From: Candidatus Bathyarchaeota archaeon
GTDB taxonomy: Archaea > Thermoproteota > Bathyarchaeia > Bathyarchaeales > Bathycorpusculaceae
Direction of reading: 5' to 3'
DNA: 64,000 bases
Assembly (NCBI GenBank): GCA_963828195.1
Contig: CAWHDT010000005.1
Location: 32,001 to 96,000, forward strand
The translations under genes were made by a program, and so were the position numbers. Shown piece by piece: positions 1 to 64,000 of the stretch (position 1 is the stretch's first letter; each line of letters begins with the position of its first letter). Under the pieces are notes generated by a model that was not told where the DNA came from, ran no database searches, and worked only from the letters and a program-made list of their open reading frames with translations.

Positions 1-26
1 GCAAAGGTCCGCTTCCGCTTTCCTTT

Positions 27-1511
27 ATGAGAAAAACAGTTTATCCCCCAGTGGAACGCAAGCCTAACGGCCAAGCAAGATTTGCACCTTATGGCTTGCG
101 GAAAGTAGAAGCTATATTGCTGGAAAACGGTTTTACAGAAAAAGATGTGGCTGTGGTTCACCCTGAAGACCTTGAAGACTTCATCGGGTCAGAAACCAAA
201 GTGGTGGGAATTTCTTCAATGGATCCAACAGGCATGGGTTACGTAAGCAAGACCTACTCGTCGATAATCGGCGGCGGAGAACCCATGAACGCAGTAGAAT
301 TCCAAAAACTCGTTACTCACCCCAGCATCAAAAAGTTTAAGCCAAAAATCATCGTCGGCGGATTCGGCTCTTGGCAGCTTGAACGCAACAAAGTGTCTGA
401 AAGCTACGGCGTAGATTGCGTGCTTATAGGCGGAAGACCAGAGCCGATAGTTCAGGTTTTCAAGAAGGCAGTAAACGGAGAAGCTCTTCCCCGCATTGTT
501 AAGGCCGATGAATCAATCAGCAACTGGGATTACAACGCTATAATGCCTTTGACCAAACATGCCGGAATCCACGGAGCTGTAGAAATTTCAAAAGGTTGCG
601 GAAGAAACTGCCAATTTTGCACGCCTACCATGCAGCATAAAGTTGATGTGCCGCTTGAAAAAATTATGAAGGAAGTTGCGTTATCTACCGCAGAAGGCAG
701 CGACCACATAACATTGGTCACTGAGGACCTGTTCTTGTATGGTTCTAAAGATCAAAGGTTCGTTCCAAACAAGGATGCCGTGGTTAAACTCGTGAAAAGC
801 GTTGCTGAGTACCCAGGCGTTAAAAGCATTCAAGCGTCTCACATGTCGTTGGCGCCAGCGGTTCATAATCCTCAAATGGTGAAGGAACTCGCAGAAATAC
901 TGATTGATCGAAGCTGGTATTCTTTTGATAAAAAGGCGATAATTACGGCGGAAACAGGAATTGAAACTGGCAGCCCAAGATTGATGAAGAAATATATGGC
1001 TGGTAAAATGTTGCCTTTTAAGCCTGAGCAGTGGCAGGAAATTGTCGAGACCGCCTTTGGCATATTTAACGACAACGACTGGTATCCGCTTGCAACATTG
1101 ATTGTGGGTCTCCCAGACGAGAAAGAAGAAGATGTGCTGCAGACGATTGAGTTAATGGATAAACTAAAGGATTATAACGCGTTCTACGTTCCCTTGTTCT
1201 TTGTTCCACTTGAGAATTGTGTGCTTATGAACAAGAAAGGCGCTGAAATGGATTCGCTTTCAAAAGCGCGTTGGGATTTCTTCATAAAATGCTGGGAATA
1301 CAACATTAAAATTTGGAAGCCGACTTTCCTTGAAAACCGTTTCTCCAACCCAATCCTGTACAAAGCAGTGAACCAAATTGTTATTCCATATGCTGGCAGA
1401 ATCGCAGGCTTCTACTATGGTTGGACACGCGGCGAACAACTAAAACAAGCTTTCTGGACGCTAAGCATGTCTCAGCCAGCATCAGTTAAAGAAAAACAAA
1501 AATCAATCTGA
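27..1511 (+). CDS. B12-binding radical SAM protein (5' end probably outside the window)
   Basis: CxxxCxxC (CGRNCQFC); N-terminal APYGLRKVEA / IIVGG cobalamin-binding-like region; frame is open back to the window start. Confidence 0.85.
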   Translation: MRKTVYPPVERKPNGQARFAPYGLRKVEAILLENGFTEKDVAVVHPEDLEDFIGSETKVVGISSMDPTGMGYVSKTYSSIIGGGEPMNAVEFQKLVTHPSIKKFKPKIIVGGFGSWQLERNKVSESYGVDCVLIGGRPEPIVQVFKKAVNGEALPRIVKADESISNWDYNAIMPLTKHAGIHGAVEISKGCGRNCQFCTPTMQHKVDVPLEKIMKEVALSTAEGSDHITLVTEDLFLYGSKDQRFVPNKDAVVKLVKSVAEYPGVKSIQASHMSLAPAVHNPQMVKELAEILIDRSWYSFDKKAIITAETGIETGSPRLMKKYMAGKMLPFKPEQWQEIVETAFGIFNDNDWYPLATLIVGLPDEKEEDVLQTIELMDKLKDYNAFYVPLFFVPLENCVLMNKKGAEMDSLSKARWDFFIKCWEYNIKIWKPTFLENRFSNPILYKAVNQIVIPYAGRIAGFYYGWTRGEQLKQAFWTLSMSQPASVKEKQKSI

Positions 1512-2384
1512 TTCAGAGACTTCTTCCACAGTCTCCTGCATTTCCTCCGTTTCAAGCGGTTGCTCTGCAGCTGCTTCGAGCGCCGGCTCGGCGGCTAGTT
1601 GCTGCGGGAGCTTGAGGATTTTTCTTGCATGCGTAATGTACCCTGTGTGCCCAGTCATCAGTGTTTGAGGTCTGGTTTTTCCTCTTTCAACCTGCATTGC
1701 CCGCATCATGCACTCGATGGTTTCTATGAACACGAACCCGTTTTCTCTGAGCGCTTCCGTTGTTTTTACAACTTGGTCAATAGTGGGGCTAAACGAAACA
1801 ATAATGCCTGAAGGCCGAAGCGCTTCATAAGCATGTGGAACCACAAGCCACGGAACAGCCAAATCCAAAATAACCGCGTCAACGTCTCGCTCTTCGATTC
1901 CTAACGTGACATCTCCGTTTTTCATTTCAACGTGATCGATGAGTTTTGAGCGTTCGAGGTTTTTGGCCGCGTTTTTTTGGAATTCGCTGCGCAACTCGTA
2001 AGTGTAAACTTTGCCTGTTGGTCCAACGTAGTGCGCGAGGGCTGTTGTTAATGAGCCTGTTCCCGTGCCTGACTCGACCACTCTGCTTCCCGGTCCGATT
2101 CCGCTGAACATAACAATTAAGGCGGCGTCTTTGGGGTAGATGATTTGTGTGTTACGTGAAGACTTCATAATGTAGTCTGTTAAGGCTGGTTTGAGGGTGG
2201 TGAAGTAGATGCCAAGGCTGCTTTTGATGGGTTCCCCATAGTCTTTACCGATTAACTCATCAAGCTTCAAGTAGCCCTTATGCGTGTGGAATGTTTGCCC
2301 AGCCTGCATTTTTATCATGTAGGTTCTGCGTGCATCAAGGTAAATGAGCACGTAGTCGCCCTCGCTTATTTTTTGGTTAGCCAA
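1503..2384 (-). CDS. trmI: tRNA (adenine-57/58-N1)-methyltransferase
   Basis: TQIIYPKD, ESGTGTGSLT SAM motif, ILDLAVPW, HTGYI; likely TTG start at 2384 (ORF track extends to 2465). Confidence 0.92.
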   Translation of the reverse strand: MANQKISEGDYVLIYLDARRTYMIKMQAGQTFHTHKGYLKLDELIGKDYGEPIKSSLGIYFTTLKPALTDYIMKSSRNTQIIYPKDAALIVMFSGIGPGSRVVESGTGTGSLTTALAHYVGPTGKVYTYELRSEFQKNAAKNLERSKLIDHVEMKNGDVTLGIEERDVDAVILDLAVPWLVVPHAYEALRPSGIIVSFSPTIDQVVKTTEALRENGFVFIETIECMMRAMQVERGKTRPQTLMTGHTGYITHARKILKLPQQLAAEPALEAAAEQPLETEEMQETVEEVSESD

Positions 2385-2492
2385 TGTTTTGCCTCTTTTG
2401 GAAGTGAAAATGCAGTTTGTCACATTTAAGCTTTGAACCATAGAAAACCGAATTGACATTTTCATAAACGTTATAAACGAAGAAAGTTAAAG

Positions 2493-2894
2493 ATGCATTT
2501 ACAAGGGATTTATTGTTTGTTTATCGCCGGCAAGCCTTCAATACTTATTGTTGATGATGATATAGCTATTTTACATACTTTTACCAAAATTTTTCAAAGA
2601 AAAGGTTACTCGGTAACTGTAGCTATAAAAGGCAAAGAAGCCGCAGAAAAACTAAGCATCAGCCAATACGACGTAGCGTTGATTGATCTGTCACTTCCGG
2701 ATATGGAAGGCAACGCTCTTTTTCCATTAATAAAAAATTCATCGCCTCAGACCCTGAGGATTATGCTTACGGGTAAAACATGGTTACAAAGCAGCATCAG
2801 GGATGCAGATGCTTTTGTTGGAAAACCAGTTAATCCCGAAAAACTTCTGAGCATTATTGATACTAAATTAAAAGATCGAGACGCCCAAATATAA
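2493..2894 (+). CDS. Single-domain response regulator (REC)
   Basis: ILIVDDD, LIDLSLPD phospho-Asp, MLTG, KP; no output domain. Confidence 0.9.
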   Translation: MHLQGIYCLFIAGKPSILIVDDDIAILHTFTKIFQRKGYSVTVAIKGKEAAEKLSISQYDVALIDLSLPDMEGNALFPLIKNSSPQTLRIMLTGKTWLQSSIRDADAFVGKPVNPEKLLSIIDTKLKDRDAQI

Positions 2895-3093
2895 TCGTAG
2901 ACAAAACTTTGTTTTCCTTGTAAAAAATATTGACGTCGGTTGAAAATTTGCGGGTTAATTTTCAATTAATGAAGCCTTTTTAGGATCCTCTTCATGAGTC
3001 TATTCAAATCATTTAGCAGACCGAGCGGGTACACTGTGAGAGAGCACGACGGCGCAGAAAGCGGAAAAAAGTGAAAAGCAGGTTTTAGCTTTT

Positions 3094-4752
3094 CTAGCTT
3101 AAAATAACTATGTTCGGGGGTTTTCTTCTATGCATAACCAATCCGATTACTACGGCTCCGAGGATGACGGCGGCAGCTACAACTGCAAGATATTGACCCA
3201 TCGTTGCCAAAGAAAACGTCGGGGCGGCTGTGGGCGCTTGAGCTTTCGAGATAGGGGTGTTCGTTGGTGCTGCGCTTGGTATTGACGCTTGGGTTGGTTC
3301 AGGTGCAGGTGTAGGGGAAGCGGTTGACGTTGGAGCTGGTGTCGGCGTGGAAGTTGGAGCGGGAGCAGGAGTTGCAGCAGGAGTCGGCGTGGGTGTTGCC
3401 TGAGGGTTTTGTGTAAAGGTTGCGGTTATCGTCTGATTAGAATTCATGGTCACTTGGGTCGTTAGACTTGTAACGTTGTTGCTCCACCCTTCAAAGCTCC
3501 AGCCGCTGGCGCTTGTCGCGGTCAAATTAAGTAAAGTTCCGTACGAGGAGGTTTCGTTGCCTGGAGCTACTGTGCCTTGGCCGACTGTGATTACCGTTAG
3601 CACGTAGCTGTTTTGGGCGTAAGTTGCGGTGATTGTGTGATTAGCTTGAACATTGGTGAAGCCCACAGTTTGACCCGAAGAAGAAGTGACCAGTACTGGG
3701 TCGGAGTCAGTTGTTATGCTTGCGATGGAGTAGCCGGTCGCAGGCGTGATGCTGAAGCTTGGAGTTGCACTATAATTAACAGGGCTTGAACCCGGAGAAA
3801 TAAGACCGTTCGCAGTCTGAGTAACCGTGATGGTGAGTTGATTTACAGTAAGCGTCGCAGCTGAAGACGGAATCGAAGTTGCACTTAAACTGTCAGTAAC
3901 TGTGGCTGTAATCGAGAAAGTACCTGAAGAATCAGGAGAATAACTGAATGTTGACGAAGTTTGATCGGACTGCGCAGACCCATTCACGTACCATTGATAA
4001 TATGCATATGACTCTGAACCGCCGCTGGGTGTAGCTGAAAACGTTTGGGACTGGCCGGTATCCATTGTACACGAGGTAGGCGAGACATTAACAGACGGGG
4101 CAGAATTCACCGTAACCAAAAATGGTGCTGAAGTAACCACAACAGGGGAAGTGGCACTGTCAGTCACTTGAAGCTCAAAACTCCAAGGACCTGAGGCAGT
4201 GGTGCCGTCAGTTGCGAAGTTATAACTCGCAGAATTCTGATTAGTAATCGCTAAGAAACTTGAATCGCTCGGGCTTTCCTGCAGCCACTGGTAAGAGTAC
4301 GGACCAGTGCCTGTTGTGACAGGGGTGGAAGTCAAATCTGAAGTTTGAGACTGATCGATCACATTTAAATTGGTAGAAACGGTTGGAGCAACAAGAGCAG
4401 AGTTGACTGTTACTGTGACGGTCGGGTTTGAAGTTGCAGTTAATGAGTTCGCGTCTGTGAATGTTACGTAAATGCCAGTGTCTGCGCTTGAAGTGATATA
4501 AGTAGCAGTGTCACCTGTCCCTGACGCACCCGGTATGAGACCCGCCTCATCAGACCATTGCCACGTAATTGGTTCAGTTCCTCCAGTAACTGTAGATGAT
4601 AATGTTGCTGACTGACCGTTGTCTATAGTTGCAGAAGAAGGCTCCACAGATATCGAAGGCTGAGGCGGATCAGCTTTGGTTTCTTTACTCGCAAATGCGC
4701 AGATTGATAACGTAACTAGAAATACGATTATTAGGATTTGTAGTTTCTTCAT
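3094..4752 (-). CDS. Secreted surface protein with Ig/PKD-like and InlB-B-like repeats, Pro/Thr linker and C-terminal membrane anchor
   Basis: Signal peptide, repeated YQW beta-sandwich units, GWSFEGWS, (PT)n stalk, TM helix followed by RRK. Confidence 0.8.
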   Translation of the reverse strand: MKKLQILIIVFLVTLSICAFASKETKADPPQPSISVEPSSATIDNGQSATLSSTVTGGTEPITWQWSDEAGLIPGASGTGDTATYITSSADTGIYVTFTDANSLTATSNPTVTVTVNSALVAPTVSTNLNVIDQSQTSDLTSTPVTTGTGPYSYQWLQESPSDSSFLAITNQNSASYNFATDGTTASGPWSFELQVTDSATSPVVVTSAPFLVTVNSAPSVNVSPTSCTMDTGQSQTFSATPSGGSESYAYYQWYVNGSAQSDQTSSTFSYSPDSSGTFSITATVTDSLSATSIPSSAATLTVNQLTITVTQTANGLISPGSSPVNYSATPSFSITPATGYSIASITTDSDPVLVTSSSGQTVGFTNVQANHTITATYAQNSYVLTVITVGQGTVAPGNETSSYGTLLNLTATSASGWSFEGWSNNVTSLTTQVTMNSNQTITATFTQNPQATPTPTPAATPAPAPTSTPTPAPTSTASPTPAPEPTQASIPSAAPTNTPISKAQAPTAAPTFSLATMGQYLAVVAAAVILGAVVIGLVMHRRKPPNIVILS

Positions 4753-4986
4753 GTTTCATCCTCACGTTTCTTATTGTCCAATACTCAAACTCCTACCTGC
4801 GGTAGGACTATTGCTTGGATTATGAGGGCTTAACATTTGGGCTTTATGAATTTAGAGACAATATTTCCAATCAACAGAGCTTCCGCAGAGAATTTTTCAA
4901 CAAAAGTCTGTTGGAAGGTAATTAATGAAGAATAACTGATTTTGATTAGGACACAAAAAATAAAAAAAATGGAGTGTTGTTGGGTT

Positions 4987-5658
4987 TTATACTGGCGTCG
5001 GTGTGTATGGCTGGGGAGCCATTGTTGCTGGCGGTTGTTCTGGCTGAGGTTTTATTTGGAAGAAGGCAATTGCAATCAGCAGTACTGCGACCCACATTAG
5101 GATGGCGCCTATGCCGAAGGCTATCAGTAGAAATGCGCCTATGAGTAGCAGTAGAGAACCGGTTGAGAAAAGGCCTATGCTTGTTTTTGATGAAAGGGTT
5201 TTGAGTGATCGTCTGGCGAAGAAAGCTGCAACTATGGCGAAAACCCATAGAATCAATATGACTAAAAATATTGCCCCTAATGCTGATGTAAGATCGCCCA
5301 TGGGTATATTTGAAGTGTTTCGAGGCATACTACCTAATGATGAAATTGTTGACCAGCTGCCATTCCATGTTGGATAAATATCTTTAATCAGGTTTGTAAC
5401 TAAGGTTGTGTCAAAAATTATGTAGAGCGCCGCCGAAGCCGCCGCCACTACGCCCACTATGCCGAAGACGAGACTGTAGATTGCGTTAGTGAATATGCCT
5501 CTTTCTTTATAATAGTCCGCTAAACCGTTCAATGCGACGAAAACCAGTATTACGCCAATAAGGTCAAGAACGCCAAAAGTATAAGCGGTAGCAATTGAGC
5601 CTATTAAGATTAGTATTGCGCCTATGCCGCCCAAAGTCTTGCTTGATTCCAAATTCAA
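4987..5658 (-). CDS. DUF996-like membrane protein
   Basis: KTLGGIGAIL N-terminus, GL..LADYY, multiple TM helices, IAFF. Confidence 0.75.
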   Translation of the reverse strand: MNLESSKTLGGIGAILILIGSIATAYTFGVLDLIGVILVFVALNGLADYYKERGIFTNAIYSLVFGIVGVVAAASAALYIIFDTTLVTNLIKDIYPTWNGSWSTISSLGSMPRNTSNIPMGDLTSALGAIFLVILILWVFAIVAAFFARRSLKTLSSKTSIGLFSTGSLLLLIGAFLLIAFGIGAILMWVAVLLIAIAFFQIKPQPEQPPATMAPQPYTPTPV

Positions 5659-5792
5659 CGTTTTTCCCTCTGATTTCTTGTCGTCTTTTTTAGAATAAAA
5701 GCTTTTTCATGCCCATTCATACCAGAATCTCAGCGCACTAGTGTGTGAACTTAAAAATCAAATTTTTTGGGATAATAACCCTTAATTTGAAG

Positions 5793-6122
5793 CTAAGTAG
5801 GTTTTTTTTCGCCGCCAAGTTGACCCTGCAGTATCCCATAATAGGTTTGCAAGTAGACTTTGCCGCTTTCCGTTATCGCATAGACTTTGCGGGAACGCCC
5901 AGCCTTTTGCTGTTTTTCGCTTTCCAGAAAGCCCCTTTTTTCAAGAGTGTTCAATGTAGGATAGAGTGCGCCATGCCTTAGTTTTATGTTGAAATCTGCT
6001 TCGACTTGTTTCTTGATTTGGTATCCCCAGGTTGGTTGAGCCTGCACTATTCTTAACAGCTGGATGTCGAGTAGGTTTCTGATTATGTGTTGTACAATTT
6101 CTTTTTTGTAGTTTTCTGACAC
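5793..6122 (-). CDS. PadR-family transcriptional regulator
   Basis: GYQI, GALYPTL..LEKRG, RKVYAITESG. Confidence 0.9.
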   Translation of the reverse strand: MSENYKKEIVQHIIRNLLDIQLLRIVQAQPTWGYQIKKQVEADFNIKLRHGALYPTLNTLEKRGFLESEKQQKAGRSRKVYAITESGKVYLQTYYGILQGQLGGEKKPT

Positions 6123-6281
6123 GTTTTTCTTTTCCTGTGGGGTGCTTATGAATTGTTTGATGGTTGGATTTATTAGTTTATGCTAATTTTGTTTGCGGTC
6201 TTATTGCGTTGGTATGTTTTTGTATGCTTTGTTTATGTATGAAGCTTTATATCAGGGTTTATTAATATTACATACATCAAG

Positions 6282-6303
6282 ATATGTCCGAAATAGGACA
6301 TAT
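6282..6303. promoter_or_regulatory. Palindromic operator between the divergent PadR genes
   Basis: Perfect inverted repeat ATATGTCC-N6-GGACATAT next to the start of the second PadR gene. Confidence 0.5.
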
Positions 6304-6779
6304 TGTATATGCGTCGAACAAAACAACAGTTGGGAGAAAAAGAAAAAATGTTAAAAGCTTTAAACTCGCAAAAAGAGGTCTCAGCTAAACTAACAAAAGG
6401 TTTACTGGACCTGATAATACTGCAGTTCGTAAGCACACAGCCCATGCATGGATACCAAATAATCACGAAAATCCGCAAAAACTTCGGCGTGTATTTCGGC
6501 CCAAGCACAGTTTATCCGTTGCTGAACCTGCTTGAAAAGAAAGGTTTCTTAAAAAGTGAATGGAACATGAATTCTGATAGACCCAGAAAAATTTACAGCC
6601 TAACAGACGATGGGCAGAACATGCTGAGTTTCACTGAAGATTCCTTAAACCTGATTTGCCGAAAAATGGGGTCACAAATGAACGCAGAGCCTATGGAGCG
6701 ATCTGTCTCAGAAGGTACCATGATAGCTAGGAAGGGTCTAAGCTCAGAGTCAAGCCACTTGGCAGTGTCAATGCACTAG
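6303..6779 (+). CDS. PadR-family transcriptional regulator
   Basis: PMHGYQII, PSTVYPLL..LEKKG, RPRKIYSLT; exact start uncertain. Confidence 0.9.
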   Translation: MYMRRTKQQLGEKEKMLKALNSQKEVSAKLTKGLLDLIILQFVSTQPMHGYQIITKIRKNFGVYFGPSTVYPLLNLLEKKGFLKSEWNMNSDRPRKIYSLTDDGQNMLSFTEDSLNLICRKMGSQMNAEPMERSVSEGTMIARKGLSSESSHLAVSMH

Positions 6780-6905
6780 CAAAAAAATGTGTTCTGCAGG
6801 AAAGAGCGTTTATCTATTTGGTATTTGACCAAAAAATTGGTTGACCAAGTATTAATAAACGTGTTTTAAATATATCCCTCGCTAGTTCTATAGTGGCAGA
6901 CTCAT

Positions 6906-8639
6906 TTGAAACAAATTAGCAACGTTGCAGCCGAAGAATTGAACAATCAAATATTGGAGTTTTGTAGGCACGCCGCCGGTTCAGCAAGCGTTACCGCAGT
7001 AACCTACGTTGACAATTACGCAAACAAAACAATCAATGAAAAAACGATAGTTGACGCAATGGTTATCATCAAGAATTTTCAACCCAGAATAATGAGGTAC
7101 ATAAAAACCTTCAATGAACAAACCATCTTTGTCCTCGCGGTGGACCAATGGATTTTCGAGCGGGACATCGAAATAGGCCTCCTCGGAGAAGCCATCGCGA
7201 GCAAACTTATTTTCCCCCATAGTCCCCTTTGCGGAGAAGACTATTTCCAGGGTAAAGAAGTGTCTTTAAAAAAACGTTTGATTTTGGAGTTACTTCAGAA
7301 TTTGGCTTCCAGTTTTCCAGAGCTTACAGAGCGTTTTCAAATTAAACCGCAGTATTTCATGTACGAGGTGCTTCTGAATAGAATCCGCGTTTTCCCTTTA
7401 CTTGCCTACGACGCCGCAGACTTAGTTAACGGTCTTATGTCAAATGAAGATGTAAGCCTGCGCAGCTACATTATAGCTTTAAGGCAGCTTGAAGCTGAAA
7501 AGAAAATTTATTTCTTAAATGGCTACGTGAAAATGTCCAAGCATTTTTTGGTTGAATGCCAAGATCCAAGAATTAAACTGGTTAACCTCTCAAAAAACGC
7601 TCCGCGGACAATTTTTACATCGTTGTTCGGGACTTTTCCACAGTTAATCAATATTGTTTCCCAAAACACTGAGGCTTTTTTGAAGTCTCAAAAGATCAAT
7701 TGGCGAAAAGTTCCTGATTCACCCTACGGACTTATTGATACCCAAAAATACGTTTTCTTCGAAACTTCAGAAGGCTTAGTTTCGTTATCTGACAAAATCG
7801 ACATCAAAGGTTACGTTCAGAGCATGCTTTTGAATGGTCGAAGCGAAGACATCCAGATTGAACCGATCGGCGGCATGCTCAACGACGTTTACCTGATAAA
7901 TGTTCATGGAGACGACGGCGAAAGGAAGGTTATAGCTAAGCGTTTCAAAGATTGGTCGGGGTTCAAATGGTTTCCGTTAACGGTGTGGTCTCTTGGGGCA
8001 AGACCCCTCGCAATTACAGCCCAGGCGCGGCTTGCTAAGGAATGCGCAATTAACGGTTTTTTGTATAGTAAGGGCTTTTTTGTCCCGAAGATTTTGCGAG
8101 TAAGCAATGCCGAGCGCTTAATTTTCATGGAGTTCATTGAGGGCGAGAGCCTCAGCCAAGCTATCAAACGCATAGATGCCTCTTCAGAAAAAGAAACATC
8201 TGGAAACGAACTCAAAACAGAAACATTTGAGAAAGAACTCAAACTGTTAGAAGCTGCCGGCGAGTTGATTGCCAAGGTCCACGCGTACAACGTTGTCTTG
8301 GGAGATACCAAGCCGGAGAATATGCTGGTTAAACCAGACGGCACTATCTACATGATTGATTTTGAGCAGGCTTCTCAGGATGTTGACGGCGATAAAGCGT
8401 GGGATGTCGCTGTGTTTCTGTATTACTCAGGGCATTACCTTCAGCCTCTTTACGGCAAAAGCAAAGCTGAATCGATTGCAAAAGCTTTTATCAACGGGTA
8501 CTTGAAGGCTGGCGGAGACGTCGAAGTCATCCGAAAAGCTGGGGCTCCAAAGTACACCCGTGTCTTCGGCATATTCACAATGTGGAATATCATAACAACC
8601 ATCGCGAACGTCTGCAAAAAAACAGAAGCCCTAAAGTGA
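6906..8639 (+). CDS. Nucleotidyltransferase-like N-terminal domain fused to an atypical kinase (Kdo/RIO/Bud32-like)
   Basis: C-terminal GGMLN loop, VIAK, MEFIEG, GDTKPEN, IDFEQ; N-terminal DAMVII and LAVD resemble a degenerate pol-beta NTase. Confidence 0.7.
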   Translation: MKQISNVAAEELNNQILEFCRHAAGSASVTAVTYVDNYANKTINEKTIVDAMVIIKNFQPRIMRYIKTFNEQTIFVLAVDQWIFERDIEIGLLGEAIASKLIFPHSPLCGEDYFQGKEVSLKKRLILELLQNLASSFPELTERFQIKPQYFMYEVLLNRIRVFPLLAYDAADLVNGLMSNEDVSLRSYIIALRQLEAEKKIYFLNGYVKMSKHFLVECQDPRIKLVNLSKNAPRTIFTSLFGTFPQLINIVSQNTEAFLKSQKINWRKVPDSPYGLIDTQKYVFFETSEGLVSLSDKIDIKGYVQSMLLNGRSEDIQIEPIGGMLNDVYLINVHGDDGERKVIAKRFKDWSGFKWFPLTVWSLGARPLAITAQARLAKECAINGFLYSKGFFVPKILRVSNAERLIFMEFIEGESLSQAIKRIDASSEKETSGNELKTETFEKELKLLEAAGELIAKVHAYNVVLGDTKPENMLVKPDGTIYMIDFEQASQDVDGDKAWDVAVFLYYSGHYLQPLYGKSKAESIAKAFINGYLKAGGDVEVIRKAGAPKYTRVFGIFTMWNIITTIANVCKKTEALK

Positions 8640-8645
8640 ATACCC

Positions 8646-9989
8646 ATGGTAAAAGCCCAAACGACACTAACATTCTATGGCGGAGTCAACGAGATCGGCG
8701 GAAACAAAATCCTGCTCCAAGACGGAGACACACGGGTTTTCTTTGATTTCGGCATGTCTTTTACCGCTAAAAAACAGTTTTATTCGCCGCCTTTCCTCTC
8801 GCCTAAAAACGAGCAAAGCCTCCAAGAGCTTGGAATCCTGCCGCAGATCCGCGGAATCTACAGTTTTGACCCCGCTCCGCCTGAAACGGATGCTGTGTTC
8901 CTTTCTCATGGGCATCTGGATCATTCGGCTTATTTGTCGTTTATTAAACGTGAAATTCCCGTGTACTGCGGCGAAACAACCCAAACTATCCTGCGAACGT
9001 TGAGCGACATCCGCCGTGCTGATTTGGAATTCAACGTTGGAGACATCAAATTTAACGTTTTCAGGACTGGTGATAAAATCAAAGTTGACAATTTAGTTGT
9101 TGAGCCGATTCATGTTGACCATTCAATTCCGGGCGCCTACGGCTTTCTGATTCACACTTCAAACGGCACAGTAGTGTACACTGGAGACTTTCGGGATCAC
9201 GGAGCTAAACCCGAGATGACTTATGAGTTTGTGGAGAAAGCCAGGGAGTCTGAGCCTGTTGCGGTCGTGACTGAAGCCACCAACATGACGGGCGCGACGG
9301 TTTCTAACGAAGTGGAAGTTGAGGCGAAACTGGACAGGATTGCGTCACAAGTTGACGGTATCTTGCTTGCGGAATTTGGGTATTCAGATGTTGACCGGCT
9401 CAGCACGTTTTATCGAATGGCTAAGAAGAACAATCGGTGCTTGGCTATTTCGTTCAAACAAGCATATCTGCTGGATGCGCTTCACAAGGACGTGCATTTG
9501 CAGGTTCCCTCGCTGGATGACGAGGGCATAATGATTTTTCGAAAGTCGAAGAAGCGATATGACAAGTGGGAAACCAAGTTGATTGAGCGCTTTGACGGGG
9601 CGGGCAAGATGTTCGATGTGTTCGAGGTTTCGAAGCAGCAGTGCAAGACGGTTTTAGCGGTTAGCTTTTACGATTTTGAAGAACTTAATTCTATTCAGCC
9701 AACGTCGGGAAGCTGCTATGTCCTGTCGGCGTCGGAGCGGTTTAACGAGGAAATGGAAATCGATTACGAACGCTTGGTCAATTGGCTTAGCCATTACGGT
9801 TTGCCGCAGTATCACGTGCACGTTTCGGGGCATATGATGCCGCTACAGCTTAAGGCGGCGCTAAAAAAGATAAATGCCAAACGGATGTTTCCGGTTCACA
9901 CTGAGAACGCTGAGCTGTTTAAGAGGTTTATGGGCGACGCGACGGGTCAAGTGACGCTTGTGGAGAAATCTCGGGAGTACCCGCTTTAG
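8646..9989 (+). CDS. RNase J-like beta-CASP metallo-beta-lactamase
   Basis: GGVNEIGGN, SHGHLDH, VDHS, YTGDFR, HVSGH, PVHTE. Confidence 0.88.
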   Translation: MVKAQTTLTFYGGVNEIGGNKILLQDGDTRVFFDFGMSFTAKKQFYSPPFLSPKNEQSLQELGILPQIRGIYSFDPAPPETDAVFLSHGHLDHSAYLSFIKREIPVYCGETTQTILRTLSDIRRADLEFNVGDIKFNVFRTGDKIKVDNLVVEPIHVDHSIPGAYGFLIHTSNGTVVYTGDFRDHGAKPEMTYEFVEKARESEPVAVVTEATNMTGATVSNEVEVEAKLDRIASQVDGILLAEFGYSDVDRLSTFYRMAKKNNRCLAISFKQAYLLDALHKDVHLQVPSLDDEGIMIFRKSKKRYDKWETKLIERFDGAGKMFDVFEVSKQQCKTVLAVSFYDFEELNSIQPTSGSCYVLSASERFNEEMEIDYERLVNWLSHYGLPQYHVHVSGHMMPLQLKAALKKINAKRMFPVHTENAELFKRFMGDATGQVTLVEKSREYPL

Positions 9990-10043
9990 CTTGGTGCGAG
10001 GGTTTATATCTTATTTTAACCGATTATATGTTGTGGCTTTTTT

Positions 10044-10319
10044 ATGAATGAAGAAATCAGTTTTTACAAGGGTCTCTACAAAGTCAAGATAATGACCAAG
10101 AGTGAAGGCTACTGGATGGTTGAGGCGTTGGAGAATTTTGAGGATTGCGAAGAGGGCGCGGGAATCAAGGTTAAAAAAGGTGAACAGCGCATTGTGCCGC
10201 CGGACACTTTGTTTAGTCAGAAAACGTTGCCGCCGATGGTTAAAGAGCACGAGTATGAACTTAACATGGAGAAGAAGCTTAAACGAATGATTTCCGAGGA
10301 TGAAGCTAAAAAAGAATAG
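10044..10319 (+). CDS. Small hypothetical protein (paralog of 11438..11629)
   Basis: YKGLYKVK..TKSEGYW.VEALE shared with the downstream copy. Confidence 0.65.
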   Translation: MNEEISFYKGLYKVKIMTKSEGYWMVEALENFEDCEEGAGIKVKKGEQRIVPPDTLFSQKTLPPMVKEHEYELNMEKKLKRMISEDEAKKE

Positions 10320-10548
10320 AGCAGATTTTATTGGTTTTATGTAAAAGAAATTATCTTTGTTTTGAGCGTTTAGATATTTCATTACTCAAGCTGTAGGTGG
10401 GGGAGATTTCTCCGCTCCATGCGCAGTCTCGGCGATAAACCATACAGTTCTGACAAATCGTTATAAGATTCAAGTTATTGGATGTCTAAGTTTGTTGAGC
10501 CGCAGTTAGGGCACCGTTTTGGCATAAGTTTCCCCATCCTATCAACGT

Positions 10549-11034
10549 TCACTTGTTTTGTTCCTTGAAGCGTTTGAGAACTTCTGGCGGCACGGGGTTA
10601 ATGTATTTTAAGCCTACTTGATTGCAAAGTTTTTCAAAATCAGTGTCAGTTGTAACAATACTGCCAGCTTTTTCCTGTAATGCAAACGCAAGGTACATGC
10701 AGTCGAAAACATCATGTTTTAAATCTTCAGCCAACCGAAAACCCTGCAGAATCGTTTCCCGACTTAAACCTAGGTAACGAGGCATATCATAAGTGTTCAG
10801 GAAATGCTCAATTGAAGCTCTGCATTCCCTTTCAGGAAGACCCCAGCGCTTTGTCATTATCCAATGTGAACGCATGGGCAAAAAATCCATAATCAACGGA
10901 ATATAGGCGCCTCTCAAACCCTCTTCTACAACCAGCGAAACACATTCAAAGCCAGGATGCCCCTTGACTAGATAAACGGCTAAAATGTTAAGGTCAAAAA
11001 CTCGTTTCTCGAGGACATTGCCATTACTCGCCAA
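10549..11034 (-). CDS. vapC: VapC/PIN-domain toxin
   Basis: VFDLNIL, HDVFDCMYLA, IVTTDTDF PIN motifs; likely TTG start overlapping the antitoxin stop. Confidence 0.85.
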   Translation of the reverse strand: MASNGNVLEKRVFDLNILAVYLVKGHPGFECVSLVVEEGLRGAYIPLIMDFLPMRSHWIMTKRWGLPERECRASIEHFLNTYDMPRYLGLSRETILQGFRLAEDLKHDVFDCMYLAFALQEKAGSIVTTDTDFEKLCNQVGLKYINPVPPEVLKRFKEQNK

Positions 11035-11245
11035 ACGTTGCCTCTCCAGAATCCAAAAACGCTTCTTTGCCCCATTTGCGATGGCTACCATCAACACGTA
11101 ACGGCTCTGGAAGAATGGGCTTCAAAACCAAGACACCGTCCGCTCTAACTACATCAAATTCAACTCCAGCCTTCAAGCCGAGCTTTTCACGTTCATCAAG
11201 TGGAATAAGAATCCTGCCCCGCTCATCCATTTTAACTTTACCCAC
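11024..11245 (-). CDS. vapB: AbrB/MazE/SpoVT-family antitoxin
   Basis: KMDERGRILIP..REKLGLKAG; directly upstream of the PIN gene. Confidence 0.9.
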   Translation of the reverse strand: MGKVKMDERGRILIPLDEREKLGLKAGVEFDVVRADGVLVLKPILPEPLRVDGSHRKWGKEAFLDSGEATFGE

Positions 11246-11282
11246 TAATATGCACCCACATTTATAATATAATTATACCCAC
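11240..11282. promoter_or_regulatory. Putative TA autoregulatory operator (3x ACCCAC around an AT-rich TATA-like core)
   Basis: ACCCAC at 11240, 11254 and 11277 flanking TTTATAATATAAT. Confidence 0.35.
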
Positions 11283-11309
11283 ATAAATATTGCTATTAAA
11301 TGGGCATCG

Positions 11310-11380
11310 GTTGGAGGATTTTGAAAATTGTTCTGAAGGCGAAGGATCACCGTTAAAAAGGGTGAGCAGCGCATTTTGCC
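11310..11380 (+). pseudogene. Internal fragment of the 10044..10319 gene family
   Basis: gttggaggattttga...gttaaaaagggtgagcagcgcatt aligns by eye with 10127..10199. Confidence 0.55.
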
Positions 11381-11437
11381 CTGTATGCAAGCGAGCATTT
11401 ATTTACTTTGTTGCCTACTAGTACATAGCGGATTTTT

Positions 11438-11629
11438 ATGAGCAAACTATGCTACTACAAAGGAGTCTACAAGGTCAAAGTTTTAACTAAAAGCGAAGGC
11501 TACTGGATCATAGAAGCACTCGAAGACCTTCAAGACTACATAAACTACAAAAAAGTCACAATTAAAGCGGGCGAAAAAAGCATTGTTTTGCCGAGCGATT
11601 TGACTGGGAAAAAGCCTCTTCTCCGATGA
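11438..11629 (+). CDS. Small hypothetical protein, shorter paralog of 10044..10319
   Basis: YKGVYKVKVLTKSEGYWIIEALE. Confidence 0.6.
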   Translation: MSKLCYYKGVYKVKVLTKSEGYWIIEALEDLQDYINYKKVTIKAGEKSIVLPSDLTGKKPLLR

Positions 11630-12233
11630 CTCAGGCCCAATAAGTATAAAGAATTTATCGGGAACAAGCATCTTTTTGTGGCTGAATTTTGGCACAAATA
11701 CTAGGTAGGACTATAGGTAGGCGTGGGTTTAGTTAGGGCTCGTTTCAGGTTGTTTTTTTGGTTTAGGGCTTGTTTGAAGGTTTAAGCTGAGGGCGAGGAA
11801 ACGTCAAATATGGCAAAAAGCCTCAGATTTTACTGGGAGAACCTGTTAGGCTCCAAACATGATTCCAAATAGAGAAGATTGCCCATTTCCAAGCCTGTAC
11901 TTTTTCCTTGAGGGTTCCTATAAGTGCATGATCGCATATGAAACGATTGTCACTACGCACAGCGTGATGCATATGGGCGGGCCAGCCTTCCTAGAAAAAA
12001 TCGTCACGTAATACTCCGAAATCTCCCTTTTAAGATCCCGCCATATCCCTCCAAAACAAGATTCAAAACAGAAACCCACTTTAACTTGCCTTCTCCAACA
12101 CAATGGGAAAGTAACTGCCTAATAAATTTCATTCCGCCATTGAAACACCCCGATCAGCATGTCACTTTGGGGGTAACGGTTAGCTGAAGGCTTAAAATCC
12201 AGAGAAACACATTGTAAACTTGGGGTCGTAAAT

Positions 12234-12482
12234 TTGACTAAAGACAGTGAACAAAAACAATTCGCCATCAATCTGGATGACTTAGATTTAGCTAAATTTC
12301 ACCGCGTCGGCACCAAAGTAATGAGTATCCTAAACAAACGAGTAAGCAACCCAGTTGAAGCCTACCTGCTTCTAAAACTATTATGCTACTCGATAGAGGA
12401 TTCTGAAGGCTTCAAGCTGATGCCCGAAGACGAAGAAAAGCTGCGAAAAATGTGCTTAGAGCCGCCAAAAAACGAGCCTTGA
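12234..12482 (+). CDS. Hypothetical protein
   Basis: 82 aa ORF with GGGGT upstream and protein-like composition. Confidence 0.5.
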   Translation: MTKDSEQKQFAINLDDLDLAKFHRVGTKVMSILNKRVSNPVEAYLLLKLLCYSIEDSEGFKLMPEDEEKLRKMCLEPPKNEP

Positions 12483-12530
12483 CTGCCCGGGTAATCAGCT
12501 GTTTTCGTCGCCATCCTTGTCTACCTGATT

Positions 12531-12728
12531 CTAGGGTTTAATTGGAGGCTTGCCTTGCCCTCGAGCCAGAAAAGCACCCGATAAACCCAAAACAAAACCC
12601 AGCAGCTCCAAAGCCGCAGTGGTGCCGTTATACGGGGCTTTAAAAACAAAAAACTCGATTCCCAAATAGATAAGGGTTGCCGATCCAACCGCAAAAAGAG
12701 CAAAACCCACCAATCTTAAAGGCTTCAT
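12531..12728 (-). CDS. Small two-TM membrane protein
   Basis: Two hydrophobic helices. Confidence 0.5.
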   Translation of the reverse strand: MKPLRLVGFALFAVGSATLIYLGIEFFVFKAPYNGTTAALELLGFVLGLSGAFLARGQGKPPIKP

Positions 12729-12869
12729 GCTGTCACAAACTTTGTATCTGTTTTAACCTAGCTTAAAAAGATTTTTTTGTCCGCTATAAGTTCTGGCGTA
12801 GTTAAGCTTACTTAAAACCATTTTTAAGTAATAAGATGTTCAGATGGGTTGCTGTTATTTTGGGAAAGG

Positions 12870-13472
12870 TCATTGATTCGAGCTAGCGGTTTTTCGATGC
12901 CTAAGTGCCGCCGCAATAAAGAGCGTTGAGAGGAAAAGCGGCAGGATTACTAACCCTGATAGCTCTGGAAGGGCAGGAGTCAGTGCTGTTGTTGCAGGAT
13001 ATACTGGCGAAGTCGTTAGAGAAGGCGATGCAGAAGAAGAAACTGAAGAAGGAGATGAAGGTGGAGAGGTAGTGTCTGGATAAAAGTAGACTGTATAGGT
13101 AACCGTCTGTGGGATAGACCAATTGCCTGCTGTATCATTTGCGTAGAGCGTTAAAGTAGGATGTCCGAAATCGAACTGGTATTCATCTTTTATATATGCG
13201 CTGTTGTCGGTGACGTTTCCAGTGCAAGTTACGTTTGCGCCTCCGTTAATGCTGTATCCAACCCATGAAAGCGTATCGTTGGTTTGGTAGAGCAACTGGA
13301 AGTAGACGCCTTCGATGCTGACGTTGAAAAAAGTTTCGTTTGTAGGGTACAAAATGGAAATGGATGGATTAGCAGCGTTTTGGGCTATTACAGGTTTAAT
13401 GAGTAGACATGGACCTAAGATTGCCAAACACAGAATCAAAAGCAATGCGACAACCCTCGACAATTTATGCAT
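12870..13472 (-). CDS. Secreted protein with Ig-like domain and PEF-like C-terminal sorting signal
   Basis: Signal peptide; YSING, H.LTLYANDTAGN; Ser/Pro linker; PELS followed by TM helix and RHRK. Confidence 0.75.
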   Translation of the reverse strand: MHKLSRVVALLLILCLAILGPCLLIKPVIAQNAANPSISILYPTNETFFNVSIEGVYFQLLYQTNDTLSWVGYSINGGANVTCTGNVTDNSAYIKDEYQFDFGHPTLTLYANDTAGNWSIPQTVTYTVYFYPDTTSPPSSPSSVSSSASPSLTTSPVYPATTALTPALPELSGLVILPLFLSTLFIAAALRHRKTASSNQ

Positions 13473-13661
13473 ACTCGTATTTCTCCCATTTCAGAGTTAA
13501 ACACTTTACCGTTACCTCGTTTAATCACATAGCGACTCTTTAAACTACTTTTTAGAACACAGAAGCTAAAGTGATTAACAGGGCAGGGCATATGGCTAAA
13601 ATTGCAAATGTTGGACGTCGGAATGGATGCAGTTGAAAAAATTGCTCTATTCCCAAAATTA

Positions 13662-14186
13662 TTACGTTTCTTTCATTCTTTCGGACGTTACCAATAGAGT
13701 GCCTATGAACAGAACCACCAAACCGACAAAGAAAAGTAAGCCACCCAAAACAACAGCCCACAGTATGGCACCAAGTGCATAAGCCAGAAAACCCAAGATT
13801 AAACCTGAAATAAGTATGATGATTCCTGCCAAGAATGTTCTTCCACCTTCAGTATCTTCAAGATACCTCTTTCTGCTTCTGCCAGTCCTGAATCCAAGTC
13901 CGCGGAGAACAAGCCCGAAACCTATAGCCGAAGGAATTCCAACAATAGGTGCAAGTTTTGGGAAAAGAAAGATTAGGTAAACTCCTAAGCCTGTCAAAAG
14001 TATTCCAAGTGTCACATAGCTGATTTGAATACCTTCAGGTTGTTTCGTTGACATAGAGTCGTCTGACGATGTGTAGGTTGGCTTAGGTACTACTGATGTT
14101 GGTTTTAAAGAAGCACCGCATGCTGGACAGGACGTCATGTCCTGAGTTACTTCAGCGTCACAGTTACTGCAATAAATCTTATCCAT
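13662..14186 (-). CDS. Zinc-ribbon membrane protein
   Basis: CSNC...CPACG followed by about four TM helices. Confidence 0.75.
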   Translation of the reverse strand: MDKIYCSNCDAEVTQDMTSCPACGASLKPTSVVPKPTYTSSDDSMSTKQPEGIQISYVTLGILLTGLGVYLIFLFPKLAPIVGIPSAIGFGLVLRGLGFRTGRSRKRYLEDTEGGRTFLAGIIILISGLILGFLAYALGAILWAVVLGGLLFFVGLVVLFIGTLLVTSERMKET

Positions 14187-14274
14187 AGGCAGCCATTTCT
14201 AAGTTATTCGGATTTAAGTTTTTGTTCTCTTGCGCTTTTTTGTCATCGTTTGCTGTGGTAAAAGGTCACGGCTG

Positions 14275-14820
14275 TTATGTGTTGGCTGAATTCTCAGCTG
14301 ACGGAGTAACTGCCATTACCAAGGAAGTGCTCGAAAAATATGATACATCGTATTTTTCATGTGCAGAAAGGAAGATAATTTTGCCGAAATTGATTTCTAA
14401 GGAGTAACTTCCTAATGTTGCATTGTTTGCCAAGTGGATTGTAATAGTAGTCGAGTTAGATGTTTCTGGTTGCAGGATAAGTTGGCTGAGGCTAAAAGAG
14501 TAGTTGAAAACTGCTTCTCGGGCAGATGCATTCCAAGGGGAACCCCCATTAAAGCCGTTACTTATGGCGCTCGTGTAGCCCACTATCGTGAGGTTTTCTA
14601 TGGGGATTGCTAATTCTGATGAACAAATCGATGTAAGATTGAGATTGACCTGTTGGGCTGAGCCCTGCGAAGCATTGATATCCGAAATGCTGGAAGTACA
14701 CAAAATTGGGGGTGTACTTACTGGCGTTTTACTTGCTGAGCTGTAACCGAAATACACCACTAAACCAACAATAACTATCGCAATCAGAATTGAAATTATG
14801 TGGTAGTATCTGCGCTTCAT
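14275..14820 (-). CDS. Membrane-anchored extracellular protein
   Basis: MKRRYY plus TM helix, then a beta-rich Ser/Asn domain; start reassigned to ATG 14820. Confidence 0.6.
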   Translation of the reverse strand: MKRRYYHIISILIAIVIVGLVVYFGYSSASKTPVSTPPILCTSSISDINASQGSAQQVNLNLTSICSSELAIPIENLTIVGYTSAISNGFNGGSPWNASAREAVFNYSFSLSQLILQPETSNSTTITIHLANNATLGSYSLEINFGKIIFLSAHEKYDVSYFSSTSLVMAVTPSAENSANT

Positions 14821-15008
14821 CGTTTTATGCTTCTCTAACTTGGACAGTTGACAATATTCTCTTAACCGATATTTAATGCTACATAATAGAACACTCCTTA
14901 AGTGAGGTGTCCAGAAAACTGGACTCTGCGAAAAATTGTTTCTCAAGAAGTCTACAAAACAGGGATTAAATAGGCTAATGGATATGACAGCTTGAGGGTC
15001 AACCGACA

Positions 15009-15830
15009 ATGGAAGATGAAAAGCAAGTCGAAAATGACAGGCAACGGGCAGAAGTCTTTGACGCTTTGGGGCATCCCACACGCATACAAATCCTGAAAGT
15101 TCTAAGCGAAGGCTCTCTTGGGTTTGCGGATTTGAAGAAGAAAACAGGCTTTGAAAGCAGCGGACATCTGCAACACCACTTAACCAAACTGAACGGGTTG
15201 ATTAAGACCGATGAATATGGCAAATACTGTCTGTCCGATGAAGGGAAAGAGGCCCTGCTGATGGTTAAAACGGTAGAGAACACCTCGCCAAAAGGTGCGG
15301 TGGAAGAGAAACGACATCGAAACTTTAAGGTGGGCTTAAAACCAGTTGTTTTCCTGCTTGCGGCTCTCCTGATTGTAAGCTCGGCAGTAGCGGTATATGA
15401 GTACAATCAAATAAGTTCCAACGGACCTTCGACTGCTAAACTGAGCAATGCAGGGTATTTGTCGGGGTCTAAGCTGTACTTGATTTCGGCGAACGCCAGC
15501 TATGAAACAGTAAATGGCCGGTCGTGTTTAGTGGTTAATGCTACGGTGAGAAATGACTACACTTCGCAAGACCCGCCGCCTATGGATAATTCAGGCATCA
15601 ACAGTACAGGAATGGCGTACTTCGGCTTAACCGCCATACTATACGAAGGAAACAAAGTGATATCTTCGGAAGATGTAACCAGTCCTGGTTCGTCGCCGTT
15701 GGGCGTTCCACAAATCGGGTTAGGAAGCGGCCAGACCACGGTAAACCAGATTGATATTGCAACTTCAACCCACAACGTGGACAGCTATTCAATATATCTA
15801 ATCATGGTTGCAGGATACCCAATCCCATAG
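15009..15830 (+). CDS. ArsR-type wHTH regulator with TM helix and extracellular domain
   Basis: FDALGHPTRIQIL, SSGHLQHHL, central TM helix. Confidence 0.8.
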   Translation: MEDEKQVENDRQRAEVFDALGHPTRIQILKVLSEGSLGFADLKKKTGFESSGHLQHHLTKLNGLIKTDEYGKYCLSDEGKEALLMVKTVENTSPKGAVEEKRHRNFKVGLKPVVFLLAALLIVSSAVAVYEYNQISSNGPSTAKLSNAGYLSGSKLYLISANASYETVNGRSCLVVNATVRNDYTSQDPPPMDNSGINSTGMAYFGLTAILYEGNKVISSEDVTSPGSSPLGVPQIGLGSGQTTVNQIDIATSTHNVDSYSIYLIMVAGYPIP

Positions 15831-15927
15831 GAAATACGAATGCTCGCTAATGACAACCAAAGATTTTGGTCTTTAGACGGCCATTTCTTGGTTTTGCACT
15901 TATATTGACTTTTTTTAATTGCAGCAT

Positions 15928-17115
15928 CTAAAAATGTTTTTGACCGAGTAAAAATTCTGGAGTAATTTGGTCATCTGGCACCTCATGTTCCTCGGGCAGA
16001 TAGATGTAGACACATATGTCTAATTGAGACATGTACTGGCACATAAGAGGTCCAACTTGAGCCCATTTAAGTCCACCTAGCCCACAGCCGAGAGCTGGAA
16101 GCGCCAAACTCTTAATTCCTTCCTTATTGTAATTTTCGACTATCCACTTAAGCCCAGCTTCAACATCGCGTACATCCGAATTGTCGCTCCAATGCTTTTT
16201 GGTGGGGAATAAAAGAAACCACGTTTCTCCATTGATATTTTTTATTGTAGATGGCTCGTCTGCAAACTCACAGTCAAAAGATAATTCCCTTTTGTATAAT
16301 GCAGGGGTTCCCATTTTGAGTTCATGTCTTTTGCATAAATCCTGATAATGAACATAGACATCGGGGAATTGGTATTTTGCTCTTGATGCGACCCCTTTCC
16401 CCATGACGCCGCCGATATTCACACTTACGGTTAACGTTTGTCCTAACGAGAAGAACATGTCGCCGTCAAGAACGGAAAGTAAGGGCGTAATTTGTCTGCT
16501 TCGAATTGGCTGGAAGAATAAACTAGGGACATAAATGAATTCGATATGTCGCGGATCGTTTAGAATCCGCTGCATTTTGTTCTTTGAATTGCAATCAGCA
16601 AAATAAATCGAGCGAACATAGCCAGGCGGAATCTCATCGGGAACTAAACATTCAGCCATAATTGTTCTTTTTGAGCCGTCAACTTCATTCCAATATTCAC
16701 GGTTTATCTGATTTAAAATTGTAGGCAGAATTCTATTCTTCTCTGCAATGGGTATTATTTCCGATTGAGAGTGTGCTGCATTGCCAGTTGTGATGTAAAT
16801 ATCATCGCGGTCTAGAATTCGTTTATCGACACCTACAACCGCAATCTGGTCAAGAGGATTATTGCGAATGACGGTAAAAAGCATCGGGTTTCTTGCTTGG
16901 AAATAGAGGTTCGCAAAATTCCAAAGACTTCTGCCATCGGGAACAGTTATGTTTTCTCTTCTGCAAACTACATCCTTGTTATATATCCTTTCAAAGTCAA
17001 CTCCTTCTTCTACAATCTTGCTATGACTCAGTATGCCGGTTTTTAGAATTGACTCTAAGTTTTTTACGTGAGTAATGTAGTACAACTCTCTTAGGAAGTT
17101 ACGTCGGCTTTGCAT
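15928..17115 (-). CDS. darTG: DarT (ssDNA ADP-ribosyltransferase) - DarG macrodomain fusion
   Basis: N-terminal half YYITH.KNL.SIL..G, NLYF, RNPML, GNAA, MAECLV; C-terminal half GDMF, VN..GVMGKGVA, FPTKKHW, PALGCGLGGL.W. Confidence 0.88.
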   Translation of the reverse strand: MQSRRNFLRELYYITHVKNLESILKTGILSHSKIVEEGVDFERIYNKDVVCRRENITVPDGRSLWNFANLYFQARNPMLFTVIRNNPLDQIAVVGVDKRILDRDDIYITTGNAAHSQSEIIPIAEKNRILPTILNQINREYWNEVDGSKRTIMAECLVPDEIPPGYVRSIYFADCNSKNKMQRILNDPRHIEFIYVPSLFFQPIRSRQITPLLSVLDGDMFFSLGQTLTVSVNIGGVMGKGVASRAKYQFPDVYVHYQDLCKRHELKMGTPALYKRELSFDCEFADEPSTIKNINGETWFLLFPTKKHWSDNSDVRDVEAGLKWIVENYNKEGIKSLALPALGCGLGGLKWAQVGPLMCQYMSQLDICVYIYLPEEHEVPDDQITPEFLLGQKHF

Positions 17116-17357
17116 GCACTCTAAACCTTACTTATTCCTGTTATTGCATAATTACAATAAAACACTTTTGTGGCAGAGGTGCTAAACTAACCTTTAGGTA
17201 TTGTTTTTAATTGGCAGCTTACGGCAATCAACAGAGTCTTTAGATGCGCGGAAGTGCCCTTTAGAGAGGTGTACTCGTTACTCGAGGTGTTTTTGCTTTT
17301 GTTATAAACAATAGTGAAATCCTAATCATCGACAGGATAAATGCCCATATAATCAAC

Positions 17358-17558
17358 TTATCTTATTGCTTCGTCTATCTTTAAGTCCCGCCGCGTTTGG
17401 GTAACTTCCTTGAAAAGCTCCAAACATTCCTTTTTTGTGGGCGCCTCAACGCTGATGCTTCCGTAAGCCCCTATGTCAATTCTGTACTTTTTAGCTTCAA
17501 CATCATCGTTTTGACCCATAAATCGCCCCTCTCCATCAGCCATTTTCCGCTGATTCAT
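17358..17558 (-). CDS. Small hypothetical protein
   Basis: Protein-like 66 aa ORF; start uncertain. Confidence 0.45.
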   Translation of the reverse strand: MNQRKMADGEGRFMGQNDDVEAKKYRIDIGAYGSISVEAPTKKECLELFKEVTQTRRDLKIDEAIR

Positions 17559-17834
17559 TGCAACAATGCTTATGGCTTATAAGTTTAATTCATATGCGCC
17601 GATATTTCCAAAACAATATAGCGCCAACCAGTTTGCTTGAAAACTCATATTTAGGCGCTCGGAGGCTGCCATTTAGGGTAGTGCACCTGCTGTCCGCTGT
17701 GTTTTTGCTTTGCAATTTGGGGGTTATGCGCATACTCCTGCCAATTCAGAAGACATTAGCTTCAAGCCCAATTAACCGAATCGTCGGCATAACTTTAATA
17801 CATCGTTATGTTTTGTTGACATTTCGGATGGCAA

Positions 17835-18053
17835 ATGAAAAGGCATGAAGCAGTGGCTTTGCTGAAAGAATTAAGCTCTGAGAATTTATTGCATCCGTCT
17901 TGGGTGCTTATTGACCAGCGAAAGCCCGATAGATTTCAGCTATGTGTTAAAGGCGGTTATGACCGTCGCGGAATAGAGGTCTTTGTTCAAAAATACAATT
18001 TGGCGATTGAAGAAGACTTAACAAAAGGGCTTCTGTGCATTTTTAAGGCGTAG
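17835..18053 (+). CDS. Small hypothetical protein
   Basis: 72 aa ORF preceded by CTTTAATA. Confidence 0.55.
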   Translation: MKRHEAVALLKELSSENLLHPSWVLIDQRKPDRFQLCVKGGYDRRGIEVFVQKYNLAIEEDLTKGLLCIFKA

Positions 18054-18090
18054 AAAACTTTGGAAACAGGTTTTCTGAGACAGTACCTTT

Positions 18091-18657
18091 TTACTTCTTT
18101 ACCCAAACATGGGTGATTTCCCCAAAAACAAATTTACGATAAACGTTTGCTTCTTTGTAAGCTTCGTTTATAGCGTCTTTAGCATCTTGCGTGCAAAAAT
18201 CATTGGGATCGGCGGTGGTAAGCGCCGTTAATTTACATTCAAAGATTAGTCTGGCTTCTTTGAAAGACATATCTCCACACGGAGTTTGAACACTTGCCAA
18301 TTCAACTTCCCTCATTTTCTCACTATCCCTTCCGGATTTACTTCCCAAAAAAAGCATTTGCTCCCTAAACTCACTCGGGAAATAAGACATAGTGTATGTT
18401 TGCTCTTTTTGAATCAGCTCAAGCGTATAACGGTCTGCACGAAGAATACACCACGTAGTAGGTTTCCTGAAAAGAAGCCCCAAACCGCCCCCACTGCCCA
18501 CCATGGAATTAAAATGATCTGCCTTGCCCGCAGTAAGAACGAAAAAATCTTTTCCAACCAACGTAAAAACATTGTCACATATCTCTTCCGGAGAAATTTG
18601 CTTAAAAAATTGATCAAAATTCATCTCTTTGACAGTTACAGGATTTGTTTTTTCCAT
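18091..18657 (-). CDS. Flavin reductase-family FMN-binding protein
   Basis: LTAG...NSM, RYT.ELI, GSKSGRD..K, EARLIFECK, FGEI. Confidence 0.8.
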   Translation of the reverse strand: MEKTNPVTVKEMNFDQFFKQISPEEICDNVFTLVGKDFFVLTAGKADHFNSMVGSGGGLGLLFRKPTTWCILRADRYTLELIQKEQTYTMSYFPSEFREQMLFLGSKSGRDSEKMREVELASVQTPCGDMSFKEARLIFECKLTALTTADPNDFCTQDAKDAINEAYKEANVYRKFVFGEITHVWVKK

Positions 18658-18903
18658 ATCAAACCCCTTATACAAATTATAATCCTCCTTAATAAGAGTC
18701 AAAGCTTTGTGATAGCGTTGGACGCAGAATTCGTGGAAATAGTGCGCTAACAAAAAACACACATCACTTCACCAAAGCCCTTTTAGTCCGGGACGATGTT
18801 GATTCGATGGGGGATGATGTCGCCGTCCCAGTCTGATTGGGAAAGATGAAGATTGAAAATTGACAGACCCCGAACTGCTTCTCCGCGGCTTAACCGTTTT
18901 TGC

Positions 18904-18955
18904 GGAAGAAGAAGAAGAAAAATTGTTTTTTTGGGCTTCTTCTTCTTCTTTTGAA
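18904..18955. repeat. (GAA)4 / (TTC)4 inverted-repeat element
   Basis: 13 bp perfect inverted repeat at 18905-18917 and 18936-18948; related element at 56280-56325. Confidence 0.7.
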
Positions 18956-19095
18956 TAAATATTGCCGAGAAGAACAACAGTTGTTTTCTGGGTGTTGTTG
19001 TTCCTTCATTTTTAAAAAAAGGATCGGGCAGCGGGGTTGCCATTGTTTTTTATAGTTGCTAAATTATAGGTTTTGTTTATTGGTGCATTTCGGGT

Positions 19096-19353
19096 ATGGC
19101 GAGGGTGCGGAAGAGTGCGGTGCAGATTCGCTTTGAAATCTTAGAGTACCTGTTCTTTAATTCTAAGCCTCAGCTGCGCACTGTGATCTGGCGGAAATCC
19201 ACGAATCTTAGCTACGACGATTTCCTTAAACATTTGGCGTTTCTGGAAGAGAAGAAGCTGGTGAAGGAAACAGCGGAGGGCTACACCAACTTGACGGAGG
19301 AAGGCAGAAAGCTGTATCTTGACCTGCGCAAGTCGCTTCCATCCATACTGTAG
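19096..19353 (+). CDS. Archaeal winged-helix regulator
   Basis: RKS..I..EIL, NLSY..F.KHL..L..KKLV, LTEEG. Confidence 0.8.
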   Translation: MARVRKSAVQIRFEILEYLFFNSKPQLRTVIWRKSTNLSYDDFLKHLAFLEEKKLVKETAEGYTNLTEEGRKLYLDLRKSLPSIL

Positions 19354-19413
19354 CATTCACTTGAGGTGCACTACATATAAAAACAAAAAAAGCGGGTAAA
19401 TGGTGGAGTCAAA

Positions 19414-19764
19414 ATGTCTAAAGAAAACCGCGATGACAAGCAGTACCCAGTCAGGTCGTTGCATGACTTTCTGTTTGAGCTGGATAAGGAATGGACGAAA
19501 TTCCGAAACGGCACCTTAATCGGGCTTGGATCTTCAGCTGTCCTGTTCATCGTTGTCCTCTGGCTTATACTTAGAACCAGGCATTTCGGGCTTGGACTCG
19601 TGGGTTTTGCGCTTCTGATAATCGCAGCTGTCATTTTAGCCTACAGCGTTTACGCGATGTACGCGCAGTACCGTTTCCTCAACAAGTGGGAGCGCCGCAT
19701 CGGTTTGCTTTTGCACACGGAAGAAGAGATGCTGTCGGATAAGCTGGGCGACGCTAAGGCTTAA
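19414..19764 (+). CDS. Two-TM membrane protein
   Basis: GGAG SD-like element; two hydrophobic helices. Confidence 0.65.
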   Translation: MSKENRDDKQYPVRSLHDFLFELDKEWTKFRNGTLIGLGSSAVLFIVVLWLILRTRHFGLGLVGFALLIIAAVILAYSVYAMYAQYRFLNKWERRIGLLLHTEEEMLSDKLGDAKA

Positions 19765-19856
19765 TGTACATTTTTGGTGCATATCACAAGTGCGGCTTGC
19801 TTTTTAAAGACAACAACGAAGACTTGATTAATGAAAAGGTTGGAGGAACAAAAAAC

Positions 19857-20363
19857 ATGGTTAGTTTAACTAAAAAAAGCAAAATCGCGTTAGCCGCGAT
19901 AGTTACATTGGCAATTGTTTTGGCGGTTACAGTTCCGTATGTTAGCGCTCAAACCATCGCGAACAACGCCGCCACAAACATAAGAACCCTAAATGCCCGA
20001 GGCAACATTTACCAAACAATCAGCAGCAACACAATACAGTATTACAAGGCAAACTTGACCCTCACAGTTCAGCCGACAACAACCAGCGGCAACATCAAAT
20101 ACTTCGACGTCACAGGCGGCTCACTGGTCACAGCTAACGGCGTTACATACACGTTTACAAGCGGAAACGGCGGAGTCTTAACGGGGAAACATGATGTTCT
20201 TTTGCAGGCGCAGGGAACAGACGCCAACGGGAACCCAGTAACGCTGAAAATTGCGGCGCAATACTCCTACTCGTTCCTCGCAGGCAAAGTAGCTTTGAAA
20301 ATCGGCGCTAAACTGGAAACGGCAGACGCAAACTACACTCTCCTAATGCTGGCGCCAATCTAA
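19857..20363 (+). CDS. Secreted beta-rich protein
   Basis: GGAGG then ATG at 19857; signal peptide ending in VSA; T-rich terminator downstream. Confidence 0.65.
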   Translation: MVSLTKKSKIALAAIVTLAIVLAVTVPYVSAQTIANNAATNIRTLNARGNIYQTISSNTIQYYKANLTLTVQPTTTSGNIKYFDVTGGSLVTANGVTYTFTSGNGGVLTGKHDVLLQAQGTDANGNPVTLKIAAQYSYSFLAGKVALKIGAKLETADANYTLLMLAPI

Positions 20364-20580
20364 GCGTTACAGCAAATTTTTTTTCTTTTCTTTCGTGTTC
20401 TTTTTTGACGTACCCAAAATGCTCTTAAGTTAAGGCGCTAAATAGCGTGCCAAAATCGTTGGCATTACGTATATAAGTTGGCGCTCAAAATATTAAATTA
20501 GAAGTATCCAGCCATTCGACTTTCGAAACGGCTTGTTTTTGCCAAATCAAAAATCGCTAAAACCGAGGTTACGCAACTTT

Positions 20581-22740
20581 ATGTATGAATCAAACGAATC
20601 TGTTAAGCTTCCTCCGAGGATCGGCAGGTTATCTGAGCTTGCCAATAACCTTTGGTGGAGCTGGCATGAAGAGGGGCGGCAGGTTTTCCGCTCGCTCGAT
20701 TATGCTTTCTGGCGAACCAGTGAACATAACCCAGTTAAGCAGCTGCGAAGCATAAGCATGGAAAAGTTGGAGGCGGCGGCTAGGGACCCTGCTTTTCTGG
20801 AGCAGTACGATGCGGTTATGCAGCGGTTTGATGAAGAAATGATGCGGGGACATGAATGGTGCGGCAAAACGGACCTTGAAAAACCCAATGGGCAAATCGC
20901 TTATTTCTCCGCTGAATACGCCCTCCAAGAGTCGCTGCCCATCTACGCGGGCGGCTTAGGCGTTTTGGCAGGCGACATATGCAAGGAATCTTCAGACCGA
21001 GGGCTTCCGCTGGTTGCAATTGGATTCATGTATCCACAGGGCTACTTTCACCAACGCATCTCGCCTGAAGGAGACCAGCAGGAAGATTACACTCAACTTG
21101 ACTTTGATGACGCCCCCATCTCGCCGTGTGCGTGGCCTGAAAGCTGTGGACCGCAGATTCCGATTCAACTCGCCGACCGCCTGCTGTACGTCAAAGTGTG
21201 GCAGGTAAGGGTTGGCCGCGTTAACTTGTACTTGATGGACACAAATGTTGAAGAAAATAATCCTCAAGACAGAATGTTGTCCGCGCGCCTCTACACAGCT
21301 GACGAAGAAGAACGGCTGCGGCAACTGATCGTTTTAGGCGTGGGCGGAGTGCGAACGCTGCGCGAACTCCACGTGGAACCAGTTGTTTGGCACGCTAACG
21401 AAGACCACACGGCTTTCATGATGCTTGAACGCCTCCGAATAGAACGGGCAAACGGCGCCTCCCTCAGTGAAGCCATCGAAAACGTCCGCAGATGCACAGT
21501 TTTCACAACCCATACCCCTGTTCCCGCGGGGCACCACGTCTTCAGCTTTCAACTGATGGATCATTATTCACGGAACCTTTGGGAATCACTAGGAATCGAC
21601 AGAGAAACTTTCCTTAAGCTGGGGAGGTACGAAGGGTTTGCGCCGGAAAAATTCAATCTAACCGCCTTTGCCCTTCGAATGTCTGGTCAAGCCAACGGCG
21701 TATCTAAACTGCATGGCAAAGTCACCAGGCGAATGTGGCATGTTCTTTGGCCAGATAAACCTGAAGATCAAGTTCCCATAATATCCATAACAAACGGGGT
21801 GCATTTGCCAAGTTGGCAAGCCCCTGAAATTAAGGAGCTCTGCGAAAAACATCTGGGTCCAGAATGTCTGCAGAAGCAGGATGAAGAGGAAATTTGGAAA
21901 TGCGTGGAAGACATACCTGACGAAGAACTGTGGCAGGTGCGGCGGACACTGAAGACGCGGTTGATAAGCACCATTCAGGATCGAGCTCAACGGCGGTGGA
22001 CGCAGGATTCAGCCACCACACAGCAGGTGATCGCTATGGGTTCCCTTCTTGACCCCTACGCTTTAACAGTGGCTTTTGCACGTCGATTCACCGAGTACAA
22101 GCGGCCTTACCTCATTGTATCCGACATTGAACGACTCAAACGCATAGTAACAAACCCCGTGAGACCCGTGCAGATAATTTTCGCGGGCAAATCACACCCA
22201 GCGGACTGGCAGTCAAAGCAGCTTCTTAAACAGGTTTACCGCGTAGTTTTGGACAGGGGATTTCAAGGTCGCATCGCCTTCGTCGAAGACTATGACCTTG
22301 ATGTGGCAAGGGAGCTTGTGCGGGGCGTTGATGTTTGGCTTAACATGCCACGGCGGCTTCAGGAGGCGTGTGGGACAAGCGGGATGAAGGCTTCGATGAA
22401 TGGAGTAATCAACTTTAGCGTTCGCGACGGATGGTGGGATGAAGCATACAACGGCAAAAACGGGTGGGCAATCGGCGATTCACAGGTAAGCAGTCCTGAA
22501 GAAGAAGATAGAAAAGACGCTGAGTCATTCTATAACTTGCTTGAAAACGAAATCGCGCCGCTCTACTACGACTTAGACCGCAGGGGCATACCGCACCAGT
22601 GGATAAAAATCGTTAAAGAAGCCATAAAAACCATCACCCCAGCTTTCAGCGCCTGCCAAATGATGAAAGAATACACGCAGGAAATGTACTTGTCTGCTGC
22701 CGGACAGCAAGTGCAAAAAAATAATCTGGCGGAGGGATAA
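20581..22740 (+). CDS. glgP: Alpha-glucan (glycogen/maltodextrin) phosphorylase
   Basis: NLWWSW, YAGGLGVLAGD, FTTHTP, ITNGVH, ARRFTEYKR, EACGTSGMKA (PLP lysine). Confidence 0.95.
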   Translation: MYESNESVKLPPRIGRLSELANNLWWSWHEEGRQVFRSLDYAFWRTSEHNPVKQLRSISMEKLEAAARDPAFLEQYDAVMQRFDEEMMRGHEWCGKTDLEKPNGQIAYFSAEYALQESLPIYAGGLGVLAGDICKESSDRGLPLVAIGFMYPQGYFHQRISPEGDQQEDYTQLDFDDAPISPCAWPESCGPQIPIQLADRLLYVKVWQVRVGRVNLYLMDTNVEENNPQDRMLSARLYTADEEERLRQLIVLGVGGVRTLRELHVEPVVWHANEDHTAFMMLERLRIERANGASLSEAIENVRRCTVFTTHTPVPAGHHVFSFQLMDHYSRNLWESLGIDRETFLKLGRYEGFAPEKFNLTAFALRMSGQANGVSKLHGKVTRRMWHVLWPDKPEDQVPIISITNGVHLPSWQAPEIKELCEKHLGPECLQKQDEEEIWKCVEDIPDEELWQVRRTLKTRLISTIQDRAQRRWTQDSATTQQVIAMGSLLDPYALTVAFARRFTEYKRPYLIVSDIERLKRIVTNPVRPVQIIFAGKSHPADWQSKQLLKQVYRVVLDRGFQGRIAFVEDYDLDVARELVRGVDVWLNMPRRLQEACGTSGMKASMNGVINFSVRDGWWDEAYNGKNGWAIGDSQVSSPEEEDRKDAESFYNLLENEIAPLYYDLDRRGIPHQWIKIVKEAIKTITPAFSACQMMKEYTQEMYLSAAGQQVQKNNLAEG

Positions 22741-22741
22741 G

Positions 22742-23941
22742 ATGGAGACTCAAAAGAATTTTGCCCAAATGTTTTTTGACGAAGCAGACGCCTTTATGAT
22801 CGCCATCGGCAGCGACGAAATTGTTACCGACGTCAACAAAAAGGCATGTGAAATTCTAGGATATACTCGAGATGAGCTTCGGGGTAAAAACTGGTTTGAC
22901 AATTTTATTCCAGAAGCAAAAAGAGAAGACGCTAAATTTTTTTTCCATGACATGCTAAGCGGGACTCTTCGCCACATCCATTCTGAGCATCCAATCGTCA
23001 CTAAGCAAGGGGATGAACGGGTGTTTAATTTTCACAATGTACTAGTCAGCGACGAAAACGGCAACATTATTGGAACTCTTAGCTCAGGTGAAGAAGTCAC
23101 TGAGCAGAGGCGAAAAGAAAGGCTCTTACAAGAGGCTGAGAACCAACTGAACCTTTCTCTGGATTCCATGCTTGAGGGCTGTCAAATCATCGATTACGAT
23201 TGGCGGTACATCTACGTGAATGAGGCGGCGGCTAAGCAGGGGCGCAAGACGAAAGAGGAGTTGCTTGGTTACACGATGATGCAGGTTTATTTGGGCATAG
23301 ATAGGACGGAAATGTTTAGTCACCTTCGAAACTGCATGACCAACCGTGTTCCCCACCAGATGGATAATGAGTTTCTTTTTTCAGATGGGTCCAAAGGCTG
23401 GTTTGAACTGCACATGGAGCCTGTTCCTGGCGGAGTCTTGATTTTATCGATAGATATCACCAAGGAAAAGGAGGAAGAAGCCGAACTGAACCGGTACCGT
23501 TACAGGCTTGAGGAGGTGGTGGCGCAGCGCACCGCTGAATATGCAAAGGCAAACGAGGAGCTGAACCGGGAAATTCAGGAGCATCAAAAGATGGAGGAAG
23601 GGCTCAAACTGAGAGCAACAATTCTGGATAACGTGAGAGAAGCCATTTTTCTCGTGAACATTAAGGGAGATTTTGCCTACGCAAACGAGGCTGCGTTGAA
23701 AGCATACGGCTATAGCCTTGATGAATTCCTCAACATGAATATTCGTTCACTGCTTCATCCTGAAGACGTGCACTCATTCGAGGTGCTTCTGAAAAATATC
23801 GTTGAAAAAACACAGACCACCCCCGAAATGGTTCACGTGCGCAAAGACAAATCCTTAATGACGGTAAAGATACACAGCAGCTTGGTAAAAACAATGCATG
23901 GCAGATTCATCGTTCTTGTTGTCCGGGAAGTCGCAGCTTAA
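22742..23941 (+). CDS. Multi-PAS sensor protein without a recognisable output domain
   Basis: Three PAS units (N..ACEILGY; NEAA...LLG; NEAA..YGY) and a coiled coil; no H-box or ATPase domain. Confidence 0.8.
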   Translation: METQKNFAQMFFDEADAFMIAIGSDEIVTDVNKKACEILGYTRDELRGKNWFDNFIPEAKREDAKFFFHDMLSGTLRHIHSEHPIVTKQGDERVFNFHNVLVSDENGNIIGTLSSGEEVTEQRRKERLLQEAENQLNLSLDSMLEGCQIIDYDWRYIYVNEAAAKQGRKTKEELLGYTMMQVYLGIDRTEMFSHLRNCMTNRVPHQMDNEFLFSDGSKGWFELHMEPVPGGVLILSIDITKEKEEEAELNRYRYRLEEVVAQRTAEYAKANEELNREIQEHQKMEEGLKLRATILDNVREAIFLVNIKGDFAYANEAALKAYGYSLDEFLNMNIRSLLHPEDVHSFEVLLKNIVEKTQTTPEMVHVRKDKSLMTVKIHSSLVKTMHGRFIVLVVREVAA

Positions 23942-25395
23942 TATTTTATTATGAGCATTGTGCCGTTTCCGCTTGTCAATGCGTAGACGATGGTTACGTT
24001 AGAAGGGTTAGTTCCCGAATTAACCAGAGAGGACTGAGAATTAGCGTATTCTGCATGGTTTTGATTGGAGTTAGAAACCTGATTTAGAGACGCTTGACCA
24101 GTCGAGGAAAGAACCTGAAGGTTTGGGTTTTGCAAACTGTATATTTGCTCGATTGTCGGGTTAAAAGTCATATTGGTGCTGACCAATATTATGTGGTCGC
24201 CCAATGAATCGGTGCTTAAGCCTTTAACGTAAGTTGCTCCGCCCGCCAGCACATTTTTCGGCGTAACGTACCCTGATTGCAGGTTAACTAAAGCGTAAGT
24301 GGTTGTGATCCCCGCCACAATTATTATGCAGGTAAGCATGACTGCAACTATTAGTTTGCTAGGTTTGAGTCTTTTTGGTTTGGCTGATGTTAATTTATGT
24401 ATGTTGCTTAAACGCAAATCTATTTTCGGGTGACCTGAAAGTATTTGCGGTCGATGAATAATTGGTGATGATATAAGAAGATTTGAGGTTAAACTAATTA
24501 ATTTGTTTTCGCCGGGCAGGTTTTGAAGAGCCTTGGTGATTTTTGTCAATGCGATTGCTAAGCTTTCCGGTTTCTGCAAAAGTTTTGCTCCGTTTTCGTC
24601 CGCCAGCATTTCTCTTTCCCGTTGACTATTGAAAAACGCAAAGTATGCTAGAGGATTGAAGAATGAAATAACCGTTAAAGAGTTTGAGATGGTTTTAAAA
24701 AGGAAATCGTGGTTTTTGACGTGAGCAAGTTCGTGAGAGGCTACTGCCAATAATTCCTCTTTATTTAAAACATTTAAAATTCCCACGGTGAAAACAAGTT
24801 TTGCTCTGCGTCCATTTCCCAAGATGAATGCATTTGGGCGCAGGTCTTCAACGAGGGCAACTTGCGGACTTGAAATAGATAGTTTCTTGGAGATTTCAGC
24901 TACTTCTTTTTGAAGCCAGCCGTACTCGTTTGAGTCTAAGTTGATTACGTTTAGAAGTTTTGAGGCTAACCAATTACCCATACTAATTGTTGTGACCGCG
25001 TAGATGCCTCCTATTGCCAAGCCTGCTAAGCAGATAATTCCCGTTATTGACAGAATCGAATTTGTCGAATAACCCACTACTGTAACCATAGTTTGTGCCA
25101 AGGACGGTTGAAAACGGAACGGGTTTAAAAACGCGAGTCCTTGGGGAACAGGCATGTTGAAGGAACCGATTAAATGGTAAGAAATCGCTTGTATTACAGT
25201 TTTAGGCGGGAACGAAAACATTACGAAGAGTGGTGCAGCTAAGGGAATTAGGTAAATCAAGCTTTTGGTTTTGCTGCCTATAAATGGGCAACATTTTACG
25301 ACTATTTTTATGCAAACAAACGATATTGTTAATGCTATGATGGAGTAGTAAAAGTAGGGTTGAAAGACCTGAACAAATAAGTCTTCAAAGCTCAC
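23938..25395 (-). CDS. BlaR1/M56-M48-like membrane metallopeptidase
   Basis: PNAF, HELAH, REMLAD, HP...RL; TM helices; follows a BlaI-type gene. Confidence 0.85.
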   Translation of the reverse strand: MSFEDLFVQVFQPYFYYSIIALTISFVCIKIVVKCCPFIGSKTKSLIYLIPLAAPLFVMFSFPPKTVIQAISYHLIGSFNMPVPQGLAFLNPFRFQPSLAQTMVTVVGYSTNSILSITGIICLAGLAIGGIYAVTTISMGNWLASKLLNVINLDSNEYGWLQKEVAEISKKLSISSPQVALVEDLRPNAFILGNGRRAKLVFTVGILNVLNKEELLAVASHELAHVKNHDFLFKTISNSLTVISFFNPLAYFAFFNSQREREMLADENGAKLLQKPESLAIALTKITKALQNLPGENKLISLTSNLLISSPIIHRPQILSGHPKIDLRLSNIHKLTSAKPKRLKPSKLIVAVMLTCIIIVAGITTTYALVNLQSGYVTPKNVLAGGATYVKGLSTDSLGDHIILVSTNMTFNPTIEQIYSLQNPNLQVLSSTGQASLNQVSNSNQNHAEYANSQSSLVNSGTNPSNVTIVYALTSGNGTMLIIKY

Positions 25396-25425
25396 TTTAA
25401 CCGCCCCTTCGAATTATCCTATTTT

Positions 25426-25869
25426 TTATTTCCTTTTTATTTTGTTAAGTTGCTCTTGGAGTACGGTGCGTTCTTTTTCATCCATATTAGCTTCTTCAAT
25501 TAAACAGCTAGTTACTGCTTCGCCGAAATTACCGATTAAGCTTGCGAGAACCTCTCTTACCGCTGATTTTTGAAAGCTTATTTTTTCAAGTTTAGGCCAG
25601 TAAACATAGTAGAGTCCGCCTCTGCCTTTTTCTATTTTCCTGTCAAGTAAGCCTTTCTCGAAAAGTCTATCCATGGTTGACATGACGGTTGTGTAAGCTA
25701 TTTTTTTGCTTTTGTTTAAGGCAGCGTAGATTTCTCTGACTGTTATGGGCGCTTTTTTTGAACCCCATATTGCCTCCATGATGTTGGATTCCAGTGGACC
25801 AAGAAAGGCTTCTAATGCTTTGCCATCTATGTTGTATTGTGAGAACCCTGGTTTTATCTCTTCAGTCAT
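25426..25869 (-). CDS. BlaI/MecI/CopY-family repressor
   Basis: LGPLE..IME.IW, AYTTVMSTMDRL.EKG. Confidence 0.9.
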   Translation of the reverse strand: MTEEIKPGFSQYNIDGKALEAFLGPLESNIMEAIWGSKKAPITVREIYAALNKSKKIAYTTVMSTMDRLFEKGLLDRKIEKGRGGLYYVYWPKLEKISFQKSAVREVLASLIGNFGEAVTSCLIEEANMDEKERTVLQEQLNKIKRK

Positions 25870-25983
25870 AGCTTCAGATCACCATACTATCATCTATAGT
25901 AGCTCTTTAAGCTTTCGAAAAAAACGCTCACCATTTCCTTAACCTGAATTTACAAAAAAAGAAAAATTAGAAACTTGCCATTT

Positions 25984-27274
25984 CTAAGAGGACGTTCCGG
26001 AGCCGCTGCTGGGAGCAGGTCTCGCGCCTAGCACTACTGATATGTTCTGGGTTTGATTGTTTTGAACAATTGTCACGCTGATGGTTTGTCCGGGGAGCGT
26101 GTTTTCTTCAAGATATGTTGACAGGTCATCTGAGTTTCGGATTCTTGAACCGTTGATAGCTGTGATAACGTCGCCGCCTGTGGTTAAGGTATTGCCGTCA
26201 ATTGTTGCTTGTGTGGTGCCGCCTTTGAGACCTGCGTTGGCTGCGGGTCCACCGCTTGTTACTGATTGGATCAGAACTCCGTATGTTACGTCGATTCCTG
26301 ATTGGGTCGCGATGTCATAGGACATGTCCACTCCAGTTAGGCCTAAGTACGGGTGCTGGGTGTAGACTCCAGTAGTGGCTAAATCCGCAACTTCCCGCAG
26401 TATAGTGTCTGAAGGGATTGCGAAGCCTAAGCCTTGTGAGTCATCCACAACAGCTGTTGTTATGCCGATGACTTGACCTTCGTAGTTGAGTAGCGGGCCG
26501 CCTGAGTTACCTGGGTTTATAGCCGTGCTTGTTTGGATGATGTCAGCGATGTCGTACCCGTTTGTGGTGTCTTCTGTAATGGTTCTGCCTAACGCGCTGA
26601 TTATGCCTGTGGTCATTGAGCCTGTTAATCCGTAGGGGCTGCCGATGGCTATGACTGGGTCTCCGACTTGTAGGCTTGATGAGTTGGTGACTGTTAGCGG
26701 CACTAGTTCGCTTTGTGGCGCATTAGTTGAAAGTACTGCCTAGGTCTGAATAGGGATCTGAGCCAAGCACTGTGCCTGGGTATGTGTTTCCATCTTGGAA
26801 GGTGATTGTGATGTTTACGCCGCCATCAATCACGTGGTAGTTTGTAACGATGATTTCTTGACTGTTAAGGTCATAGACAAATCCGGAACCTTGGACTTGC
26901 GAATAATAGACCTGATTGAATAAGTCTGTTTCCGGTTGGAAGTCCTCAACAACGACCACTGACGGGGACACCAGCTGGTATATCTGCGAAAGCGAAGCGT
27001 TTGCTGGTAATGTCTCGTCAGTTTGCGTTGTTGACGAAGTTGTGCTTGATTGTTCATTTACTGCGGTTGGGGTTTGGTTTTGCTGATTGTTTGTGGAGGC
27101 ATTTGAGTGAGCTATGTAATATCCGCCTATTCCAGCTGCTAAGGTGGAAACTATAAGTATGGTGATTATGAAAATGGCAAGTTTGGTTTTTTGGGGTTTT
27201 TGGGTTGGGTTTTCCGTTGTTTTATCTCCTTGCAAGTTGTGTTGAGCTACTATCTTTGGTAGTAGCATGACCAT
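25984..27274 (-). pseudogene. htrA: HtrA/DegP-like trypsin-PDZ protease split by a +1 frameshift at about 26739
   Basis: GSGFV / TNYHV / D in 26723..27274; [11 protein letters not shown] and PDZ domain in 25984..26703; removing one G restores [17 protein letters not shown]. Confidence 0.85.
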
Positions 27275-27449
27275 ATAAACATTACTGTTTATGCCGCACG
27301 CGATCTTTTTCGTCCACTAAAAGACGGTCCTCGAAGGGCTCAATAAACAGGGATGGTCTACAATGACGATGTTAGTTCTGATAGCAGCTACTACCTTAAA
27401 TAGTAGCAGTATGCAATAGATAGACAAGAACAAACTCGAAGGCATAAAC

Positions 27450-27782
27450 ATGTTTAACACCAATCTACCAATAAGGCAATTACTTGGGTGGCTTATCACT
27501 GGAACAAAAGGCGGCAAAACCCGGGCACAAATAATCAAAGCACTAAAAAAGAGCCCCCAAAACACAAATCAACTAGCAACACTCCTCAAAGTAAACTACA
27601 AAACAATCAGGCATCACCTGGAGATTCTGGAGAAAAACAAATTAATCATCTCCGCTGGAGGGCACTACTCTACAGCCTTCTTCCTCTCTGAATTGATGGA
27701 GGAAAACTATGGATTATTCCAAGAAATAACATGCAAAACTGATGATGCAAAAAGAAGACCAATTCGTGTTATACAAAAATAA
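27450..27782 (+). CDS. ArsR-family wHTH regulator
   Basis: WLITGTKGG.TR..II, NQLA..L.VNYKTIRHHL. Confidence 0.85.
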   Translation: MFNTNLPIRQLLGWLITGTKGGKTRAQIIKALKKSPQNTNQLATLLKVNYKTIRHHLEILEKNKLIISAGGHYSTAFFLSELMEENYGLFQEITCKTDDAKRRPIRVIQK

Positions 27783-28122
27783 CACTCAAACTTTTTTTTA
27801 ACTTACCTTAATTGGTCGTAATCCTTAATAACAAAATATCGCCCCGTACATTTGAAGATGAAGTAAAATGCCGAACTTTGAAATACGCTGTCCAAAATGC
27901 AGTTCACAAGCGGTAGAAAAAACTACGAATCAAGAGTTTCACTGCAGCAACTGTGGTGAAATATTTTATTTTGTTACCCCAAAATGCGGTTCCCCTGATC
28001 TTGAAAGATACAAACTTTAACGCTGACGTCAAGGCTTTTCTTATAGTTCTTTTTTGGTTTTTTGTTGGTTTGTAATTGGAGGAAATTTTTAAATGTATTC
28101 ATATTAGTAGGGAATACTTAGC

Positions 28123-28638
28123 ATGTGCGGAAGCCGGATGTTTGGAAATCAACAAGGAATGCGTCGGCGGTTGCAGGAAATAATTGAGAACTTCCGCCAG
28201 AAGGGAGCGACCAGCCCAGAAAAAGCCATGACGATTCAGGAATTGGGGTTGCCGCCGCGTTTTGAAGAAGCCATGCATCGAAGACTTGGCCAATCAGGAA
28301 TTTTTGTAGAAACAAACGGCAAATACTACCTGAATGAAGAACGGCTTAAACAAATCGAGGAGCAACGTGCCAAAATTGGTTCAGGAGGCGGCACGAATAG
28401 ATCTGGGCCTCCTAGTTGGTATCGTGCTGTCGGGATTTTTCTTATGTTGCCCATCGGCATCATCATTGCGTTAGCCCTGTTTTACTTTTTTGTTTACAAG
28501 GGCGGAGGCGGATACTTTCCAGGAGAATTTCTCGTTATTTTGCTAGTTATCGTGTTGATATTGTTTGTAGCGCGAATGTTATTCTGGAGTTCAAGAAGGA
28601 GATATTGGCGTAATCAGTGGGGAGGAACTGGTTACTGA
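28123..28638 (+). CDS. Membrane protein with N-terminal wHTH-like domain
   Basis: GATSPEKA.T..ELGL, GKYYL, two TM helices. Confidence 0.6.
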   Translation: MCGSRMFGNQQGMRRRLQEIIENFRQKGATSPEKAMTIQELGLPPRFEEAMHRRLGQSGIFVETNGKYYLNEERLKQIEEQRAKIGSGGGTNRSGPPSWYRAVGIFLMLPIGIIIALALFYFFVYKGGGGYFPGEFLVILLVIVLILFVARMLFWSSRRRYWRNQWGGTGY

Positions 28639-28715
28639 GCATTCGCTCGACGAATGTTAGCATTTTTCTTTGTTTCTGCCCATTTTTGTGCGGCTGCTAA
28701 AGAATAATAAAACGG

Positions 28716-29981
28716 TTATGGATTATTTTTTGGCTTTAAAACTGCTGTTGCATAGTTTTCTTCTTGAAAGTATTTGTCCGCTGTTTCTATGATGTCTTTT
28801 TTGGATAACGCGCAGATCTTGTCTTTATAATTGATTAGGGCGTTCTGATTGCCGAAATAGATTTCCATGTCAGCTATAATCTCAGGCAAGTGTTGCGGAC
28901 TGTCGATTGCCCTGAATATATCGCCGAGGATCAAGTTTTTGCTTTTTTCCAGTTCATTGTCCTTGATTACTTGGGTCTTTAGCTTTTGAAGTTCCTCTTG
29001 AATAATAATTTGGGTTTGTTTTAGTGACTTGTTTTTGACTGCACAGTTTATGGAAAAGAACCCGTAGTCCAAACCAGACGCGTTAATCGACGTAAAGTCG
29101 TAGGTAAGGGCTCTTTTCTCCCGCAATTCCTTAAACAGCCTCGAGCTTTCTCCCACGCCCAAAATTGCGCTTATAAGATCCAAAGCTGGAGTGTCAACGT
29201 CTTTTGCCGAGCAAGTTCTAAAACCAAAACTGAGGTAGGCTTGAGTTAAACCAGATTTTTCGATTATTGCTTCTTTTTTAGGTTTGCCTTCCTCGATTTT
29301 TCTGCTGACCCTCGGAGCTGCATTGCAGTTTTCTCTATTCGCGTAGTTCTGGAGTACTTCTTCTGCTTCTTTTTCTGAAAATTTTCCAGTAAGTATCAAT
29401 ACCATGTTGCTGGGGGTGTAATGGGTTTGATGAGCTTTTTCTATCTCGGCAAGTGAAATCTGATTAACTGTTTTTTTTAAGCCCAAAACGGGATTTTTTA
29501 CCGGGTGATGCTTGAAGAGGCATTTGAGCAGGGTCTCTCCGCTTTTTTCTTGCGGATCATCAGCGTTTTCTGCAATCTCATTCAGTATTACCTTGCGTTC
29601 AAGCTCAAGCTTGCCGCTGTCAAACGCAGAATCGAAAAGCAACCCTGAAAGAACCCTTGAAGCGTGAGCTAACCTTTCTGGAAACACATCCACCGAGGTA
29701 AAAGTCGATTCCTCAGATGTTTCAAAATATGAACATCCGCCTAATTTTTCAATTTCATTATGAAGATTTATTCTACTCTGGGAACCTCCGACGGTCATGT
29801 GCTCAAGAAAATGAGCCAGTCCACAGCTGCTTTCAGAATCATCGTTTGAGCCATATTCAATCGCAACTGACAATTGCGTGGTTAACCCAGAAGGTTTGGG
29901 AAACAGCAAGACTCTCAAACCATTTGGCAACATCTGTCGTTTCCACGTCAAGTTATTGTTCATAGCAAGACAGAGGTTCAA
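28716..29981 (-). CDS. M16-family zinc peptidase
   Basis: LPNGLRV, inverted HFLEH motif, SSRLF.ELREK. Confidence 0.92.
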   Translation of the reverse strand: MNLCLAMNNNLTWKRQMLPNGLRVLLFPKPSGLTTQLSVAIEYGSNDDSESSCGLAHFLEHMTVGGSQSRINLHNEIEKLGGCSYFETSEESTFTSVDVFPERLAHASRVLSGLLFDSAFDSGKLELERKVILNEIAENADDPQEKSGETLLKCLFKHHPVKNPVLGLKKTVNQISLAEIEKAHQTHYTPSNMVLILTGKFSEKEAEEVLQNYANRENCNAAPRVSRKIEEGKPKKEAIIEKSGLTQAYLSFGFRTCSAKDVDTPALDLISAILGVGESSRLFKELREKRALTYDFTSINASGLDYGFFSINCAVKNKSLKQTQIIIQEELQKLKTQVIKDNELEKSKNLILGDIFRAIDSPQHLPEIIADMEIYFGNQNALINYKDKICALSKKDIIETADKYFQEENYATAVLKPKNNP

Positions 29982-30248
29982 GGGTCTAAAAAACCTTAGT
30001 TTGCCATCAATGAATAAGGCTACTGTGCCAAAAATAATGATATTTAACCTGATTGAAGGAGGATAAAACGCAATTCAGGGAGCTCGAGGAATAGGCGAAA
30101 AAATAATAAGCCCCGACGGGAAAGCCACTCTACGTGCGAATATGTACTTTTTCAGTTATGAGCTAAAACATGAAGGGAATAGTGCCTCAGTAATGCAGCG
30201 GCATACTATTATTTGTGAGAAATATACAATAAAGAAGTCGGAGAGGCT

Positions 30249-30635
30249 TTGGCCGTGGAAGTAGAAAACGTGTTCAAAATAGCGGTGACCTGTTCTAGAG
30301 TTTGCGAGTTCTTGACGAGCAAGAGTTGGGAATTCCAAGGAAAGGATGAGGAAATGGAGATGGACTTGTTCAGAAACAAGAAGACTGGACAGCAGGTGTT
30401 CGTCGTGGACATTTCGGAGGAGTTTCCAGTGACCTTTCTTATGGGCGAGCTTAGCATGTCGGAGTTCAGTATCATTGCTAGTGAATTGACGCCGGATATC
30501 CAGTTACTGGAAGTTGACAGTAGTTGGGAAGGTAAACCGACGACCATCGTGGTCGCTATGACAGAAGAGCAAGTTAGGAACATGTTCGGCAGAAGAACGA
30601 AGATGAGAAAGCTTGTAGTTCATGGCGTCGCATGA
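30249..30635 (+). CDS. Hypothetical protein
   Basis: GGAGAGG upstream of TTG; 128 aa. Confidence 0.55.
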   Translation: MAVEVENVFKIAVTCSRVCEFLTSKSWEFQGKDEEMEMDLFRNKKTGQQVFVVDISEEFPVTFLMGELSMSEFSIIASELTPDIQLLEVDSSWEGKPTTIVVAMTEEQVRNMFGRRTKMRKLVVHGVA

Positions 30636-30750
30636 GCGCCTACTATGTTTGACACTTCTTTCATACCATCATCTACAAGGTCGCAAGAACCGCACGCTCT
30701 TAAAAGTCAAGACCCTATATGGTAACCATCAATCGTTTGGATGATAGAAA

Positions 30751-31413
30751 ATGGGATTAATAAGCTCCATTACGGTGCGGCTGCTTAGCGCACAACCATT
30801 TGAAATGCAAGCACTTGACACACTAGCAGAGAGCATGAAAGCAACTTCAATCCTCAAAAAAGATAGGTTCCACCGCTATTACAAATCGAGTATTCTTCCC
30901 ATCCCTTGCTTAGCCTACTCTGACGCGCTTGTCTTTAACTCCAATTATTACCAAATCCTTTCGACTGATGAGGTTCTTGCTATTGGCGCCCACGAATTTA
31001 ATCACATAGCAAAAAGGCATATTGCAAAGAGGTTACCTCGAACGGTTCTTCCCGCTGCAGTGCTTGCTGTAGTGATAGGTTACCTGCTTTTTATCAACTC
31101 TGCTTCATTTCTGTTCATTGCATCGGCAGTGGTTCTGTCTTTCTTTTTCTTTTTGTTTGGTTCCTATTATGTTAACGCTAAATTTTTTAGAAAACAAGAA
31201 ACTGAATCTGACTTAAGTGCCGTCGAGTTTGTTAATGGAGCTGCCATGATATCTGCCCTGGCTAGGCTTCGCCCACAAAAAACAAGTTGGCTTTCTAAAT
31301 TGATGCCGCATACCCACCCAACTATAGAGCAAAGAATACATGGTATTCAAGCCGTTGCGGGCACCAAAAATTCATTTACCTTTACTATTACTTTTGGTGA
31401 TGACGCGCGTTAG
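30751..31413 (+). CDS. M48-family metallopeptidase
   Basis: HEFNH, QE.ESD, THP..EQRI. Confidence 0.85.
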   Translation: MGLISSITVRLLSAQPFEMQALDTLAESMKATSILKKDRFHRYYKSSILPIPCLAYSDALVFNSNYYQILSTDEVLAIGAHEFNHIAKRHIAKRLPRTVLPAAVLAVVIGYLLFINSASFLFIASAVVLSFFFFLFGSYYVNAKFFRKQETESDLSAVEFVNGAAMISALARLRPQKTSWLSKLMPHTHPTIEQRIHGIQAVAGTKNSFTFTITFGDDAR

Positions 31414-31579
31414 CGCATGCTCCAGGCTATTCTGAGTTCGCCCCTTCATCCAAAAATATGCCGTAAAACAATAGCTTCGGCTATGTCTGCTCGACATACC
31501 TCTTTTTGAATTTACGCTTAAATACTCGATCGCTCCCAAACGATAATTAACATTCGCACAGCAGTTTGGTAATGTTAAA

Positions 31580-32503
31580 ATGATAGACACAGAGAACCTC
31601 ACCAAAAAATTCGGCGATCTAACAGCCGTAGAGAACCTCACCTTGCATGTTGACGACGGCGAAGTCTTCGGTTTCCTCGGACCAAACGGAGCAGGAAAAA
31701 CCACCACTGTGAGAATACTTTGCTGCCTAATATCAAAATCTAGTGGGAACGCAAACATAGGCGGCTATGACATAGGAAAAAAGGAAGACTCAATTAAAAT
31801 CCGCAAGATCATCGGGTTAGTTCCTGATAACGTTGGGTTATCTGAAAATCTGACCGCCTACGACAACATAGATTTTTACGGAAAAATATACGATTGCTCG
31901 GATGCTCAAAGGAAAGAGAACAATAAGCGTTTTCTTGAAATGTTAGGGCTTTGGGATAAGAGAAACGATTTAGCAGGGACCTTTTCCAAGGGCATGAAAC
32001 AAAAACTCGCCATAGCCCGCGCCCTCATCCATGACCCACAAGTCCTTTTCATGGACGAGCCTACTGCAAATTTAGATCCTGAGGCTGCGAAAACAGTCCG
32101 AGATTTCATTCTTCAACTAAAAAAAGAGAAGAAGACAATCTTCCTGAACACTCACAACCTCGACGAGGCGCAGAGAATCTGCGACAGGGTAGCAATAATG
32201 AATACGAGTCTTAGGGCAATTGGTACTCCGCAGGAACTTGAAAGGTCCGTTAGCGGTAGGAAGACAGTTATCGGATTGGACCAGCCAGTGAACGATGCCG
32301 TTTTGGCGGCATTGAAAAAACTGGCGCTCAAAAACCTGTCCACCAGCGGCGACACGATAACATTTGATGTGGAAAACCCAGACAAGGAAAATTCACCTGT
32401 TATAGAGGCTATAGTGTTGGCGGGCGGTCATGTCAGATCAATCAATGTGGTAGGCTCAACTTTGGAAGATACCTATCTAAAACTTGTGAGGAAACAAATA
32501 TGA
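31580..32503 (+). CDS. ABC transporter ATP-binding protein
   Basis: GPNGAGKTT, FSKGMKQK, MDEPT, NTH. Confidence 0.95.
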   Translation: MIDTENLTKKFGDLTAVENLTLHVDDGEVFGFLGPNGAGKTTTVRILCCLISKSSGNANIGGYDIGKKEDSIKIRKIIGLVPDNVGLSENLTAYDNIDFYGKIYDCSDAQRKENNKRFLEMLGLWDKRNDLAGTFSKGMKQKLAIARALIHDPQVLFMDEPTANLDPEAAKTVRDFILQLKKEKKTIFLNTHNLDEAQRICDRVAIMNTSLRAIGTPQELERSVSGRKTVIGLDQPVNDAVLAALKKLALKNLSTSGDTITFDVENPDKENSPVIEAIVLAGGHVRSINVVGSTLEDTYLKLVRKQI

Positions 32504-33243
32504 GACTCTCAAAGGCGTGGCTTGTAGCAGCTAGGGACTTCAAAATATTTAGGCGAGTAAAAAACGTCTGGACTTCAATCATCGTCTTCCCTGTTGTCAT
32601 CTCGGTCCTGTTTCCGGTGATACTGGAGTATGTAAAAGCAAGGGGGAGCCACGGACTCGCAGCGCCGAGTGTGCTTCCAAATTTGCTTACCTCCTTTTCT
32701 TTCTTTTTAGTTATAGGCGCAGCGTACGTTCCCTTAGGGATTGCCTCCTACAGTATAGTGGGGGAGAAAGTGGAGAAGAGTCTGGAACCGCTTCTAGCCA
32801 CACCCCTTACTGACGGAGAAATATTGCTTGGAAAAGCCCTCTCCGCAGTTATTCCAACTTTAGTAGCAATGTACGCGGCTGCTGCAGTCTTCATGGTGGG
32901 CATTGATGAAGTTACTTTCCATACGCTTGGCTACTATTATTTTCCAAACTGGAACATCGCCACTTTGCTCTTGGCTCTGATGCCGGTCGCCATTGTTATG
33001 AGTGTTCTGTTCAGCGTTATTGTTTCATCGAGAGTTAATGATGTGCGCAGCGCCAACAGTTTTGGAATTTTTATTCTCTTTCCACTCCTTGGCATATACC
33101 TTCTCAGCGAGACAAGCATAATAACCCTTGATGTAAACAGCTTGCTCATAATCTCAGGGGTCATCTTAGCGGTTGATGCGGCGCTGTTCTTTGTCAGCAC
33201 CAAGACTTTCCGAAGGGAAGAAATACTAACAAAGTGGAAGTAG
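32500..33243 (+). CDS. ABC-2 type permease
   Basis: SIVGEKVEKSLEPLLATP; about six TM helices; ATGA overlap with the ATPase gene. Confidence 0.9.
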   Translation: MRLSKAWLVAARDFKIFRRVKNVWTSIIVFPVVISVLFPVILEYVKARGSHGLAAPSVLPNLLTSFSFFLVIGAAYVPLGIASYSIVGEKVEKSLEPLLATPLTDGEILLGKALSAVIPTLVAMYAAAAVFMVGIDEVTFHTLGYYYFPNWNIATLLLALMPVAIVMSVLFSVIVSSRVNDVRSANSFGIFILFPLLGIYLLSETSIITLDVNSLLIISGVILAVDAALFFVSTKTFRREEILTKWK

Positions 33244-33277
33244 CAAAGTTGGAAGCGAAGAGGGCGGAGGTGGAACA

Positions 33278-33487
33278 TTGGATCCGAGTAAATATTATCA
33301 GACAAATAAGGGGAGACTTCTTGCGTTTGGAACCGTACTAATAGTTTTGGGCGTTGTCCTCTTTTTTGCAAAAGGCATCCAAGATGCGGTCGTATTACCC
33401 GTCTTTGGAGTGGTATTGCTTATTGCCGGCGTTCTTTATAAGCCGCGGCAGAAGAAACCAGAGAACTTAACCAGCGACACACCCTGA
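33278..33487 (+). CDS. Small two-TM protein
   Basis: GGAGGTG SD; hydrophobic hairpin. Confidence 0.55.
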   Translation: MDPSKYYQTNKGRLLAFGTVLIVLGVVLFFAKGIQDAVVLPVFGVVLLIAGVLYKPRQKKPENLTSDTP

Positions 33488-33723
33488 GCACGATCTCGAC
33501 CGCCGGGTGTCAGTTCCCTCATTGTCCTATTTTTTCTTATTTTTTAGTTCTATCAGCAGCGTCGGTGATTTTTTAAGTTAAATGCTAAATCTACTGCACC
33601 GAAACTTCGTGGGGCGCTCTATCTCCTGGATTAAAGCAGGTAATTAGTCAATTCGTCCAACAATTTATAACATGCGCAATGGTGTTTTCTGCTCAAATTT
33701 ACAGCAAATTGTAACTAGGAGAA

Positions 33724-33798
33724 TGGGCCGGACCGGATTCGGACCGGCGACCTTCTGCACGTCAAGCAGATGTCCTAACCAGGCTAGACGACCGGCCC
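33724..33798 (-). tRNA. tRNA-Val(GAC)
   Basis: Acceptor stem GGGCCGG/CCGGCCC; anticodon arm TCTGC-TTGACGT-GCAGA; T loop TCCGAAT (C at position 55). Confidence 0.93.
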
Positions 33799-34193
33799 AC
33801 ATGCGCGTGTTTTTACGTTGTTTGGCTATTTAGGTGCTTCGTCTTTCTATGCGATGCATATTCAAAATTCTCGCTTCTATTAATCTATTTCCCACCGCTT
33901 AACGAACCAAAAAATTTGAGTTAAGATTTTTGTTCATTACAATGCATATAGCGCCACAGTAAACTGGGAAAGCCATGGCAACCGACTAAGTGCTCTATTT
34001 ACTTGCCAATTTTATAAACCAAAACTCCGATGTTAACGACATCCAGTGGGATCAGAAAAGGCACCTACAGCGAATAACCCGCCCCTCCCCGCTATTTACA
34101 CCCTACTCCAATATGCAAAAAGAGCCTTAACATTTCCAAGTTAAATTGGACGCATTAATTAAGAGGTGCAGACTTGGGTATTGTTGACAGGGC

Positions 34194-34556
34194 ATGGGGC
34201 AGGACAATTTTAAACCGATGATAGTCTGGCTTATTCTTAATGGAAAACCAGAGGAAGCACTGACTTTGCTGGCGAAAAACTATAATGTAAATATCCCCAA
34301 ACTAAAAGTGGGTTTACCGAAAGGGCACAAGATCACCGCATATGGATGCTACACCTCAAAAAACGAAACCATCTCACTTCTAAACAGCGACATAATAGCA
34401 AACCCCTTCGTCATCCTCCACGAGTTTTACCATCACCTGCGCAGCAAATCAGTCGATAAAATGCATAAGGGCACAGAAAAAAACGCTGACAAATTCGCCA
34501 TAGATTTTCTACAGGAGTATCAGGCAGCTGTTAAAAAAGCGCAGAGCACTACTTAA
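34194..34556 (+). CDS. Small HExxH metallopeptidase-like protein
   Basis: VILHEFYHH and downstream E..ADKFA. Confidence 0.7.
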   Translation: MGQDNFKPMIVWLILNGKPEEALTLLAKNYNVNIPKLKVGLPKGHKITAYGCYTSKNETISLLNSDIIANPFVILHEFYHHLRSKSVDKMHKGTEKNADKFAIDFLQEYQAAVKKAQSTT

Positions 34557-34986
34557 AATCCTCTCCAAAGTCTTCTTCTTCAAAATTTTTTCCTATTTCT
34601 TCGGTGATTTCAATGATTAATCTTTCAGTTTTGCAATTGTACGCTGCAACGCAGCCTCGCCCTTCAAACGGGGACCCCACAATCATGAGGATTCTTCCAA
34701 AGAAATAGTTCATATCCACATTGCTGGGTGAAATGTTGCCTGAAGGATGCGAATGCACGGTGCCAACCAACGAGAAATCGCCCGAAAACATGAACGGGTT
34801 AAAACGAACATTGCCATGTCCGTGAGCGGCAAACGGTGCCAAGACAAGGTCAGTTACTTTAATTTCGTTTTTTCCTGGTTTGCCTCTTAGAAGCAGAAAG
34901 CTTTCCCGTGGGTAAAGTTGTTTGGCGCCAGCGTAAATTGCGTCCATTATGTCTTTGGGAACCTTAACCACCGTTGTGGGTGCCAT
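34549..34986 (-). CDS. JAB/MPN (JAMM) metalloprotease
   Basis: YPRE, GTVHSHPSG..SPS.VD. Confidence 0.9.
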   Translation of the reverse strand: MAPTTVVKVPKDIMDAIYAGAKQLYPRESFLLLRGKPGKNEIKVTDLVLAPFAAHGHGNVRFNPFMFSGDFSLVGTVHSHPSGNISPSNVDMNYFFGRILMIVGSPFEGRGCVAAYNCKTERLIIEITEEIGKNFEEEDFGEDFK

Positions 34987-35131
34987 GTCGAAAAAAGATG
35001 TCGTCGTTGGTTAATTACTTTACCTGCATATCAACGGTTTTTTCGGGTTAAAACACAAAAAGCAACGCTTAATTTTACGGAGCTTTCGGTAAACATTTAA
35101 AGAGCGCGCGAAATAGATTGTTGATTTGCTT

Positions 35132-35216
35132 GCCGAGGTGGCAGAGTGGTTAACGCGCGGGCCTTGAGAGCCCGTGGATCGCGAGGTCCGCATGGGTTCG
35201 AATCCCATCCTCGGCG
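35132..35216 (+). tRNA. tRNA-Ser(TGA)
   Basis: GCCGAGG/CCTCGGC acceptor stem; CGGGC-CTTGAGA-GCCCG anticodon arm; long variable arm; GGTTCGAATCC. Confidence 0.95.
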
Positions 35217-35443
35217 CCTAATTGTAATTATTTAATGAATGAAACCCATAGCGTGGGTCAAAAAGTAGCCTATTAAGCCGCAGCCTAAAAAGCACGTTAA
35301 CAACAATAATCCTTCTTGATTAGGAGACAATTCCAAATTCAGCTTTTTTCTCAGACTCATAACCTGCACCGCTAAGCCATTTGTTTTGCGAGGGGAAAGG
35401 CTTTATGAAGGGAAAATAAGTATTTTCAATCCACAATACTTGC

Positions 35444-35517
35444 GGGCCGTTCGTCCAGCCTGGTAAGACGTCGCCCTCACGCGGCGAAGATCACCGGTTC
35501 AAATCCGGTACGGCCCA
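35444..35517 (+). tRNA. tRNA-Val(CAC)
   Basis: GGGCCGT/ACGGCCC acceptor stem; TCGCC-CTCACGC-GGCGA anticodon arm; GGTTCAAATCC. Confidence 0.95.
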
Positions 35518-36295
35518 TATTAGACTCAGCCCCTGCACGGTCTGAGCCCCAATTTGATACGCCCACAGAGTTATTCGCCCTTTGGTGTTCGACTCCCATA
35601 GAGACTCAAACTGTTGTAGGTACGAATCCTTTAACGACGCCACTTTCTGTTACATTAATCTGTTTTTTTCCACTCTCCATTTTTCTCCCGCTTAAATAGA
35701 GTCCTTTGATCAAGAAACAATAAAAAAAATAGGGAGCGTATGATTTGGCGGGTCAAAGCACGTTTTGGTCCAGACGCGCAAGGGTTTCAAGTTTGGGCTA
35801 AGAAGCCACCGTGTCCTGCCAATGTTGACTCAGCCAAACGTTTTTCCTTTTAAGGGAACATGCTTCCCGTTCAACTTGTAGCTTTATTTATCGATAAAGG
35901 GCTTTTTGATAGTTTTTTTGTACTTCGATGTTTAATAAAATTTAGCACACAAAAAAGCAAGCATAGTTTGAAGAGAGAGGGTAACGCGCTATTGCAATTT
36001 TACGTTTTTAGGGACTCGATGTTGCAGAAACAATGATGTAATGTTCATGCTTGCTGCCGTAAATGTCGGAGTATTATGCGTTTTTTTTATGCTTCTTTAT
36101 GTGTATTTTCGAATGTTAGTCGAATTGTTTAATCTTCTACTGGAACCGCCGCAACTGGCTTGGGTTATGGTCCACAATTTTCCGTCGTCGGTATAGGTGA
36201 ATACATATTAGTCCATTACCAGACCATAGTAGCGATAGTCTTTGCAATAGCCAGCGATGGACTAGCCTCCGTTCCCACCCTCCAGGAGTCCGAGG

Positions 36296-36913
36296 ATGAA
36301 AATTCACAAGAGAGTAACGCACATAGCAATTGAGCAGATGCAGGCGCCAGAAGTAATTGTGGAGGGCAAAAAAGTAAAAATCTGCTTAAATGGGTGCGGC
36401 ACACTTGTACCAGAGGGTAACAAAAAATACTGCAGTTTAAAATGCGCTAACGAATTCTACGCCAAACACAACCAAAAAGGATTACGAGAATACCTTCGCA
36501 AACGTGAACATGCCAAATGCCAAAGATGCGGCTGGAAAAACCCTAAAAAGCCACGACTACCGGCTTACCCCAAAAGACCGGGCTGGGTTGAAGGCGGCGT
36601 AAAAGCACACAGATTAGCAATGCAACAATACGAAAAAGATTATGAAGAAATTAGCAAAAAACGTAAAATGATAATGCGGGAATGGCATAAAACATCTCCA
36701 AAGCCCAGAACATTTGTAGCTGACCACATTATACCCATAGCAATAGGAGGGGACGAATTTGACCTCAAAAATGTTCAATGGCTATGCGCCCCCTGCAACA
36801 AAGAAAAAACAAAACACGACCAAGCTACAATAGCCCTCTACCGCAGACGAATCAAACTAATCGGAACCGGCGGGCAACCTTTAACACAATTCAATTCGAT
36901 TGATAAGAAATGA
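36296..36913 (+). CDS. HNH endonuclease with zinc-binding motifs
   Basis: CLNGC..YCS..C, CQRC, ADHIIPIAIGG....NVQWLCAPCNKEK. Confidence 0.88.
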   Translation: MKIHKRVTHIAIEQMQAPEVIVEGKKVKICLNGCGTLVPEGNKKYCSLKCANEFYAKHNQKGLREYLRKREHAKCQRCGWKNPKKPRLPAYPKRPGWVEGGVKAHRLAMQQYEKDYEEISKKRKMIMREWHKTSPKPRTFVADHIIPIAIGGDEFDLKNVQWLCAPCNKEKTKHDQATIALYRRRIKLIGTGGQPLTQFNSIDKK

Positions 36914-37326
36914 CTGATTACGAAATGGTTTATACTGAAGTAAAATAGAATCTATGATAGAAAGTATAGGCAGACCGGAACTGGCAAACATCACAGCAGC
37001 TTTCACGTACCAAACGCCTAAAAACAGCTCCATTCACGAAATTAAGCCAAAAAAGAATTAATGACCAGTTATGCGCGTACTCTTCCAGCGTCCACCGTTA
37101 GAGGTTTTAGTAGTTAATTGGTGAAATTAATGAGCCGCCTAAAAATGGAGCAGTATCTTAATGAGCGATTATGACCTTATTGAAACCGGATTAATTGATG
37201 ATTTGCCAGAACGATGGTTTAAATGTGGCATGTGCAACGCTAAAGTCGAAATATCTTATAGAGGTTGAATTCTTTTTGTCGAATGTTATAGTACTAGTTT
37301 GAGGTCGGAGTAAATTGAGTAACCAA

Positions 37327-37374
37327 AATGAAGAAAATAAAATTAAACCTAATGAAGAAAATAAACCTAAACCT
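37327..37374 (+). repeat. 24 bp tandem repeat, two copies
   Basis: aatgaagaaaataaaattaaacct / aatgaagaaaataaacctaaacct. Confidence 0.75.
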
Positions 37375-37533
37375 AAAAACGCCTATGTTAAAAGTAATCG
37401 TCATAATCGTAAATTTCATAGACGATAGAGAGAAGCGCGCTTATACGGTTTTATTTGGTCATGTTCACGAAATTATGGTTGAAGGTAGCAAAGTTGTCGT
37501 GGAAGACTGTAAAGCAAAAGTGGATAAACTGCC

Positions 37534-37737
37534 ATGTCAGTAACGGAAAAACGTAGCGGTGTTAATCAGGATGAACGGCGTGCTAAAAGTTTGGCTCTTA
37601 AGTTTTTAGCATCATTTCCTAATTACTCGGTTGCTCTGTTTGAATTAAGGTGGACTGAGTTTTTGAAAGAAAAAGCACGATATGGCAACCCAAAAGATAT
37701 AGCCAATGAATTCCTTAAAAAATATGGAGAACTTTAA
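37534..37737 (+). CDS. Small hypothetical protein
   Basis: 67 aa ORF in a run of micro-ORFs. Confidence 0.45.
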   Translation: MSVTEKRSGVNQDERRAKSLALKFLASFPNYSVALFELRWTEFLKEKARYGNPKDIANEFLKKYGEL

Positions 37738-37930
37738 AATGAGTAACCAAACAAGCCTAAAAAATAGCAAAATAAACATCGAAAGTAATAGGATAGCTTT
37801 TGATGCTAAACTGTCCTATTTCTACACTCATCATCAGAACATATAACATACAACAAATAAAATGCGGGTTGGATCATCCTATGCCGCCCAGTCCGTGGAA
37901 AGCCTTTAGGACAAAAAAGTTGGAGGTTGT

Positions 37931-38221
37931 TTAGGGTTTTGCGATAGTTATTTCCATCGTGGAAACCATTCGGGATCTGTTCTCGCCTTCTCGCGGCGGC
38001 ATCTCGACAGTGCCGATTGCAATGTTTGTCACTTTGAGGTCTTTTACGAAGCGGTTTCTTGTGATTTCTACGGAGTCTACTACAGTGGTTATTGCCTGGC
38101 CTCGAGCCTTTAGGGTGAGTTCTTTATTGGCGCCTGAGGAGAACGCGGTTATGATGGCGAGCACGTAGCTCATCGGCGGCTTGTTCCCGACAAATATTAC
38201 GTCATTAGGTTTTTCGGTCAT
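37931..38221 (-). CDS. albA: Alba chromatin protein (copy 1)
   Basis: IFVGNKPPMSYVLA, LKARGQAI, V.....RNRF, IGT, VSTMEI. Confidence 0.9.
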   Translation of the reverse strand: MTEKPNDVIFVGNKPPMSYVLAIITAFSSGANKELTLKARGQAITTVVDSVEITRNRFVKDLKVTNIAIGTVEMPPREGENRSRMVSTMEITIAKP

Positions 38222-38701
38222 GTTCTTTTCACTTCTGGATTCCAATGGTGCCATCAATTATATAGGTACCGATTCGGCAATGCCGTAAGGCTTTCCAAAA
38301 ATTTACCCCATAGAGGGAAGAAGGTCTTATGGGTTTTACCTTATCATCATAACATATAAAATGAATATAATTTATTTTGACTTGGCTTCTCCCATCCCAG
38401 CCGATTCGCGGAAGGGCTTTGAAGAATACTTACAAGAGATATTCCGAAGTCATTGATTGCTTTTTTTCGCAAAAACTAGCGATTGCTCTACTTACAACGT
38501 ACATTGATAGCGAAATGTCCCACATAAGAAATCTAAGGTTTCCGAAAATCGGAATCTTAATCCAGCGCGCGCTGTTGCCAAAAGCTTCAAGCAGTTGCCA
38601 AAGCCCTGAAATCAACCTTCAGTGAGCGTATCTTCCGCCAAACGCTATGTAGAAAACTGTGACTGCAGCATACAAAGCCAAACTGACGTAAACTGAAACA
38701 T

Positions 38702-39289
38702 ATGCAAAGCCGACAGCTAAAGAGTAGACAATGGGACCCACAAAGACTATTCTGTTTCGATAGGTCGTCACTTCAGGGCTCGGCTACCAAGTTTTGGAGG
38801 AGCGCTTTTCCCGGTCAGATTCCGGACAGGCTTGTGATGGCTGAAGAGCTTAAGGGGGACGTGATCTCTCTCGAAGGTGAAGAGTTGGTGGCCGTGGAGG
38901 TCGGGCATGGCGACTCAGACTACAGTACCTGTCTAAACATCCCCTCCATAGGCCTCGAAGTGGCTGGAGATGTAGCCTACAATGACGTGCACCTGTATTT
39001 TGTCGAGTCGAACCATCTAAAACGCGGCGAGTGGATCTCAGCGCTCGACAAGATCGAATCGCTCAATCCGAGAGCTGTGATCGCGGGACACAAGAGGCCT
39101 GGGAGGGAGGACAGCCCCAAGATCATCGAAGAAACCAGGCAGTACATCCGCGATTTCGACCGCTTGGACGGGGTAACGACGACTTCGACGGAACTCTACG
39201 ACCAGATGCTCAAGCTGTATCCCGATAGGTACAATCCTGGCATGCTGTGGACCTCCGCCCGCACGGCCAAAGGTGGGAGTTCCGTTTGA
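38702..39289 (+). pseudogene. N-terminally truncated metallo-beta-lactamase-fold hydrolase
   Basis: GH.DS, VAGDVAYN.VH, VIAGH present; HxHxDH missing; visibly GC-richer than its flanks. Confidence 0.7.
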
Positions 39290-39592
39290 GTGAACTCGTC
39301 AACCGTGCTGCGATGCTACTGGCGCGCGCCCACCCGGACTCGACTGCAGTTAGTTTTTAATGGTAAAAAGGTGCTGGGATCCCCCGTCCAACACCTTTGA
39401 ATATCTCCAATAATACGTATGAAAATGTTATCCGACCGTTTGAGAAGGATTAATTCCTTTGTTTTTAGTGAAGGTTTTGAACTTAAATGGGTTTAGGAAC
39501 GGGCAGCCCCCAGCATGTTCATTTGTTTAATCGCTTTATAGGGCAGTTGCGTAGTATAGGGCAGTAACGTTATGATTAAATGGTGATGGTAA

Positions 39593-39880
39593 ATGTCGGA
39601 AAAATCAAAAATTGTTTTCGTTGGAAAGAAAATGCCAATGGACTATGTTCTCGCTATTATTACAGGTCTGTCGGCGAGCGATGCTAAAGATATAACCTTG
39701 AAGGCGAGAGGACAAGCAATAACCACTGCTGTTGACGCGGCTGAAATAGCGAGAAATCGCTTCCTAAAAGACTTGAAAGTAAACAAAATCGTGATAGGAA
39801 CCGAGGAGATGCCGCCAAGAGAGGGCGAAACCAGAGCACGGATGGTTTCAACAATTGAAATAATGCTTACAAAAGAGTAG
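39593..39880 (+). CDS. albA: Alba chromatin protein (copy 2)
   Basis: VFVGKK.PMDYVLA, LKARGQAITTAVDAAEI.RNRF, VSTIEI; GGTGA SD. Confidence 0.92.
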   Translation: MSEKSKIVFVGKKMPMDYVLAIITGLSASDAKDITLKARGQAITTAVDAAEIARNRFLKDLKVNKIVIGTEEMPPREGETRARMVSTIEIMLTKE

Positions 39881-40132
39881 GAATACTTTGCGAAACACGC
39901 GCTAAGTAAACGTAAAGGCGCGGCACGTTTTGGTCTTCTACCGTTCGATTGAAAATCCCTTTGAAAAACTAAGACAACGTCGCTTTCTCTTATTAGACGC
40001 GCCACAGATTATGTGGCAGTAGTTAAAGATGGGAAAGTCCAATTTAAAGAGTACATTTATGAAAACGATGACTTTGGTGAATTGCTAGATAGGGACGTGG
40101 CAACATGACGTTGAATAGAAGTAAACCTTGGT

Positions 40133-40333
40133 GTGACTATGAAATGTCCCGCTTGCAATAAAATTCTTAAACGAATAGAGAGTGTATGCGGCGAGTACAT
40201 CTGTATTAATCCTGAATGCCTTGAAAACAAGAAAGCACATGTGCAGGGATGCGCGGAGTTTTACGGGCTTACCCAAGCAGACATAAACGCAAACTATCAC
40301 ATAGCACTTACCAAAAATAGGACGCAGAAATAG
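40133..40333 (+). CDS. Small Cys-rich zinc-finger protein
   Basis: CPAC ... CINPEC. Confidence 0.55.
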   Translation: MTMKCPACNKILKRIESVCGEYICINPECLENKKAHVQGCAEFYGLTQADINANYHIALTKNRTQK

Positions 40334-40385
40334 CCAAACACCAAAAGAAGGTAAATAAAATATAAATAAGGAGAATAAACAACCT

Positions 40386-40529
40386 GTGAAAAACTTGAAT
40401 AACGTTTTAGGTCCAAGGTGTTCTTATTGTGGTAGCACTCGCCTTGAAGAAGATGAAGATGTCGTTAAGTGTCTTGATTGCGGCATGGGGAATTATAAGA
40501 AAGGTAGGCATAAGAAGTATTGTAAATAA
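40386..40529 (+). CDS. 47 aa TFIIB-type zinc-ribbon micro-protein (not in the ORF track)
   Basis: AAGGAG SD; MKNLNNVLGPRCSYCGSTRLEEDEDVVKCLDCGMGNYKKGRHKKYCK. Confidence 0.6.
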   Translation: MKNLNNVLGPRCSYCGSTRLEEDEDVVKCLDCGMGNYKKGRHKKYCK

Positions 40530-40570
40530 TTGCTTAGGTAATGATATGGAAAAAAATGGAAAATTTTTAC

Positions 40571-40762
40571 ATGTTCGAATCTAATGGAAGACCACGTAGT
40601 AATTGGGGAAGCAATCAACCTTACGAGTGCCTTCGATGCGGATCAACCACGATGGGTGAAAACATAGAGGAGAGAAACGGCTTAATCAAATGTATCGTAT
40701 GCGGATACAGAGTTTTAAAGAAGACGAAACCGCCAGTAGTAAAGAGAGTTCTCGCAAGATGA
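40571..40762 (+). CDS. rpoP: DNA-directed RNA polymerase subunit P (Rpo12)-like protein
   Basis: YECLRCG...IKCIVCGYRVLKK.KPPVVKRVLAR. Confidence 0.85.
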   Translation: MFESNGRPRSNWGSNQPYECLRCGSTTMGENIEERNGLIKCIVCGYRVLKKTKPPVVKRVLAR

Positions 40763-41035
40763 TATAAGAGCTTTGCATCAAAAATGTTTCTTTTAAGCCA
40801 ATATAACTACTGTCTTTTGTACGTTTTTGGTTTTTTTGCCTAATTAAAAAGTCTTTAATCTGCACAGCATAGAAATAGCCAACAAACACTCAAATCCTTA
40901 GAAAGACGCATAAACACGTTGGAACAGGCGCTTTCTGGCTCAGAAACAAGAACCAAAACAAACGAAAATACATTCCTCCGAGAACATCAGGATTTATAAT
41001 AAAGTTCAGCGTATTAATATTACAGATGGTGCATT

Positions 41036-41242
41036 ATGGCTGTTCTTGAATGCCCATCCTGCAATGAAATCCTTGAAGTCGAAGCGCCTGATAAACTCCA
41101 CTCAGCATTCTCATCAGCAAAGCCAACACAAAAAAGTTCTCATGGCAAAATCATTCAAAAGAAAGTAAGGTGCAAAAACCAAGATTGCAAAAAAACATTC
41201 ACGGTCTACTGGTATGCTCCACTAGAATACTTCTGCAGATGA
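41036..41242 (+). CDS. Small zinc-ribbon protein
   Basis: CPSC ... CKNQDC..FTVYWY; TTTATAA TATA box and GGTG upstream. Confidence 0.65.
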   Translation: MAVLECPSCNEILEVEAPDKLHSAFSSAKPTQKSSHGKIIQKKVRCKNQDCKKTFTVYWYAPLEYFCR

Positions 41243-41475
41243 TGAGCTTCAAATCTGATACTATCGATTAAGTAGCGTTGGCTTTGAAAATTAAGAGAGC
41301 TTATTATTTCAGTTCTAAGTAAAACGTGAAGTTTTGTATTTATGCTAACCAGGAAGGCTCAGCGGGCTTCGCCCGTTTCGCACGAACGCCAACCTAATCA
41401 CTCTTTCTTGGTGAAGACCCTGATAAGGCTGAATCGCCGTCAGCATAAATTGACGTTTATCTGTCCCTTCCGAAA

Positions 41476-43644
41476 TTACACTACAAAAGGCGCGGGCTTC
41501 TGCGGCCTTCGAACCTGATTCATAAAGCTCCTATACCAATTCTCAATTTCTGGCGATATGCTCGGCGGAACCTCCTCCATAGCTTTCTCAAAATCGCTTA
41601 AGGTAACCTCTTTTGCGTTGCTGTCTCTTCTTAAAGCGTTCATGGCGGCCTCCCTGCATACGGATGATATATCGGCGCCGGAGTAACCTTTCGTCATGCG
41701 ATACTCCTTGATGTCCACATCATTTGATAGTGGCATGTTCATTGTATTAATCTTGAAGATTTCAAGTCTGGCCGCTTCGTCGGGTTCTGGAACATAAATT
41801 AGCCGATCGAACCTGCCTGGTCTTAATACGGCTGAGTCGACAATATCGGGCCTATTTGTCGCAGCTATAACTATAATGTTTTCTAAGGGCATTATTCCAT
41901 CCATTTCTGTTAAAAGCTGGCTGATGACGCGTTCAGTTACTCCGCTGTCGCCGTCACCCAGTCCCCTCCTTGGAACAAGAGAGTCAACTTCATCGAAGAA
42001 TATGACCGCTGGCGAAGCCATTCTAGCCTTCCTGAAGATCTCTCGAATAGCCTTTTCAGACTCGCCAACCCACCTAGAGAAAACCTCCGGGCTCTTAATC
42101 GAAATGAAGTTTGCCTCGCTCTCAGTTGCAACAGCCCTAGCCAGCATTGTCTTCCCACACCCAGGCGGGCCTATTAACATTATACCTTTAGGCGGCTGAA
42201 TCCCCATTCTCTTGAAGACTTCAGGATTTTTCAGTGGCCACTCAACAGCCTCCTTTAACTTTTCTTTAACCTCCGCCAAGCCGCCCACTTCATCCCAATG
42301 AACAACTGGAACTTCCACAGCAATCTCTCTCATAGCTGTAGGCGTAATTTCCTTGAATGCGTTCAAGAAATCATCTATCTGAACCTCCATCTTCTCCAGG
42401 ACGTAGGGCGGTATTTGCTCTTCCGTCAGATTTATCTCGGGAAGATACCTAAGTAGAGCTTTCATAGCTGCCTCTCTGCACAGGGCGGCCAAGTCAGCAC
42501 CCGTGTAACCGTGCGCTCGCTCAGCAAGCACCTTTAAGTCAACATCACGGCCTAAGGGCATACCTCTGCTATGAATCAACAATATTTCATGACGCCCCCG
42601 CTTGCCTGGGGTCCCTATCTCTATCTCGCGGTCAAACCTCCCAGGCCTCCTGAGAGCTGGATCCAAGGCATTCGGCCTGTTTGTTGCGCCTATTACTATG
42701 ACATTTCCTCTACCAGCCAATCCGTCCATGAGAGATAGAAGCTGAGCGACAACCCTTTTCTCCACTTCACCTGTAACCTCCTCACGTTTGGGCGCGATGG
42801 AGTCCAACTCGTCTATAAGTATGATGCTCGGGGCGGTTTTATGAGCCTGTTGAAATATTTCTCGAAGCTTCGCCTCCGACTCCCCATAGAACTTACTTAT
42901 TATCTCAGGCCCGTTTATTGAGGAGAAGTTTGCGTTCGACTCATTCGCTACTGCTTTAGCTAGGAGTGTCTTTCCGCAGCCGGGTGGGCCGAGCAGTAGA
43001 ACCCCTTTTGGAGGATCTATTCCAAGCGTCTGGAAAATCTCGGGATGCCGCATTGGAAGTTCAACCATCTCCCTTATGCGTTGAATCTCCTCTTCCAAAC
43101 CTCCTAAGTCCTCATAGGTGATGCGTGGTACACCTTTGGGTTCCGCCGCAGGTTCAGTCAATATCTGCAATGTAGTATCGTGGTTCATCTTTACTATTCC
43201 TTGGGGCTGCATCTTCGCTACAGTGAACTGGACAGAGTGACCAAGCATCATAACGGACGTCGTGTCTCCCTCAACAAATGTCCTATCGATAAGTCTGTTC
43301 TTCACAAAATTTGCAAAGTCTTCGTCAACGTTCAATCGCATTTCTACTGGAGCAAGCACTATGCTCATGGCATCTTTAACTTCAGCCTTGCGAACTACAA
43401 CGTACTCGTTTATTAATACGCCAGCATTTTTACGTAAGAACCCATCGATTCGCATAACGTTTGGATCCTGTTCTTCAGAGTCCGCTGGCCAAGCGATCGC
43501 CGACGTTTTTTTCTTCCCTGAGAACTCTATTACGTCTCCAGATGAAACCCCTAACTTTTGCATTGTACTCTGGTCTATTCTAGCGATTCCTCTAGCCACA
43601 TCTCTCTGTCTGGAATCCAGAACTTTCAGCTGAACTTCGCTCAA
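41476..43644 (-). CDS. cdc48: CDC48/VAT AAA+ ATPase
   Basis: N domain and two AAA modules: GPPGCGKT x2, IDELD/FDEVD, RPGRFDR x2. Confidence 0.95.
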
Positions 43645-44351
43645 TTTTCAACGCTCCATTAAACATATTTTTGATAAAAGCACTAAATCCGTTCTCTCAA
43701 CATCATTAGAACATATTGTGATTTGATAAGGGTGTCAGGACACTTTCTTAGACATAAACGTTGCATTTTTCTGAAAGTGAAGCTATTTTTCAGCGCACAC
43801 GCTGATTAGTTTAATTCAATTTTTCCCTGTTGTTATTTGGCTTCACTCTTCTTAGTGGGTTTTATTTTCGCCCCTCTTTAGGGTGTCCGTGTAGGTTTTC
43901 TTTTTCACGCTCTTTCTAATCGGGCAATTAAGCCGAATAGACGATTTACACCTGCGGCAGTTCTTAACTAAACCTACTCTTAATTGGCACATTTTCATTT
44001 ACCTCTTTTCCTCTGTTTATACTCATTGCTCGTATGTTTATACCCATTGCTTTTTTAGCTTAATTTGTTATTTTTGCAATAGTTAAGCAATTAATTAAAA
44101 TTAACTATTCACTATATTTGCCAAAATCAGATTATCATTTGCCTTGGTGACTTGGTTTAGGCTTTTCTGGTTGCTCTATCTCACTACCCTATGGGTTACA
44201 GCCATCACCTTTATCCTCGGTTTTCCGTATTGAGGTTTCAACTGTTCACTTTTGCCTTTGCTTATAAATTCATTTAAACATGTGTTATTGCGCAAACTAC
44301 TGTCTAAATTAACAGCTAAAACCTTGCCCATTACTTTCTCTTCTATTTCTT

Positions 44352-44522
44352 TTACTTTAGTTCCCTTCTTTGGACTATCATGGCTCCATTTCTTTTCCTA
44401 ACGTAACTTGCCCCACATTTGTTTGAATGGTCCACTTTTTTTGGATCATACGTTTCAAATACGATACCACAGGGGCAGGTTCTAATGAGAACTTCATTAC
44501 TTAATCTCTCAGAGTTTTCCAT
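44352..44522 (-). CDS. 56 aa putative zinc-binding micro-protein (not in the ORF track)
   Basis: MENSERLSNEVLIRTCPCGIVFETYDPKKVDHSNKCG... Confidence 0.45.
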   Translation of the reverse strand: MENSERLSNEVLIRTCPCGIVFETYDPKKVDHSNKCGASYVRKRNGAMIVQRRELK

Positions 44523-44675
44523 ACCACTCTACCCAACAATATTTACATTCAAGAACTTATGAACAGCCTTCTCCACATCATTATACTCAACGATTAAAGA
44601 TAATAATTCCTTCTTTTCCTCTTCAGGATTCCATGGATGCTCTTTTTCGTTAGTTCTTCTCTGGAATAGTAAGTT

Positions 44676-45236
44676 TTATTCGTAGAATATGAGGTTTTGT
44701 TCCTCCAATATTTCATGAAGCTTATGCACTGCGTCATAAACGTCCTGTTCTTTCTTCGCCCCGGTACAAACAAGGCTCCCGCTTGCAAATACCAGTATGA
44801 CCACCTTAGGCTCTTCCATCCTGTAGACCAAGCCTGGAAACTGCTCCGGCTCATACATCGTTTGTCTAAGCATGGAAACTGTCTTCTCCAAATCTACCTG
44901 TCCGCCTAGACTTGCAGAAGCAACGATGTTCACAACCTTCAAGTCCGGCTTGCAAACAATGATTATTCCGCCCATTTTCAGTTCTTTAACAACTTTCATG
45001 ATTGCTCTGCGGGCTTCCTCTCCCGATTTTGCGCCTGTACAAATCATTTTACCAGAACTAAAAATCAGCGTGGCAGTCTTCGGTCTCTTAAGCCTAAACA
45101 CTAATCCGGGAAACCGGTCAGGACGATATTCTGCGGTTGGATAACTCTTCACAACCGCGTTTAAGTCAACTTTCTGATTTAGAGCGGCCGAGGCAACAAT
45201 GTTCTGAATGTTAATTATGGCTTTAGTCTTCGGCAT
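44676..45236 (-). CDS. tbp: TATA-box binding protein (divergent)
   Basis: Two repeats: NIVAS..YRPDRFPGLVFR..LIFSSGK and NIVAS..YEPEQFPGLVYR..LVFASGS. Confidence 0.95.
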   Translation of the reverse strand: MPKTKAIINIQNIVASAALNQKVDLNAVVKSYPTAEYRPDRFPGLVFRLKRPKTATLIFSSGKMICTGAKSGEEARRAIMKVVKELKMGGIIIVCKPDLKVVNIVASASLGGQVDLEKTVSMLRQTMYEPEQFPGLVYRMEEPKVVILVFASGSLVCTGAKKEQDVYDAVHKLHEILEEQNLIFYE

Positions 45237-45594
45237 TAAACATCTCTTCCTATAGTGTAGCGGATGCCTAAATACTATTCACAAAGCCTTAATGTTGCCT
45301 TGATTAGAAGCGACCTGCACGTTCCGTGTTTTTCTCTGATACATAAAATTGGTTTGAAGGAAACTTCTCAGGGGAATAAACAAACTTTAACAGCGATTTC
45401 CATTCTATAATAGTTGGAGCGAAGACGTCAAGTGATGAGACGGTCGCGTCAAAGAATATTTCGTATCTATATCATTCACCGCTATAGCATCATTAGCTTT
45501 TTATAACATATTTTTTGCCTTACTAACTTTTTGACTATTTTAGCATGAACAAATAAAGCATGGAAAAATGCAAACAATCATAGTTTTAGAATAT

Positions 45595-45663
45595 TTACCA
45601 GTCCTCTTCTTCCCAATCTTCTTCAGTTAACTCTTCTTCCCCTTCTTCCTCTTCCTCAAACAT
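45595..45663 (-). CDS. Possible 22 aa acidic/Trp micro-peptide
   Basis: MFEEEEEGEEELTEEDWEEEDW*; GTGAG and TTTATAAG upstream. Confidence 0.4.
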   Translation of the reverse strand: MFEEEEEGEEELTEEDWEEEDW

Positions 45664-46061
45664 GCATTTTTCAACTCACTTTTTAAAAAAATCGTAATAG
45701 TTACTACACTTATAAAGTTCTCTTGAAAAAATTTAAGAGATCTTCACTCTAATCCCCAATTATTGCGAATCCACCTGCCCAGAGTATGATGGCATCTGAC
45801 TACTTCATTTTCTTTCAAGCTCTTGAAGTACATGATTCCTTTCTTACTCAACTTTTTTCCAGTTCCGCAAACAACTCTTCAAGAACAGTTGAAGGAATCG
45901 TTGGAAGACTTAGAAAAACAAGGCAAAAAACCTTAACTCATTTTCTTTGGTAGGAAGACTTAAAGAACCAGTCAACATAACGCTAAAGGAGAGAAAAAAA
46001 TTGGAAAAATACAGTTACGACTTATGCACTCTTGACTTTTTCTTGTTTTAGGTGAAAATAT

Positions 46062-46238
46062 ATGAAAGATTTTAAATGCCCAATATGTGGTGCACCAACG
46101 GAAAAGGTTTGGGAAAATGCAATCAAAACAAGATACGGAATGAGATGCACGAAAGGCCACAAAAAAACAGGTGGCAAATCAGGTGATTCAATAGAGTACC
46201 CTACATTTCTTGTTCCAAGAGAAGAACTTGTCAAGTAA
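46062..46238 (+). CDS. 58 aa zinc-finger micro-protein (not in the ORF track)
   Basis: AGGTGA SD; MKDFKCPICG...RCTKGH... Confidence 0.6.
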   Translation: MKDFKCPICGAPTEKVWENAIKTRYGMRCTKGHKKTGGKSGDSIEYPTFLVPREELVK

Positions 46239-46662
46239 AGAATAGACGCTTTTTTAAGTGAAAAACATGTTACGTTCAGTTTCCTATCCAAAGTTGAAGA
46301 ACAGATGCCTTAACTATATCGAGAAGAATAAGAACTTTAAGAAGGTTAGAACATGACGGACAGCTATAAAAAAGAATTGATGAATTAATAGCAAAATAAA
46401 AAGTTCAGCGTGAAGTAATCAGTGAAACCCCCGAGTGCAAAACCGTCAAAATACATAGTAGCATAGATGGTAAAAGATGCCAAGTTTGCGATAAAAAACT
46501 TAACCCCAATAAAATATTTTGGTACAAACATGACAGAGGAATTACATCAACAAATCCACGCAAAATGGCTATATATACCCGTTTCAGGCGCTAATTTTGA
46601 AGCGGATTTTGTATCTTCAACGAGACGGCAACTAAAGATAATCCCTTTTACATTGGACCTCG

Positions 46663-46971
46663 TTAAGGCTTTAATTCTCTGTCTTCACTGTAGTCTCTGT
46701 CCTCGTGGACTTCCTCTTCAGCTTCGTCTTCGCTTTCTTCTTCAGCCTCACTTGCTTCTTCGCCTTCAGCACTTGCTTTATCTTCAGCTTCACCCTTTGG
46801 TGGATAAGCCTTATCCAACCAAATTTCAAACTGTGCTTTATATTCGGAGTTAGAAAAAGCCCAATCACACAATCCACCAATAACCTTGCCCACGTCAATT
46901 TCATGTTCTTCAGCTAAACGTTTCAAGAACTCTTCCCAATTTGCAGGTAAAGACACTGGAAAACTACTCAT
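46663..46971 (-). CDS. Hypothetical protein with RHH-like N-terminus and long acidic tail
   Basis: FPVSLP..WEEFLKRLAE; EEASEAEEESEDEAEEE; GGAG SD. Confidence 0.6.
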   Translation of the reverse strand: MSSFPVSLPANWEEFLKRLAEEHEIDVGKVIGGLCDWAFSNSEYKAQFEIWLDKAYPPKGEAEDKASAEGEEASEAEEESEDEAEEEVHEDRDYSEDRELKP

Positions 46972-47056
46972 AAAACAATCTCCGCTATCTTGTTAGTGGC
47001 AAGTTATATTTAAGTTTCAAAGGCACTTGAAAAATTGTTTTTTGGAATGGATGTTT

Positions 47057-47245
47057 CTACCTTTGCTCTTTTAACAGTTGCAGTCGTTTGGCGACTTCTT
47101 TGGAGATCTTTTCTAAACCTTGCGCTAATTCTTCGCGATCGACTTCGTCTAAAGGGTACCATTTCCCTTCCTTGTCGATGAAGACAAGTTCCACTTTTCT
47201 TTTTATCATTAATTTCACCTTATTAATCAAATGCTTATTGTTCAC
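47057..47245 (-). CDS. Small hypothetical protein
   Basis: AAGGTGA before the internal ATG (MIKRK). Confidence 0.45.
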   Translation of the reverse strand: MNNKHLINKVKLMIKRKVELVFIDKEGKWYPLDEVDREELAQGLEKISKEVAKRLQLLKEQR

Positions 47246-47401
47246 GAATCGCTTAAACTTTTCTTGCCCAATGGCTTCAATCAGATAATGTACACGAGTT
47301 AACAGAGAATTACCCTCAAAGCCAAATCCCGAGAAGAGTTAACAGAACCAAACAAAGCAATATTCTCAAGTGTAATCTTGAGAAACGCTTATCGATATTA
47401 A

Positions 47402-47990
47402 ATGGCAACTTCGAATAAATGGTGTGTAGCCGTTTTCAAATACAATCCTGACTCGGTAAAAAATGTGCTTGTTGAATTCTACAGGTTTGCTGATGACCTA
47501 AAAGGAGTGCGAAGTCTACATTTCTTGATCAGAGATAGAATTGACGATGAGTTTTTTTTTAGCTTCAGAGTAATGGTTGAACCTAAATTCAAAGAAATAG
47601 TCAAAACCAAATTAGCAAACAAACTGGGTATATTACTATCCGAAGATAAGTATGCCGTTGATCCAGCTGCGAAAAACAGTCTTGAGCAGTATGTTGCTTG
47701 GCTACCTGAAAAGAGAATTGCGAATTTTGGACAAAACAAGTTTGACCAATTCATTGATCTTCTCAAAAACCTGAGCACACTTGTTGTTCAGCTAATTGAG
47801 AATAACTACTTTGCCTCAAATGAGAAGAGTTGAACTAGCACACGTCACATCTTGGATGCCTGGATGAACCGAATATGGTCTGCTTAGTTCCTCAGGAATG
47901 GAAATAGGGTACTGCGACCGCTTGGACGACAAGTATTGTTCATATTTGAGACAGGACTTCCCAAAATCAAGTGACCAAAAGAAACCACAA
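47402..47990 (+). pseudogene. Hypothetical protein disrupted near 47825-47870
   Basis: 143 aa ORF; the shifted frame continues RVELAHVTSWMPG*TEYGLL...YCDRLDDKYCSYLRQDF. Confidence 0.45.
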
Positions 47991-48049
47991 ATCATACCTA
48001 AAGACAAGTTTGCTATTATTATGCGCCAAAACTGTGCAACGCAGATGGC

Positions 48050-48262
48050 TTATTTTAGCAGTTTTATGCTTTCTTCTAGACTCATGGCTAGCTTGATTTC
48101 GCTGGTGTTCCAAGCCATCCATTTTATCATGTCGGGCTCCATGGAGAATTTCTGGAGGCTTTCTGAACTTGGGGCTTTATACACCCAAACAGTCAAATGT
48201 TCAGGAATTACAGTCCAGACTCCGATTCTTTTGATGCCATGTTTCTTTTCCAAGTCACCCAA
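48050..48262 (-). CDS. Small alpha/beta (GYD/DUF3303-like) protein, possibly 5'-truncated
   Basis: KKHGIK.IG.W....EH....VY.APS.E. Confidence 0.5.
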   Translation of the reverse strand: MGDLEKKHGIKRIGVWTVIPEHLTVWVYKAPSSESLQKFSMEPDMIKWMAWNTSEIKLAMSLEESIKLLK

Positions 48263-48543
48263 TTTTTCAGGTAATCCAATGTTATTTTTTTCATTTTCTC
48301 ATTATTTATTGGACAGTTCTCAGGAGAATGCTTAGAAACTATCAAAAAAATAGCCTTAAAACAACGCTCTCAAAAGAGAGAAGACTCAAAACTAAGATAT
48401 AAACCATAAGCAGACTTGACATTCTATTTAAAAATAGTTTTGTTTAGTAGAAATAGACTCAGAATAGTGCGAAATTAGGCTCGGAGCAAAACTAGGAAAG
48501 CCTTAACTGAATCATACCTGTATTGATATATGAGGAATAGTTT

Positions 48544-50193
48544 TTGTCTTCGCAAGCAGGTGGCGTGCCTGTTCTAATTATGAGAGAAGGATCTGGATCC
48601 AGAGGAAAGGATGTCCAGCGTAACAATATTATTGCGGCCAAAACAATAGCGGAAGCCGTAAAAAGTTCGTTAGGCCCCAAAGGAATGGATAAAATGTTGG
48701 TGGATAGTTCTGGCGATGTAATCATTACCAGTGATGGAAGAACTATCCTAGACAAGATGGATATTGACCATCCAGCTGCTAAGATGATGGTTGAAGTAGC
48801 TAAGACCCAAGACGCGGAAGTAGGAGACGGAACCACCACGTCGGTCATAGTTGCCGGCGAACTCTTAGGAAAAGCTGAAGACTTGGTAAACAAGGGCATA
48901 CACCCCATCCTAATTGTCGAAGGATACAGCAAAGCAGCTGATAAAGCTCTTGAAACACTTGAAAAAATTGCGTTTTCCGTTAATCCTACGGAAAAAGAGT
49001 TTTTGATGAAGGTCGCGGCAACCTCTATGGCCAGTAAGCTGGTAGCTACGAACAAAGAACAGCTTGCAGACATAGTCGTCAAAGCTGTTTTGCATGTCGC
49101 CCAAAAAGTAGGAGACGACTACACAGTAGACTTAGACGATATCATGGTGGAGAAAAAGCCAGGCGAATCCGTTGCAGAAACCACACTTATCGAAGGGTTA
49201 GTTCTTGACAGAGAAGTTGTTCACTCAGACATGCCTAAACGGGTGGAAAAAGCAAACATAGCATTATTAGAAAGCGCGCTTGAAATTGAAAAAACCGAGT
49301 TTGACGCTAAAATCAACATTGAACGCCCAGAACAGATCCAATCTTTCCTACAAGAAGAAGAAAATATGCTCAAAGCAATGGTTGAAAAGATAGTTGCCTC
49401 AGGCGCCAACGTTGTTTTGTGCCAGAAAGGCATAGACGACATTGTCAAGCACTTCTTAACTAGGAAAGGAGTCTTAGCCGTACATCGAGTCAAAGAGTCG
49501 GATATGAAGAAACTATCAAAAGCCACCAGCGGAAAAATTGTCAATAACGTAGACAGCCTCTTAACAAGCGACTTAGGCTTTGCAGAAATCGTTGAGGAAA
49601 GGAAGATCGGCAACGACAAGATGACCTTCATCGAAGGATGCAAGAACCCGCACGCAGTAGCTATCCTCATACGAGGTGCAGATAAACGCTTTATTGATGA
49701 AGCTGAACGATCACTTCACGATGCACTATGCGTAGTCCAAGACGTAGTTCAGGAGCCCAAAATCGTTGCGGGAGGGGGTGCCCCAGAAATGGAAATCGCT
49801 AGAGCACTAAGAAGCTATGCTGAAACCCTGCCAGGCAGAGAACAGCTTGCCGTCCGAAGCTTCGGCGAGGCCATGGAAATTGTGCCACTGACGTTGGGTG
49901 AAAATGCCGGTCTCGATCCCATAGATCTGCTATTAGAGCTCAGAACCCGCCATGAGAAAGGCGAAAAATGGGCAGGCGTAGACGTTTTGGAAGGAAAAAT
50001 CAAAGACATGAAAGACCTAGAAGTCTACGAGCCTTTAGCTGTTAAGAAACAGATCATCAAGTCTGCCACCGAAGCTGCCACAATGATACTGAGGATTGAT
50101 GACGTCATCGCCTCTGGAAAGATGAAAGCTCCACGTATGCCTCCTGGCGGAAGGCCAGGCGGCGGCTACGGCGGCATGCCCCCACAATATTAA
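48544..50193 (+). CDS. ths: Thermosome (group II chaperonin) subunit
   Basis: [30 protein letters not shown] tail. Confidence 0.95.
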   Translation: MSSQAGGVPVLIMREGSGSRGKDVQRNNIIAAKTIAEAVKSSLGPKGMDKMLVDSSGDVIITSDGRTILDKMDIDHPAAKMMVEVAKTQDAEVGDGTTTSVIVAGELLGKAEDLVNKGIHPILIVEGYSKAADKALETLEKIAFSVNPTEKEFLMKVAATSMASKLVATNKEQLADIVVKAVLHVAQKVGDDYTVDLDDIMVEKKPGESVAETTLIEGLVLDREVVHSDMPKRVEKANIALLESALEIEKTEFDAKINIERPEQIQSFLQEEENMLKAMVEKIVASGANVVLCQKGIDDIVKHFLTRKGVLAVHRVKESDMKKLSKATSGKIVNNVDSLLTSDLGFAEIVEERKIGNDKMTFIEGCKNPHAVAILIRGADKRFIDEAERSLHDALCVVQDVVQEPKIVAGGGAPEMEIARALRSYAETLPGREQLAVRSFGEAMEIVPLTLGENAGLDPIDLLLELRTRHEKGEKWAGVDVLEGKIKDMKDLEVYEPLAVKKQIIKSATEAATMILRIDDVIASGKMKAPRMPPGGRPGGGYGGMPPQY

Positions 50194-50346
50194 CACCCCT
50201 TAACAACAATTACAAAGATCCTATTTTCAAAAAAACCCTATTAACTGGGTTAATATTCGAGGTAACTTTTTCATCCATAGTCCTTAACAGGGCAGATCTT
50301 TTCAAAAACGTACAACAGTTAATTTTTTAAAAGAAAATGGGGGTGT

Positions 50347-51993
50347 TTATTCTTCACCTTCGGAGCCGCCGGGCATTCCACCGGCTGGTCCGCCTTTTGG
50401 CGCTTTGGATGTTATGACATCGTCAATGCGTAGTATCATGGCTGCTGATTCTGCTGCGGATTTGATTGCTTGTTCTTTAACGGCGATCGGTTCGATTACG
50501 CCGTTGTCGAGGCTGTTCTGCACTTTGCCCGTGAAAACGTTTATGCCCATGTATTTGCCGGTTTCTTTGTCGTGTGCTGATCTCAGCTCCACAAGTAAAT
50601 CTATTGGATCTAGCCCAGCGTTTTCTGCGAGTGTGCGAGGGATTACTTCCATTGCATCTGCGAATGCTTCAACAGCTAATTGTTCTCTTCCACCGACTTT
50701 TGTTGCGTACTTCCGTAGCTCTTTGGCTACTTCGATTTCTACTGCTCCTCCGCCGGCAACGATTTTGCTGTTTTCAAAAACGTCTGAAACAACTGAAAGC
50801 GCGTCGATAAGTGCTCTTTCAGCTTCATCCACCATTCGTTCAAGCCCTGCTCGTATCAATATAGCTACTGAATGAGGATCTTTGCATTTCTCAACGAAGA
50901 TCATTTTGTCGTCGCCGATTTTGCGCTCTTCAACCAAGCCGGCAAAACCCAAGTCTGTCGTCTTCAAATCGTTCAAATTGGAGGTAACTCTTCCGCCTGT
51001 TGCTCTTGCGAGTTTCTCCATGTCTGACTCCTTGACTCGTCTAGCAGCCATTATTCCTTCTTTAGATAGGTAGTGTTGAACCATATCGTCTAATCCTTTC
51101 TGGCAGAACACAACATCTGCGCCTGAAGCTTTGATCTTGGTTACCATGTCTTTGAGCATGCTGTCCTCTTGGTCTAGGAAAGCTTTCATTTGGTTCGGAT
51201 CGCGTATGCGTATTTCGGCGCTCATTTCGGTTTTCTCAATTTCCAATGCAGAATCCAAGAGTGCGATTTTCGCGTTTTCTTTCTTTTTGGGCATCGTCGG
51301 ATGGACGATTTCTTTGTCAATGATTATGCCTCTGACGAGTTGCGTCTCGATGAGGCTTTTTCCCGTCTTCTTTACCAGCTGTATGTTATCTATGTCTGCT
51401 ATCATCTTGTCTCCACGTTTCTCGGCTATCTGCTTTACAGCTTCTATGGCGATTTCCGCAAAGTGTTCTTTAGCACCGCCCACCGCTTTGCTGCCCATGG
51501 ACGTCAAGGCGACTTTCATCATTGTTTTTTGATCTTCTACGTCGATGGGCACAGCGTTTTTCTCTATGATTTCGATTGCTTTTTGAGTTGCCTTGCGGTA
51601 TCCGCTGACAAGTATTATTGGGTGAATATTTTGGTCCAACAGTTCTTCAGCTTTTTTGAGAAGTTCACTGGCCAACACCACGGCGGTTGTGGTTCCGTCG
51701 CCTACCATGTCGTCTTGTGTTTTAGCGATTTCAACCATCATTTTTGCTGCTGGGTGTTCAACGTCTATTTCTTTTAGGATTGCTGCGCCGTCGTTTGTTA
51801 TTGTTATGTCGCCTAGGCTGTCGATGAGCATTTTATCCATGCCCTTTGGGCCTAAGGTGGTTTTGAGTACTTCGCCGATTACTCGTGCAGCCATGATGTT
51901 GTTTCTCTGGGCTTCTTTACCCCTGCTTCGAGAGGTCCCCTCCTTCAAAATGAGTACTGGTTGACCACTTTGGGTTTGAGTTAAATATGCCAA
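50347..51993 (-). CDS. ths: Thermosome (group II chaperonin) subunit
   Basis: [33 protein letters not shown]; AAGGAG SD. Confidence 0.95.
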
Positions 51994-52326
51994 GTTATTC
52001 TCTCCTTAATTTTATTCATTAATAGTCTTTTTTTAGCATAGTAAGCGTTTTTGTGATTCGCAGGAAACGCCCAAATCTCAGGCGCGCTGAATAAGATGGA
52101 TTTGACCAGTAAGAGACTGGAGACTAAACATTTTCCACTGTTCCAAAACCGCTCACTCTGTAATGTAGATATCGTCAAACAGGGATTTAAACCCGTTTAG
52201 CAATTACAGCGCGATTTCTAACTAACTATTTAGTTTTAAACTGTACACGTTGATTTTTCAAAAATGCGCGTCCATATTGAAGTGCATAGGTTATCTTATT
52301 CAGCAGAAGTTTTCTAAAGTAACCAT

Positions 52327-52515
52327 TTAACTATCGTCGTGCATAAGAAAAAGTGGTTTAAGGGCTTCTTCTTTCATAATTTTTTTGATTGCAGCATCAT
52401 CATCAAAGTTCTCGCCATTTGTGGCACTCACGTGGATCTCTAATTCTTTCAGAATAAGATGAATTTCATTATTAGTACAATCGACGCAAAGCACTTGTGC
52501 CTGTTTCAAGATCAT
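52327..52515 (-). CDS. Small hypothetical protein
   Basis: 62 aa ORF with CVDC. Confidence 0.35.
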   Translation of the reverse strand: MILKQAQVLCVDCTNNEIHLILKELEIHVSATNGENFDDDAAIKKIMKEEALKPLFLMHDDS

Positions 52516-52545
52516 TTACTTCCATAATTACAATAGACACACCGA

Positions 52546-52915
52546 GATGCCGAACGACTAATATTGGGAGCTGAAAAATACATTTGGCTTATCGGACAAA
52601 GACCGTTAAGCAACCTGGACGCAAAAACACTCGATATGGTCCAAAAAGGTGTTACGGTTAGACTGTTATTTGATGAAAGCAACCGCAAATTCTACGAAAT
52701 ATTCCAGAGATAAAAGATCATTTTGAAAAGAGAGTAATTCAAGTTGTTCCAGCAATTGTTAATCAGTGAAAAAATTGCGGGTATTAACATGCTTTCATTC
52801 GACGGCAGAGCAGACAGCGCAGTATTTTATGGAAAAGACCCAAAGTTACTAAAGATGGGCAAACGATTTATTTCTCTATTATTGGGAACTGGGAAAGAGA
52901 TGCTATTCAACATAA
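52546..52915 (+). pseudogene. C-terminal remnant of a FilR1/DUF1724-like archaeal regulator (3 frameshifts)
   Basis: AEKYIW...KGVTVRLLF / ISEKIAG...DGRAD / GKDP / WANDLFLYYWE across shifting frames. Confidence 0.6.
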
Positions 52916-53026
52916 TGTAGTTCTCTATTGTTTGCGGATCGAGCCGGACTAATCCTCGCGGCACAACCGTAAACTTAAAAACAGGTCTTATGAGAGCCCT
53001 CAAAGAGACAGGTTTTGAACCCGTTC

Positions 53027-54667
53027 GAGAGTGTGTGAAAAGTCTCTTTTTTGCGTCTATTTACCGTTAACCTTAAATCTAGACTGGCTTTAGAGCAACA
53101 GAAAGAGCTGAAGAGCCATGAGCGAACACGTAACAGGCCATTACAGAAATCAATCAGTTCTCTTCCCAAACATACTCGACGATTACGTTGACAAAGAGAA
53201 CCCGGTTCGGTTCATTGACGCCTTTATCGATAGCCTCAACTTAGAGAAGCTCGGATTCAAGCACTCAGTACTGGCAGACACAGGAAGACCATCTTATGAT
53301 CCTTCAGACCTGCTAAAACTCTATCTTTATGGTTACCTCAACCAAGTGAGATCAAGCAGAAAACTCGAGAAAGAGTGCCACCGCAATGTCGAGGCCATGT
53401 GGCTCATGAAAAAGTTGGCTCCAGACTTCAAAACCATTGCTGACTTCCGAAAGAATAACGTAGAATGCATCAAGGGAGTGTTCAAGGAATTCGTTTATCT
53501 TTGCAAAAGCCTGGACCTTTACGGTGCTCAGTTAATAGCTATTGATGGAACCAAATTCAAAGCGGTAAACTCAAAAAGCAACAATCTCAACGAGAAAACA
53601 GTCGCTTTGAGGCTCAAACAAACAGAAGAAAAGATAGCAGAGTACCTCAAAGAAATGGACCATAACGACACGGCTGACTCAGATGAAGATGAAAGCATCA
53701 ATGTAGATGATCTCAAGGAAAAAATATGCAAGCTTGAAGAGGAAAAGCAGCGATATGAGCAGATTCAAGGCCAAATGAAGGCAACTGGCCAGAGGGAGGT
53801 TTCACTTGTTGATCCTGATAGCCGTTTGATGCGGGTAGACAGTCAAAGGCTTGAGGTCTGCTACAACATTCAGACGTCTGTGGATGCGAAGCAGCATTTA
53901 ATTGTGGATTATGATGTTATCAATAATTCGACTGATCACCATCAGCTAGCGACTGATGCTAAGGCTGCAAAACAGATGCTTGGTGTTGATCGGTTGGAAG
54001 TGTTGAGTGACAAAGGATTCTACGTTGCGAATGATCTCGTTAAATGTGAGGAAGCTGGGATAACGGTGTTCATGCCGATTCCAGCTTTCAATCCTACTAA
54101 GAGTGCGGGTGTACCGGAGCCTGAGTTTGGTTCTGAAAGGTTTATTTTCGATGGGGTCAAGGACGTTTATGTTTGTCCTGGTGGGAAGGAACTGGGGTTT
54201 TGGAAGGGAAGTTTCAAGGGTAAGCCTGAATGTGGTAGGCGTTATAGAACGGTTTCCTGTTCTCGTTGTGATTCTAGAAGCAGGTGTACTCGAAATAGGC
54301 GGGGCAGGATAATGGTGAGGTGGGAATATCAGGATGCGGTTGACAGGCTTAGAGCAAGGCTTGTGAGTTCTGAGGGAAAAGAGAAGTTGCGTTTGCGTCG
54401 GATGTTGGCGGAGCATCCGTTTGGAACAATGAAGCGGGCATTCAATCAGGGTTATTTGCTTTTGAAAGGTTTGCGGAAGGTCAAAGGAGAAGTAGGATTT
54501 ACTATGCTTGCGTACAACATAAGGCGGGTCTTCAACATTCTTGGAGTTAGAGCGCTAATGGGTTTGATGAAGACGTAAAAAAGAGAAAACAAGTGAATAA
54601 TGATCCATGACAATAGCTTGAGCGCCAGGTATTCTTAGACTTTAGCTCTGAGTTTTGACACAGTCTG
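53027..54667 (+). mobile_element. IS1182-family insertion sequence
   Basis: Imperfect 18 bp terminal inverted repeats (GAGAGTGTGTGAAAAGTC / rc CAGACTGTGTCAAAACTC, 14/18); 4 bp target duplication GTTC at 53023-53026 and 54668-54671. Confidence 0.88.
53118..54578 (+). CDS. IS1182-family transposase
   Basis: GRPSYDP, SSRKLE, PDFKTIADFR, IDGTK, DPDSR, SDKGF, EHPFG.MK. Confidence 0.93.
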   Translation: MSEHVTGHYRNQSVLFPNILDDYVDKENPVRFIDAFIDSLNLEKLGFKHSVLADTGRPSYDPSDLLKLYLYGYLNQVRSSRKLEKECHRNVEAMWLMKKLAPDFKTIADFRKNNVECIKGVFKEFVYLCKSLDLYGAQLIAIDGTKFKAVNSKSNNLNEKTVALRLKQTEEKIAEYLKEMDHNDTADSDEDESINVDDLKEKICKLEEEKQRYEQIQGQMKATGQREVSLVDPDSRLMRVDSQRLEVCYNIQTSVDAKQHLIVDYDVINNSTDHHQLATDAKAAKQMLGVDRLEVLSDKGFYVANDLVKCEEAGITVFMPIPAFNPTKSAGVPEPEFGSERFIFDGVKDVYVCPGGKELGFWKGSFKGKPECGRRYRTVSCSRCDSRSRCTRNRRGRIMVRWEYQDAVDRLRARLVSSEGKEKLRLRRMLAEHPFGTMKRAFNQGYLLLKGLRKVKGEVGFTMLAYNIRRVFNILGVRALMGLMKT

Positions 54668-54769
54668 GTTCGGGTATGGGGATGGGCAGCTTCAAACCAT
54701 GGTCAAAATTCGCAAAATATCCTTATTCAGTAAGTTTGAGATAGGGACTCATACCGTGTACGGGGTAAG

Positions 54770-54783
54770 TCCGGTACGGCCCA
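54770..54783 (+). repeat. attR-like copy of the tRNA-Val(CAC) 3' end
   Basis: TCCGGTACGGCCCA followed by CCA. Confidence 0.75.
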
Positions 54784-54873
54784 CCATAATCTCCAATGTT
54801 TGACTTGGTTTCCTCGTTTTTGGTAGCTTTGCTTGAATTAATGCTTATTAACTTGAAAAAGAATATTATTTAA

Positions 54874-55242
54874 TTGATTTTTATGCATCGAAAAGCCGTT
54901 TTTTCACTTGCAGCTGTTTTTCTGGTGGTTGCTTTAGTCGTGCCCCCAGCTATTGTTATACTTCAAACGAATAACACCATATACAAATACATCATTCCAG
55001 GCAACAGCCCTGTACAGGGAGCAACCAACATCACATTAACAATCACTCCAAAAGACCGTTCAAGCTACAATAACGCGATCCTCATAGCAGTCATAATTGA
55101 AATTGTCTTCATAATTCTCTTTGTCGTCATCATGTACACAGGCATAAACCACACCCATCCAGAACATCAACCATTATTCCGCAAACAAACTTCCCCAAAC
55201 AAAACATCGTTAACTTCCACTACCATCAGACGCCAATTATAA
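54874..55242 (+). CDS. Two-TM membrane protein
   Basis: Two hydrophobic helices. Confidence 0.55.
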   Translation: MIFMHRKAVFSLAAVFLVVALVVPPAIVILQTNNTIYKYIIPGNSPVQGATNITLTITPKDRSSYNNAILIAVIIEIVFIILFVVIMYTGINHTHPEHQPLFRKQTSPNKTSLTSTTIRRQL

Positions 55243-55407
55243 ATCGCTCTTCAGCGTTTTCTGAACCAAGGCTATAGTGGAGACCATGCACGGAAATAGT
55301 AAGCTTTAAAAATTTTTGTTGCTGTGGTCGCACAGTCACATATTTTTAAAAGCACTCAACTATCAATGACTTTAGCGTTATCACTCTCGTATTTAGGAGG
55401 TGCATTT

Positions 55408-55608
55408 ATGCCTGAAACATCTATTAATATAACTGAGAAGTTACAGAAAATCGGTCAAACTGCTCAAGAATACAAAGACGCAATTGTAAGCCAATTCAAG
55501 GACATGGAAGTAGAAGTTAAAGATTGGAACTTTGCTGTTGGAAAATCTGACAAAGAATACACCATTGAAGTTAATCTCAAGCTTGGAGTACGCTCAAAAA
55601 AAGCCTAA
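55408..55608 (+). CDS. Small hypothetical protein
   Basis: GGAGGTG SD before ATG 55408. Confidence 0.6.
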   Translation: MPETSINITEKLQKIGQTAQEYKDAIVSQFKDMEVEVKDWNFAVGKSDKEYTIEVNLKLGVRSKKA

Positions 55609-55804
55609 GCAACAAAGCATCTGTTCAGCAGTAGAAACCGGAACCCCTTTTCTTTAAAATTAAATGTTAATCTTTTAAATGCTGTATTTGGCTCTCTTAA
55701 GTTAAGTGTTATTTTTTCGACTTGTGATGGTTAAAATTGTTTTTCACCAAAACAGATAAAAACTCGACTTACATCCATGAAAGCACCAAATAGAGTGAAA
55801 AAAT

Positions 55805-56005
55805 ATGCCAACTGAAATAACGGATGTTGATAAGTTCGTAGCCATGAGCGCCAAAGCAAAGCATTGCTCAGTACAAAGACTCAAAGACACTGTAAAACTT
55901 AAACTGAGAACCCCCAGTCAACTTTACACCTTAAAAATTGAGCCCCTGCGAGCTGATGAAATCATAAAAAGGCTTCAATGCGAAATTCAAGAGAAAGAGA
56001 AATAA
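55805..56005 (+). CDS. rpl38e: Ribosomal protein eL38 (L38e)
   Basis: MP.EI.D...F ... VKLKLRT...LYTL.I pattern of the L38e family. Confidence 0.78.
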   Translation: MPTEITDVDKFVAMSAKAKHCSVQRLKDTVKLKLRTPSQLYTLKIEPLRADEIIKRLQCEIQEKEK

Positions 56006-56279
56006 AAAATTTTTAATTTTACCAACTTATTCTTTTAATTTAAACTGTTAGCATTACGTGTAAGCCGTATACATTAGCATCAACAAAACATATTTTGAAG
56101 AGCCCTATTGCCTCAAGTCTAACTTTTTACTTTCTTAAAACGTCTCGAAAAGCAACGAACCTTAAATATACATGAAAAGATAGACGAGCTTAGTTTAAAA
56201 AAACGGCAAATCAGAAACTAAAATTGACTTCGACCAACGTCTTTTCTTCAAAAAGAACAAGACAATCCTGATTTTCTTT

Positions 56280-56325
56280 TTCAAAAGAAGAAGAAGACTA
56301 GAAAAACTGTTTTTCTTCTTCTTCC
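56280..56325. repeat. (GAA)n/(TTC)n inverted-repeat element, second copy
   Basis: 11 bp inverted repeat at 56287-56297 and 56314-56324; TTCAAAAGAAG and TTCTTCC ends shared with the 18.9 kb copy. Confidence 0.65.
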
Positions 56326-56886
56326 AAAGCTTGCAATTATGACATAGTGACACAAAAACGCCAATAAACAGGGAAGATAGCTATTGGCAGATATTAAAAT
56401 TGGCCTCATGTGAGGGTTAATAAAATGTTTTTTGACAGCCGGTAGCCTCTCACGCCAGCCTTTTTAAAAGTGTTGAGGTGCAATGCATTTGCTTTCGTGT
56501 TTCCTTGCCTACGAAATTCAATCGAATGTAAATTTTTCATATGTAAAAGTTAAAAAAAATAATAAGATTAAGTTAAAAATTAACTAATCCTGTTAAATCA
56601 TCCATGCACGTTGTGTTCTTAAACAGCTTCGGATAACGAAATTCAAGCTATTTTTTAGTTTGGGAAAAGAAGATATTTCTGCAGGGATGAATAGCATTAG
56701 TTTGACGATAGTAACTTTGATTTGCTGCAAATGAGGACTTCACTTGGGAAGGAGATGGAGAGTTAAAAATGTGTTTGGTTGATGCTTTTGTATACCGTTG
56801 GGGCTTTCCTACACCGATTTTCTTTTCAGTTTTGTCGAAAACTCAATTTTTTGCTAGTAATACTTCAAAACTTTATGGTGTAATCT

Positions 56887-57594
56887 GTGAATATTGAATG
56901 CAACTTGTTAACTTCTATTCTTAAAATGACGAAAAAAGGGCCAGTTTTAATTGAAAATGTCAACAATGATGCCCGCATCCCATCCTCAACTGCCCAAAAA
57001 TTGCTTGGGAAACTGCAAAATGAAGGTCTCATTTATTTAAGAGAGGGCAGCATCGAAGTGGAAAAAAACAGTAGGCTCAAATTGGCGGTAAAAGCGGTGT
57101 CCGAAGGGGGAGACTTGGAGCACATCAGCAACTTGCTCCGTTGGCAGGAGTTTGAAGAAATAACAGCTTTTTCCCTGAAAAATTATGGTTATACTGTGTC
57201 AAATAATGTTCGATTTAAAGGTGCAGCGCGCAGATGGGAAATAGATGTAGTCGGTTGCAAGAAGCCCTTAGTCATCTGTATAGACTGCAAACATTGGCAA
57301 CATGCAATTACGCCTTCAGCTTTAAAAAGAATTGTAGAATCACAATTGGACCGCACAAAAGCATTTGCGGATTCGCTGCCAAAAATCAAACTAAACTTTG
57401 AATGCACACAATGGAATAAGGCAAAGTTTATTCCATGCATATTGTCGCTGATGCCTAGCTCTTTCAAGTTCTATTATGACGTGCCTATTGTGCCTGTGCT
57501 TCAGCTGCAGGATTTCTTGAACCAGTTGCCAGTTTATACCGAATCGATTAAGTATTTTCCGAAAACCTTCAATTCTTTAAGTCATAATTTTTAA
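56887..57594 (+). CDS. wHTH + PD-(D/E)xK restriction-endonuclease-like (Mrr/NERD-like) protein
   Basis: WQEFEE, EIDVV, IDCKHW. Confidence 0.8.
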   Translation: MNIECNLLTSILKMTKKGPVLIENVNNDARIPSSTAQKLLGKLQNEGLIYLREGSIEVEKNSRLKLAVKAVSEGGDLEHISNLLRWQEFEEITAFSLKNYGYTVSNNVRFKGAARRWEIDVVGCKKPLVICIDCKHWQHAITPSALKRIVESQLDRTKAFADSLPKIKLNFECTQWNKAKFIPCILSLMPSSFKFYYDVPIVPVLQLQDFLNQLPVYTESIKYFPKTFNSLSHNF

Positions 57595-59451
57595 AATCGA
57601 ACTTTTAGCTACCCTAAAAGCTGGGTAGAGACTAAAAAGCAAGATTCCAGCCAAAGCTGCAAACAACAAACCAGTTATCTCCAAGATTGTAAAGCCCGTA
57701 ACTATGGGTTGAGGCAGCAAAATAAGTAACGTAATAATGGTGCCGAGTGATATTCCAACGCCAAAGCTTGAAAGCAGGATAATTATGCTTTGTATCGCCA
57801 AAACAACGACGACAAATTTAGGTTTAGCACCAATAGCCCGTAAAACGGCGAATTCTTGATGCTGCTCATCCACGGCAAGCATCATGTAACTAAACATGCA
57901 AAGAGCAGCAGACACCAAAGTAAATAGAGGAATAATCATTACGGTCTGCCAGGCTGAGGCTAAAAAACTCGTGTTTTTGTCAACAGTGCGATCTAACTGG
58001 AAAACATTCAAGCTTGGATCCGTCGATTGAACCAAAGTTTTAATTTGCGCAATAGCCGCAGATTGGTCAGCCGAGTTTTTCAGCGTTAACAGTAGCAGGT
58101 TGGGGTTGAATTCGCCTGAGATGCTTTCTAACGTTTGAATGGGCAGGTAGGTGACATAGCCATTGTTTGTGGGGTCCACGCAGGTCCCAACGATGTTAAA
58201 GGTCACGTTCTCAAAAGATATTCCTTCCACAAGAGGATTGGCTTGACTTATGCCCTTGCTGGGATCAGCAGTGTACATGGTAACAGCTATTGAGTCGCCT
58301 ACAACTGCGTCATAATTGTCGGGTGAACTTAAAAATTGGCCTTCAACGTGCCAGGTTCCAGCAAGAGTAGCGGGGTCAACCCCCATAATTATTGAATTTC
58401 CCTGTCGATCGCCGCCAACTATAACGGTATCAGCCGATGTAGTTCCAAAGCTGTAGTTAGAGACCTCTTGCACGGTTCCCTGTAAAACAAGACGTGAATC
58501 AACTGAACCTACAGTGGACAAGGAGTTTAATTGATTGATGATTGTTTGGGGAATCATCAAGTTTGGATCTGAATAATTAAAGTTGGCTGCTGCTTTGGCG
58601 CCCGAAAATGTTGAAAGCAACTGTTCATATTGGTTGCCCATACTGTTTGTAGCTATGGCAATCGTGTTTTTGCCAACGGTGTTTTGAACCCATGTGGTTG
58701 TTGTGCCTTCAGCAATGATGCCTCCTGCAATCGAAATTGTAAGCAAAATAAACACTATCGCAAGTAAAGCAAATATTCGTAAGGTCCCTGATTGTCGGCG
58801 GAGCATGCTTCGAGCAGCGATAGCCCATGTTAAACGGGACTTTGACAACGATTTATGCTTGCTGGCTGTGATTAAACCATAAAAGTTTACTAGTGACAAC
58901 GCCTTTGTCGGCGACATTCTAGAAGCTTTCAGGATAGGCCAGAGACCAAAAAACAGCGACAAAACAAAAAACACGACGAAAACTGCAGGAATATACAATA
59001 AATTGGGCAATCGGTAGCTTGAAAAAACGTAGCTAGCTACGCCAAAATCCATTAAAAAACCCAGCAGTATACCTAAAACACATCCAGCGAGAGTCGTTGT
59101 AAAGAGTTCCGTCATAAAGTAACCTGCAACGAGGCTGTTTGGGCATCCAGCCGCCTTTATTAAGCCGAAATCTCGGGTTCGCTGTGCCATCATAAAGAAA
59201 GCAATGAACGAAGTTAGCGCTGCACCCACTGCAAAGATTAAAATGCCGATAAAAAACATGAACTGTGAAAAAATTGATGTCAAACCCTGTGTCAAGACGC
59301 CCGTAGAGGCGGTAAAACCAACGCCTAAACGTCCGCTGAAAAGCAGCAGAAACAGGGTGGATGCGACGCTTAACGCCAAGGTGACAATAGTTAAGGTTGT
59401 TTGGAGGCGCCTGCGAAGCAAATCATTGATGGGGAAAGCAACGTTACTCAT
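57577..59451 (-). CDS. FtsX/MacB-like ABC permease (two FtsX domains)
   Basis: QRTRDFGLIKAAG and EFAVLRAIGA; large extracellular loop. Confidence 0.88.
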   Translation of the reverse strand: MSNVAFPINDLLRRRLQTTLTIVTLALSVASTLFLLLFSGRLGVGFTASTGVLTQGLTSIFSQFMFFIGILIFAVGAALTSFIAFFMMAQRTRDFGLIKAAGCPNSLVAGYFMTELFTTTLAGCVLGILLGFLMDFGVASYVFSSYRLPNLLYIPAVFVVFFVLSLFFGLWPILKASRMSPTKALSLVNFYGLITASKHKSLSKSRLTWAIAARSMLRRQSGTLRIFALLAIVFILLTISIAGGIIAEGTTTTWVQNTVGKNTIAIATNSMGNQYEQLLSTFSGAKAAANFNYSDPNLMIPQTIINQLNSLSTVGSVDSRLVLQGTVQEVSNYSFGTTSADTVIVGGDRQGNSIIMGVDPATLAGTWHVEGQFLSSPDNYDAVVGDSIAVTMYTADPSKGISQANPLVEGISFENVTFNIVGTCVDPTNNGYVTYLPIQTLESISGEFNPNLLLLTLKNSADQSAAIAQIKTLVQSTDPSLNVFQLDRTVDKNTSFLASAWQTVMIIPLFTLVSAALCMFSYMMLAVDEQHQEFAVLRAIGAKPKFVVVVLAIQSIIILLSSFGVGISLGTIITLLILLPQPIVTGFTILEITGLLFAALAGILLFSLYPAFRVAKSSILKIMT

Positions 59452-60172
59452 TGCTACCCGCCAATTTGCCGTCTTCAAGACATAAAACTATGTCGGCCAA
59501 CTCTTTTATTTCACTGTCATGAGTTGCAACAATAACAGTTTTGCCCCTACTTTTAAGCAGCTGGAGCACTTGAACGATTTTCAAACTGTTTTTAGAATCC
59601 AAGTTTCCGGTGGGTTCATCCGCCAAAATAAGCTGTGGATCATTAGCCAATGCCCGTGCAAAAGCTACCCGTTGCTGCTCACCGCCGCTAAGTTGGGCTG
59701 GAAAATGGTTCGCCCTATTCTGCAAACCTACAGTTTCAAGAAGTTCGGTTATCCGCGTCTCCGCTTTTTCCTCAGACGTCCCAATCCACTCCATCGGGAA
59801 CGCAATGTTCTCAGCAACTGTTAATGTTGAAACAAGATTGTACGCTTGAAAAACAAAGCCCACATTGTTGCATCGATAATCTGACAGAGCATCTTCGTTT
59901 TGAACAGTTAAATCTTGGTCGTTGACGAGAATTTTGCCGCTTGTCGGCTTGTCAATTCCGCCGATAATGTTAAGCAATGTTGTTTTTCCCGAACCCGAAG
60001 CCCCGCTTAGCACGACGAATTTGGCTTTGGGAATTGAGAAAGTTACGTCTTTTAGGACTTCAAGTGTTTCGTTACCGATCGGGTATTTTTTTCCCAGATC
60101 CTGGGCATTTACTGTGACGCCTTTTTGCTTTTCCAGTTTAGATCTTTTCTCCGGTATAGAGAGAGGTTTCAG
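59444..60172 (-). CDS. LolD/MacB-like ABC ATP-binding protein, probably CTG-initiated
   Basis: [27 protein letters not shown]; conserved N-terminal KKY...VLKDVTF lies upstream of the first GTG. Confidence 0.88.
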
Positions 60173-60212
60173 CCTCTAATAATATACTTTGAGGTTCATT
60201 TGCGTACATTGC

Positions 60213-60647
60213 CTAATTGTAAGTTGTGTCCAAGTTTAGATTTCCTCTATCCCGCTTAAGAATTCTGACTTTTTCAGGAAGCTTATTTTTCTCCCAATCT
60301 ACCCAGCTGATTTCCTTGAAAAGCCAACGTTTACCCAGATGCGCTGCAACGACGGCGTGCTTATGCCCGTTGTCGGCAGGGATGAAGAAGTCGAGAAACC
60401 TGAAGAGTTTATCGATCTGTTGTTTGGGAAAGTAGGCGTAGTAGGTGGCGTTTTTTACTTCAAAGGCGTAGCTGTGTGCGCCTTTTCTCGCCATGATGTC
60501 TGGCAGCGGATTGAGGCTGGGATTACTTACTGGCACCCGGACGGCATTGTAGCCTTTTTTTTGCAGAAGCTTAACCAACACCGTTTCGCTGTAGAAGCCT
60601 CTTTTGCGCCAGCGCCGAAGCCTCACTCTGTCTAGTTCAGTGCTCAA
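60213..60647 (-). CDS. Holliday junction resolvase Hjc-like nuclease
   Basis: G..SE..LV..L.KKGY.AVR, PDIMA, FEVK. Confidence 0.8.
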   Translation of the reverse strand: MSTELDRVRLRRWRKRGFYSETVLVKLLQKKGYNAVRVPVSNPSLNPLPDIMARKGAHSYAFEVKNATYYAYFPKQQIDKLFRFLDFFIPADNGHKHAVVAAHLGKRWLFKEISWVDWEKNKLPEKVRILKRDRGNLNLDTTYN

Positions 60648-61637
60648 ACTGTTTTCCCCTTTTATGTCGCTACTTTATAGGCTTTGGAGATACAAATTGT
60701 TGCATAGAAGTGCCTGAAAAAGTTTGTTGTGTGGATGCTTTTGTATACGACTCAAAAGGTGGTGTGCTCTGGAGAACGCTGGTTACGGTAGAAATTCTGT
60801 GTAATACCGACGTCACCAATGTTACCGTACACGTAAATTTCTTCATTCACACAACCAAAATATTGCCTGATTAGGCTACAGTAACCAATGCAAAAGCAAG
60901 CGCTGAACCCGAAAGAACCCCAAACAAAGACACCTCAGAGACAAAAAAAATCGCCCCCACCAAAACTTAGTGAAGCCCAAAAAACGCGGACAGTCAGGCT
61001 GTATACAAAAACATAAACCAAACACACCCCGCTGAGGTCAAAGGCAAAACTGTCTCAACCCACTGGGCAATATAGAGCTCTAAAAAACTGTTGACAAAGT
61101 ACAGACTATTTTCCACCAAGAAACAATCAAACAAAAGTTTCCTGCCTAAATGTTAAGACTTCGGCGTGACTGCGTAAATTTTTTGTAGCTGATAATTTGT
61201 GTCTAAAATCAGCTAAGTTTTCAAAGGCTTTGAGAAAAACTGTAAAATGCTCGAAGTTGAACCGAAAAGTGAGCCGTTTGTTTCGTATGGAGATTTTCGA
61301 GGGTACTTATATGAGGCCCCGATATTCTCCATGCCAGTGCTCTATAGGGTGGATAGAAAAGGCTAAAATAAGGTCTTTTTGACAGTTTAGACATGAATCA
61401 GGCTTTTTAATTTTCGTTTCCATAGGAAAAAACTGGCTGAATTTTCGGCTTCATAGTTTCGCATAAAAACACCAATGTTTTACCAATTTTATGGCAAAAT
61501 AACCTTTAAAATCAATTATTTTATTAAAATATGGCAAACGGTAAACCGTTTTTTAAGGCTCACGTGGGGAGCAAAAAATTTTTACAGATTTAATAATTTT
61601 TTCTGAAAAAGCAACAGCTCACTCAGATGTGGGTTGG

Positions 61638-62161
61638 TTAAGGCGGCAAGCCTTTAGCTGCATTATCTCTTAATGTTTCCAACCAAACTTGGTGCTGCTT
61701 CACCATTCGTTTTCCAGCCAACACATTTACCAATCGTGTGAGAAAGCCACGCTGCCGCTCCTCAGTAACAACACGGCAACCTGATTCAGTTTTTTCAATT
61801 AGCCACGCTTGATAGCCAGAATCCCCAGTGCCGCGAAACTCAAAGGCAAGACGCTGAGGAGGCAGAAATTCCTGCACTTTGCAGTTCACGGTTACACTGA
61901 AGGCAGTGGCCTTTCCTTATCAGGATTATAGAATCCGATTTTCCACTTAAATCGCGTACCCAAAGCAAGGTCAGGAGGCTGCCCCTCAATGAAGCGCATG
62001 TTGGCTGAGTTCGGATACCACGTAGGCCAAAGTTGCGCGCGTATAAGCCAAGCCCAAACGACCTCTGGATCCGAAGGCATTTCAAGTTCATTTCGGACGT
62101 CAACACGGCAATTTACAACGGCATAGTGCGTTGGCCATAAAATCTGATTTGACTCGGCCAT
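61638..62161 (-). pseudogene. SRPBCC/START-like protein split by an insertion of about 35 bp
   Basis: EVVWAWL...WPTWY...GTRFKWK, then VNCKVQEF.P..RLA...AWLIE in another frame. Confidence 0.7.
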
Positions 62162-62306
62162 AGATTGAACCCTAACAAGCCATTATGTCACCTTTAGGTA
62201 TAAAAAATTTTTTGCCTCTAAGACCCCAGCGTAAGCTATAACTAACGAATAGAAGTCTCAAAAGTTCAATAGCTTAGCCGCAAAGAAGCTAAAATACTAG
62301 AGCGAG

Positions 62307-62483
62307 GTGATTGAAACGAAACTTAAAACCTCACGGATACTTTCTATTCTGACATTAGTTTTAGGGTTGATTACTGCAGGGGTTAGCGGAACCACAGATC
62401 ATACTGTTCACGCAGCGTTCGGTGGACTAACAGTGTTATTTGCATTAGTAACAGCGATAAGCCTTTTTCTTTTAAAGCAATAA
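62307..62483 (+). CDS. 58 aa two-TM protein (not in the ORF track)
   Basis: MIETKLKTSRILSILTLVLGLITAG...HAAFGGLTVLFALV; GAGGTGA overlaps the start. Confidence 0.5.
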   Translation: MIETKLKTSRILSILTLVLGLITAGVSGTTDHTVHAAFGGLTVLFALVTAISLFLLKQ

Positions 62484-63195
62484 TTCCTGCCTACGCAAAG
62501 CCAGAATCATCCTGCTGCTTTATTTTTAGAATTGCCAAATAAACAAGTCCAGCTCCGCTTGTTTAAAACCTTACATAACAAGCTTAGCGGCTTCCGCTAT
62601 TATTAGAACTTCACGAGCCCAGAAGCCAGCCGACCTTAAGAGCTTTGTATACAAAAGCATCAACCAAAAAGCTTGACTGCCTTAATTTCGGCAGCTTAAG
62701 TTTTCAAAAAACTTCGAAGCCTAACGAACTTTATATATACGTTGCAGATTTAAAACCAAAGTCGGTTAAAAAGAGCAAACAAGAGCGCAACTGATTTTTT
62801 AAATTAGAAAATAGACGCCTTAAGCCATTAAACATGTTCAGTATCACTTAAAATTATTTTTTTGGGGCTAAATTAATCGGTTTTGGGTCAGTAAGAGGTT
62901 GACTCTCAGCTTTTGACCTGACTATATTTAGAAAAATGCATGCCGAACAACTTTTTTATTAAACGAAAGCCAGTAAGAACGTTCATTTTAAACACATAAA
63001 CGTCAAAAGAATCTTAAACTTTCATGCAAAATTCAACATTACTTGCAATTATCCACGTTATTTTTGTTTTGGTGAGGCGTTCGGGCGGCGAAGCCTCGTC
63101 AATTTTGCCTTTTGCGAAAATCGGATTTCATGAAGTTTGTACCCTTAGAAACGTTTTTCAGCGCTTCATGTGATAAACAATTAGAAGAGGTTGCA

Positions 63196-63612
63196 ATGTC
63201 AAACTTTAAAGTTGTAAACAAAAGCTACAGCTTCACCACGAGGGGCGAAATCGACTTTATTGATTTATCTGACAAAGTGCAGGAGGAGGTTTCGTTTTCA
63301 GGCGTCAAAAACGGAGTAGTTCATATCTTCGCGCCTCACGCAACAGGCATCCTGATTTTGACGGAAAACGATTCTGCATTGCTAGACGACATTAAAGCGC
63401 TGTTGGAGGAACTTGCGCCAAAAAACAAGGAATATCATCATCCATCTAACGCTCATTCACATTTGCGCTCAATGATTTTTCCGCCAGATAAAACACTGCC
63501 CATAGTTGGTGGCCACATAGCTTTTGGAACTTGGCAGTCGCTGCTTTTTGTTGAAACAGATGTTTACCCGAGGAAAAGAACCGTAATAATCCAGGTCATG
63601 GGCGAGCAATAA
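63196..63612 (+). CDS. yjbQ: YjbQ/UPF0047 family protein
   Basis: PHATG..LTEN, Y.H..NAHSHLRS, GTWQ..LFVE.D..RKR. Confidence 0.92.
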   Translation: MSNFKVVNKSYSFTTRGEIDFIDLSDKVQEEVSFSGVKNGVVHIFAPHATGILILTENDSALLDDIKALLEELAPKNKEYHHPSNAHSHLRSMIFPPDKTLPIVGGHIAFGTWQSLLFVETDVYPRKRTVIIQVMGEQ

Positions 63613-64000
63613 AAAACAGCAACATCGCTTTTGGCTGTGTGATAAATTTTGCGAAGGTTTCTGATTTCGCGTCTCGTACAGGCAAGAACAAGTGGCTAGC
63701 ATGGTATTTTTAACGTTTTAATGATAATCCAATAACATAGCAAACTATTTTTTAACTATTTATTGTAAAAAATTACCATTCGGAATAGTTTCGCCTCGCA
63801 TCAAAAAAACATTAACTCAATTTTGAACTGCTGAACCGAGTCTGCAAGCTAAAACTACCTGATAAGACTGAATAAACCCGCTAACAGAAGCGCGAAAACT
63901 GGCTAAAAACATTGAAAATCAAAATTAATTAAAGCCAATTACAACAATGTTTCAAAATTAGGTCTTTTTCAAATGGTTGCACCGCCAAATGCAGGAAACG

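Follow-up and report, generated by a model that had tools for sequence, protein, structure and literature searches.

A tRNA-Val(CAC)-associated genomic island with accessory paralogues of transcription, chromatin and proteostasis genes in a Bathyarchaeia genus

Haloarchaeal megaplasmids carry additional TBP and TFB genes that are thought to permit alternative promoter usage, and jumbo phages and giant viruses encode chaperonins or RNA-polymerase subunits of their own. The haloarchaeal TBP and TFB genes are not known to be linked with genes for chaperonin, CDC48, Alba or RpoB, and we know of no evidence for recent interspecies transfer of one module on these megaplasmids. The locus described here, from a 64,000-nt window (the whole stretch of DNA that was analysed) of a Bathyarchaeia metagenome-assembled genome from peat or soil, resembles the megaplasmids in placing extra basal transcription factors on accessory, potentially mobile DNA, although here they sit on a tRNA-integrated island rather than on replicons. 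The parallel with jumbo phages and giant viruses is that homologues of the host's folding and transcription machinery are found on a mobile genome. Virion and replication genes are absent here among the ORFs scanned, however, and the island copies do not belong to deeply divergent viral lineages but are close xenologues that stem from the same archaeal order. Cryptic integrated elements and tRNA-borne islands have been catalogued in thaumarchaea, and according to that catalogue the integrase is by definition their one conserved gene and TFIIB, a transcription factor of the basal machinery, is already known on such elements (PMC6563490). As those elements are described there, the present island is like them in its insertion at a tRNA 3' end, its direct repeat of the tRNA end, its length (about 17-20 kb), its mosaic make-up, its lack of any virus or conjugation hallmark and the linkage of members via common genes (PMC6563490). 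It is unlike them in having no integrase and in that its cargo consists of syntenic paralogues of essential machinery (TBP, CDC48, Alba and thermosome, with RpoB in sister islands); the main text of PMC6563490 does not use the words "TATA", "chaperon" or "Cdc48".

The target is the single tRNA-Val(CAC) that ARAGORN finds in the whole genome, placed by both ARAGORN and Rfam (58.5 bits in the latter; Table 1). The first-pass annotation had noticed that the end of this tRNA recurs downstream in the same orientation, followed by CCA, and the match is exact: TCCGGTACGGCCCA occurs on the same strand at 35504-35517 and 54770-54783, 19,266 nt from start to start, with a chance expectation of 0.00 matches in 100 dinucleotide-preserving shuffles. 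The 3' end of tRNA-Val(GAC) provides a third such site, with one mismatch. The core takes in the last base of the T loop, the T stem's 3' half, the acceptor strand on the 3' side and the discriminator, and it is followed by TAT at the tRNA copy versus CCA at the 54770 copy; since native tRNAs at empty sites encode CCA, the copy at 54770 is the original tRNA end, now displaced. The GC content of the island is unremarkable (0.37-0.50, genome mean about 0.44), and the island is situated within an inversion of about 46 kb.

Table 1. Features of the island and its target tRNA (positions in the window)
Feature	Position	Strand	Remarks
tRNA-Val(CAC)	35444..35517	+	intact; without the genomically encoded CCA that empty-site relatives carry
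attL core, 14-nt direct repeat	35504..35517	+	identical junction in G096
Left arm	35518..35629	+	90% to G096 island
HNH endonuclease, N-terminal Cys-rich region	36296..36913	+	PF01844/PF14279
Two short multi-copy repeats	36963-37077, 37277-37430		many genus genomes, 84-97% identity
Alba copy 1	37931..38257	-	86% amino-acid identity to C5:624448 copy
Truncated metallo-beta-lactamase-fold ORF	38702..39289	+	PF00753, E 0.006; only the C-terminal part of the profile matched
Alba copy 2	39593..39880	+	part of recurrent module TBP -> CDC48 -> <- Alba
Small zinc-ribbon ORFs	40133-40333, 40386-40529, 40541-40762, 41036-41242	+	every match below cut-off
Island-type CDC48/p97 AAA+ ATPase, 722 aa	41476..43644	-	TIGR01243, 1030 bits, cut-off 803
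Island-type TATA-binding protein	44676..45236	-	PF00352, 205 bits, two repeats; third TBP of the genome
Acidic 102-aa ORF	46663-46971	-	no family match; 77% homologue at C9:63670
143-aa ORF	47402-47833	+	no family match
Thermosome subunit, island copy 1	48544..50193	+	nearest paralogue in genome 65% identical
Thermosome subunit, island copy 2	50347..51993	-	84% amino-acid identity to C5:863473
Right arm, inner part	52181..53022		97% to G016
IS1182-family insertion sequence	53023..54667	+	transposase 53118-54578; secondary insertion
Right arm, terminal part	54668..54769	+	conserved end motif ...GGGACTCATACCGTGTACGGGGTAAG
attR, 14-nt core + CCA	54770..54786	+	displaced original 3' end of the tRNA

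By coordinates, the tRNA and the right flank adjoin (within about 700 nt) in 9 of 18 same-genus genomes, while among the remaining nine G016 is occupied, G002 has about 7.5 kb between tRNA and flank and seven are not judgeable. Four congeners were checked at the sequence level: in G004, G009 and G013 the aligned tRNA reads ...TTCAAATCCGGTACGGCCCACCA and is directly followed by sequence matching that after 54786, and in G003 tRNA-Val(CAC) is likewise joined straight to the right flank (blastn). An empty site joined to the eL38-side flank, as envisaged in the first-pass annotation, is therefore present in congeners, with the correction that eL38 lies at 55805-56005 and not at 54874. Two further species have related islands at tRNA-Val(CAC). 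That of G096 is 34.6 kb long with both junctions, including the identical attL junction (GGCCCA joined to TATTAGACTCAG) and the same right-end motif, and is 88-95% identical to ours versus 76-82% for its flanks. At the right end of the G016 island, identity is 99% over 54668-54786 and 97% over 52181-53027, the adjoining flank is 72-78% identical, and the shift is sharp and falls exactly at the core. The island is not an assembly artefact, given a 100%-identical contig of run X2 that bridges 53022 to 54668 and continues to 54844 with zero mismatches. This contig and G016 both lack the IS1182 copy, which is polymorphic within the population. A circular attP junction, also contemplated beforehand, was not found in metagenome contigs, nor was a circle joint seen in the runs examined.

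Profile matches support the identities first proposed for the HNH, Alba, CDC48, TBP, thermosome and IS1182 genes. Beyond the scores in Table 1, the two Alba genes match NF003088 (99.8 and 92.6 bits, cut-off 90), the two thermosome subunits TIGR02339 (746 and 767 bits, cut-off 671) and the transposase NF033551 (387 bits, cut-off 270); the CDC48 has N, D1 and D2 domains, with two Walker A motifs (GPPGCGKT) readable in the sequence. The gene called RpoP (40541-40762) covers the whole RpoP profile but stays below cut-off (NF001608, 27 bits versus 84; PF03604, 17 bits, cut-off 24), hence we call it RpoP-like only; elsewhere in the genome, the top PF03604 match is likewise below cut-off. The pseudogenes that had been suggested are borne out in part, by the truncated metallo-beta-lactamase-fold ORF, which is probably a gene fragment, and by weak FilR1-like regulator fragments, which together with small ORFs are all that the inner right arm holds. 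A G121 fragment located between IS copies shows 90% identity to the HNH stretch (35596-37429).

The DNA between the repeats was inserted, and its cargo is accessory. As had been anticipated, further copies of the alba, tbp, cdc48 and ths genes are present elsewhere: tblastn gives genome totals of five Alba, two CDC48, three TBP and five thermosome genes plus one distant thermosome copy. The core set is near-universal, with two TBPs and one CDC48 in nearly all of 120 genus genomes, and the island-type TBP and CDC48 are found in 12 and 18, respectively, of the 119 other genus genomes. The cargo has also spread recently among species of this one genus. For CDC48, the sole gene covered by the core-paralogue control, we compared both copies in 11 genomes (55 pairs): identity at four-fold sites is 0.905 (0.864-0.977) for the island copy versus 0.448 (0.336-0.654) for the core copy, with the island copy ahead in 55/55 pairs (Spearman correlation -0.09) and amino-acid identity equal (0.927 versus 0.928). 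The corresponding Nei-Gojobori estimates are a dS of 0.12 for the island versus 1.5 for the core, and a dN/dS of 0.28 versus 0.037. A history in which the empty sites arose by deletion, with core-like synonymous divergence, is contradicted for CDC48. Against other species, island TBP, Alba2 and Ths1 have four-fold identities of 0.68-0.97, and Ths2 has 0.82 to G041, 0.58 to G090 and 0.40 to L045. The reading frames of the cargo are intact, under purifying but relaxed selection; RNA evidence consists of assembled contigs of metatranscriptome runs, and such contigs do not prove transcription. In the CDC48 tree the island copies form a clade with an SH-aLRT of 100, outside the genus core clade (99), which is nested within its own family. 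A within-genus duplication, uniting island and genus core CDC48 as one clade, is rejected (p-AU 2.9e-6) while an origin in the same family is not (p 0.10), in an AU test whose groups were defined only after the tree had been seen.

The module is not confined to this tRNA. Among named Bathyarchaeota MAGs, the arrangement TBP -> CDC48 -> <- Alba recurs at 8 of 18 loci, with thermosomes nearby in four. The module's location varies with the species: tRNA-Val in G000 and G096, a tRNA-Ser-like locus in both G041 and G099, and a site next to tRNA-Phe in G109; sister islands additionally hold RpoB, TFB, a Vps4-like ATPase, an SSB-like protein and ribosomal protein LX. The right-end motif occurs at 20 sites in 16 of 120 genomes, versus two hits with a reversed-pattern control. 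One site is in G123, where the shared stretch of about 90 nt stands at the far end of an island of about 37 kb with the same layout of tRNA, island and tRNA 3'-end repeat, starting at tRNA-Leu(CAG) with an intact 437-aa tyrosine integrase. There, about 70 nt separate the motif from the att repeat beyond it, and the motif is therefore an arm feature and not the crossover site. Apart from its other tRNA target, the G123 island differs in its cargo of sensor kinases, glycosyltransferases and oxidoreductases, with no housekeeping paralogues by tblastn among the genes searched for, but a degraded member of its integrase family, 47-55% identical, is retained beside the housekeeping module in the G041 island. 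As first reported, no integrase is visible in our island (no PF00589 match), and none is present in the G096 island or, within its assembled extent, in that of G016; because of this, insertion by an integrase is a matter of inference, and a tyrosine recombinase would be the candidate. Extra gene copies, empty sites and the CDC48 tree nevertheless all support a tRNA-integrated island, the missing integrase, the gene fragments and the one polymorphic IS copy suit its earlier description as decayed, and we put at roughly 0.85 the probability that 35518-54769 is an integrated genomic island of a mosaic element family using tRNA 3' ends in one soil/peat Bathyarchaeia genus.

One may also consider that homologous recombination or gene conversion, acting at conserved flanks (tRNA genes, for instance), spreads the cargo with no site-specific integrase, the repeat recording one old integration that was inherited and exchanged. 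Integrases are indeed absent or degraded beside most islands examined, the left arm is similar to the trailers behind tRNA-Val(TAC) in G031 and on contig C7 of G000, and mosaicism is strong, with four-fold identities of about 0.9 for CDC48 and TBP versus 0.7-0.8 for Alba2 and Ths1 pointing to modules of different ages. We nonetheless consider this unlikely: species with flanks only 72-82% identical have an identical attL junction and right-end motif, identity changes abruptly at the core in G016, different tRNAs are used across species, and a relative with an integrase exists (G123).

Rather unlikely, too, is a provirus or plasmid remnant whose housekeeping paralogues were host take-over genes serving the replication cycle of the element. 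Its tRNA location, the HNH endonuclease close to one end and the raised dN/dS of the cargo, common for mobile-element genes, would fit, as would the TFIIB homologues conserved in thaumarchaeal integrative-conjugative elements, as listed in PMC6563490. However, scans of island ORFs (10 + 10 against Pfam, 9 against NCBIfam and 10 against PHROGs) and of 13 ORFs of the G096 island (Pfam or NCBIfam) turned up no family for capsid, terminase, portal, replication or conjugation; the 10 ORFs scanned against PHROGs gave zero matches to virion families, in line with the earlier remark that no capsid gene is visible, and the island CDC48 and TBP have no relative in IMG/VR. Positive evidence for a provirus is thus nil in these searches, and the module is found in differing islands at differing tRNAs that share as backbone the arms alone.

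A coincidental or ancient repeat, with ordinary paralogues inherited vertically in a variable region, might be suggested by the shortness of the repeat, the ordinary GC and the rearrangement by inversion, but this reading deserves hardly any credence and is refuted by the CCA-bearing empty sites, the patchy distribution (18/119 genomes) and CDC48 synonymous divergence about 10x below core in the same genome pairs, together with the failure of all shuffles to give a match; the opposite case named in the first-pass annotation, sole copies that are syntenic in relatives with no empty site, is not what is seen.

For the integrated island, then, recombination would have taken place inside the 14-nt core common to the element and tRNA-Val(CAC), such that the tRNA was rebuilt with an element-derived end without CCA and the original end with its CCA was displaced 19.3 kb downstream. 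The integrase would later have been lost from this copy and IS1182 gained afterwards, and further movement would depend on help in trans or on recombination. The cargo is an accessory, foreign-derived second core set (two Alba, CDC48, TBP, an RpoP-like zinc ribbon and two thermosome subunits) that passes between species as a partly syntenic module. The first-pass annotation had envisaged that such a module could switch the cell to another state of transcription, chromatin and folding, and the extra copies may indeed work as alternative isoforms in these transcription, chromatin and proteostasis systems.

The last 14 nt of tRNA-Val(CAC), TCCGGTACGGCCCA, recur exactly once, on the same strand, at the right end of the island (coordinates of all features are collected in the table below), where they are followed by CCA, and the copy that ends the tRNA is followed by TAT. 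The first-pass annotation had described this repeat and the CCA behind it, and it did so correctly: the match is exact, and 100 dinucleotide-preserving shuffles gave no chance matches to the 14-nt repeat. The window covers C5:32001-96000 of the source genome, G000 (2.83 Mb in 9 contigs), which has its close relatives among Candidatus Bathyarchaeota/Bathyarchaeia metagenome-assembled genomes (MAGs) of bog, palsa, fen and soil origin, and we searched for the left and right flanks of the island separately in 30 relatives, 18 of which belong to the same genus. The empty tRNA-Val(CAC) site that the annotation had envisaged, joined to the right flank, is present by coordinates in nine of these 18 congeners (G003, G004, G005, G009, G010, G012, G013, G014 and G015), where the tRNA and the right flank lie no more than about 700 nt apart, and at the level of the sequence itself it was seen in G004, G009 and G013 (alignment A1) and in G003 (blastn). 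In G002 about 7.5 kb separate the tRNA from the right flank, in G016 the site is occupied, and in the remaining seven congeners the flank parts fall on separate contigs or the tRNA is absent from the assembly.

Since the native tRNAs of G004, G009 and G013 read ...GGTTCAAATCCGGTACGGCCCACCA and run into the sequence found here after 54786 (alignment A1), the CCA behind the copy at 54770 is the original, genome-encoded end of the tRNA; the end now joined to the tRNA body is the one supplied by the island. Recombination between attP and attB within the 3' part of a tRNA classically gives such rebuilt and displaced ends. GC content does not distinguish the island from its surroundings. The island also lies inside an inversion of about 46 kb in the source genome relative to G096, G004, G013 and others, the order in G096, G004 and others being tRNA-Phe, tRNA-Val(CAC), right flank, ..., inverted tRNA-Ser, left flank, and both breakpoints of the inversion directly adjoin tRNAs, one of them tRNA-Ser(TGA)/tRNA-Val(CAC) and the second tRNA-Phe(GAA). 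In the flank just outside the island, a gene that combines a nuclease domain of the NERD/Mrr type with a weak TrmB-like HTH at its N-terminus may be defence-related.

Features in and around the island, in window positions, with contig (C5) positions where available
Feature	Position	Evidence or remark
Inversion, left break	35218-35224	
Inversion, extent	35218-35444 to about 81400	C5:67444 to about 113400
tRNA-Val(CAC)	35444-35517	ARAGORN and Rfam
attL core	35504-35517	
Island	35518-54769	C5:67518-86769
Multi-copy repeat	36963-37077	about 115 nt
Multi-copy repeat	37277-37430	about 154 nt
Alba2, second Alba gene	39593-39880	
Small zinc-ribbon ORFs (4-5)	40133-41242 and 46062-46238	
Acidic 102-aa ORF	46663-46971	
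Ths1, thermosome subunit	48544-50193	
Ths2, thermosome subunit	50347-51993	
IS1182-family IS	53023-54667	NF033551, 387 bits (cut-off 270)
attR core	54770-54783	CCA to 54786
Nuclease-domain gene in flank	56887-57594	

Two other species carry the same element. In G016 the right flank is 72-78% identical; from the core inwards identity is 99% (54668-54786) and then 97% (52181-53027), 53028-54667 is skipped and the contig then ends. The drop from 99% to about 75% falls exactly at the core. G096 holds a 34.6-kb island with the identical attL junction, GGCCCA directly followed by TATTAGACTCAG, and with the same end motif at its right end, where the core has one mismatch; where shared, this island is 88-95% identical to the one described here, against 76-82% in the flanks. 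Together with the repeat and the empty sites, these two islands bear out the structural reading that the first-pass annotation had given, i.e. an island inserted at tRNA-Val(CAC), and we regard the finding as real. With up to two mismatches allowed, the 20-nt right-end motif has 20 sites, spread over 16 of 120 genomes of the genus, a reversed-pattern control giving two matches, and conservation also extends over about 70 nt upstream of it; at three more of these 20 sites (in G057, G058 and G078) the motif is followed by a tRNA-Val(CAC)-like end. Across the genus the attL junction was found in G000 and G096 only, plus a tRNA-Val(TAC) variant in G031.

In G004, G010, G011 and G014, partial copies of the 3' half of tRNA-Val(TAC), measuring 43-49 nt, are found at a distance of 1.2-6.4 kb from the complete gene. 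A tRNA-Val(TAC) trailer homologous to the left arm of the island is present in G000 (C7:200002-206300) and G031 (locus L135, G031:C2:64529-67554), and it is not conserved in the relatives searched. We read tRNA-Val(TAC) as a second integration hot spot. Within the island, the two multi-copy repeats are found in many genomes of the genus at 84-97% identity and may be miniature mobile elements. Elsewhere in G000 (C9:63371-65060), what looks like the remnant of another related island holds a homologue of the acidic 102-aa ORF (77%) and a fragment of an integrase of the type found in G123 (see below).

The insertion sequence has a history of its own. The IS1182 unit is missing from G016, and it is missing from a contig of one soil sequencing run (X2), which passes directly from 53022 to 54668 (overlap of 5 letters) and is free of mismatches as far as 54844; because it is missing from this otherwise identical contig, the IS1182 copy is polymorphic in the population, and it is a later arrival in the island. 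A search for terminal inverted repeats of this copy resolved none, and its amino-acid identity to the three other copies in the genome is only 64%.

Profile matches make the identities proposed for the main cargo firm, namely both Alba proteins, CDC48, TBP, both thermosome subunits, the HNH protein and the IS1182 transposase. The island CDC48 contains PF02359, PF02933 and two PF00004 domains and scores 1030 bits against TIGR01243 (cut-off 803), and the thermosome subunits reach 745.7 and 767.3 bits against TIGR02339 (cut-off 671). TBP matches PF00352 at 205 bits in two stretches, corresponding to the two TBP repeats, and falls just under the cut-off of all NCBIfam TBP models (best 242.5 against 270; 178.5 against 181). 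The proposed RpoP stood only in part: the ORF, a 73-aa zinc ribbon and one of the four to five small zinc-ribbon ORFs of the island, spans the whole RpoP profile (positions 4-46 of 46 in NF001608, E 2.5e-6) but scores under the curated cut-offs, with 27 bits against 84 for NF001608 and 17 bits against 24 for PF03604, where the best match elsewhere in the genome, at 18.8 bits, is under the cut-off as well.

The large cargo genes are not the only copies in the genome, a point on which the annotation had made its reading depend: Alba is present five times, CDC48 twice, TBP three times and the thermosome five times plus a distant sixth copy. One core (i.e. genus-wide) CDC48 and two core TBPs are near-universal in the 120 genomes of the genus; the core CDC48 shares 68-77% identity with the island CDC48, and the core TBPs share 67-78% and 62-64% with the island TBP. 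The island-type CDC48 (at least 89% identical) is found in 18, and the island-type TBP (83-94% identical) in 12, of the 119 other genomes of the genus; among 201 genomes sampled from the class, the island type turned up in this genus alone, with one of the 11 other genus members drawn carrying it. DNA matches to the thermosome genes at 82% identity, of island or core type, were observed in G010, G035 and G050.

For CDC48, island and core paralogues could be compared in the 11 genomes that hold both, giving 55 pairs. Identity at four-fold sites was higher for the island copy than for the core copy in all 55, the divergences of the two were uncorrelated (Spearman -0.09), and the dN/dS of the island copy was about 7-fold above that of the core copy.

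Paired comparison of island and core CDC48 (11 genomes, 55 pairs)
Measure	Island CDC48	Core CDC48
Four-fold-site identity, mean	0.905	0.448
Four-fold-site identity, range	0.864-0.977	0.336-0.654
Amino-acid identity	0.927	0.928
dS (Nei-Gojobori)	0.12	1.5 (2 of 55 pairs saturated)
dN/dS	0.28	0.037

By domain, the dN/dS of the island CDC48 is 0.46 in the N domain and 0.21-0.23 in the ATPase domains, and the N domain, which binds substrates and adaptors, is where the core CDC48 is conserved most strongly. The roughly 7-fold ratio and its concentration in the N domain would fit diversification at partner-binding surfaces. As for the other cargo, island TBP, Alba2 and Ths1 have four-fold identities of 0.68-0.97 to other species, and Ths2 has 0.82 to G041, 0.58 to G090 and 0.40 to locus L045; these unequal values suggest that the island's modules differ in age.

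In a maximum-likelihood tree of 46 CDC48 sequences, 14 of them island copies, the latter form one clade (SH-aLRT 100) apart from the core clade of the genus (99); the core clade is nested in its own family (100), and the sister group of the island clade is f11, a different family within that order (SH-aLRT 96). AU tests, whose groups were chosen with the tree already known, rejected island and genus core copies as one clade (p-AU 2.9e-6) and did not reject island copies and the genus's own family as one clade (p 0.10). An origin of the island CDC48 in f11 is favoured by the tree, the AU test leaving the genus's own family as the alternative. The tree and AU results thus argue that the island copies are not recent duplicates, and are either xenologues or old paralogues now circulating horizontally. 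The four-fold comparison, the tree with its AU tests and the identity step in G016 agree on a horizontal origin distinct from that of the flanks.

Among 18 loci of named MAGs, TBP and CDC48, in the same direction, and an Alba gene facing them are adjacent in eight, several of the others being cut by contig ends, and thermosome genes lie near this module in four. The context of the module is unconserved, because the surrounding DNA finds its matches in unrelated regions of G000. The sister islands of G096, G041, G101 and G100 also carry, between CDC48 and Alba, a second, full-length rpoB (1123 aa, with all seven Rpb2 domains), which is intact in G096 (L048:12378-15749, i.e. G096:C3:937558-940926) and G041 and in two pieces in G101 and G100. 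All four genomes have the core rpoB as well, G000 has the core rpoB only, and the sister-island RpoB proteins are 94-96% identical in amino acids to core RpoB proteins. The G096 island further encodes a TFB (NF001658, 429 bits), an MIT-AAA-Vps4_C ATPase, an SSB-like OB-fold protein, a Band-7 protein and ribosomal protein L18Ae/LX. In the core CDC48 of the same genome (L089, G096:C3:110000-113000) the reading frame changes near residue 170, and the island copy is intact; either an error of long-read sequencing or decay of the core gene could account for the change. Replacement of the core CDC48 by the island copy in G096 was considered and set aside, the two-frame core being indistinguishable from a long-read error.

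A viral origin of the island was rejected, since IMG/VR held no relatives of its CDC48 or TBP and a PHROGs scan of 10 island ORFs matched HNH families only, apart from one weak small-terminase match on the HNH motif. Every large island ORF was assigned to a cellular family (Pfam, NCBIfam), and the island ORFs scanned (PHROGs for 10 ORFs, Pfam, NCBIfam) included no capsid gene, as had been noted from the sequence, and no portal or terminase gene. As to conjugation, VirB4/VirD4-type ATPases and pilus genes were not found among the island ORFs scanned, whose ATPases are limited to CDC48 and the thermosome subunits.

No integrase had been visible in the island at first reading, and a six-frame PF00589 search of the genome (E<=1) agrees, with six matches, none of them within C5:67518-86769; the G096 island yielded none either. 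For an SSV-type split integrase, the ORF lists at both island ends and the IS-free G016 copy gave small ORFs only, including one weak FilR1-like fragment at an island end. Beside the island-type CDC48 of 10 other genomes, integrases are absent, distant or degraded. In G123, tRNA-Leu(CAG) is directly followed by an intact 437-aa tyrosine integrase (PF00589, E 1e-20), with the end motif about 37 kb beyond it and a repeat of the tRNA-Leu 3' end 70 nt past the motif; the cargo there consists of ordinary accessory metabolism and signalling genes. In G041 the module adjoins a tRNA-Ser-like locus in which 3' fragments are repeated and an integrase persists in degraded form; this integrase is 47-55% identical to the G123 enzyme. 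G000 itself has one intact homologue of that enzyme (31% identity, contig C3), and the fragment on C9 beside the other island remnant. We infer that an integrase of the G123 type would have inserted the island and would since have been lost from the G000 copy. Metagenome contigs gave no matches to a 26-nt attP-junction pattern for the excised circle, nor to a 23-nt attL pattern. No attP junction was seen either in the sequencing runs, in which the source strain is poorly represented (at most 35% of sampled words in any run). One X2 contig that joins 35517 to 54838 was not counted as a case of excision, having only 24 letters on one side, and probably stems from a relative whose site is empty.

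RNA contigs 95-99% identical to the island CDC48, TBP, thermosome genes and Alba2 are present in the metatranscriptome assemblies of two studies. These contigs are island-type, because the core paralogues are only about 68-78% identical to the island genes at the DNA level, and they suggest that island-type genes are expressed somewhere in these communities, although assembled contigs of this kind do not prove transcription, including that of the G000 copy. Island stretches without RNA-contig cover are no sign of silence.

In the accessible part of a catalogue of thaumarchaeal mobile elements (PMC6563490), TFIIB is present on all integrative-conjugative elements, cryptic integrated elements are defined by their integrase, and the terms 'TATA', 'chaperon' and 'Cdc48' do not occur. 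The accessible parts of three other sources likewise make no mention of thermosome, TATA or Alba (a Bathyarchaeia virus survey), of thermosome, TATA, Alba, Cdc48 or chaperonin (a 2026 archaeal provirus survey) and of Bathyarchaeia (the Stordalen mobile-element paper). A Bathy-6 genome paper (PMC11697101), in its accessible part, notes large genomic regions and one provirus, and its Supplementary Text S6 covers further Bathyarchaeia genomic regions and may bear on the novelty of the cargo. Within this portion of the literature on archaeal integrated elements, i.e. articles without supplements such as Text S6, such cargo beyond TFIIB is unreported. What is new is the cargo and its behaviour: partly syntenic paralogues of essential machinery that move between species on tRNA-targeting islands.

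The proposed spare set would comprise TBP, TFB, RpoB, the RpoP-like protein, Alba, SSB, CDC48, Vps4, the thermosome subunits and ribosomal protein LX. Our reading, to which we give a probability of only about 0.15, is that this set circulates on tRNA-targeting islands and is kept to swap the targets of inhibitors or to impose a programme of the island. In the first case, a target-replacement defence, the variant copies would stand in for those transcription and proteostasis components that virus- or toxin-encoded inhibitors attack; alternatively, the variant copies would serve the island in imposing a transcription and folding programme of its own.

RNA polymerase subunits, TBP/TFB, chromatin proteins, CDC48 and the thermosome are usually viewed as the least transferable archaeal genes. 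Here the module has moved between species far more recently than the species diverged, and it is intact under selection. The host archaea are uncultured and globally abundant in soil and sediment; we know of no genetic tools for this lineage, and defined att sequences and an integrase family are now on hand to test in it. If the copies work, these archaea would gain alternative isoforms for transcription initiation and proteostasis horizontally, which would bear on the complexity hypothesis for gene transfer, would change the interpretation of paralogues in archaeal genomes, multiple TBPs and thermosome subunits among them, and would caution against the choice of such genes as single-copy phylogenetic markers for MAGs.
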